In this document: positions 1-30,507 of the stretch, piece after piece
Position numbering within the stretch: the first letter of the stretch is position 1
Layout: every line of letters starts with the position of its first letter
NCBI GenBank assembly: GCA_036382495.1
Contig: DASVHS010000314.1
Span: forward strand, 1-30,507
Source: Thermoanaerobaculia bacterium
GTDB taxonomy: Bacteria > Acidobacteriota > Thermoanaerobaculia > Gp7-AA8
Direction of reading: 5' to 3'
Length of the DNA: 30,507 nt
Position numbers and translations under genes: made by a program
The notes under the pieces: generated by a model
Database searches by the model: none
The model's input: the letters and a program-made list of their open reading frames with translations, nothing else
Told to the model about the DNA's origin: nothing

Positions 1-244
1 CGGCGGCCCATCCGGAATCATTCGCTTCGATCTGTTCGATCGTGCCGGCCACTTCGGCGCCGGTGATGATCGGCAGCGGGAACTTGTGTCCGGGAACGCC
101 GCGGCGCACCCACACGTCGAGATGATTGAGAGCAACGGCGCGGACACGAACGATCGCGAATCCGGCGCGCGGCTGCGGATCAGGGACTTCCGTCAGTTCG
201 AGATGGTCGGGGCCGCCGTGTTCGCGAATGAGAGCTGCTTTCAT
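1..244 (-). CDS. MDR-family (zinc-binding alcohol dehydrogenase / quinone oxidoreductase) protein, N-terminal part; runs off the window edge
   Basis: Manual translation from ATG at 244: MKAALIREHGGPDHLELTEVPDPQPRAGFAIVRVRAVALNHLDVWVRRGVPGHKFPLPIITGAEVAG..., a typical MDR N-terminus. Absent from the ORF track because there is no stop inside the window. Confidence 0.9.
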   Translation of the reverse strand, partial: MKAALIREHGGPDHLELTEVPDPQPRAGFAIVRVRAVALNHLDVWVRRGVPGHKFPLPIITGAEVAGTIEQIEANDSGWAA

Positions 245-259
245 GAAGCGACATTAAAC

Positions 260-366
260 CAGAGGGCAGAGGGCAGAGCGCAGAGGGCAGAGAGCAGAGG
301 GCTTAGGGCAGAGCGGAGACCGGTGCCTTATCTTCTGCGCTCTGCCCTCTGCCCTCCGCGCTCTGG
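260..366. repeat. Palindromic heptamer element, CAGAGSG family (8 units, spacer, reverse-complement units)
   Basis: cagaggg/cagagcg/cagagag units at 260-315; ctctg-containing inverse units at about 333-366. Confidence 0.95.
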
Positions 367-396
367 GTCCGGGCCCTCTGACTACAATGATCACCC

Positions 397-621
397 ATGG
401 CCCGTCGCCTCTGCGCCGTTCTCGCGATTTTCGCGCTCGTCATCCTCGCCCTCGTGCTGATGTGGCACGTCTATCTGCACCATCGCGCCGGCGGCGGTGA
501 GGACGATGGGCCGGGCGTGATCGCTCAGCTGTCACACAAGAATTGTCAGCGAACGGTTCGGATGAAGAACCGCACCTTGCTGCCCTTCAACTCGGCCGGT
601 GCCGTCACGGTTCGTGCGTAA
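397..621 (+). CDS. Putative small single-pass membrane protein
   Basis: Hydrophobic N-terminus (LCAVLAIFALVILALVLMW). TACAAT at 383-388 lies 8 nt before the ATG, the same pattern as real genes here. The 3' end overlaps the convergent gene by 76 bp. Confidence 0.45.
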   Translation: MARRLCAVLAIFALVILALVLMWHVYLHHRAGGGEDDGPGVIAQLSHKNCQRTVRMKNRTLLPFNSAGAVTVRA

Positions 622-1775
622 ACCACGCTGACCAGCACGTCGAAGTCGCGGACGGTGATCGCCATCTCCGATCCGAGGCCGGCGTCGACGACGGCGCCGT
701 TGCTCTTGACGAGCTGGTTGTACTTGAATCCGACGGTACCGGCGCCGAGATAGCCGATGCCGTACATCGTGTTCCAGTGCATCTGCCACATCCGGTAGTC
801 GCGGTTTCGAAAGACCGGCACGAAGAATTCGTTCGTCAGATGGATCTCGTGTGTGCCGTCCGACGTCGTGTCGTTGACGGCTTTCAGTGCCTCGCGTCCG
901 CCGAGCTGAAACATCTCGTAACGCGGGATGCTGTACCGCTCGTCTTCGGCAAGAGCCGGGTTCTGCGCCTCGCTCACGCGGGTCGAACCGGCGAACATAC
1001 CGAAGTGGAGTCGCGAGAAGATGAATGATGTCGCGGTGATGTCGGTGCGGTGCAGTCCTTCCGCTTCGAGCTTCGTGTAGTGGTAGTCGCCGGTCGAGAC
1101 TTTAACCGACTCGGTGATCGCCGCCGCGAGTCCGGTCTTCTGTGGACCGATGTCGCGGAACGCAGTCAGAACGGGTGTGATCCGGCCGCGCGACTCGCCG
1201 ACGATCCCGTTGAGCCGTTCATCGAACTGTGTGCCGAACTGATAGCCGACCTTCGTGTAGGTGTTGTTCTTCTTGTTGTCGACGTTGGTCGCGTTGCCGA
1301 ACGTGAGCCGGTCGTCCTGGATGAGCCAGAAATACCGTTTGTTGTAATCGCGTGGGAATCCGAAAAGCAGAAGGCCGCCGCGCACGCGCTCGAATTCGGA
1401 CGTCTTGGCCCCGCTGCTCGACTTGCCGACATCCTGGAAGTTGATTTGGTCGAAGACGCCGATCCGGTACGTGAAGTTCTTCGCGTAGTACTTGTAGCGG
1501 AGGAACGTGCTGATGTCGCCGGTGACGAACTTGTAGTCGATCTGGCTCTCGAACAACACGTTCCGGATCAGCTTCCTCAGCCGGATCGAAGCCGATCCCT
1601 CAGGCAGGTAAACATTCAGGCTGGGAAGCGTGTCGCGCCGCTCATAGCCGCCGGCGCTGTCCGACAGGATGGGAGGCGCGGCGGGCGGAGGGGGCGGTGG
1701 TTCCGGAGTCTGGCCGAAAATCGCTACGGTACAAAGCGAAGCGGCGAGCCCCGCCGTGACGGTCAGAATGCGCAT
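546..1775 (-). CDS. Outer-membrane beta-barrel protein, Omp85/surface-antigen-like, with no evident POTRA domains
   Basis: Signal peptide MRILTVTAGLAASLCTVAIFG, poly-Pro linker, alternating aromatic beta-strands, and an L6-like segment FQLGGREALKAV. Start moved from 1796 to ATG 1775. Confidence 0.65.
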   Translation of the reverse strand: MRILTVTAGLAASLCTVAIFGQTPEPPPPPPAAPPILSDSAGGYERRDTLPSLNVYLPEGSASIRLRKLIRNVLFESQIDYKFVTGDISTFLRYKYYAKNFTYRIGVFDQINFQDVGKSSSGAKTSEFERVRGGLLLFGFPRDYNKRYFWLIQDDRLTFGNATNVDNKKNNTYTKVGYQFGTQFDERLNGIVGESRGRITPVLTAFRDIGPQKTGLAAAITESVKVSTGDYHYTKLEAEGLHRTDITATSFIFSRLHFGMFAGSTRVSEAQNPALAEDERYSIPRYEMFQLGGREALKAVNDTTSDGTHEIHLTNEFFVPVFRNRDYRMWQMHWNTMYGIGYLGAGTVGFKYNQLVKSNGAVVDAGLGSEMAITVRDFDVLVSVVYARTVTAPAELKGSKVRFFIRTVR

Positions 1776-1877
1776 GGACCTGTCGTAAATGTACATTAGG
1801 AAAGGATGATACTCGCTGACTCAACGTATGATAAACTTCAAGGCCTGAAGTGTTTACGCGAACAAGTGACCGTGGCT

Positions 1878-1895
1878 CTGGCACACGTTTTGTAA
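1878..1895 (+). promoter_or_regulatory. Sigma-54-like promoter upstream of the OmpA-domain gene
   Basis: TGGCAC-acgtt-TTGTA against consensus TGGCAC-N5-TTGCW; one mismatch at the -12 C. Confidence 0.4.
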
Positions 1896-1952
1896 TGCGC
1901 CGGGGATTATAGCTGCGGACGGTGACCGTGCGAAGCTTTTAGGAGGTGTGAC

Positions 1953-3410
1953 TTGTTGCGTCTCAAGAGTTGGCTGCTTCTTTCTCTTTGTTTCCTGATC
2001 GTCGCCCCGGTGGTACAGGCCCAGATGGGCATGACGACGACGATCACGCGGGATCAACAGCTCGGACTTGTCGCTCCGAGCGCGAGCGGCCAGACGGGGT
2101 TGTTCGAGACCGTTACCGCCGATACCCTGCATCGCGGCGATCTTTCGCTCGGCGTGTATTACAACGGGTATCCACTGCTGGCCGGAGGAGCCCGCGATTT
2201 TGCTCCGCTTTCCGCGAGGCGTTATCGCGACATGGGCTACGACCTCTACCGGTTGAGCGCATCCGTCGGCTATGGCCTCAGCGATCGCTGGGAAGTCAGC
2301 GCGATGTTGCCGTGGGACCGTCTGGTGCAGAACGGCAACGACCGCGTTGGCTTCATCAACGGCTGGTTCTACCAGGGTAAGTTCACCGACAGCGGAGTCG
2401 GCGACGTTCACCTGGCGACGAAAGTCGCGTTCAGTCCGTCGACCGCCCCCACTCGGTTCGCGCTCTCGCTGTTCGCCGATCTTCCGACCGGTAACAACAA
2501 GAGCGGCATCTCGACAGGCAGCAGTCTGTTCGGAATCGGCGGTCACTGGACCCACGGCATCGGCACCCTGTCCGCTTCCTACGCGATCACCGGTGATCGC
2601 TCCGGCAGCAGCAGCAACTTCCCCGGCTCGCCCGGCACCACGGTCCAGGCTCCGAACATTGCCAGCATCGACGGTGGTCTCAACGTCCCGCTGCACATGT
2701 GGAGCACCACGAACTGGATCAGTGAACTGAATACGAAGTTTTATCAGGGCGGCGACCGGAACCCGAAGGCGCCGATCAACCTGGTCACCGGTATCCGTCA
2801 CTGGTTCGGAACCAGCGGCTGGGCGCTCAACGCCGGCATTCGCTGGAACGCCGCGAAATTCAGCTACGACCATTCCGACTGCCGCATCACCGAGCTCGAT
2901 GACTGCGGTCTCGCCGGACTCGTCGGCCTGACATTCGCGCCGATGCATCTCGCTTCCATGGCTCCGATGGCGCCGCCGCCGCCGGCTCCGATTCCGCCGC
3001 CGCCGGCTCCTGCGCCGCCGCCAGTTCCGCCGCCGGCACCGCCGGTCGCACCGCCTCACCAGCCGCAGACCCTGCGCACGGACGAGATTCACTTCGAGCC
3101 GGGCTCAGCGCGCTTGACGAACATCGCCAAAGCGATCCTCGACGACATCGCCCTGCGCATGAAGCAGGAACCGTCGTCGACGGCACTCGTCATCGGCTAC
3201 ACCGACAATCGTGAGAACACGGGACCGAACACCGATCTCGATCGCCGCCGCGCCGAAGCGGTGCGTGACTACCTCGTCAGCCGTCACGGCATCGACGCGT
3301 CCCGCATCACCGTGGAAGGCCGCGACGCTCGCGAGCCGGTTGCCGACAACGCAACGGCGGAAGGCAGACTGCGCAATCGTCGCGTCGTCATCCAGCTCAT
3401 CCAGCCGTAA
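1953..3410 (+). CDS. OmpA-family protein: N-terminal beta-barrel, Pro-rich linker, C-terminal OmpA peptidoglycan-binding domain
   Basis: AGGAGG before the TTG start; signal peptide; PPPP linker; IHFEPGSARL...IGYTD...DRRRAEAVRDYLV...NRRV. Confidence 0.92.
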   Translation: MLRLKSWLLLSLCFLIVAPVVQAQMGMTTTITRDQQLGLVAPSASGQTGLFETVTADTLHRGDLSLGVYYNGYPLLAGGARDFAPLSARRYRDMGYDLYRLSASVGYGLSDRWEVSAMLPWDRLVQNGNDRVGFINGWFYQGKFTDSGVGDVHLATKVAFSPSTAPTRFALSLFADLPTGNNKSGISTGSSLFGIGGHWTHGIGTLSASYAITGDRSGSSSNFPGSPGTTVQAPNIASIDGGLNVPLHMWSTTNWISELNTKFYQGGDRNPKAPINLVTGIRHWFGTSGWALNAGIRWNAAKFSYDHSDCRITELDDCGLAGLVGLTFAPMHLASMAPMAPPPPAPIPPPPAPAPPPVPPPAPPVAPPHQPQTLRTDEIHFEPGSARLTNIAKAILDDIALRMKQEPSSTALVIGYTDNRENTGPNTDLDRRRAEAVRDYLVSRHGIDASRITVEGRDAREPVADNATAEGRLRNRRVVIQLIQP

Positions 3411-3433
3411 CGCATTCCATTCGCAATTGCATG

Positions 3434-3465
3434 AAAGCCCCCGGAGCTCCGGGGGCTTTTCTTTT
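3434..3465 (+). terminator. Intrinsic terminator
   Basis: Perfect 26-bp palindrome aaagcccccggag|ctccgggggcttt followed by tctttt. Confidence 0.9.
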
Positions 3466-3481
3466 GCACAAAGCTGACTTC

Positions 3482-5707
3482 ATGAGTCGTCTGTCCCTGG
3501 CAGTTCTTGCTCTCGCTCTCGCCGCGTGCGCGAGCGCGCCTCCGCAGAAAAGTGGACGACTGGCGCCCCCGCCTGTCCGGACGGTTCCGCCAGTGCAGAC
3601 AGGCCAGGCGCCTGTCCTCCACCGTCTCACGCCAGTGGCCACGGCAGCGCGCACGATCGCCGAGCCACGCATCCGCGTCGGACTCCTGAGCGATCAGCCC
3701 GAGATGGAGTTCGAGCGCGTTCCCGGCGGGTACTACATCGTCAGCGACGCCGGCCCGTCGATCATCAATCGTGGATTCACGGCGAACCCGCCGCTCGCCG
3801 AAGCCGAAGTGCGGTATGCCGTGCAGGTGAGCGCGATCTCCGACATGAACAGCGTCGACGCGCTCGTTCAGAAACTTCATCAGGACACGAAGCAGCCGGT
3901 CGACACGATGTTCGACGCTGCGTCGGGAATCTATCGGGTGATCGTCGGAGACTTTCGCGATCAGCAATCGGCAACGCCACTCAAGGCCGATCTGGCCGCG
4001 CGCGGCTACGCCGGGACGCTCCCCGTCGTCCGTCGTCCCTCCGATCAGCCGTTCGAAAAATTGCACCGCATCGTCGACGATGAAGGCGACAGCTACACGA
4101 TCCGCGGCGACTCGATCCTGATCATGCCCGTGTCCGCCGACACGATCACGATCGGGGACAAGCCGTATCGCACCGCCGCGCGGCTTTTCATCAACTCACG
4201 CGGTCTCTACAACGTCATCAACGAATTGAACATCGAGGACTACCTCCTCGGCGTCGTGCCGGCGGAGATGGGTCCGAAAATATTCGACGAGGTCGAGGCG
4301 CTGAAGGCCCAGGCCGTCGCGGCACGAACGTACGCCGCACGCAACATGCGCGGCTTCATCAACGAAGGCTACGACATCTGTCCCGGCCCGGCTTGTCAGG
4401 CCTACAACGGTTTCTCCGGTGAGGACGATCTCAGCACGCAGGCCGTGAAGGCGACCGCGGGCCAGGTCCTCACGTACCAGGGCAAATTGATCGACGCCCT
4501 GTACACGTCGACGTGCGGCGGCGAGACGAGCGATGTCGGCACGATGTTCCCCGGCCGCACCGATCCGTATCTCAAGCGCGCACGCTGCGTCGAGCTCGAC
4601 ATGGTCACGATCGCGGGACGCGCCGACAGCGGCATCCTCACCGAGCAGCAGGCGAGCGCGCGTATGTTCGCGACGCTTGCCAGTCTCCCCGAGCAGCCGG
4701 TGAGCTGGGCCGCGCCCGACGTCGAGCGCGCGGTCCTCGAAGCCCAGCGGCTCCTGGGCGCGCCGGAGACCGACCTTCCGAAGCCGGTCTCCAGCCGGCG
4801 CGGCGACGTGCTGCGCTATCTCGCGTCGCTGCTGCAGCTCGACAAACATGCGCGTGTCACAACGCTGCCCGAAGATCGAAAGTACTTCTTTCCGCAGACG
4901 GCGACGCCGGAACAGCAGGAGTACCTGGCCGCCGCGTTTCTCATGAAGTTCGGCATTCTTCCCGCGCAGGAAATCGATCGCGCCGATCTCAACGCGGCGA
5001 TGCCCCGCGACGAGCTTTACGCGCTGCTCTTTTCCTGGCTGCGCGAGCACACCGCGATCCAGGAGTCGACGGGAAAGATTCTCACGCTGAGCGGCCGGAC
5101 GGTCACGTTGAAGGCGGAAGGAAAGTCACAGAAATTCACACTTCCCGACCGCATCCCGATCTTTCGCCGCCTCGGCGATCGCCTGCAGGAGTACGCGCAG
5201 GTTCCGGTGACGATCGGCGACCGCGCGTTCGTCTACGTCGGCTTCAACAAGGCTTCCCTGGCGATGATCGTCCAGGCGAATCTCGACGGTGCGTCATTCG
5301 ACCGCACGTCGAGCTTCGCGAACTGGACGCGCAGCTATCGCGCCGAAGATCTCGTGCCTGTCATCAATCGGCGGAATCCGATTCAGCAGCTGATCGACAT
5401 CCGTCCGGTGACCGTCGACGCGTCGCAGCGCATCGCCGAGCTCGAAGTCACGGCGGAAGGGGGACGCAAATTCATGTTGCGTGGACTTCCGATCCGCTGG
5501 TCGCTCAACGTCCCGGACAACCTCTTCGTCTACGAGAAGACGAAAGATCCCGACGGAATGGACCGCTACACGTTCTTCGGCAAAGGGTGGGGCCACGGCA
5601 TCGGCTTCTGCCAGGTCGGCTCGTACGGCATGGCGTTCCGCGGCTGGACCTACGATCAGATCCTGAAGCACTACTACACCGGAGTGGAGATCGTGCCGAT
5701 GCGTTAA
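3482..5707 (+). CDS. SpoIID/LytB-domain lipoprotein with a SPOR domain (putative peptidoglycan lytic transglycosylase)
   Basis: Lipobox LAAC; SPOR-like YAVQV...YRVIVGDF; EDYLLGVVPAEM, EALKAQAVAARTY, STCGG and GWGHGIGFCQVG...ILKHYY motifs. Start moved to 3482 because 3431 lies in the terminator. Confidence 0.9.
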   Translation: MSRLSLAVLALALAACASAPPQKSGRLAPPPVRTVPPVQTGQAPVLHRLTPVATAARTIAEPRIRVGLLSDQPEMEFERVPGGYYIVSDAGPSIINRGFTANPPLAEAEVRYAVQVSAISDMNSVDALVQKLHQDTKQPVDTMFDAASGIYRVIVGDFRDQQSATPLKADLAARGYAGTLPVVRRPSDQPFEKLHRIVDDEGDSYTIRGDSILIMPVSADTITIGDKPYRTAARLFINSRGLYNVINELNIEDYLLGVVPAEMGPKIFDEVEALKAQAVAARTYAARNMRGFINEGYDICPGPACQAYNGFSGEDDLSTQAVKATAGQVLTYQGKLIDALYTSTCGGETSDVGTMFPGRTDPYLKRARCVELDMVTIAGRADSGILTEQQASARMFATLASLPEQPVSWAAPDVERAVLEAQRLLGAPETDLPKPVSSRRGDVLRYLASLLQLDKHARVTTLPEDRKYFFPQTATPEQQEYLAAAFLMKFGILPAQEIDRADLNAAMPRDELYALLFSWLREHTAIQESTGKILTLSGRTVTLKAEGKSQKFTLPDRIPIFRRLGDRLQEYAQVPVTIGDRAFVYVGFNKASLAMIVQANLDGASFDRTSSFANWTRSYRAEDLVPVINRRNPIQQLIDIRPVTVDASQRIAELEVTAEGGRKFMLRGLPIRWSLNVPDNLFVYEKTKDPDGMDRYTFFGKGWGHGIGFCQVGSYGMAFRGWTYDQILKHYYTGVEIVPMR

Positions 5708-5784
5708 AACAGAGGGCAGAGCGCAGAGCGCAGATGGACGACTTCAGTCTCCTGCGCTCTGCGCACTGCCCTCCGCGCTCTGTT
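5708..5784. repeat. Palindromic heptamer element, CAGAGSG family, between convergent genes
   Basis: cagaggg cagagcg cagagcg ... cgctctg cgcactg ccctccg cgctctg. Confidence 0.95.
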
Positions 5785-5788
5785 CTTA

Positions 5789-6550
5789 TTAAGGTTCAGC
5801 TCCGAACACGAGCGTTGCCAGCGCCACGGCGACGCGGCGATCGAGCGTCGCATTCGAGGAGAGATCGAGGTAGTCCGCTTCGCCGGCCTGGTCGGGACGG
5901 CGGACGATCACTCCGGACGCGACGCCCTGGTGATAGATGCGGATGTTGGCCTCGCGCGTACGATTGAACTTGCCGATGAACTTCCGGACGATCGCGCGCC
6001 AGAACGATTCTTCGACGGCGAACGCGGCCCCGCGCTGATCGGCGGGCGAGTCGATCGACCAGCTGTTGCGCCCGAGTCGCGACAGTACGTTGCGTCCGAG
6101 GAGAGCGATGGTTGTGCCGTCGGGAGTTTTGACGGCGTACGACGTGCGCGGAAACGCGACACGCGATTGTTGCGTGATCAGCAGCGCGGGAGTCTCGTCT
6201 TCGTACAGCGTCACACGCGTTCGCGGGACGAGCGCGGCGATGAACCCCGAGAAGCCGAAGCCGAGGATGAGTGCGAGAACGGCGGCGCCGGGGTGGTGTT
6301 CGGCGAGGAGGAACAGCGTCGCGGCGATACCCGCAACGAGCACGATGCCGGCGACGAGCGCGGCGACGATCGTGACGATCGAGGCGAAGCCGCGGTAGGT
6401 GAGCAGCACCTGGCCGTCGCTGTCGCGGATGTGCGCCGTCTCGGCCGCGGGCACGCCGCTCTCGAACGAGAACCGCGTGCTGTTGAATGCACGCTGCGGA
6501 TGCGAGGGCTTGTCGGCCGGCGCGGTGATCCTCCGCTCGAGCGGGTCCAC
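5789..6550 (-). CDS. Membrane protein with two TM helices and a LURP-one/scramblase-like C-terminal domain; probably the C-terminal part of the upstream FHA gene
   Basis: Two hydrophobic helices, then a beta-rich region ending LDRRVAVALATLV. The frame stays open upstream to 6664, through the A10 tract. Confidence 0.75.
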   Translation of the reverse strand: MDPLERRITAPADKPSHPQRAFNSTRFSFESGVPAAETAHIRDSDGQVLLTYRGFASIVTIVAALVAGIVLVAGIAATLFLLAEHHPGAAVLALILGFGFSGFIAALVPRTRVTLYEDETPALLITQQSRVAFPRTSYAVKTPDGTTIALLGRNVLSRLGRNSWSIDSPADQRGAAFAVEESFWRAIVRKFIGKFNRTREANIRIYHQGVASGVIVRRPDQAGEADYLDLSSNATLDRRVAVALATLVFGAEP

Positions 6551-6597
6551 TGGATGGAACTCCTCAGTGGGAGGCTCGACAGGCTGGTCGTCAGGAG

Positions 6598-7047
6598 CTA
6601 TTCCGATTTTTTTTTTACGTCGTCGCGAACCTTCTCGTGGGGAAGCGTCTGAGCGGAGACTTTTTCATGCGACGCCGTGGGTAGGTTCTCGACCGGCTGC
6701 TGTGCCGGCGCACCCAGCTCCATTCCTTCGCTTCCGGGCGCGTCCGCCTCTGTCGGTAACTCCTCCGAGAACCGGCCGTAGCTGTTGCCCATGCGCAGTT
6801 TGCCGCCGTGAGTGAGAGGAGCGACGCGGACTCGCTTGCCGTTGATGTAGGTCCCGTTCGCGCTGGCGAGATCGTGGAGGACGAAGAATCCGCGCTCGAA
6901 CACGATCTCGGCGTGGTGGCGCGAAACCTTCGGGTCGCGAAGGATGATGTCGTTGCCGGGGTCCCGGCCGACCGTGAACGGCCGGTGGGTCTGGAGCCTG
7001 TAGCTTTTCTCCGTCCCGTCCAGGCCGACGAAGAAGATCTTCGCCAT
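6598..7047 (-). CDS. FHA-domain protein that ends just after an A10 tract
   Basis: GRDPGND, SRHHAEI and SANGTYING conserved FHA motifs; TAGAAT 9 nt upstream of the ATG. Confidence 0.92.
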   Translation of the reverse strand: MAKIFFVGLDGTEKSYRLQTHRPFTVGRDPGNDIILRDPKVSRHHAEIVFERGFFVLHDLASANGTYINGKRVRVAPLTHGGKLRMGNSYGRFSEELPTEADAPGSEGMELGAPAQQPVENLPTASHEKVSAQTLPHEKVRDDVKKKSE

Positions 7048-7059
7048 CAGTTCTGAATT

Positions 7060-7470
7060 CTAGCCTACTCGGCCGTCCACGCCTTCGGCGGTCCGCCGTG
7101 GGCGTTGAATGTGCTCGACGAGGTCGTCGATGGAAACCGGCTTTGTCAGCCAGCACTGGACGCGCGAGTCGACCGTGCCCTCCGGCGGCGGGGGCTGGCC
7201 GCTGATCACGATGACGGTGACGTCGTCATCGTGACCGAGCCGCGACAGGACCTCGCCGCCGTCCATGAGCGGCATGAGCCAGTCGAGGAGGATGACATCG
7301 GGCTTCTCGCCGCTCGAGATCCGCTCGACGGCTTCGGCTCCGTTCGCGGCGAGCTTGACCTCGAAGCCACGCTGGTTGAGGCCGATCGCGTAGAGGCGGC
7401 GAACATCGGCGTCGTCCTCGACGATGAGGATTTTGGGCCTGCTCACCCGTGACATTTGTGCAGGTTCCAT
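7060..7470 (-). CDS. Stand-alone response regulator receiver (CheY-like); start uncertain (7470, 7455 or 7446)
   Basis: [19 protein letters not shown] and LTKP motifs. Confidence 0.9.
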
Positions 7471-7511
7471 GCGCAGGAGTCGTGCTATTCTCCCGCGACT
7501 CTCGCGTAGCC

Positions 7512-8048
7512 ATGAACGTTAAGAAACGACTTCTCGATGCGCCACGGATGCACCGCGCCATCCGTCGCATGGCGATCGAGGTCGTCGAGCGCAACCGCGG
7601 GATCAACGACCTCATCATTGTCGGCATTCGCAGCCGTGGTGTTCCGATCGGCGAGCGGATGGCGAAAGAGATCAGTGAGATGGAGGGAGCGCCGGTCCCG
7701 TTCGGCATCCTCGACATCACGCTCTACCGCGACGACCTGACGACAATTGCGCCGCAGCCGGTGGTCAAGCCGACAAAACTTCCCGAGCCGATCGACGACA
7801 AGATCGTCGTGCTCGTCGACGACGTTCTCTACACGGGCCGCACGGTCCGCGCCGCGCTCGACGCGCTCATCGACTTCGGCCGTCCCAAGGCGGTGCAGCT
7901 CGCGGTCCTCATCGACCGCGGCCATCGCGAGCTGCCGATCCACGCCGACGTGATCGGCAAAACCGTTCCCACCGACGCGAACGAAGTGATCAAGGTGAGG
8001 CTGGTGGAGACTGATGGCGAGGATGAAGTTCTCATCATGGAGAAGTAG
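7512..8048 (+). CDS. pyrR: Bifunctional pyrimidine regulatory protein / uracil phosphoribosyltransferase PyrR
   Basis: [28 protein letters not shown] and DRGHRELPI motifs. Start moved to ATG 7512; extended -10 TGcTATTCT at 7483-7491. Confidence 0.96.
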
Positions 8049-8113
8049 TTGCCGGTTACCGGTTACCGGTTGCCCTCGTGGCGACCGGCAACCGGCAACC
8101 GGTAACCGGTAAC
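8048..8113. repeat. Palindromic heptamer element, GTTRCCG family, filling the pyrR-pyrB gap
   Basis: gttgccg gttaccg gttaccg gttgccc ... cggcaac cggcaac cggtaac cggtaac. Confidence 0.95.
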
Positions 8114-8114
8114 G

Positions 8115-9059
<945 letters not shown>

Positions 9060-9066
9060 AGAAGAT

Positions 9067-9158
9067 GAATTTCGAATTTCGAAGTTCGAATTCAGAATGA
9101 AGAAACGAACTGCAAATCAATTCTTCATTCTTCATTCGAAATTCGAACTTCGAAATTC
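9067..9158. repeat. Palindromic heptamer element, AT-rich GAATTTC/GAATGAA family, between pyrB and pyrC
   Basis: gaatttc gaatttc gaagttc gaattca gaatgaa ... ttcattc ttcattc gaaattc gaacttc gaaattc. Confidence 0.95.
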
Positions 9159-9167
9159 TTTGGACTA

Positions 9168-10475
9168 ATGAATCTCCTCATCCAAAACGGCCGCGTCATC
9201 GACCCCAGTCAGGGTCTCGACGCGAAGCTCGACGTCCTGATCGAGGACGGCTCGATCGCGAGGGTCGACAAGAAGATCAAAGCAGACGTCGAGACGATCG
9301 ATGCCACCGGCCTGATCGTGACGCCGGGCTTCATCGACCTGCACACGCATCTGCGCGAGCCGGGGCAGGAGCACAAGGAGACGATCGCCACCGGCACGCG
9401 CGCCGCGGTGGCGGGCGGCTACACGGCGGTCTGCGCGATGGCGAACACCGTTCCGCCGAACGACGAGCGTGCCGTCACCGAGATGGTGCTCGCCGAATCC
9501 GCCCGCAATGGCGTGTGCCGCGTCTACCCGATCGGTGCGGTCAGCCGCGGTCTGAAAGGTGAAGCGCTCGCCGAGCTCGCCGAATTGCGCGCCGCCGGCT
9601 GTGTCGCGGTCAGCGACGATGGGAAGCCGGTTTGCAACGCGCAGCTGATGCGCCGCGCACTCGAATACTCGTCGATGCTGGGCATGCCCGTCATCGCACA
9701 CGAAGAGGACGCCAACCTCAACGAAGGGGGCGTCATGCACGAGGGCTACTACTCCACACTCCTCGGCCTTTACGGGATTCCGGCGGCCTCGGAAGAGACG
9801 ATGGCCGCGCGCGACGTGATCCTGGCGCGGATGACCGGGGGCCACGTGCACATCGCGCATCTGTCGACGGCCGGTGCGATCGATGTCGTTCGCGCGGCGC
9901 GGAAAAGCGGCGTGAATGTGACGTGCGAGGTGACGCCGCACCACATCGCCCTGACGGACGAGGACGTGCAGTCGTTCTCGACGAACCTCAAGATGAACCC
10001 ACCGCTTCGATCGGCAGCTCATCGAGACGCGTTGCTCGACGCGATCGCGGACGGAACCGTCGACGCCATCGCCACCGATCACGCGCCGCATCATTTCGAC
10101 GAGAAGAATGTGGAGTTCGACCTCGCGCCGTTCGGGATCATCGGACTGGAGACCGCATTCGCGATCTGCCACGAACGGCTCGTGCGCTCGAAGGTGATCG
10201 GACTGGCGAGGTTGATCGAGTTGTTGTCGAGCGGTCCGGCGCGAGTGTTCAATCTGCCCGGAGGAACTCTCGCGGAAGGCAGCGCCGGCGACGTCACGCT
10301 CGTCGATGTCGATGCCCGGTACCAGATCACGAATACGTTCCGCTCGAAAGCATCGAACTCGCCGTTCATCGGCGAGACCGTTCACGGCCGGGTCATCGCC
10401 ACGATCGTCGCCGGCGTCATGCGCTACGACACGCGCGAATCGCACCCGGCGCCGAAGAGAAAAGCGCGGAAATGA
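9168..10475 (+). CDS. pyrC: Dihydroorotase (long type)
   Basis: DLHTHLREPG, KMNPPLR and IATDHAPH motifs; located after pyrB. Confidence 0.95.
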   Translation: MNLLIQNGRVIDPSQGLDAKLDVLIEDGSIARVDKKIKADVETIDATGLIVTPGFIDLHTHLREPGQEHKETIATGTRAAVAGGYTAVCAMANTVPPNDERAVTEMVLAESARNGVCRVYPIGAVSRGLKGEALAELAELRAAGCVAVSDDGKPVCNAQLMRRALEYSSMLGMPVIAHEEDANLNEGGVMHEGYYSTLLGLYGIPAASEETMAARDVILARMTGGHVHIAHLSTAGAIDVVRAARKSGVNVTCEVTPHHIALTDEDVQSFSTNLKMNPPLRSAAHRDALLDAIADGTVDAIATDHAPHHFDEKNVEFDLAPFGIIGLETAFAICHERLVRSKVIGLARLIELLSSGPARVFNLPGGTLAEGSAGDVTLVDVDARYQITNTFRSKASNSPFIGETVHGRVIATIVAGVMRYDTRESHPAPKRKARK

Positions 10476-10861
10476 AACGGATCGTCGTCGTCGACGACTC
10501 TCCGGCGTTCTGCGCACTCTGGTCGAACTTCATCGTCGAGCGATACGCCGACGTGGCCCGGGTCGAGTCCTACTCACATCCCTACGATGCTTTGCCGAAG
10601 ATCGACGACACGATCGACCTGCTCATCGTCGATCTGGAGATGCCCGGCATGGACGGCAAGAAATTCGTCGAATACGCCCGGCAGAAGGGCGTCCCGCCCA
10701 GCCACATCGTTGTGACCTCCTCGCACTCCGCGGAGGAATTGCACCAGCGGTTCCGGATCGGGGAAACCATCGCCGTGATCAACAAAACCGATCCCAAGCA
10801 GCAGGAGGCGTTTCTCATGATTCTGGACTCAGTGGTGAGGAAAAAGACGAAGGATGAATGA
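10472..10861 (+). CDS. Stand-alone response regulator receiver, coupled to pyrC
   Basis: MKRIVVVDDS...LIVDLEMPGMDG...VTS...INK; ATGA overlap with the pyrC stop. Confidence 0.88.
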   Translation: MKRIVVVDDSPAFCALWSNFIVERYADVARVESYSHPYDALPKIDDTIDLLIVDLEMPGMDGKKFVEYARQKGVPPSHIVVTSSHSAEELHQRFRIGETIAVINKTDPKQQEAFLMILDSVVRKKTKDE

Positions 10862-10914
10862 GGGATGAACGATGACGAACACGTGTCTGTGATTCATCCC
10901 TCATCCCTCAGCCC
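10846..10914. repeat. Degenerate palindromic heptamer element, GGATGAR/YTCATCC family
   Basis: gacgaaggatgaatgagggatgaacgatgac ... ttcatcc ctcatcc ctcagcc. Confidence 0.75.
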
Positions 10915-10939
10915 TATCCCTCCGTATAATCAGCTCGCA

Positions 10940-12388
10940 ATGACGGCCCAGGCCCAGGAACCCCGCCAACTGACGCTGAACGACCTGCTCGTCTACATGT
11001 CGAAGCAGCAGGCCTCGGATCTTCATTTGAAACCGATGCGTCCGCCGCTGATCCGCCTGCGCGGAAAGCTGCTGCCGGTCGCCGGGACGGAGCCGCTCAA
11101 GCCCGCCGATCTCGAGAAGATGCTCCTGCCGATCCTCAACCGCACGCAGCGAGAGAAGTTCGACTCGAACCAGTCGGTCGACTTCGGGTACGGCGTTCCC
11201 GGCGTGGCCCGCTTCCGCGGCAACATGTACATGCAGCGCGGTACGGTCGGCGCGGTGTTCCGCCGCATCCCGATCCAGATCATGACCGTCGATCAGCTTG
11301 AGTTGCCGTCTGCGATCGTCGACATGACGCAGATCCCCGATGGGCTCGTGCTCGTCACCGGACCGACGGGCTCCGGCAAGTCGACAACGCTCGCGGCGAT
11401 GATCCTCGAGATCGCCGAGCATGAGCCGCTGCACATCGTCACGATCGAGGACCCGATCGAGTTCCTCTTCATCGACCGCGTCGCCGCCATCTCGCAGCGC
11501 GAGGTCGGCACGGACACGCCGGCGTTCAAGGAAGCGCTTCGCAATGCGATGCGCCAGGACCCCGACGTGATCATGGTCGGCGAGATGCGCGACGTCGACA
11601 CGATTCAGACCGTCATGACCGCGGCCGAGACCGGGCATCTCGTGTTCTCGACGCTGCACACGAACAACGCCGCGCAGACGATCGACCGAATCATCGATGC
11701 GTTCCCGGCCGATCAGCACAAACAGATCCGCTCGCAGCTCGCGCTGGTCCTGCGCGGCATCGTCTCGCTGAAGCTCATCAAGACGAAGGAAGGTCAGATG
11801 ACCGCGGCGGTGGAGATCCTCAAGAACTCACCGCGCGTCGCCAAGCTGATCGAGGAAGGGCAGACCAAGGACATCCTCGAGGAGATGGAAAGCTCCGTCG
11901 GGCTTTATCGGATGCAGTCGATGAATCAATCGCTCATCGCGCTGCTCGTTCATCAGAAGATCAGTTACAAGGACGCGATGTTGCTGGCGTCCGACCCGGA
12001 CGACCTCTCGCTCAAAGTGCGCAAGCTCTTTCCGCAGATCGAAGATCGCGTCCGCCAGGGAGGAGACATGGCCCCGACGTATTCGGATTTCTCGCAGATC
12101 ACCGAGCTCATGGACATCAAGCGCCTCTATGAGGAGCAGGAAGTCCAGTGGCGCCAGCGCATGACCGACAAGGAAGAAGAGGTCGAGAACGTGAAGCGCG
12201 ATCTCGAGGGCGTTCGCCAGCAGGCCTCGGAGAACGAAGGCGGCGGCAAAGAGAAGGACGAGGAGATCGCACGGGTCCGCGGCGAGATGGAGCGGCTGCG
12301 CGCCGACGCCCAGGGCAAGATCGGCCAGCTCCAGGAGCGCATCAAGGAGCTCAATCAGAAGTTGATCGCGGCGGGAGTGAAGAAGTAG
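10940..12388 (+). CDS. PilT/PilU-family type IV pilus retraction-type ATPase with a C-terminal coiled-coil extension
   Basis: [30 protein letters not shown] and [10 protein letters not shown] motifs. Start moved to 10940, with TATAAT at 10925-10930. Confidence 0.92.
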
Positions 12389-12460
12389 GTCGCTGGGACG
12401 CTGGGTCGCTGGGTCGCCAGGCAAACCCCAGCGACCCAGCGACCGAGCGACCGAGCGACC
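12388..12460. repeat. Palindromic octamer element, GGTCGCTS family
   Basis: ggtcgctg ggacgctg ggtcgctg ggtcgcca ... cagcgacc cagcgacc gagcgacc gagcgacc. Confidence 0.95.
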
Positions 12461-12465
12461 CGACG

Positions 12466-12852
12466 ATGAGCACACGACCGTCCAGGCAACTCGAGACCTT
12501 TCCCAACTCCAATCCCGAGCGCGACTACGAGATCTCGTTCGAGGCGCCCGAGTTCACCTGCCTATGTCCGATGACCGGCCAGCCTGACTTTGCCACGATC
12601 CGCATTCGTTACATCCCCGATGAGCTTTGCGTCGAGCTGAAGTCACTGAAGCTGTATCTCTGGTCTTTCCGCGACGAAGGGACGTTCCACGAAGCCGTCA
12701 CGAACCGCATCGCGAACGACCTGATCGCCGCGCTCGATCCCCGTTTCCTGGAAGTGGAAGGCGACTTCTACATCCGCGGCGGGATCAAGACGAAGGTGAT
12801 GGTTCAGCATCACAAAGACGGAGCGCAGAGGGCAGTGCGCAGAGCGCTGTAG
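12466..12852 (+). CDS. queF: NADPH-dependent 7-cyano-7-deazaguanine (preQ0) reductase, type I
   Basis: [26 protein letters not shown] and FHE motifs; start at ATG 12466. Confidence 0.96.
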
Positions 12853-12883
12853 TCTGCGCTCCGCCCTCTGCGCACTGCGCTCT
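12819..12883. repeat. Palindromic heptamer element, CAGAGSG family, overlapping the queF 3' end
   Basis: cggagcg cagaggg cagtgcg cagagcg ... cgctccg ccctctg cgcactg cgctct. Confidence 0.92.
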
Positions 12884-13910
12884 AAACCCCGGCGTCGCGT
12901 CTAAGCCGCCATCGCGCATTCACGCGGTCAACAAACGAAGAGCGTCCCCGCTCCAGCCATTCCGTCAACACATCGACACTGACCTCATCGAGCGCTTCCA
13001 CGATCGACAGACTGGCCGCTTCGGCGATCCGCGCGAGCGGCTTCTCCAGCTCCGCGACGACGCGCGCCGAGCGCGCCAGGATCGCCGCCAGATCGATCTC
13101 GTGCTCCATCGCCAGCATTCTCGTCGCCGTCATCGTGAGCAGGATCGACGCGTTCCAGTTGCTTTTCTCGTCCCAGCGCGGCGGCACGACGAAGTCGGCG
13201 ATTCCTGCTTCTGCGGCCAGCGCTGCGATGTGACGCTCGGTCGCGACGTGCACCGGTTCGAGATCCGCGTGAAACAGCGTCGCGTAGGTTTCGTGATCGC
13301 CGTCGAGCGAGAGCGACTGGGCGATGGCCTGCTTCGCCGTCGCGTCGATCGCGACCGGCAGCGCTGCCAGAAACGAGGCACCGCGCGACTTCGCACTCTC
13401 CGCGAGCGCGGCGAGCGCGGCGAGGTTCGTCGTCACCGGAAACATCACCGGCACCGCCACACCCCACGTCCCGGCCGCTTCGGCGAACAGCGAGTCGAGG
13501 CGATCGTATTCGAGCGGCCACGCCGCGATGACGATCGTGCTGTCGTCATGCGCCATCTGGGGCAGCGCACCCCGCGTCGAGACGAGGTGAATGGCGGGCA
13601 GGCCGCGCTCCGAGCAGAACGCCAGCACTTCCTCACCGCGCCGGAAAATCGCCTCGGCGAATTCCGCGGCGTCGATCAGGACCGGCGCCGCGATGCGGAC
13701 TGTCGATCGCTCCAGCTCGTCGGTCGTCCGCTCGCTGACGGTGACCTCGAGCTTGTCGCTCGCGCTCGCGCGCAGGTCGATGTAATCGATCGCCACCGGG
13801 GCCGAACGTCGCGCGCTGTACGGTGTCACGATCGTCGCGCCCCAGAACGGTGGCTCCGGAACCGTCACACGCCGGACGCGAAGCTGCGTCGATTTTCGAT
13901 AGACGATCAA
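12882..13910 (-). CDS. Hypothetical protein resembling a degenerate SPL-like radical SAM fold plus a PolX-type N-terminal helical domain
   Basis: TTG start overlapping the ribE stop (TTGA). Family resemblance is by eye only; no CxxxCxxC motif. Confidence 0.7.
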   Translation of the reverse strand: MIVYRKSTQLRVRRVTVPEPPFWGATIVTPYSARRSAPVAIDYIDLRASASDKLEVTVSERTTDELERSTVRIAAPVLIDAAEFAEAIFRRGEEVLAFCSERGLPAIHLVSTRGALPQMAHDDSTIVIAAWPLEYDRLDSLFAEAAGTWGVAVPVMFPVTTNLAALAALAESAKSRGASFLAALPVAIDATAKQAIAQSLSLDGDHETYATLFHADLEPVHVATERHIAALAAEAGIADFVVPPRWDEKSNWNASILLTMTATRMLAMEHEIDLAAILARSARVVAELEKPLARIAEAASLSIVEALDEVSVDVLTEWLERGRSSFVDRVNARWRLRRDAGV

Positions 13911-14512
13911 CCGCTGTCCCGGCCGAGGTACGGCGCGACGAGATTGCGGACGTACTTCGCCAGCATGTCGAACTCGAGGTTCACGCGGTCGCCGATGCGC
14001 GCGGAGCCGAGGTTCGTGCGGCGGAGAGTCTCGGGGATGAGCGCGGCGCCGAAGCTCGAAGCATCGGGATCGACGATCGTCAGCGAGACTCCGTCGACGG
14101 CGATCGATCCCTTGCTCACGACGAGCTGGATGAACTCGTCGGGAAAGGTCCACCGATAGACCGCGAAGTCGCCTTCCGACGCGATCGACGTCAGTGTTCC
14201 GACGGTGTCGATGTGACCCTGCACGATGTGGCCGCCGAGGCGATCGCCGATGGCAAGTGCACGCTCGACGTTGACGCGGGAGTCGCTGCCGAGCGAGCCC
14301 AGCGTCGTCTTCGCCAGCGTCTCGTTCGAAACGTCGGTGACGAAAGCGCCGCCGGCCTCAGGCAGCACTGTGAGACAGACGCCGTTGACGCACACACTCT
14401 CACCCCGCTCGTACGGTTCTTCGTCCGTGCTGCGCAGACGCAGTCGAGCGCCGTGCGAGAGTTTCTCGAACGCTTGAATCGTCGCGCTGTGATGGATGAT
14501 TCCGGTGAACAT
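13907..14512 (-). CDS. ribE: Riboflavin synthase alpha chain (RibE; RibC in E. coli nomenclature)
   Basis: MFTGII N-terminus; SVCVNGVCLTV, GGHIVQGHID and KGSIAVDGVSLT motifs. Confidence 0.97.
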   Translation of the reverse strand: MFTGIIHHSATIQAFEKLSHGARLRLRSTDEEPYERGESVCVNGVCLTVLPEAGGAFVTDVSNETLAKTTLGSLGSDSRVNVERALAIGDRLGGHIVQGHIDTVGTLTSIASEGDFAVYRWTFPDEFIQLVVSKGSIAVDGVSLTIVDPDASSFGAALIPETLRRTNLGSARIGDRVNLEFDMLAKYVRNLVAPYLGRDSG

Positions 14513-14514
14513 TT

Positions 14515-14584
14515 GATCAGATCGCAGATCGCAGATCGCAGATCGCGGCGGACTCCTGCGATCTGCGATCCGCCATCGGCGATC
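14515..14584. repeat. Palindromic heptamer element, GATCGCA family, filling the ribD-ribE gap
   Basis: gatcgca x3, gatcgcg ... tgcgatc tgcgatc cgccatc ggcgatc. Confidence 0.93.
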
Positions 14585-15641
14585 AGGTTGGGTACGCCGT
14601 GATCATGAGATCGCGGCCGACCAGCTCGGCGCGATCAAAGCGAAAGCGGTGAGCCTCTGTCAACCGGCGCGCACCGTCTCCGGAGAAAATCGAGGGTGCG
14701 CCGGCGCCGCCGACAACCATCGGCGCGACGAACACGATCATCTTCTGCCACAACTCTGAACGCAGAAAGTCGGAGATCACCTGCGCTCCTCCTTCGACGA
14801 TCACCGATTGAATGCCGCGCCCGTAAAGCTCGGACAGCACGCCGGCCAGATCCGCGCGGCCGCTCGTGCGAATGACCTCGACGTTCGGCGTTGCGTCGCG
14901 TTCCAACGACGAGAACAACAGCGTGCGGCCGCCATCGGCGAGCAGTTGCGAGTGCGGGGGCATGTTGCCGTCGCCATCGAGCACGACGCGCGTCCACGGC
15001 GTGATCGAGCCGGCCAGGCCCATCCTCCGTGTCAGGCGCGGGTTGTCCATACGAACCGTGCCGCTGCCGACGAGGATGGCGTCGTACTCCTCGCGCAACG
15101 CCAGACTGCGCTCGCGCGCTTCGTCGGCGGTGATCCACTGGCTGTCGCCGGTGATCGTGGCCAGCTTCCCGTCGAGTGTCATCGCCGCCTTGATCAGGAC
15201 GAACGGCAGCTGCCGCGATACCGCCCACACGAACTTTTCATTCAGCCGCCGCGCTTCCGCCTCGGCGACGCCGGTCGTCACATCGATTCCTGCTTCGCGC
15301 AGTCGTGCCATCCCGCGTCCGTTGACGATGTCGTGCGGATCGCTCATGGCGATGACGACTCGCGTGACGCCGGATGCGATCACGGCATCGACGCATGGCG
15401 GCGTACGGCCGTGATGCGCGCACGGTTCCAGCGTGACGTACATCGTGGCGCCGCGTGCATCGCCCGCGTTTTTCAGCGCTTCCACTTCCGCATGCGGCTC
15501 GCCGGCGCGTCGATGGAAGCCTTCGCCGATCACGGCGCCGTCGCGGATGAGCACGCAGCCGACCATCGGGTTCGGACTCACCGAGTAGCGGCCTCGCTCG
15601 GCAAGTGCGAGCGCTCGGTGCATGAATTGGTCGTCGGTCAC
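14583..15641 (-). CDS. ribD: Bifunctional diaminohydroxyphosphoribosylaminopyrimidine deaminase / reductase
   Basis: PNPMVGC, HAE, TLEPCAHHGRTPPC, TLDGK and VEGG motifs; GTG start 7 nt after TAGAAT. Confidence 0.97.
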   Translation of the reverse strand: MTDDQFMHRALALAERGRYSVSPNPMVGCVLIRDGAVIGEGFHRRAGEPHAEVEALKNAGDARGATMYVTLEPCAHHGRTPPCVDAVIASGVTRVVIAMSDPHDIVNGRGMARLREAGIDVTTGVAEAEARRLNEKFVWAVSRQLPFVLIKAAMTLDGKLATITGDSQWITADEARERSLALREEYDAILVGSGTVRMDNPRLTRRMGLAGSITPWTRVVLDGDGNMPPHSQLLADGGRTLLFSSLERDATPNVEVIRTSGRADLAGVLSELYGRGIQSVIVEGGAQVISDFLRSELWQKMIVFVAPMVVGGAGAPSIFSGDGARRLTEAHRFRFDRAELVGRDLMITAYPT

Positions 15642-15664
15642 GCCGCGGATTCTACGGGTTCACC

Positions 15665-15699
15665 AAAAGAAAAAGGGCAGGCCGTTTTCGACCTGCCCT
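15665..15699 (-). terminator. Intrinsic terminator of the HtrA gene
   Basis: On the minus strand: agggcagg-N10-cctgccct followed by ttttcttttg. Confidence 0.85.
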
Positions 15700-15725
15700 C
15701 TGCGCACTGCGCTCAGCGCTCTGTT
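15693..15725. repeat. Single-arm CAGAGSG heptamer array merged into the terminator stem
   Basis: ctg ccctctg cgcactg cgctcag cgctctg. Confidence 0.85.
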
Positions 15726-17294
15726 TTAAGGGATCGTCACATACCGATAGCTCGACAGCGGTGAGCCGGCGCCGCGCGTCGCGGTCGTCACGTACATCCG
15801 CACCTTCGAGCCGCTGTGCAGGTGGTCGATCGCGCTGCGGAAGTCGGTCGAATTCCCGACGCGCTGGCCCTGGACTTCGGTGATGACGTCGCCTTCGCCG
15901 ATGTTTGCGTCGGCGGCCGCGGAGACGGCCTTCACGCTCGTCACAACGACTCCGCCGCGCACGTCATCGGAGAGTCCGTACATCTGCTTGAGCTGCGGCG
16001 TCACGTCCTGGACCGACATACCCAGCTTGTTGCGCGCCGGCTCGGTCGGATTCGTCGAGGTCTCCTGGTTCGAAACGATCTCCAGCGGACGTTCAGCGGT
16101 GCGCGCCGTGACCGTCTGGCGCTGGCCGTTGCGAAGGACCGTGATGCGCACGTCGCTGCCGACGGGCAGGTACGAGATGTAGTCGATGAGGTCGCGGTTG
16201 CTGCGGATCGGCTTGCCGTCGAGCTCGGTGATCACGTCGCCGTGCTGGATGCCTGCCTTGTCCGCGGGCTTGCCCGGCGCCACGTTCTGCACGATCGCGC
16301 CGCGCGTGTCGGCCGGAAGGCTGAATGCCTCGCGGGCATCTTCGCCGACTTCGGTGATCGTCATGCCGAGGTAGCCGCGGGTGACTTTGCCCTGCTTGAG
16401 CTGCGGGAGAAGGCGCTTCGCGGTGTTGATCGGAGTCGCAAAGCCGAGGCCCTGCGCGCCGCCGCCGCGGATAGCGGTGTTGATGCCGACGACCTCGCCG
16501 TTGATGTTCATGAGCGGGCCGCCGGAGTTGCCGAAGTTGATCGCGGCGTCGGTCTGGATGAAGTTCTCGAACGAACGCGTCTCCTCGCTGAATCCGAGGG
16601 AGCGGCCCTTCGCCGAGATCACGCCGACGGTCAGCGTGTTTTCGAGCTGGAACGGGTTGCCGATGGCGATGGCCCAGTCACCCTTGCGGATGCGGTCCGA
16701 GTCGCCGAGGGCGATGTAGGGGAGGTTGTTCCCCGCATCGATCTTGACGAGGGCGATGTCGGTCGCCGGATCGCGGCCGATGATCTTCGCAGGCATCGTG
16801 CGTCCGCCGTTGCCGTTCTCGTCGGCGCCGAAGTGCACGTCGACGCGCGTGGCACCCTCGACGACATGGTTGTTCGTCAGGATGTAGCCGTCGGGCGAGA
16901 TGATGAAGCCCGAGCCGCCGCTGCGCTGCGGACGCTCGTCATCTCCGTCGTCGTTGTTGTTGCCCTGACCGTGCGGGCTGCGGCGCTGCGGGTTGCGCGG
17001 ATCGGGGAAAAAGAAATCGAAGGGATCGATCGTGCCGTTGCGGCGCTGATCGCTCTGATGGACGATCTCGGTCGTCGTGATCGAGACGACGGTCGGCATC
17101 GCGCGCGCTGCGACGTCGGCAAACGACGGGATCGTGACGGATGTGATCGGACCCTGCGCTGTCGTCACAGACGATGCGGTCTGTGCGTGCGACTGACGCA
17201 TGAATCCGAGATCGGCGGTGATGAGAACGCCGAAGGCAACGGACGCGATGATGATCGCCACCGTCGAAAGCAATTTTTTTGTGGATTGGTTCAT
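15726..17294 (-). CDS. htrA: HtrA/DegP/DegQ (Do-family) serine protease with two PDZ domains
   Basis: TNNHVV, TDIAL and TDAAINFGNSGGPL catalytic motifs; two C-terminal PDZ-like regions; GGGAGG upstream. Confidence 0.93.
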   Translation of the reverse strand: MNQSTKKLLSTVAIIIASVAFGVLITADLGFMRQSHAQTASSVTTAQGPITSVTIPSFADVAARAMPTVVSITTTEIVHQSDQRRNGTIDPFDFFFPDPRNPQRRSPHGQGNNNDDGDDERPQRSGGSGFIISPDGYILTNNHVVEGATRVDVHFGADENGNGGRTMPAKIIGRDPATDIALVKIDAGNNLPYIALGDSDRIRKGDWAIAIGNPFQLENTLTVGVISAKGRSLGFSEETRSFENFIQTDAAINFGNSGGPLMNINGEVVGINTAIRGGGAQGLGFATPINTAKRLLPQLKQGKVTRGYLGMTITEVGEDAREAFSLPADTRGAIVQNVAPGKPADKAGIQHGDVITELDGKPIRSNRDLIDYISYLPVGSDVRITVLRNGQRQTVTARTAERPLEIVSNQETSTNPTEPARNKLGMSVQDVTPQLKQMYGLSDDVRGGVVVTSVKAVSAAADANIGEGDVITEVQGQRVGNSTDFRSAIDHLHSGSKVRMYVTTATRGAGSPLSSYRYVTIP

Positions 17295-17441
17295 GACCTT
17301 TATGTTCCTCCCGGGCTAGCCTGCCTGTCGTTGGTTTGGATCGGCGGAGGCGGTGACGATCAGAGGTGCTGACGACCGCTTTTTATTCTCCACCCGCGGT
17401 CAATTGCAAGGGCCGCGGGGGTTGGTTCCGTCGCTAACGGA

Positions 17442-17512
17442 TGAGACGAACCGGCCGATGCAGGGTTTCGTCTTCTCCGCAAGGGGTACGAAAACCGTAA
17501 CGGTTCGTTGAA
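17442..17512 (-). promoter_or_regulatory. Two tandem ECF-sigma-type promoter motifs upstream of htrA
   Basis: TCAAC-N16-CGTA (17511-17487) and CGAAAC-N16-CGTC (17470-17445). Confidence 0.55.
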
Positions 17513-17514
17513 GG

Positions 17515-17547
17515 AAAACAAAAAAGGCCTCGCGAGCCGCGAGGCCT
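17515..17547 (-). terminator. Intrinsic terminator of the GlsB/YeaQ gene
   Basis: aaggcctcgcg-3 nt-cgcgaggcctt followed by a U-tract on the minus strand. Confidence 0.88.
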
Positions 17548-17571
17548 TCGTGAAATCCGGGAGAGGGAGAG

Positions 17572-17826
17572 CTATGCGACGGTACGGCGGCCGACGATCA
17601 GGCGATAGATGAACAGGAGAACCATGGCCCCGATGATCGATCCGATCCATCCGGCGGCCTGCTCCGGACGGCCCATGACGTTTGTGGCCAGGAAGCCACC
17701 CACGAACGAGCCGGCGATCCCGAGGAGAATCGTGACAATCCAACCACCCGGGTCACGGCCGGGCATGAGGAACTTGGCGATGACGCCTACGATTGCGCCG
17801 AAGATGATCCATCCGATAAAGCTCAT
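17572..17826 (-). CDS. GlsB/YeaQ/YmgE-family (transglycosylase-associated) small membrane protein
   Basis: WIIFGAIVGVIAKFLMPGRDPGGWIVTILLGIAGSFVGG...GWIGSIIGAMVLLFIY; GGAGG upstream. Confidence 0.93.
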   Translation of the reverse strand: MSFIGWIIFGAIVGVIAKFLMPGRDPGGWIVTILLGIAGSFVGGFLATNVMGRPEQAAGWIGSIIGAMVLLFIYRLIVGRRTVA

Positions 17827-17880
17827 GCTTTTTCCTCCAGCTTGTCAGGCCGGCACCACATCGCCGGCTGGCCACGATTG

Positions 17881-17897
17881 AGCAACGCCAATGCCAA
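17881..17897 (-). promoter_or_regulatory. Sigma-54 (-24/-12) promoter of the GlsB/YeaQ gene
   Basis: TTGGCA-ttggcg-TTGCT with exact GG-N10-GC spacing. Confidence 0.6.
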
Positions 17898-17902
17898 ACA
17901 CA

Positions 17903-17978
17903 ACAGAGGGCAGAGCGCAGAGGGCAGAGCGCGGGCGGTGGAACTCCTGCGCTCTGCCCACTGCCCTCTGCGCTCTGT
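17903..17978. repeat. Palindromic heptamer element, CAGAGSG family, between divergent genes
   Basis: cagaggg cagagcg cagaggg cagagcg ... cgctctg cccactg ccctctg cgctctg. Confidence 0.95.
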
Positions 17979-17997
17979 CTGCTAATCTTCACGACCC

Positions 17998-19071
17998 ATG
18001 GCCCGAAGGAAAACAATCGGCATTCTCACTGGTGGCGGCGACTGTCCCGGCTTGAACGCGGTCATTCGCGCGGCCGCCCGCACCGCCATCCACGACTACG
18101 ACTTTGACGTCCTCGGCATCCAGCTCGGCTTTGAAGGACTCATGACGGGCTCGACCATTCCCCTGACCTCGGAATCGATCCGCGGCATCCTCCCGAAAGG
18201 GGGAACGCTGCTCCGGACCACCAATCGCGGGAATCCGTTCGAGTTTCCCAACGAGAAGGGTGAGAAGGAAGACCGCTCCGCCGCCGTCCTCGAAACGGTC
18301 GAGCGTCTCGGCATCGAAGGGATCATCGCGATCGGCGGCGACGGAACGCTGAAGATCGCACAGCGCCTTGCGGACATGGGTCTGCCGATGGTCGCCGTTC
18401 CGAAGACGATCGACAACGACCTCGCCGCGACCGATTACACGTTCGGATTCATGACCGCCGTCGCCGTCGCGACCGACGCGGTCGACCGGCTGCATACGAC
18501 CGCCGAGAGTCACGACCGCGTGATGATCCTCGAGGTCATGGGCCGCAACTGCGGCTGGATCGCGCTTTACTCGGGGTTGGCGGGAGGGGCCGACATCATC
18601 CTCATCCCCGAGGTTGCGTACAAACCGGAGCACATCGTCAATTCGATTCGTGAGAGACAGAGCGAGGGATCGCAGTTCGACATCATCGTCGTCGCCGAAG
18701 GGGCGAAGCGCGAGGGCGGCGAGGAGAGCTATCTCGACAAGGCATCGCGGCGGCTTGGCGGCATCGCGTATCAGGTCGCGGCCGACATCGCCCAGTTCAT
18801 CGAGCTCGAAATCCGCGTCACCGTCCTGGGGCACATTCAGAGAGGCGGATCGCCGATCGCATTCGACCGCATCCTGGCGACGCGATTCGGCAAGGCCGCC
18901 GCCGACCTCGTCGCGCGCGGCGAGTTCGGGCGCATGGTCGCGTACCGCGAGGAAAAAATCATCTCGGTCCCGATCCGGGACGCTATCTCGAGACCGAAGC
19001 GCGTCAACCCGGATGGGGAGATGGTGGCCACGGCGCGCTCGCTCGGGATTTCGTTTGGAGATGGGCGATGA
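17998..19071 (+). CDS. pfkA: 6-phosphofructokinase (PfkA family, mixed-substrate group, likely ATP-dependent)
   Basis: TGGGDCPGLN, IGGDGT, PKTIDND, EVMGR and LGHIQRGG motifs. Confidence 0.94.
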   Translation: MARRKTIGILTGGGDCPGLNAVIRAAARTAIHDYDFDVLGIQLGFEGLMTGSTIPLTSESIRGILPKGGTLLRTTNRGNPFEFPNEKGEKEDRSAAVLETVERLGIEGIIAIGGDGTLKIAQRLADMGLPMVAVPKTIDNDLAATDYTFGFMTAVAVATDAVDRLHTTAESHDRVMILEVMGRNCGWIALYSGLAGGADIILIPEVAYKPEHIVNSIRERQSEGSQFDIIVVAEGAKREGGEESYLDKASRRLGGIAYQVAADIAQFIELEIRVTVLGHIQRGGSPIAFDRILATRFGKAAADLVARGEFGRMVAYREEKIISVPIRDAISRPKRVNPDGEMVATARSLGISFGDGR

Positions 19072-19118
19072 AAGGCCTTGCTTTACAATCCGCGCGATTG
19101 AAACAAGAGGGAGCACTC

Positions 19119-19919
19119 ATGGCAGGCAATCTGATTGACTACAGAGTTGAAAAAGGCGTGGCGATCTTCGAGCTGAACGATCCGCCCGCGAACACCTACA
19201 CGTACGAAATGAACAAGGAGCTCGACACGTGCATCCTCAACGCGAGGATGGACGACGCCGTGCATGTGATCGTGATGCGCGGCGCGGGCGACAAGTTCTT
19301 CTCGGCCGGCGCGAACATCAAGATGCTCTCGGAGGTCACTCCGGGGTTCAAGTACATGTTCTGCCTGCACGCGAATGAAACGCTTCTCCGGTTCGAGCAC
19401 ACGCCGAAGCTCGTCATCGCCGCGCTCAACGGTCACACGGTCGGCGGCGGGCTGGAGATCGCCATGGCGGCCGACATCCGCATCGCGAAAAAAGGCGCGG
19501 GCAAAGTCGGTTTGCCGGAAGTCTCGCTGGGAGTGCTGCCCGGTACGGGCGGGACCCAGCGGCTGTCGCGCATCGTTGGGAAGTCGAAGGCCATCGAGAA
19601 GATGATCGAAGGCAACCTCTTCGAGTTCGAGGAAGCCCTCGACCTCGGCATCGTCAACTACGTGTGGCCCGAGGAAGAGAACGGGAAGAAGTGGTGGGAT
19701 CGGGTGATGGAGTATGCGTGGAGTTTCTGCCCGCCGAACAAGGCTGCCAAAGCCGTCGGCCGCATCAAGCGCGCCGTGCAGACGGGCTGGGAAATCCCGA
19801 TCGAAGCAGCGCTCGGCCTCGAGCGCGAGTTGCAGCAGCAACTCTTCCAGAGCGAAGACGCAAAGGAAGGCCTCGGCGCGTACAACCAGAAGAGAAAGCC
19901 GGCGTTCGCCGGGAAATAG
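19119..19919 (+). CDS. Enoyl-CoA hydratase/isomerase (crotonase) family protein
   Basis: FSAGANI, GGGLEIAMAADIR and LPEVSLGVLPGTGGTQRL motifs. Start moved to ATG 19119 (GAGGGAG SD; TACAAT at 19084). Confidence 0.93.
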   Translation: MAGNLIDYRVEKGVAIFELNDPPANTYTYEMNKELDTCILNARMDDAVHVIVMRGAGDKFFSAGANIKMLSEVTPGFKYMFCLHANETLLRFEHTPKLVIAALNGHTVGGGLEIAMAADIRIAKKGAGKVGLPEVSLGVLPGTGGTQRLSRIVGKSKAIEKMIEGNLFEFEEALDLGIVNYVWPEEENGKKWWDRVMEYAWSFCPPNKAAKAVGRIKRAVQTGWEIPIEAALGLERELQQQLFQSEDAKEGLGAYNQKRKPAFAGK

Positions 19920-19976
19920 TTACCGGTGCCCGGTTGCCGGTAGTCCCTTGGGCACCGGGCACCGGCAACAGGTAAC
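19919..19976. repeat. Palindromic heptamer element, GTTRCCG family
   Basis: gttaccg gtgcccg gttgccg ... cgggcac cggcaac aggtaac. Confidence 0.9.
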
Positions 19977-19985
19977 ATTCTTTGT

Positions 19986-21101
19986 ATGCGCTTCCGCAAA
20001 CTTCACGGCACCGACCTCCAGGTATCCGAGCTCGGCTTCGGCACGTGGACGCTCACGACCGGGTGGTGGGGGACTTACACCGATGCCGAAGGGCAGCAGC
20101 TGATCCGGAGTGCGATCGATCGCGGGATCAATTACATCGATACGGCCGACGCGTACGGCAACGGGCGCGGCGAGACGGTGCTCGCGCCGATTCTTCGCGA
20201 TCATCCCGACACGATTGTCGGCACGAAGTTCGGCTACGATTTCTACAACAATCCTGAGCGGCCGCGCGGTCAGCGCGAGCTGCCGCAGGACATGTCGCCG
20301 AAGTTCATCCGCTTCGCGCTCGAGCAGTCGCTGAAACGACTGGGCACCGATCACGTCTCGATCTACCAGCCGCACAACCCGCGCGTCGACGTGCTGATGC
20401 AGGATGAGCATTGGGACACACTCGAGTCGCTGAAGCGCGAAGGGAAAATTCTCGCGTACGGACCGTCGCTCGGTCCGGCGATCGGCTGGCGCGACGAGGG
20501 GATTTACGCGAACGCCATGCGCAAGGCGCCGGTCACGCAGATGATCTACAACGTGCTGGAGCAGGATCCGGGACGCGAATTCATTCTGGCCGCGCAGCGC
20601 GGTGAGTCCTATGGCGCGGTCGCCGAATCGATGAAGGCGCAGACGGGAAAGAAAGTCTGCGAGCCGACGACCGCGTTCGATCCGGCATTCCGAGCGTGGA
20701 AGGCCGACACGACCTCGCAGTTCCTGATCCGCGTCACGCATTCGTCGGGGATGCTGGAGGGGCAGTACACGCTCGACACGAAGTTCGATGAGACCGATCA
20801 CCGTTCCCATCGTCCGCGTTCCTGGCTTGTCGAGGGACTGCAGAAAATCGAGCGTATCGAGCCGCTGCGCAAAGAGCGCGGCGTGACGATCAGCCAGTTC
20901 GCGCTGCTGTGGCTCTACGCGCATCGCTCGATGCTGTCGGCCCTGCCGAACATCTACAACGAGCAGCAGATCGAGGAGTTCGTCTCGGCGTCGGAACACG
21001 CGCCGCTGACCGATGGGGAGATGGAGCGGGTACACTCGATGTACGTCCGCAACTTCGACATCACTCGATACGTCGAGGAGCCGGCCGCCGCGCGTGCGTA
21101 A
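19986..21101 (+). CDS. Aldo/keto reductase
   Basis: SELGFGTW, IDTADAYG, TKFG, SLKRLGTD and YQPHNP motifs. Confidence 0.92.
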   Translation: MRFRKLHGTDLQVSELGFGTWTLTTGWWGTYTDAEGQQLIRSAIDRGINYIDTADAYGNGRGETVLAPILRDHPDTIVGTKFGYDFYNNPERPRGQRELPQDMSPKFIRFALEQSLKRLGTDHVSIYQPHNPRVDVLMQDEHWDTLESLKREGKILAYGPSLGPAIGWRDEGIYANAMRKAPVTQMIYNVLEQDPGREFILAAQRGESYGAVAESMKAQTGKKVCEPTTAFDPAFRAWKADTTSQFLIRVTHSSGMLEGQYTLDTKFDETDHRSHRPRSWLVEGLQKIERIEPLRKERGVTISQFALLWLYAHRSMLSALPNIYNEQQIEEFVSASEHAPLTDGEMERVHSMYVRNFDITRYVEEPAAARA

Positions 21102-22650
21102 TGGCGCAGGGGCGGCGCTTCTCCTTCTTCTGATCATCGTCGTCGTCGCGCTGGCGATCGGGAGCGTGCGTCTCGACAGCGCCACTTCCGACGAGCCGGC
21201 GTACATGGCCACGGGGATGATCAAGCTCGTCGACGGCCGGCTCGACTATTTTCGCGACGAGCCGCCGCTCATGAACTCGTTGAGCGCGCTGCCGCTTGTC
21301 ATCGCCGGCTACCGTCTGCCGCCGTTCTGGAACCTGCAGAGCGATCACTGGGCGGTCGGGCGGCGGTGGCTGTGGCGATCCGGTCTCGACGGCGATTCGC
21401 TGCTGTTTCTGGCGCGGTTGCCGACCATCGCGTTGTTCATCGCGTTGATCATCACGATGTACTGGTTCGTCCTGCGCGAGACGCAGAACGCCGCGTGCGC
21501 GCTCGCGGCCGCTGCGCTCACCGGCTTCTGTCCGAACCTCATGGCTCATGGACGCCTGGCGACCGTGGATCTGGCGATGAGCTTCTTCACGTTCGCTGCG
21601 ACGGCGCTGTTCATCATCGTGATCGAGACGGGGTCGCTACCTGCCGCGATCGGAATGGGTGCCGCATCCGCCGCCGCCATTCTGTCGAAGACGTCCGCGA
21701 ACATCCTCGGGCCGTACTTTCTGGTTCTGCTCATTGCTGCGCTGATCGTTCGACCGAACCGCAAACAGATCGTCACGCGCTTTGCCGTCGCAGTATTTTC
21801 GGCACTCGTCTTCGCGGAGATTTTCATTCTGGCCGAGGCCAGGACGTGGGATGTGACGCGGCCGTTTGTGGAGTACGCGGCGAATCTGCGCGCGATTCAC
21901 GGCTGGTACTGGCAGGGTCACACGCTGCCGCAATTTCTGATGGGGCATTTCTCGACGAGCGGATTTCCGGAGTATTACTTTGTCGCGTTTCTGCTGAAGA
22001 CGACGATTCCGGCGCTGTTGCTGTTTCTGGCAGCGCTTGTCGTTCGCGCGCGGTCGTTCGCGTTCTTCGCGCTCCTGTCGTTCGTCGTTCTATTTCTGGC
22101 GATCGCCGCCGCCGGGCATCTCGATCTCGGGATTCGATATGTGTTGCCCGTCTATCCGTTCGTGTATGCGGCGACAGCGATTGCGCTGCGCGACCTTGCC
22201 CATCCGCTCTTCATCGTTGCTGCCTTGCTGATTGTCTGGCACGCGGGCGAGAATCTCGTCGCGTATCCCAACTACATCAGCTACTTCAACGAACTGATCG
22301 GCTCGAGGCGCAATGCCGACCAGTTTCTGATCGATTCGAATCTCGACTGGGGGCAGGATCTGCGTCGCCTCGATCGCTGGTGCAGCGCGCATCGTGTCGC
22401 GAACATCACGCTGCATTACTTCGGCGGCGCGGATCCCGCGTACGACATGCAATCGGCGAAGCCGGTTCTTCTGCGCGGACCGGGTTACGGACCGCTGCCC
22501 AGGGGTTACTTCGCGCTCAGCCGTCATCTCTATCGCGTGAGCTTTGCGCCGGGTATCTGGCCCGTCGACTACGACCGCTATCTCGCCGCGAATCACGCTC
22601 GTTACGTGACGACGGTCGGCGGTTCCATCAACGTCTATGCGATCGAGTGA
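21094..22650 (+). CDS. GT-C fold membrane glycosyltransferase (PMT/ArnT-like), copy 1
   Basis: SATSDEPAY acidic loop, multiple TM helices and DSNLDWGQDL motif; probable GTG start at 21094. Confidence 0.85.
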   Translation: MRNGAGAALLLLLIIVVVALAIGSVRLDSATSDEPAYMATGMIKLVDGRLDYFRDEPPLMNSLSALPLVIAGYRLPPFWNLQSDHWAVGRRWLWRSGLDGDSLLFLARLPTIALFIALIITMYWFVLRETQNAACALAAAALTGFCPNLMAHGRLATVDLAMSFFTFAATALFIIVIETGSLPAAIGMGAASAAAILSKTSANILGPYFLVLLIAALIVRPNRKQIVTRFAVAVFSALVFAEIFILAEARTWDVTRPFVEYAANLRAIHGWYWQGHTLPQFLMGHFSTSGFPEYYFVAFLLKTTIPALLLFLAALVVRARSFAFFALLSFVVLFLAIAAAGHLDLGIRYVLPVYPFVYAATAIALRDLAHPLFIVAALLIVWHAGENLVAYPNYISYFNELIGSRRNADQFLIDSNLDWGQDLRRLDRWCSAHRVANITLHYFGGADPAYDMQSAKPVLLRGPGYGPLPRGYFALSRHLYRVSFAPGIWPVDYDRYLAANHARYVTTVGGSINVYAIE

Positions 22651-24232
22651 CATCGCGCTTGTCGCGCTCGTGGTCATCGTGGTCGCGCTGGCGATCGGAA
22701 GCGTGCGACTCGACAGCGCGACGGCCGACGAGCCCGCGCACATCGCGAACGGCGTGATCAAGCTGACCGAAGGATGGCCGAACTTTTTTCGCGAACAGCC
22801 GCCGCTCATGAATTCACTGAGCGCGGTGCCGGTCGTGCTGGCCGGATATCGAGTGCCGCCGGGGTGGAAAGGGCAGGACCACTGGGTCGTGGGCCGGCGA
22901 TTCCTGTACTACAGCGGATTCGACGCGCATCGCATTCTTTTTCTGGCGCGCCTTCCGACGATCGCGCTGTTCGCGGCGCTGTGCGTCGTGATGTACGTGT
23001 TCGTGTTGGGGCAGACCGGCAGCCGGGCCTGGGCCCTGTTCGCGTCGGCGCTGACCGGCTTCTGCCCGAATCTGATGGCGCATGCGCGGCTGGCCACCGT
23101 CGATTTCGCGCTGACGTTCTTCGCGTTCAGTGCCGCCGTGTTGTTCATCGCCCTGATCGTGCGTCCGCGGATCACGACCGCGATTCTGCTCGGTGTCGTC
23201 ACCGCCGCCGCCGCGCTCTCGAAAATCTCCGGCCTGGTCCTCGGTCCGTACTTTGTGGCGCTCCTGATCCTCGCGTTTGCGATGCGCCGCGTCGACGATC
23301 CGAAGCGGCTCATGAAAATGCTGGCGATCGCCGCCGTCGCCGCACTGCTCTTCTTCGAAGCGTTCATGCTGCTCGAGACGAGCGCGGCGTACGCGCGCGA
23401 GCAGTACCCGACGACACCGCGCCTGCTCGTCCCGTTCGCCGAATACATTGCAAACGTTCAGACGATCCGCACCTGGTACACGCGCGGCCACAGCCTCCCG
23501 CAATTCCTCCTCGGCCGCTTTTCGTACGACAGCTGGCCGGAGTATTACCCCGTCGCGTTTCTCCTGAAGACGACACTGCCGGCGATCGTGTTGTTCGTGA
23601 TCACGCTCGTTGTCGGCATCCGCAGGCGGTCGTACGAATTTCTCGCGCTGCTGGCTTTCGTGGCCATCTTCATGATCATCGCCGCGACCGGCCACCTCGC
23701 GCTCGGCATCCGCTACGTGTTGCCGATCTATCCATTCATCTACGCGGCGACGGTGATCGCGCTCAACAATGCGCAATTCCGCAAGAGTGGTTTGATCTTC
23801 GTTACCGCACTCTGCTTGTGGCACATCGGAGAGAACTTCATCACCTACCCGGCTTACATCCCTTACTTCAACGAGTTGATCGGCAGCCGCGCCAACGCCG
23901 ACAGGTTCCTCATCGATTCGAATCTCGACTGGGGTCAGGACCTGCGTCGTCTCGACGCGTGGTGTCGTGACAATAAAGTATCAGCAATTACCGTGCACTA
24001 TTTCGGTGGAGGAGATGTCGACTACGACGTCCGCTCGGCGAAGCCGCTCATCCTCTACGCGCCGCGGCCCGGGCTTCTGCCGAAGGGTTACTTCGCGCTC
24101 AGCCGGCACTTCTATCGATTGAGTTTCTACCAGCCGCTGTTTGGAATCGACTACGAGACGTATCTTGCCGCCTCGCGTGCGCGATACGTGACGACGATCG
24201 GCGGCTCGATCAACATTTATCGCGTGGAGTAG
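22637..24232 (+). CDS. GT-C fold membrane glycosyltransferase (PMT/ArnT-like), copy 2
   Basis: SATADEPAH and DSNLDWGQDL motifs; colinear with copy 1. Confidence 0.87.
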   Translation: MRSSDIALVALVVIVVALAIGSVRLDSATADEPAHIANGVIKLTEGWPNFFREQPPLMNSLSAVPVVLAGYRVPPGWKGQDHWVVGRRFLYYSGFDAHRILFLARLPTIALFAALCVVMYVFVLGQTGSRAWALFASALTGFCPNLMAHARLATVDFALTFFAFSAAVLFIALIVRPRITTAILLGVVTAAAALSKISGLVLGPYFVALLILAFAMRRVDDPKRLMKMLAIAAVAALLFFEAFMLLETSAAYAREQYPTTPRLLVPFAEYIANVQTIRTWYTRGHSLPQFLLGRFSYDSWPEYYPVAFLLKTTLPAIVLFVITLVVGIRRRSYEFLALLAFVAIFMIIAATGHLALGIRYVLPIYPFIYAATVIALNNAQFRKSGLIFVTALCLWHIGENFITYPAYIPYFNELIGSRANADRFLIDSNLDWGQDLRRLDAWCRDNKVSAITVHYFGGGDVDYDVRSAKPLILYAPRPGLLPKGYFALSRHFYRLSFYQPLFGIDYETYLAASRARYVTTIGGSINIYRVE

Positions 24233-24243
24233 ACTCGCGCGCC

Positions 24244-25689
24244 ATGATGCAGAACAAGCTGTTCATCAACGGCGAGTTCGTCGACGCCCGCAGCGGCGAG
24301 ACGTTCCCGACTTCCAATCCCGCCACCGAAGAGAAGATCACCGACGTTGCCTCGGCCGGCGTTGCCGACGTCGACGCTGCCGTCAAAGCGGCGCGCGCCC
24401 AGATGGAGCCGGGCTCGGAATGGCAGAAGATGAAGCCGCGCGACCGCGCGAAAGTCATGTGGCGCATCGCCGACATGCTCACCGCGAAGGCCGAGGAGAT
24501 CGGGCGGATCGAGACGATCGATAACGGGAAGCCGATTTTCGAGTCGCAGTTCGTCGATACGCCGGCCGCGGCCGAGTGCCTCTATTACTTCGCCGGCTGG
24601 TCGGGCAAAGTCACCGGCGACACGATCCCCGTCGCCGACAACGCGTTCACGTACACGCTGCGCGAGCCGGTCGGCGTCGTCGGCGCGATCACGCCGTGGA
24701 ACTTTCCGCTGATGCTCGCCGTGTGGAAGATCGCGCCCGCGCTGGCGTGCGGCAACACGATCGTCATCAAGCCGGCGTCGAATACATCGTTGTCGCTGCT
24801 GAAGTTCGCGGAATACGCGAAAGAGTGCGGATTGCCTGCCGGAGTCCTGAACGTGATCCCGGGCAAAGGCTCGGTTGTCGGCAACGCCATCGTCGATCAT
24901 CCGGGTGTCGATGCGATCGCATTCACAGGATCGACAGAAGTCGGCAAGAGCCTGATGGCGCGCGCGGCGAAGACGCTGAAGAAAGTCTCGCTCGAGCTCG
25001 GAGGCAAATCGCCGAACATCGTGTTCGCCGACGCCGACCTCGAGGCCGCGTCGCGCGGTGCACTCAACGCCATCTTCTACGGCAAGGGCGAAGTCTGCGC
25101 CGCCGGATCGCGGCTGCTCGTCGAAGAATCGATCCACGACGAACTGATGACGAAAATCGCCGAGCGCGCGAACAAGATGGTCGCCGCGGATCCTCTCCAT
25201 CCCAAGACGCGACTCGGTGCGATCGTTTCGAAAGAGCAGATGGACTCGGTGATGAAGTACATCGACGCGGGCAAGAGCGAAGGCGCGAAGCTCATCGCCG
25301 GCGGCGAGCGCGCCGACATCGGCACGGGCAAGGGTTACTTCGTGAAGCCGACGATCTTCACCGACGTGCAGCCGGACATGCGCATCGCCCGTGAAGAAAT
25401 CTTCGGCCCCGTGCTCGCCACGATTCGATTCAAGGATGCCGAGGATGCGATCGCGAAGGGGAATGCGACGGTGTACGGACTGGCGGCCGCCGTCTGGACG
25501 CGCGACATCTCCAAGGCACATCGCATCGCCCGCGCGATCAAAGCGGGCACGGTGTGGATCAACACGTACAACCTCTACGATCCCGCGCTGCCGTTCGGCG
25601 GCTTCAAGGAGTCAGGCTTCGGCCGCGATCAGGGGAAAGATGCGCTGGAAAAGTACACGCAGACAAAATCGGTCTGGGTCAATCTGTAG
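24244..25689 (+). CDS. NAD(P)-dependent aldehyde dehydrogenase
   Basis: ITPWNFP, FTGSTEVG, ELGGKSP, catalytic Cys in GEVCAAGSR, EEIFGPV and PFGGFKESG motifs. Confidence 0.96.
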   Translation: MMQNKLFINGEFVDARSGETFPTSNPATEEKITDVASAGVADVDAAVKAARAQMEPGSEWQKMKPRDRAKVMWRIADMLTAKAEEIGRIETIDNGKPIFESQFVDTPAAAECLYYFAGWSGKVTGDTIPVADNAFTYTLREPVGVVGAITPWNFPLMLAVWKIAPALACGNTIVIKPASNTSLSLLKFAEYAKECGLPAGVLNVIPGKGSVVGNAIVDHPGVDAIAFTGSTEVGKSLMARAAKTLKKVSLELGGKSPNIVFADADLEAASRGALNAIFYGKGEVCAAGSRLLVEESIHDELMTKIAERANKMVAADPLHPKTRLGAIVSKEQMDSVMKYIDAGKSEGAKLIAGGERADIGTGKGYFVKPTIFTDVQPDMRIAREEIFGPVLATIRFKDAEDAIAKGNATVYGLAAAVWTRDISKAHRIARAIKAGTVWINTYNLYDPALPFGGFKESGFGRDQGKDALEKYTQTKSVWVNL

Positions 25690-25719
25690 CCGTCGCACTC
25701 CTATACAATCCCGCCGACT

Positions 25720-26898
25720 ATGAAAAAACAGCTTCTAGTGCTCACGGTTGTCGCGCTTTCCGTCCTGCTTCTCGGCTGTCCTCCGAAAGAGAGTGGCGGC
25801 GGCGGAACATCCGGCGGAGGCAGCACCAGGGAGATTCTCGTCGGCGAATACGGCTCGATGACCGGAGCGCAGGCGACGTTCGGCACGTCGACGCATCAGG
25901 GCGCCGTGCTCGCGGTCGAGCAGGTCAACGCCGCTGGCGGGATCAAGGGTCGCAAAATCAAACTCCTGACCGAAGACGATCAGTCGAAGTCGGAGGAGGC
26001 CGCCAACACCGTCACCAAGCTGATCTCGCAGAACAGCGTCATCGCCGTTCTCGGCGAAGTCGCTTCGTCCGCTTCGATCGCCGCGGCTCCGATCGCTCAG
26101 TCGAATAAGGTGCCGATGATTACGCCGTCCTCGACGAATGAAGCCGTCACAAAGATCGGCGACTACATCTTCCGCATGTGCTTCATCGACAACTATCAGG
26201 GTCCGGTCATGGCGCGGTTCGCCACGCAGACGCTGAAGTCGAAGCGCGGCGCGATCCTCACCGATGTGAAGAACGACTACTCGACCGGTCTCACGAAGGT
26301 CATACGGGAGACGTTCAACACAACCGGCGGCAAGATCGTCGGCGAGCAGAGCTACTCAAACGGCGACAGCGACTTCCACCCGCAGCTGACCACGATCAAG
26401 TCGGAGAATCCCGACGTGATCTTCATCCCCGGCTACTACGGCGACGCCGCGCAGATCGTCAGCCAGGCCCGCGACCTCGGAATCACGGTGCCGTTCGTCG
26501 GCGGCGACGGATGGGAATCGCCGAAACTGCTCGAGATCGGCGGCAAAGCGCTCAACGGCTGCTACTACGCGAACCATTACTTCTCCGGCGATCCCGATCC
26601 GGTCGTCCGCAACTTCGTCACGCAGTATCAGAAGCGCTGGAACGTGGTCCCGGGCGCTCTCGACGCGCTCGGATTCGACGCGGCCAGCGTCCTCGCGGAC
26701 GCGATCAAGCGCGCCGGCACGACCGACGAGCCGAAACTGCGCGACGCCATCGCCAGCACGAAAGACTTCCGCGGAGTGACGGGAAACATCACGCTCGGCC
26801 CGGACCGCAATCCGGTCGGCAAGAAGATCGTCGTCATCGCCATCAAGGATGGACAGCTGACGCTGGCCATGACCATCGATCCGAGCGCGAAGAAGTAA
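25720..26898 (+). CDS. livK: Branched-chain amino acid ABC transporter substrate-binding lipoprotein (LivK/LivJ family)
   Basis: Lipobox LLGC; EDDQSK, PMITPSSTN, FRMCFID and GGDGW motifs; first gene of a livHMGF cluster. Confidence 0.9.
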   Translation: MKKQLLVLTVVALSVLLLGCPPKESGGGGTSGGGSTREILVGEYGSMTGAQATFGTSTHQGAVLAVEQVNAAGGIKGRKIKLLTEDDQSKSEEAANTVTKLISQNSVIAVLGEVASSASIAAAPIAQSNKVPMITPSSTNEAVTKIGDYIFRMCFIDNYQGPVMARFATQTLKSKRGAILTDVKNDYSTGLTKVIRETFNTTGGKIVGEQSYSNGDSDFHPQLTTIKSENPDVIFIPGYYGDAAQIVSQARDLGITVPFVGGDGWESPKLLEIGGKALNGCYYANHYFSGDPDPVVRNFVTQYQKRWNVVPGALDALGFDAASVLADAIKRAGTTDEPKLRDAIASTKDFRGVTGNITLGPDRNPVGKKIVVIAIKDGQLTLAMTIDPSAKK

Positions 26899-26952
26899 CT
26901 CTTTACAACGAACGCGTCCGGCCTGTAGTTTGCGCCGGACCATTTCGTTTGT

Positions 26953-27858
26953 ATGCAGCCACTTCTCCAGAATCTGCTGAATGGCATCGCCTCCGGCGCG
27001 ATCTACGCGCTGATCGCACTCGGGTACACGATGGTGTACGGCATCCTCAAGCTGATCAACTTCGCGCACGGTGACATCTTCATGCTCGGGTCGTTCGTCG
27101 GCTATTACGCCGGCGGATACATGGTCAGGCACATGAACGGCCAGTCGTCGTTCGGCAGCGCGGCGCTCATCCTCCTGCTGTCGATGATCTGCTGCGGGAT
27201 CTTCGGCTTCATCAACGAGCGGGTCGCGTACCGGCCGCTGCGCAACTCACCGCGCATCGCGTCGCTGATCACCGCGATCGGCGTGTCGTTCTTCCTCGAG
27301 TACGGCGGCCAGATGGTGTTCGGCCCCGATCCGAAATTCTTCCCGACGCTGATCCCGAAGAAGATCATCAACTTCGGCGGCATCACCACGACGAACTACC
27401 AGATCATCGTGCTCATCGTCGCCCTGGTGTTCATGGCGCTGCTGCAGTACATCGTCTACGCCACGAAGTTCGGCCGAGCCATGCGCGCGGTCTCGTTCAA
27501 TTTAGAGACCGCCGCGCTGATGGGCATTCCGACCGATCGCATCATCTCGATGACGTTCATCATCGGCTCGACGCTCGCCGGCGTCGCCGGGATCCTGTAC
27601 GGCCTCTCGTATCCGAAGATCGATCCGCTGATGGGCATCATGCCCGGCCTGAAAGCGTTCGTCGCCGCGGTCCTCGGCGGCATCGGCAACGTTCCGGGCG
27701 CGGTGGTGGGTGGCCTGATCATCGGCGTGATCGAGGCGTTCGTCGGCGGCAGCTCGTTCTCGAACTATCGCGACGCGATCGCCTTTGTCATTCTCATTGT
27801 GATTTTGCTTTTCCGACCCTCCGGCCTGTTTGGAAAGTATCAGCCGGAGAAGGTATGA
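26953..27858 (+). CDS. livH: Branched-chain amino acid ABC transporter permease LivH
   Basis: YALIALGYTMVYGILKLINFAHG and GLKAFVAAVLGGIG motifs. Confidence 0.95.
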   Translation: MQPLLQNLLNGIASGAIYALIALGYTMVYGILKLINFAHGDIFMLGSFVGYYAGGYMVRHMNGQSSFGSAALILLLSMICCGIFGFINERVAYRPLRNSPRIASLITAIGVSFFLEYGGQMVFGPDPKFFPTLIPKKIINFGGITTTNYQIIVLIVALVFMALLQYIVYATKFGRAMRAVSFNLETAALMGIPTDRIISMTFIIGSTLAGVAGILYGLSYPKIDPLMGIMPGLKAFVAAVLGGIGNVPGAVVGGLIIGVIEAFVGGSSFSNYRDAIAFVILIVILLFRPSGLFGKYQPEKV

Positions 27859-27859
27859 A

Positions 27860-27945
27860 AGGCAGAGGGCAGAGGGCAGAAGGCAGAAGTGGTTATCGCG
27901 AGCGCGGAACACTTCTGCCTTCTGCCCTCTGCCTTCTGACTTCTT
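27860..27945. repeat. Palindromic heptamer element, CAGARGG variant of the CAGAGSG family, between livH and livM
   Basis: cagaggg cagaggg cagaagg cagaagt ... acttctg ccttctg ccctctg ccttctg. Confidence 0.95.
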
Positions 27946-27960
27946 CCTTGGGAGTCCCAC

Positions 27961-29008
<1,048 letters not shown>

Positions 29009-29016
<8 letters not shown>

Positions 29017-29800
29017 CGGCAACATCATCCTCGACGCGAAAAACGTGACGATCCGTTTCGGCGGTCTGACCGCCGTCTCGAGTTTCGATCTCACGATCCG
29101 CGACGGTGAGCTCGTCGGTCTCATCGGCCCGAACGGCGCCGGCAAGACGACGATCTTCAACATGCTGACGGGCGTGTACAAGCCGACCGAAGGCGAGATC
29201 CGCGTCGGCGATCACACGACGGTGAAGATGAAGCCGTACCAGATCACGGCACGCGGCGTCGCGCGCACGTTTCAGAACATCCGCCTCTTCAAGGAGCTGA
29301 GCGTCCTCGACAACGTGAAGATCGGCGGCCACATCCACTACACATACTCCGGCACGTCGGCTGTGCTCCACACGAATCGCTTTTTCGCGGCCGAGCAGGT
29401 CGGCGAGGACGAGGCGCTCAAGCTGCTCGCGATCTTCGGACTCGAAGATCGCGCGCAGTACCTGGCGAAGAATCTTCCGTATGGCGATCAGCGGCGGCTC
29501 GAGATCGCGCGCGCTCTCGCCGCGCGTCCGCGGCTGCTCCTGCTCGACGAGCCCGCGGCGGGACTCAACACCGGCGAGACGCTTGCGCTCATGGACAAGA
29601 TCCACGAGATCCGCGACCGGTTCAAAGTGGCGGTGCTTCTCATCGAGCACAACATGGAACTGGTGATGGGGATCTGCGAGCGCATCATCGTGCTCAACTT
29701 CGGCAAGACGATCGCGCAGGGAACTCCCGAACAGATCCGCGCCGATCCCATGGTGATCGAGGCTTACCTTGGCGAACCGGCGGAGGCGGCCGAAGCGTGA
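29009..29800 (+). CDS. livG: Branched-chain amino acid ABC transporter ATP-binding protein LivG
   Basis: GPNGAGKTT, ARTFQNIRLF, LPYGDQRRLEIARAL and LDEPAAG motifs. Confidence 0.95.
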
Positions 29801-30507
29801 CCGCGATCCTCTCCGTGGAAGGCCTCGAGGTCGCGTACGGGACGATCCCGGCGCTGCACGGCATCGACCTCGAAGTGCAGAAAGGCGAGATTGTCACGCT
29901 CATCGGCGCAAACGGCGCCGGCAAGACGACGACGCTCCGCACGATCTCCGGACTTCTGAAGCCGCGCAAAGGCGACGTGCATTTCAATGGGAAATCGATC
30001 GCCGGCGTGAAGCCGCACATCATCACGGCGATGGGTGTGTCGCATGTGCCGGAAGGGCGCGGCATTTTCGCGAACCTGACCGTCTCGGAGAATCTCGAGC
30101 TCGGCGCGTACCTGCGCAAAGACCGGATCACGAAAGCGGAGTACGAGCGCGTGTTCACGCTCTTTCCGGTGTTGAAGGAGCGGATGAAGCAGAACTCCGG
30201 CACGTTGTCGGGAGGCGAGCAACAGATGCTGGCGATCTCCCGGGCGCTGATGGCGAAGCCGACGGTCCTCCTTCTCGACGAGCCGTCGCTCGGACTGGCG
30301 CCGCAGATGGTGCAGACGATCTTCCGCGTCATCCGCGAGATCAATTCCGAGGGGACGACGATCCTGCTGGTTGAGCAGAATGCGCATATGGCGCTCATGA
30401 CCGCCCGCCGTGCGTACGTCATGGAGACCGGCCGCATCGTCGCCGCCGACGACACCAAAGCCCTGCTCTCCTCGGATCGGATCAAAAAGGCCTACCTGGG
30501 CGGGTAG
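29797..30507 (+). CDS. livF: Branched-chain amino acid ABC transporter ATP-binding protein LivF
   Basis: GANGAGKTT, VPEGRGIF, LSGGEQQML, LDEPSLGLAP and LVEQN motifs. Confidence 0.96.
   Translation: MTAILSVEGLEVAYGTIPALHGIDLEVQKGEIVTLIGANGAGKTTTLRTISGLLKPRKGDVHFNGKSIAGVKPHIITAMGVSHVPEGRGIFANLTVSENLELGAYLRKDRITKAEYERVFTLFPVLKERMKQNSGTLSGGEQQMLAISRALMAKPTVLLLDEPSLGLAPQMVQTIFRVIREINSEGTTILLVEQNAHMALMTARRAYVMETGRIVAADDTKALLSSDRIKKAYLGG

Follow-up and report, generated by a model that had tools for sequence, protein, structure and literature searches.

Background

Dispersed tandem heptamers that pair with inverted copies of themselves have precedents in other bacteria. In Xanthomonas campestris, GGGAATC heptamers form 70 convergent inverted pairs among 186 arrays, usually of four units (Rehm et al. 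2015, PMC4692102). There and in X. axonopodis the tandem heptamers are, like those described here, mostly intergenic, and sister species occupy the same gaps with varying length and sequence (PMC4692102). That system consists of a single unit family, studied as a G-quadruplex former and with no link drawn to a four-helix-bundle protein, whereas the genome analysed here holds about ten unit families, most of them unable to form G4, in gaps that are filled or empty within one genus. In Geobacter metallireducens, paired tandem 7-, 8- and 9-mers were read as 'global regulator binding sites' (Aklujkar et al. 2009, PMC2700814). The portions of that paper covered here describe, as in our case, several classes per genome with one layout of 3-5 units (GTTGCTYN, TCTCCGTS[Y], MTYCTGA), in dozens of copies forming opposite-strand pairs at variable distance, between and within genes; unlike the present work, these portions contain no analysis of gene cargo or turnover. 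Slippage on heptamers has itself been proposed (Mrazek 2007, as cited in PMC4679880 and PMC4692102).

RNase III cleaves the Coxiella burnetii 23S rRNA intervening sequence (IVS) at its first repeat, and a selfish or mobile nature has been suggested for this IVS (Warrier et al. 2016, PMC4990558); ORF-bearing 23S rRNA IVSs are also found in Leptospira (Ralph and McClelland 1993, as cited in PMC4990558). They share with the cassettes described below a long inverted-repeat stem with an S23p/PF05635 ORF in its loop (PMC4990558). ORF-bearing IVSs lie in helix 45 or 25 of the rRNA, whereas the elements of our window are ORF-free and lie between protein genes. Gene-less versions (Xanthomonas, Geobacter) and heptamers beside this ORF (Coxiella IVS) are already published; our literature search found no paper tying gene-less heptamer hairpins to PF05635 cassettes. 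An earlier sequence-only reading of this DNA had taken REP/BIME elements and cyanobacterial STRR arrays as the established background, which omits the Xanthomonas inverted pairs and the Geobacter unit classes.

The STRR heptamers of cyanobacteria (Calothrix, Nostoc, Anabaena) are described as direct arrays used for fingerprinting. Like the present elements they are tandem heptamers scattered through intergenic DNA, with several types of unit, and they differ in being described as direct; their tie to PF05635 comes from the ten-locus test of this analysis only and is not published. REP/BIME/REPIN elements with their RAYT are likewise abundant intergenic palindrome families tolerated after stop codons, whereas here we see no common 20-40-nt consensus palindrome, no RAYT linkage, arms made of tandem repeats, and unrelated loops. 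Drosophila foldback (FB) transposons have long inverted termini built from short tandem repeats, in numbers that differ from copy to copy. As in our elements, the centre can vary or be missing, and genes are present in some copies; eukaryotic, far larger and unrelated in sequence, they offer an analogy of workings, not membership.

Here we analyse a 30,507-nt stretch (the window) from the fragmented assembly of a Thermoanaerobaculia MAG, a soil bacterium (90 % completeness). We consider it probable (roughly 0.6) that the twelve repeat elements of the window are gene-less members of a foldback-insertion family whose full-length form encloses a PF05635 gene.

Results

Twelve elements of one geometry

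The elements are given below with their RNA folding energy and z score against dinucleotide shuffles; entries rest on TRF plus direct reading unless marked.

260-365: CAGAGSG hairpin, about 7 units in the 5′ arm, loop of about 30 nt, about 4.6 CSCTCTG units in the 3′ arm; between minus-strand genes 2-244 and 546-1796; -74 kcal/mol, z -6.9
5708-5782: CAGAGSG hairpin filling a convergent-gene gap, from the first base beyond the SpoIID/SPOR gene's TAA (end 5707) to 6 nt short of the stop of 5789-6550 (minus strand); -50.1 kcal/mol, z -6.9
8048-8113: GTTRCCG hairpin taking up the pyrR-pyrB gap end to end: it runs from the stop codon of pyrR up to 1 nt short of the pyrB ATG (8115); -51.8 kcal/mol, z -7.3
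9067-9160: GAATTTC-family hairpin in the pyrB-pyrC gap, arm units shifting in succession (GAATTTC, GAAGTTC, GAATTCA, GAATGAA); -40.1 kcal/mol, z -6.9
10846-10925: weaker GGATGAR hairpin upstream of a pilT-like ATPase gene, followed by a conserved CGTATAATC; clean array in the 3′ arm only (TRF calls no 5′ arm); -30.6 kcal/mol, z -4.3
12388-12461: octamer (GGTCGCTG) hairpin starting at the final base of the pilT-like gene's stop codon; -62.1 kcal/mol, z -10.0
12819-12885: CAGAGSG hairpin, loop 7 nt, adjoining the stop of 12882-13910 (minus strand); the weak ORF 12571-12852 crosses its 5′ arm and stops in its loop; -42.5 kcal/mol, z -4.3
14515-14584: CAGATCG hairpin between two minus-strand genes; -44.4 kcal/mol, z -5.6
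15693-15723: single 3′-type arm, about 4 CTGCSCT units (direct reading)
17903-17977: CAGAGSG hairpin in the divergent gap between 17572-17826 (minus strand) and about 18052 (plus strand); -63.4 kcal/mol, z -8.8
19919-19970: weaker short hairpin, 2-3 GTTACCG/GTGCCCG units per arm, beginning at the stop codon of 19098-19919 (plus strand; direct reading); -36.5 kcal/mol, z -4.7
27859-27949: CAGARGG hairpin starting at the base after the stop of 26953-27858 (plus strand); -68.7 kcal/mol, z -10.6

The sequence-only reading had located these twelve elements, of which nine are clear hairpins, two are weaker (10846, 19919) and one is a single arm (15693). It had also assigned the units correctly (CAGAGSG six times, GTTRCCG twice, GAATTTC/GAATGAA, GGATGAR, GATCGCA and GGTCGCTS) and recognised a single geometry recurring with differing unit sequences in co-directional, convergent and divergent gaps. 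The 7-20-nt spacer that it gave was too narrow, since loops span 3-44 nt (5th-95th percentile) with a median of 19. As RNA, the 11 window hairpins have folding energies between -31 and -74 kcal/mol (z between -4.3 and -10.6), values matched by none of 200 dinucleotide shuffles. The single arm at 15693 joins an ordinary terminator-like hairpin at about 15674-15699 (GGGCAGG..CCTGCCC; T5 on the minus strand); this arrangement is kept in congener G001, and the other four congeners have plain GC-rich hairpins next to A runs. Across the genome, loops also contain REP-like palindromes, a terminator and other heptamer hairpins.

Abundance and placement in the genome

Genome-wide we found 883 period-7 arrays versus 13 in a first-order Markov control, an abundance far beyond chance. 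A reverse-complement partner lies within arm length plus 50 nt of 615 of the 883, compared with 25 for a complement-only control, and of none of the 1006 period-6 arrays in the same genome. The non-overlapping hairpins number 304. By our own crude gene caller, on which all intergenic and stop-distance figures depend, 323 of 367 raw hairpin calls (88 %) lie wholly between genes, with coding sequence making up 91 % of the genome. The median distance is 4 nt to a stop codon and 25 nt to a start codon, and 45 % of the hairpins fall within -3 to +5 nt of a stop codon. Elements occur almost solely where nothing gets broken: in gaps, mostly directly after stop codons.

Dispersed families of intergenic palindromes invite comparison with REP/REPIN-like elements moved by a RAYT or an IS200-type HUH tyrosine transposase, and the genome does contain one Y1_Tnp match. 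This single match is weak (31.9 bits) against about ten unit families, and its contig is without heptamer arrays, in agreement with the lack of RAYT or transposase linkage noted in the window. Moreover the arms are tandem repeats, not a single 20-40-nt palindrome, and the same genome has a separate, distinct REP-like family (ATGTCATCCCGAGCG...). We therefore hold such an origin to be highly improbable.

Hairpin arms enclose PF05635 genes

The sequence-only reading had listed an unknown mobiliser among its possibilities. Beyond the window there is a linked gene family: hairpins of the unit families seen here contain PF05635 genes. This genome has four PF05635 (23S-rRNA-IVS/Avd-like four-helix-bundle) genes, and each of them is set between inverted heptamer arms, with four different units in all, although one locus is at a contig edge and shows one side only. 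On contig C372 the flanking unit is the CAGATCG of element 14515, and on contig C669 it is CAGARGG, identical in unit and arm order to element 27859. Of the 304 gene-less hairpins, 157 match one of the four cassette units with the polarity preserved, or 39 per unit, compared with 3.1 per unit for cassette units of other genomes. Among 40 relatives, 46 of 49 PF05635 loci are armed (28 of the 29 best and 18 of the 20 additional ones); in a position control, 27 of 30 real PF05635 positions had arms versus 1 of 126 mock positions. Cassettes for several large families (GAATTTC, GGATGAR, octamer and AGCTCTC) are absent from this fragmented assembly; cassettes with these or close units were seen in relatives only, among them a G003 gene flanked by the octamer of element 12388, of which about 12 copies exist genome-wide here.

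The association also holds between genomes. GTCCTCG arrays are abundant in G017 (288), G001 (118), G003 (100) and G005 (91) and almost lacking in about 30 others, and the richest genomes are those with a cassette bearing GTCCTCG or a close variant. Units agree within 1 mismatch in 4/4 pairs of PF05635 proteins that are 70-85 % identical, and in only about 2 % of pairs below 55 % identity. Further afield, 7 of 10 four-helix-bundle genes on cyanobacterial plasmids have inverted short-unit arms, mostly heptamers, and Xanthomonas XCC0516, the PF05635 protein of solved structure, adjoins a GGGAATC array.

Unit families are related and polar

Among 44 polarity-aware units we count 51 single-substitution links versus 9.3 expected. 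One connected component, which takes in 211 of the 294 heptamer hairpins, unites CAGAGSG, GATCGCA, GAATTTC/GAATGAA and GGATGAR; four of the six window units, earlier considered unrelated, thus belong to one network. Individual arms contain different unit variants side by side, and the unit sequence of both arms evolves in concert. Arm order is constant per family (AGAGCGC 57:0, AATTTCG 61:1, AGATCGC 37:0), and in the GAATTTC family (n=75) the outer-to-inner order of units is conserved around unrelated loops. Two hairpins at unrelated loci are 93 % alike over 115 nt of arms plus loop. This is the only clear inter-locus copy with its loop among 304 hairpins, so either whole hairpins are seldom copied or their loops are replaced quickly.

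Rapid turnover among congeners

Elements are gained, lost and replaced fast between species within one genus. The pyrR-pyrB gap of element 8048 measures 1 nt in G005; its occupants elsewhere are AGTGCTG (G004), the octamer GGTTGCGA (G002) and AACCGTT (G001). The pyrB-pyrC gap of element 9067 contains a GAATGTT hairpin in G004 and measures -4 nt in G005, while G002, G003 and G001 have 11-24 nt there. For element 5708, same-genus genomes have a repeat-free gap or AACGGTT, GGTCGTA or GGGTCTC units; for element 12819, 10-12 nt (G003, G001) or GGTCGTN hairpins (G004, G005); for element 14515, -1 nt (G004, G002), a single-arm (GGGATTC)4 (G005) or a GGGATTC hairpin (G001); and for element 19919, 9 nt (G001, G002, G004), a 167-nt octamer hairpin (G003) or duplicated GAATCCC arrays (G005). 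Element 17903 is missing from the orthologous gap in all five congeners. Across six congeners, one orthologous gap is variously occupied by a cassette, empty (28 nt), marked by a 2-unit footprint, or filled by hairpins that lack a gene and have two other units, and further gaps are filled in some congeners and empty in others. No target-site duplication was found at the filled versus empty sites compared among congeners.

This turnover bears on whether the hairpins are host elements under selection: terminators, mRNA 3′ stabilisers, devices coupling translation of cistrons, or global-regulator sites as proposed for Geobacter. The tight fit against stop codons, the highly stable stems and the distribution over gaps (204 tandem, 52 convergent and 34 divergent, the last lower per available gap) are compatible with such roles, and REP hairpins of E. 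coli affect mRNA in such ways. Several genomes retain the unit of the hairpin that lies upstream of pilT beside a conserved TATAAT: GGATGAR fills this gap in G001, G004, L013 and L016. However, congeners that share the operon, such as pyrR-pyrB-pyrC, have nothing in these gaps (-4 to 12 nt), so the host genes do not need the hairpins. A TTTT run follows within 8 nt downstream in only 2.3 %, so the hairpins do not qualify as canonical intrinsic terminators. There is free variation in unit, length and loop, and the same arms surround a selfish-looking gene. A host function is a distinctly unlikely general explanation.

Somewhat less improbable, yet still unlikely, is that the hairpins arise in place, the polymerase slipping on 7-nt units and the opposite arm forming by fold-back or template switching; nothing would move, and PF05635 would be a separate mobile entity preferring hairpin loops. 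Arm unit number does change by slippage, as had been suspected: a second version of the element 260 locus on contig C616, near-identical in flanks and loop, has 12 units in the 5′ arm versus 6 in the window. Single-arm and near-palindromic arrays share gaps with hairpins of sister species, as with the GGGATTC arrays of G005 and G001 above, and the short G003 and G001 gaps hold one to three GAAATTCG-like units at the site of the window's GAATTTC hairpin. Loops carry other inserts, and orthologous cassettes in four genera keep heptameric arms while the unit drifts (AGTGCTG, AGTGCCG, ACTGAGG, AGGTATG). Against this, random local seeds would not yield 57-75 loci sharing unit and arm order and, for GAATTTC, also variant order. 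Dominant units are genome-specific and match the arms of that genome's own cassettes, close PF05635 relatives keep their unit despite different genomic contexts (AGCTCTT in both G009 and G022), and the one copy between unrelated loci takes in the loop.

Discussion

We favour the foldback-insertion family, in which the stem consists of two inverted tandem heptamer (sometimes octamer) arrays and the full-length cassette would place these arms around an S23p/Avd-like gene, of a family whose first members came from 23S rRNA intervening sequences. In this picture each genome harbours a few cassettes, each with its own unit, and tens of gene-less hairpins sharing that unit and arm order. In the reverse direction, PF05635 genes could home into pre-existing hairpin loops. 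The elements probably spread as selfish or near-neutral DNA, and the four-helix-bundle protein may assist in trans. As to the route, we know of no movement enzyme and of no DNA-processing activity for PF05635 proteins, and no reverse transcriptase was found in the genome at 90 % completeness.

The family may also shape the transcripts of its host. This genome encodes an RNase III, and on the model of the Coxiella IVS the enzyme would cut the 28-40-bp stems once they are transcribed. Such cuts would split polycistronic transcripts and define RNA ends.

The hairpins of the window

All twelve elements that a sequence-only reading had described in the window are present; eleven consist of tandem units, a spacer and reverse-complement units, and one is a single arm. 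They divide as follows.

Repeat elements of the window, by start position
260, 5708, 8048, 9067, 12819, 14515, 17903, 27859: heptamer hairpins (TRF and direct reading)
12388: octamer hairpin (TRF and direct reading)
10846: weaker hairpin, 3′ arm alone clean
19919: weaker hairpin, 2-3 units per arm
15693: single arm, no partner

Folded as RNA, the eleven hairpins reach minimum free energies (MFE) of -31 to -74 kcal/mol (z = -4.3 to -10.6) and are beaten by no dinucleotide shuffle. The single arm at 15693 adjoins a GC hairpin of the ordinary kind, behind which the minus strand has T5; one congener keeps this arrangement, and in the other four the place is taken by plain hairpins rich in GC next to runs of A. 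All twelve elements lie between protein-coding genes and not in helix 25 or 45 of 23S rRNA, where the intervening sequences (IVS) of that RNA are sited. Because all twelve are free of ORFs, and no PF05635 match falls on contig C314, we file them as gene-less relatives of cassettes, that is, of PF05635 (S23p/Avd-like four-helix-bundle) genes enclosed by inverted short-unit arms. No Rfam family matches the window at gathering score.

At 7449-10475 of the window, hairpins are the sole separation between pyrR, pyrB and pyrC, and the pyrB ATG at 8115 stands 1 nt past a stem end, with no visible Shine-Dalgarno sequence. At 10926-10934 a conserved -10-like box, CGTATAATC, follows the GGATGAR hairpin upstream of a pilT-like gene; it is kept in the window and in the same-genus genomes G001, G002, G003 and G004, in G002 without the hairpin. 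This pilT-like gene has its nearest loci in MAGs of the Thermoanaerobaculia (Acidobacteriota). At 12571-12852 a weak 93-codon ORF crosses the 5′ arm of hairpin 12819 and ends in its loop; it may have been called wrongly, or the insertion may have reshaped the end of a gene.

Abundance and placement across the genome

The scan for tandem 7/8-mer arrays with a nearby reverse complement that the sequence-only reading had proposed was run with our own detector on the whole genome (3.89 Mb, 723 contigs, 90 % complete), using first-order Markov sequence as the control for arrays and a complement-only search as the control for partners. It returned 883 period-7 arrays against 13 in the Markov control, 54 against 0 for period 8, and 1006 against 165 for period 6. 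A reverse-complement partner within arm length plus 50 nt accompanies 615 of the 883 period-7 arrays, compared with 25 in the control; for period-6 arrays there is none in the genome. The resulting 367 raw hairpin calls (353 period-7, 14 period-8; median length 78 nt, median loop 19 nt) merge into 304 separate hairpins. The median stem has 39 pairs, with an MFE of -60 kcal/mol compared with -32 for shuffles.

Genes were predicted with our own simple codon-usage caller (3773 genes, 91 % coding). Although the genome is so densely coding, 323/367 raw calls are intergenic by these predictions (at most 10 % overlap with called genes). Gaps between co-directional genes hold 204 hairpins, convergent gaps 52 and divergent gaps 34. 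The elements sit just behind stop codons, at a median distance of 4 nt, and 25 nt from start codons; genome-wide, 16 % of start-facing element ends fall within -3 to +5 nt of the start codon. Hairpins probably also break assemblies, 56/367 raw calls touching contig ends.

Rho-independent termination was rejected as a general reading. The stems are not followed by a U-tract: TTTT occurs within 8 nt downstream of only 2.3 % of hairpins (T fraction 0.24 versus 0.20 in the background), and the hairpins are therefore not canonical terminators. Extension of the stems into unique flanks was likewise dismissed as a general feature (7.4 % versus 1.6 % in permuted pairs).

Unit families and fixed arm order

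The units had been taken to be unrelated in sequence, and this part of the earlier description has to be given up. Among 44 polarity-aware units we count 51 single-substitution links, where 9.3 are expected and 300 random sets gave at most 21. A single component of 23 units covers 211/294 heptamer hairpins and joins CAGAGSG, CAGATCG, CAGAAGG, GAATTTC and GGATGAR; GTTRCCG and the octamer lie outside it.

Within a family, the order of the two arms is fixed: 57:0 for AGAGCGC, 61:1 for AATTTCG, 37:0 for AGATCGC and 17:0 for AGGCCCT. Since a hairpin reads alike on both strands, this is a real asymmetry and indicates either shared ancestry or a polar process. Variants within an arm are ordered as well. 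In 75 GAATTTC-type elements the arm runs, from outside to inside, GAATTTC, GAAGTTC, GAAGTTC, GAATGAA, GAATTAA, GAATTGn, and CAGAGSG arms have four units, then often CAGGAGA. The loops of one family are unrelated in sequence and in length.

A second palindromic family, ATGTCATCCCGAGCG..AGCGAGGGA with its complement, occurs inside the loops of several heptamer hairpins of this genome (C168:3849-3939, C80:~70-190 and C284:~565-665), and its outer end, TCATCCC/GGGATGA, is the GGATGAR unit. On C396 (13878-14222) a CAGATCG arm pair lies within the ORF for a NadR-like ATPase C-terminal region, so these arms are read through as coding sequence.

PF05635 cassettes and their gene-less counterparts

Two of the widely spaced arm pairs enclose ~350-420 nt coding for ~120-aa helical proteins. 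A family search found four PF05635 (23S_rRNA_IVP) genes in this genome, and all four stand between inverted heptamer arms, each of another unit.

PF05635 cassettes of the genome, by contig
C167: arms AGGCCCK
C264: arms GTTRCCG
C372: arms CGATCYG; at a contig edge, one side visible
C669: arms CAGARGG

The C167 protein matches Xanthomonas XCC0516 (PDB 2gsc) with E = 1.3e-17. Other cargo between arms set far apart amounts to a REP-like palindrome (C168), nested hairpins (C219) and the intra-ORF pair of C396, and we dropped the idea that long-range arm pairs generally carry cargo other than PF05635.

The linkage extends across the class. Among 40 relatives, 28 of the 29 genomes examined have arms at their best PF05635 locus, with periods of 7 in 24, 8 in two, 9 in one and 10 in one; 18 of 20 additional loci are armed, and at one of the two unarmed ones GTCCTCG arrays stand on either side of a truncated gene. 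In total, 50/53 PF05635 genes examined in the lineage have arms. Under a single fixed criterion, 27/30 real positions are armed versus 1/126 mock positions at the same loci. One relative, G030, which is flagged as unpublished, is counted only in tallies over relatives, including the GTCCTCG array counts, and supports no claim. In the same-genus genome G003, four cassettes with four different units (L108, L134, L135, L137) lie within 33 kb (C18:19773-52748).

Cassettes and gene-less hairpins of one genome have their units in common. The four cassette units of the window's own genome match, in the same arm order, 157/304 hairpins, or 39 per unit; for 46 cassette units of other genomes the figure is 3.1 matching hairpins per unit. 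In the five congeners, the gene-less hairpins in gaps orthologous to those of the window use units that flank PF05635 in the same genome.

Examples of units common to hairpins and cassettes of the same congener
G001: GGATGAA
G002: octamer GGTTGCG; GGTCGTR
G003: octamer GGTCGCTG
G004: AGTGCTG; GGTCGTR
G005: GGGATTC

Arrays of GTCCTCG are numerous in four genomes with a cassette of that unit or one close to it, namely G017 (a relative within the class; 288 arrays), G001 (118), G003 (100) and G005 (91), and are nearly absent from about 30 others. Protein and arm unit diverge together: all four pairs of PF05635 proteins that are 70-85 % identical have units at most one mismatch apart, compared with ~2 % of pairs below 55 % identity. 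Two relatives, G009 and G022, have closely related proteins and the same unit in unrelated contexts, and one cassette is orthologous in four genera, its unit drifting jointly in both arms.

Turnover in orthologous gaps

The comparison of orthologous gaps suggested by the sequence-only reading was made in the five same-genus genomes, which are syntenic with the window at 76-82 % nucleotide identity, and it revealed presence, absence and unit swapping. The elements are gained, lost and replaced rapidly. Between pyrR and pyrB, where G005 has a gap of 1 nt, the window carries GTTRCCG, G004 AGTGCTG, G002 the octamer GGTTGCGA and G001 AACCGTT; for pyrB and pyrC the distance in G005 is -4 nt. At 14513 the gap is -1 nt in G004 and G002, with a single-arm (GGGATTC)4 in G005 and a GGGATTC hairpin in G001. 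At 19920 three genomes have a gap of 9 nt, and in the others it is filled by three different elements.

The gap of the C669 cassette spans the whole range, from 28 nt with no repeat in G003, through a two-unit TCATCCY footprint in G004, to gene-less hairpins of GGATGAA in G002 and of GGRGTTC in G001. In G005 the same gap (C70:47904-48847, L167) contains four GGGGTTC hairpins, and alternating with them the upstream gene's final ~170 nt in three copies; a hairpin has seeded this tandem segmental duplication. G005 has a comparable gene-end duplication at its counterpart of the 19920 gap. The C264 cassette recurs in G001, with AGTTGCT arms; its site is occupied by a plain GC hairpin in G004 and by a REP-like palindrome in G003.

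Comparison of filled with empty orthologous sites within the genus shows no target-site duplication. This speaks against MITEs, as does the lack of related loops within families, one pair excepted. Insertion restricted to existing hairpins was discarded too, several empty orthologous gaps of -4 to 12 nt having no hairpin.

Changes in unit number, copying and candidate mechanisms

A second version of window 1-462 occurs at C616:8726-9230; the two are ~90 % identical over 504 nt and almost the same in flanks and loop, and hence reflect either two strains in the bin or an unresolved overlap. In the 5′ arm of element 260 the window has 6 units and the C616 version 12, so unit number is quick to change. 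The contig pairs C610/C99 and C376/C581 behave in the same way.

Slippage on heptamers is a published idea (Mrazek 2007, as represented in papers citing it), and the main rival explanation is that hairpins are born in place by slippage and that PF05635 genes home into their loops. However, it leaves unexplained the genome-specific families with their fixed order of unit variants, and for this reason we consider it rather improbable.

Copying of whole hairpins happens, yet it is rare or old. At unrelated loci, the hairpins C219:4361 and C349:4754 are 93 % alike over 115 nt of arms and loop, with sharp ends, and one adjacent hairpin pair on C360 also has a common loop; all other loops are unique, three further loop-sharing pairs being discounted as overlapping or allelic contigs. 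With one inter-locus and one adjacent pair, shared loops were abandoned as a general sign of whole-element copying.

The linkage to HUH/TnpA(REP) genes raised by the sequence-only reading was looked for and none was found: the 90 %-complete genome has a single weak match to Y1_Tnp (IS200-like; 31.9 bits, C5:2582-2827), on a contig without heptamer arrays, and REP/REPIN elements with a RAYT were rejected on this ground. That match sits in a 680-nt stretch left empty by our gene caller. Avd, a DGR protein, is a relative of PF05635 (PMC10053308), and repeat synthesis of a telomerase-like or Avd-RT kind was considered; it is unsupported because no reverse transcriptase gene (PF00078) was found in the same 90 %-complete genome.

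The reading we prefer is that the hairpins are probably gene-less derivatives or dependants of the cassettes, and may persist as near-neutral insertions where nothing is broken. As RNA they are putative substrates of RNase III, whose gene (rnc) is present in this genome. A more far-reaching reading, to which we give a probability of about one in four, is that the PF05635 pentamer is the trans-acting factor of an undescribed bacterial foldback class. Recognition by each protein lineage of its own heptamer would drive copying or homogenisation of the arms, and one cassette would maintain tens of gene-less hairpins, much as a RAYT maintains REPINs.

Relation to described repeats

The gene-less version of this layout is already in print as the inverted heptamer pairs of Xanthomonas (PMC4692102) and as the paired 7/8/9-mer classes of Geobacter (PMC2700814). 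The elements described here have in common with them at least 2-3 tandem units of 7-9 nt, a convergent reverse-complement array in fixed order (615/883 arrays paired; order fixed per family) and a mainly intergenic position (323/367 raw calls). The G-tracts for G-quadruplexes stressed in Xanthomonas belong to the published interpretation and not to the layout; here GGG runs are missing from most units, for example GAATTTC, GTTACCG, CAGATCG and CAGAGCG. The supplementary table of the Xanthomonas paper places GGGAATC array 15 against XCC0516 (PMC4692102).

IVS-like PF05635 cassettes have an ORF in the loop, which is absent from the twelve window elements and present at four other loci of the genome. 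Their long inverted-repeat stem with tandem heptamers beside the ORF is found at those loci, with units and arm order common to the gene-less hairpins. In the Coxiella IVS, repeat number varies between strains and RNase III cuts at the first repeat (PMC4990558). This paper alone, in the literature searched, treats S23p/PF05635 together with heptamers, and no general link between PF05635 genes and heptamer repeats was found there.

PF05635 is known inside cas operons (PMC3936711). On cyanobacterial plasmids, 7/10 four-helix-bundle genes examined have inverted short-unit arms, mostly heptamers, and several are wedged between cas genes. Two of these loci, L156 (Nostoc sp. PCC 7120 plasmid gamma) and L157 (a Stanieria plasmid), have CAGAGGG/CAGAAGG arms, the unit of hairpin 27859 and of the C669 cassette. 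The best matches of the C669 protein are three Thermoanaerobaculia proteins, followed by those of L156 and L157 (32 % and 28 % identity).

Significance

Among the long simple repeats of many bacterial genomes, heptamer repeats are the most frequent. To our knowledge they have had no accepted explanation since 2007, and we know of none for 23S rRNA intervening sequences and their S23p ORF since about 1990. Here one genome displays both kinds of element, cassettes with a gene in small number and hairpins without one by the hundred, with unit and arm order in common. Because of this, and because gaps within the genus are found empty or with a footprint, a hairpin or a cassette, the relation of master and miniature is testable. 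The hairpins fill operon gaps and therefore may set the sites at which transcripts are cut; they are also open to misreading as terminators or regulator sites. If PF05635 does act in trans, the intervening sequences of 23S rRNA, cyanobacterial STRR, the GGGAATC repeats of Xanthomonas, the "regulator sites" of Geobacter and the present hairpins would be one phenomenon.

Follow-up and report, generated by a model that had tools for sequence, protein, structure and literature searches.

A run of ten adenines on the minus strand of the 30.5-kb stretch of Thermoanaerobaculia DNA analysed here (the window) separates an FHA-domain gene from a membrane-protein frame, and with high confidence it is a site of programmed recoding, acting at the level of transcription or of translation. 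The run and its out-of-frame layout are kept in about 100 species of soil Acidobacteriota. Retention on this scale of a run that splits the FHA domain from the membrane half implies a genuine programmed frameshift site. One gene most likely yields two proteins, one short and soluble, the other long and membrane-anchored. That the shift occurs during transcription, that both products function and what their roles are is inferred; for these uncultured organisms there are no RNA or protein data, and none on efficiency. The features of the locus, in window coordinates, are as follows.

6607..6616, minus strand: slippery A10 run (GTA AAA AAA AAA), the recoding site, read from the sequence, shuffles and relatives.
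6598..6600, minus strand: TAG stop of frame 0, two codons past the run.
6598..7047, minus strand: frame-0 ORF for a 149-aa FHA protein ending VKKKSE-TAG, the product of standard decoding.
5789..6607, minus strand: shifted-frame (-1) ORF from ATC at 6607–6605 to the TAA stop at 5791–5789, 272 residues.
6557..6574, minus strand: linker motif PPTEEF, read in the shifted frame and ahead of GTG 6550.
6548..6565, minus strand: possible internal start, GAGGAG (6565–6560) with GTG 6550, not conserved.
6233..6379, minus strand: predicted transmembrane helical hairpin, residues 80–128 of the AlphaFold2 model of the 275-aa C-terminal part.
5801..6475, minus strand: predicted Tubby/LOR/scramblase-like beta-barrel with a central C-terminal helix, broken by the transmembrane hairpin.
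7060..7470, minus strand: stand-alone response-regulator receiver gene (Pfam Response_reg, E 2.8e-19).
5705..5784, no strand assigned: long perfect hairpin between convergent genes, read from the sequence.

The run occupies 6616–6607 in the context ...GAC GAC GTA AAA AAA AAA TCG GAA TAG, where the first-pass annotation had placed it. A -1 shift or one extra A was said to join the FHA ORF to the ORF at 5789–6550 in a 419-aa protein, and the frames bear this out. The -1 frame is free of stops from 6664 down to the stop at 5789–5791, entry at the run reads ...VKKK-IGIAPDDQPVEPPTEEF..., and the product consists of 147 + 272 residues. Two similar linker strings that had also been reported, QQPVENLPT ahead of the run and DQPVEPPT beyond it, are both present, as is the GAGGAG 9 nt upstream of GTG 6550. 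A 10-A run was considered out of place in GC-rich DNA, and rightly: it is the sole run of nine or more A or T in the window, where shuffles expect 0.02. The source genome (3.89 Mb, 62.5% GC) has four such runs in all, the A10 among them, and AAA makes up only 31% of its Lys codons. A rare codon (CTA, TTA or GTA) lies directly before the run.

Of the 80 genomes of the closest species (class Thermoanaerobaculia), 79 have A9 or A10 at the junction and a downstream ORF that is out of frame. The layout is -1 in 71 of these and +1 in 8. A comparison of orthologues for a fused ORF versus an A-run with a stop had been proposed beforehand, and its outcome is that the A-run with a stop is kept. The 80 loci were gathered by FHA peptide patterns that characterize the clade with the run, so the count describes that clade and not the whole family; an unbiased family sample has the run in 18 of the 23 genomes with a match. 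Among loci L001–L020 (L001 is the window's own, and the relatives represent about 19 genera), 19 of 20 have A9 or A10 at the junction. The run in relatives is A9, A10 or once A11, and never shorter than nine. In each of 27 independent metagenome contigs that share the run-GCGGAGTAG context the length is exactly A10, with no A8 and no A11, and the same layout recurs across assemblies from many studies, assemblers and platforms. The frame-0 stop is 0–2 codons from the run in 76 of 80 loci, and this, together with retention of the run in two in-frame variants (L037 and P0001, see below), is counted as evidence that both isoforms may matter.

Two groups of sequences were set aside. Loci L063 and L103, with A9 in a +1 layout, are not accepted as real variants; they come from nanopore MAGs and their flanks are identical to those of Illumina A10 loci, which points to a nanopore homopolymer undercall. 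Nanopore MAGs miscall the run. Open frames of 379–405 aa in same-genus relatives are not in-frame fusions and represent a GC-rich alternative frame of the FHA gene that stays open.

The shifted frame beyond the run contains a linker motif with the family consensus P-x-T-E-P-[L/I/F], present in strict form in 66 of 80 loci and in looser forms in most others. The TEP-type motif is 5–20 codons past the run, upstream of any possible restart. Since the motif precedes GTG 6550, it can be translated only by entry at the run. Protein similarity of the shifted frame also extends back to the run (from query residues 1–11 of the stop-to-stop frame), and the downstream frame is open, with protein-level conservation to about 30% identity. 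These comparisons establish, at the level of sequence, that the shifted frame is under coding constraint. The tryptic peptide IGIAPDDQPVEPPTEEFHPVDPLER lies between the run and GTG 6550, and its source can only be the shifted frame. Many FHA domains prefer a hydrophobic residue at +3, as is present in TEP[L/I/F].

A search in the family and order reveals eight homologues at a greater distance, of which five belong to the same GTDB family; in all eight, the FHA domain and the C-terminal part form a single in-frame ORF. These are 375–449 aa in length, lack the run and have Lys pairs written AAG AAG. All 68 run-bearing genes cluster in a tree with support of 100/99. As judged from this phylogeny, the site has a single ancient origin, and the homologues identify the in-frame FHA–membrane fusion as the ancestral architecture. 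A9 and A10 have interchanged at least 8 times, with changes in adjacent bases that preserve the -1 layout. A six-species subclade keeps A10 in a +1 layout, which requires one A fewer. L037 has A11 with the run in frame and an intact 428-aa ORF, and P0001 has A10 in frame in an ORF of 552 aa; the neighbouring frame stops at once in both. The fused reading agrees with the single-ORF homologues and with these two variants. The suggestion made earlier, that the cell could produce both a soluble FHA protein and a membrane-anchored fusion, is thus upheld by the conserved run and layout, the single-ORF homologues and the conserved shifted-frame linker.

The FHA half matches Pfam FHA (PF00498) at residues 25–87 with an E of 1.4e-20 and 73.9 bits, against a gathering cut-off of 20.7. 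An alignment of 19 genera-level relatives shows residues 1–100 to be nearly invariant. The canonical N-terminal FHA domain is shared with FhaB/FipA, GarA/OdhI and TagH; NCBIfam gives weak FhaB, OdhI and TagH matches, and the protein reaches the cut-off of no named FHA family.

The C-terminal part has no meaningful match in Pfam or NCBIfam, only weak ones driven by the transmembrane segment. Its AlphaFold2 model (pLDDT 80.6 and pTM 0.74 overall) displays two transmembrane helices at residues 80–105 and 109–128 (pLDDT about 90–97), barrel strands at 48–75 and 134–252 and a helix at 260–272. VIA-align superposes 2q4m_A (Z 12.4, 141 residues aligned) and Tubby, 1i7e_A (Z 11.7, 159 aligned), and covers residues 38–275. 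A comparison with AFDB gives a DUF3137 protein at E 6e-13 and TM 0.64, and many scramblases are also matched. A Foldseek search of the PDB with the C-terminal part returned nothing at E <= 0.001, with Tubby and LOR as the best-ranked entries. A Tubby C-terminal-like fold, i.e., a closed barrel around a C-terminal hydrophobic helix, is therefore proposed from predicted structure only. Tubby and LOR structures and AFDB models of DUF3137 superpose on the barrel without a Pfam sequence match; the DUF3137 profile matches neither the window protein nor any of 17 aligned members, even at E <= 1, and the likeness of the modeled C-terminal part to DUF3137 is purely structural. No description of an FHA domain combined with a transmembrane hairpin and a Tubby-like barrel was found in the literature.

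The receiver gene is directly upstream of the FHA gene, with its stop 12 nt ahead of the FHA ATG. ORFs that share the receiver C-terminus (..LTKP(V/I)..) are upstream of the FHA gene in L005, L013, L014, L015, L019 and L020, and the two genes are probable operon partners. The hairpin at 5705..5784 is probably a bidirectional terminator that closes the gene; an Rfam scan gave only spurious miRNA-model matches to it. A promoter scan of positions 5500–7800 found none.

The proposed mechanism is as follows. Standard decoding of an A10 mRNA would end two codons past the run and give the 149-aa soluble FHA protein, a putative phosphothreonine-binding protein. RNA polymerase realigning on the T10 template would give some transcripts one extra A. 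These would be read from the FHA frame through a Pro/Glu-rich linker into the transmembrane hairpin and the Tubby/scramblase-like barrel, and the slipped product would be a 419-aa membrane-anchored FHA protein with the ancestral architecture. How much of the FHA module is free and how much is membrane-tethered would then be set by the run, with a single promoter. That the short product has a function is inferred solely from the layout.

RNA-polymerase slippage is favored as the mechanism, if only with moderate confidence, and a ribosomal -1 shift is its rival; sequence alone cannot separate the two. Slippage is considered likeliest because there is no conserved stimulatory structure or fixed SD-like site and the run is never shorter than nine. 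The properties of programmed slippage that can be read from DNA are satisfied: at least nine A's at the junction of overlapping ORFs, conservation of the run and the ORF layout, and a fused product that matches homologues. Conservation of ORF organisation and run among non-identical homologues is a published criterion for a slippage site, and in many genomes selection against RNA-polymerase slippage is evident from a run length of 9 (PMC1088944). If recoding were translational, the mRNA would be a faithful A10 copy on which some ribosomes shift -1 at A_AAA_AAA or slide on AAA codons. This has considerable support and remains possible, although unlikely: the heptamer (X_XXY_YYZ) is correctly phased in the window and in the 71 -1-layout loci, E. 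coli dnaX uses A_AAA_AAG (PMC3711429), E. coli ribosomes are known to slide on poly(A) Lys codons (PMC4363877), and the comparative evidence for recoding fits equally well. However, a ribosomal shift would need no more than an A7 heptamer, yet every genome has at least nine A's, and since slippage at that length is expected of any bacterial RNA polymerase (PMC1088944), transcript heterogeneity would be hard to avoid. The heptamer is out of phase in the 8 +1-layout loci. Six species need +1 and not -1 at the same A10, and this subclade fits slippage in that slippage gives insertions and deletions alike. No stimulator of a ribosomal shift is conserved. Over 81 loci, the downstream 70 nt fold no more stably than shuffled sequence (mean z +0.35, with 3.7% of loci below -2), upstream SD-like motifs are absent or variably spaced across loci with none at a fixed distance, and an Rfam scan found no frameshift element. 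The absence of stimulators is weak evidence, as it rests on poor linker alignments; moreover, stimulators are common but not obligatory, so their absence lowers the case for a ribosomal site but does not exclude it.

Three other explanations leave recoding out altogether. The first-pass annotation had raised a DNA-level phase-variation switch, in which slipped-strand mispairing toggles the gene between a split state (OFF, short product) and a fused one (ON). Homopolymer runs are classic contingency loci (PMC3711429), and one genome in 80 (L037, A11) does have an intact ORF. A switch should nevertheless leave mixed ON and OFF lengths, whereas the consensus length is out of frame in 79 of 80 species and all the metagenome contigs, which come from many samples, have A10; judged from consensus sequences, the DNA has an essentially constant run length. 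A9 species differ from A10 species not in length alone but also in compensating flank changes, and the two A9 outliers are nanopore MAGs beside near-identical Illumina A10 genomes. Phase variation is thus very improbable. The same holds for two separate genes, with the FHA gene ending at TAG 6598, the membrane protein starting at GTG 6550 by means of the GAGGAG, and the run incidental. The GAGGAG is suitably placed in the window species, and public annotations give the C-terminal part as a separate hypothetical protein of 235–300 aa. The start is not conserved, however. GTG 6550 aligns with gaps or non-start codons in relatives, the linkers of four same-genus loci (L029–L032) have no start codon, 22 of 71 linkers lack any ATG, GTG or TTG, and a start accompanied by an SD-like motif occurs in only 7. 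The restart previously offered as an alternative is therefore species-specific, although independent initiation of a shorter membrane protein there, in part, in the window species cannot be excluded. In addition, the conserved linker motif and protein similarity are upstream of any start, distant homologues are single ORFs, and a lineage of 62.5% GC would not retain an A10 that was merely incidental. The least credible explanation is an artefact or decay, in which sequencing or assembly got the homopolymer wrong or a frameshift recently inactivated the gene and left a pseudogene. The MAG containing the window is fragmented (723 contigs, 89.9% complete), and homopolymer errors are real, as the two nanopore MAGs show. 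Against an assembly error, which had been recognized as a concern, independent assemblies agree on A10 and the layout is identical across studies, assemblers and platforms; the open, conserved downstream frame and the single ancient origin of the site also speak against an artefact or decay.

Several known systems resemble the FHA gene. In Citrobacter rodentium and Yersinia pseudotuberculosis, tssM undergoes transcriptional frameshifting, and the Citrobacter A11 gives two length variants that are both required (PMC4256274). As in the FHA gene, a poly-A run precedes a premature stop in a non-mobile chromosomal gene and the default product is short; A's added by the polymerase restore the frame, and short and full-length proteins are made in a ratio that matters (PMC4256274), as is proposed here. 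The tssM run is A11 and occurs in few enterobacterial strains, whereas the FHA site is A9/A10 in about 100 species of an acidobacterial family. tssM encodes another protein and has been studied experimentally, whereas the FHA–Tubby-like membrane protein is without experimental data. The dnaX tau and gamma products arise by transcriptional slippage in Thermus thermophilus (A9) and Chlorobi (A10) and by a ribosomal -1 shift in E. coli, so that dnaX homologues use both solutions (PMC3711429). As is proposed for the FHA gene, the A-run gives two products with different C-termini in a set ratio, and some Chlorobi dnaX genes have a two-ORF layout with 10 A's, as at the FHA site (PMC3711429). The classic dnaX shift leads to the shorter product, whereas the shift at the FHA site leads to the longer one. 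In E. coli dnaX the shift is stimulated by an SD-like element and a hairpin, neither of which is detectable at the FHA site.

E. coli copA/copA(Z) has a programmed -1 ribosomal frameshift at a slippery site, with an mRNA pseudoknot, and the shift gives the short form. Like the FHA gene, it is a membrane-protein gene that also makes a small soluble N-terminal domain protein, but the direction is opposite, as the shift at the FHA site gives the long form. In Buchnera and Blochmannia, poly-A frameshifts are reportedly maintained over evolution in several genes per genome, where the full-length protein is said to depend on slippage. These insect endosymbionts have AT-rich, reduced genomes under relaxed selection. 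Their poly-A cases resemble the DUF374 site described below and differ in setting from a free-living soil lineage of 62.5% GC. Conserved poly(A) frameshifts with rescue by polymerase infidelity in the two genera are cited in PMC5009743.

Two more A10 sites are kept in the same lineage, one in a DUF374 and one in a DUF4388 gene, which are unrelated and have no shared flanks; their retention is counted in favor of slippage at transcription. A10 runs (rarely A9 or A11) are thus present in at least three unrelated chromosomal genes of this acidobacterial family, in which there are about 4–10 runs of nine or more per genome. The enzyme-like DUF374 gene is split within a conserved region, just past the Pfam DUF374 match, so that its only full-length product would need the shift. 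In the DUF4388 gene the run is in frame and a slipped product would be truncated; in the FHA–Tubby gene, by contrast, the default product is short and the slipped product would be long. It may tentatively be suggested that the FHA site belongs to a small slippage regulon in a free-living, GC-rich acidobacterial family.

Conserved recoding is rare in non-mobile bacterial chromosomal genes, and in a survey of 108 genomes a conserved 9A pattern was seen in a single non-IS candidate (PMC1088944). The literature on transcriptional slippage or frameshifting with an FHA domain, in Acidobacteria or in Thermoanaerobaculia yielded no report of the site, and the phylum has almost no recoding data. The family provides natural controls in its in-frame ancestors, compensated A9/A10 changes, the +1-layout subclade and the in-frame variants that retain the run. 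With these and its conservation in about 100 species, the site is among the better comparative cases for functional poly-A slippage. In hundreds of public gene calls the gene is broken up, with one piece called as an FHA protein and the other as a 'hypothetical protein'; the two should be merged and annotated as one recoded gene. The findings also point to further slippage sites in the lineage. If the regulon is real, poly-A slippage would be a lineage-wide expression device, with a product ratio either fixed or physiologically tunable, and gene output could be coupled to the behaviour of RNA polymerase (NTP pools, temperature, elongation factors). For the FHA gene itself, the layout suggests a mode of signalling in which the balance between a free and a membrane-tethered phosphothreonine reader is set from a single promoter.

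The A10 run is at positions 6616–6607 of the minus strand, where the sequence as read directly is GAC GAC GTA AAA AAA AAA TCG GAA TAG. No other A/T run of at least 9 occurs in the window (shuffled sequences would give 0.02), and only four such runs, this one included, are found in the 3.89-Mb, 62.5% GC genome; the genome-wide counts are 19 runs of length 8, one of length 9 and three of length 10. The source is a fragmented MAG (723 contigs, 89.9% complete), and related records are mostly soil MAGs. The features at the site are:

7047–6598, minus strand: FHA ORF, 149 aa (Pfam FHA, E 1.4e-20)
6664–5789, minus strand: -1 frame, uninterrupted until the stop at 5789, with GTG 6550 as its first start codon
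6574–6557, minus strand: linker motif PPTEEF, in the shifted frame upstream of GTG 6550
12 nt upstream of the FHA gene: receiver-domain gene (ORF reading and Pfam)

The 419-aa fusion proposed in the first-pass annotation is reproduced by ORF reading, as a -1 shift or one added A gives VKKK-IGIAPDD... The receiver-domain gene is seen again upstream of the FHA gene in relatives. At the other end, a long and near-perfect hairpin (5705–5784) lies between a convergent SpoIID/SPOR-like gene (3431–5707) and the end of the recoded gene (5789); Rfam gives only spurious miRNA-model matches to it.

Relatives were found with the stop-to-stop -1-frame product as the query, and the loci were then read. Nineteen of 20 loci (L001–L020, the window's own and relatives from about 19 genera) have A9 or A10 at the end of the FHA ORF, which terminates as KKK plus 0–3 residues and a stop, with the membrane/Tubby-like C-terminal portion (C-part) in another frame. 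The orthologue comparison that the annotation had suggested, a fused ORF versus an A-run kept with a stop, thus comes out for the A-run and frame-0 stop in these 19. The 80 closest species genomes display A10 with the C-part in the -1 frame (48 loci), A9/-1 (23), A10/+1 (6) and A9/+1 (2); the 80th locus, L037, has an in-frame A11 and encodes 428 aa. These counts describe the clade, because the loci were retrieved by FHA peptide patterns typical of its run-bearing members. In an unbiased family sample the run is present in 18 of the 23 genomes having a match. A metagenome scan with the pattern T-A8-N(0-3)-GCGGAGTAG gives 27 contigs whose GC content and context fit the FHA gene, all with exactly A10; A8 and A9 matches from the scan were dismissed as unrelated AT-rich DNA. 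Long open frames in the same genus were rejected as in-frame fusions: what stays open is the FHA gene's alternative frame.

Public gene calls list the C-part as a separate hypothetical protein of 235–300 aa, but a reading as two genes fails. The linker past the run varies in length and carries a conserved shifted-frame motif, P-x-T-E-P-[L/I/F] (strict form in 66/80 loci). Among 71 evaluable linkers, 22 have no ATG, GTG or TTG and only 7 have a start with a Shine-Dalgarno (SD)-like motif; the conserved shifted-frame peptide can therefore be made only by entry into the frame at the run. GTG 6550, earlier offered as an internal start, is not conserved: relatives have gaps or non-start codons at the aligned position, and the linkers of all four same-genus loci (L029–L032) lack any start codon. 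Moreover, distant homologues are single in-frame ORFs. Eight of these, from the family (G010, G011, G012, G015, G016) and the order (G025–G027), are 375–449 aa, lack the run and encode their lysine pairs as AAG AAG. One of them (L024, from G010:C305) has an unrelated in-frame A9 (I-K-K-N) within the C-part at 1374–1382. A maximum-likelihood tree places all 68 run-bearing C-parts together in a single group (100/99) and separates them from nine run-less C-parts, i.e., the eight full-length genes and a second G015 copy at a contig end, where the C-part alone is readable. This topology fits a single origin of the run. Within the group A9 and A10 have interchanged at least 8 times with the -1 relation retained; the bases after A9 are GTAG or CTAG, and those after A10 are GCGGAGTAG or TAG.

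An artefact common to all of these genomes is not credible because the assemblies span many studies and assemblers. The two A9/+1 loci, L063 (CAWGHO010000001.1) and L103 (OY970380.1), are both from Microflora Danica nanopore MAGs. Their flanks match those of A10 loci from Illumina data, and in the tree one of the two scarcely differs from L089; they are taken as homopolymer undercalls, in which A9 in place of A10 flips the apparent frame relation. Undercalls at sites of this type will make annotation misleading. The near-invariant consensus length in the 80 loci and 27 metagenome contigs also disfavours DNA-level phase variation, the switch raised in the first-pass annotation. Ribosomal -1 shifting, or sliding on AAA codons (PMC4363877), is a possible but rather unlikely source of the long product. 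The 70 nt downstream of the run fold no better than shuffles in 81 loci (mean z +0.35; 3.7% below -2), upstream SD-like motifs are absent or at distances that differ among loci, and Rfam has no frameshift element at the site. Nothing in the sequence suggests a classic stimulated -1 frameshift. A7 would suffice for a ribosomal shift, yet none of the loci examined has fewer than 9 A's; it is at this length that many genomes begin to show selection against RNA-polymerase slippage (PMC1088944). In addition, A10 is retained by six species that form a supported subclade and need the reverse correction, one A fewer; slippage gives both insertions and deletions. The lineage also retains A10 runs in two unrelated genes, without common flanks. 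There are precedents in dnaX, with A9 and A10 (PMC3711429), and in Citrobacter tssM (A11), for which the two length variants are both needed, as is their ratio (PMC4256274). On these grounds transcriptional slippage is preferred, with moderate confidence; the two processes may operate jointly and cannot be told apart from sequence alone.

Both unrelated genes lie outside the window. At G000:C300:3709–3718 (L229:1010–1019), A10 lies shortly after the Pfam DUF374 match of a DUF374 gene (N part, E 4.9e-23). The site reads ...PIAFAAKKK and then, in the -1 frame, KLLSSWDRMVVPWPF..., continuing ..LLSSWDR.. Of 25 genomes, 13 (counting G000) share the A10 and -1 layout. The remaining 12 lack the run and are in frame; a transcript with A11 would have exact colinearity with these homologues. 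One of the 12 (G030) is unpublished, and the claim is independent of it. The DUF4388 gene at G000:C238:180–189 (L230) has an in-frame A10 (LKKKV), which is kept in three other genera as A10 (G005, G009) or in-frame A11 (G007). Both of its alternative frames stop within 0–4 codons, a layout resembling that of dnaX-gamma. Relatives have only about 4–10 runs of at least 9 per genome; other A10 runs, at G005:C65:24373–24382 (L281), G003:C31:34810–34819 and G009:C14:76290–76299, may be additional slippage sites. Full-text literature searches, together with the 2013 GeneTack and 2016 recoding reviews, gave no FHA, Acidobacteria or Thermoanaerobaculia case. The mechanism is known in kind; as far as can be told, the novelty lies in the gene, the lineage and how deeply the site is conserved.

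Pfam profiles give no match to the C-part. An AlphaFold2 model from a 17-sequence alignment (pLDDT 80.6, pTM 0.74) displays a disordered linker, three strands, a hydrophobic helical hairpin (model residues 80–128), then nine further strands and a helix at the C-terminus. Foldseek matches in the PDB are weak, with Tubby and LOR ranked first; VIA-align gives Z 12.4 to At5g01750 (LOR) and Z 11.7 to the Tubby C-domain over residues 38–275, and the AFDB clusters include a DUF3137 protein (E 6e-13) and many scramblases. From the model and these matches, the long product is predicted to be an FHA domain, a linker and a Tubby/scramblase-like barrel interrupted by a transmembrane hairpin, a topology that should put the two soluble parts in the cytoplasm. 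The linker motif T-E-P-[L/I/F] places a hydrophobic residue at +3, which would suit many FHA domains provided the Thr is phosphorylated. Identity in the C-part is only about 50%, whereas FHA residues 1–100 (window 6748–7047) are almost invariant in an alignment of about 19 genera; so strong a constraint is unusual for an FHA module.

Of 80 loci, 76 have the frame-0 stop 0–2 codons from the run. The run is retained in frame in L037 (DATLFB010000050.1; A11, 428 aa) and in a metagenomic protein, P0001 (L286, JGI Ga0526447_010017; A10, 552 aa), which has a much longer linker and reads GAT GTA AAA AAA AAA TTA GAG. A change of one base in run length leads to an immediate stop in both. In these two lineages the default and slipped products seem to have been swapped with the run kept, which indirectly supports the short FHA protein as a genuine product.
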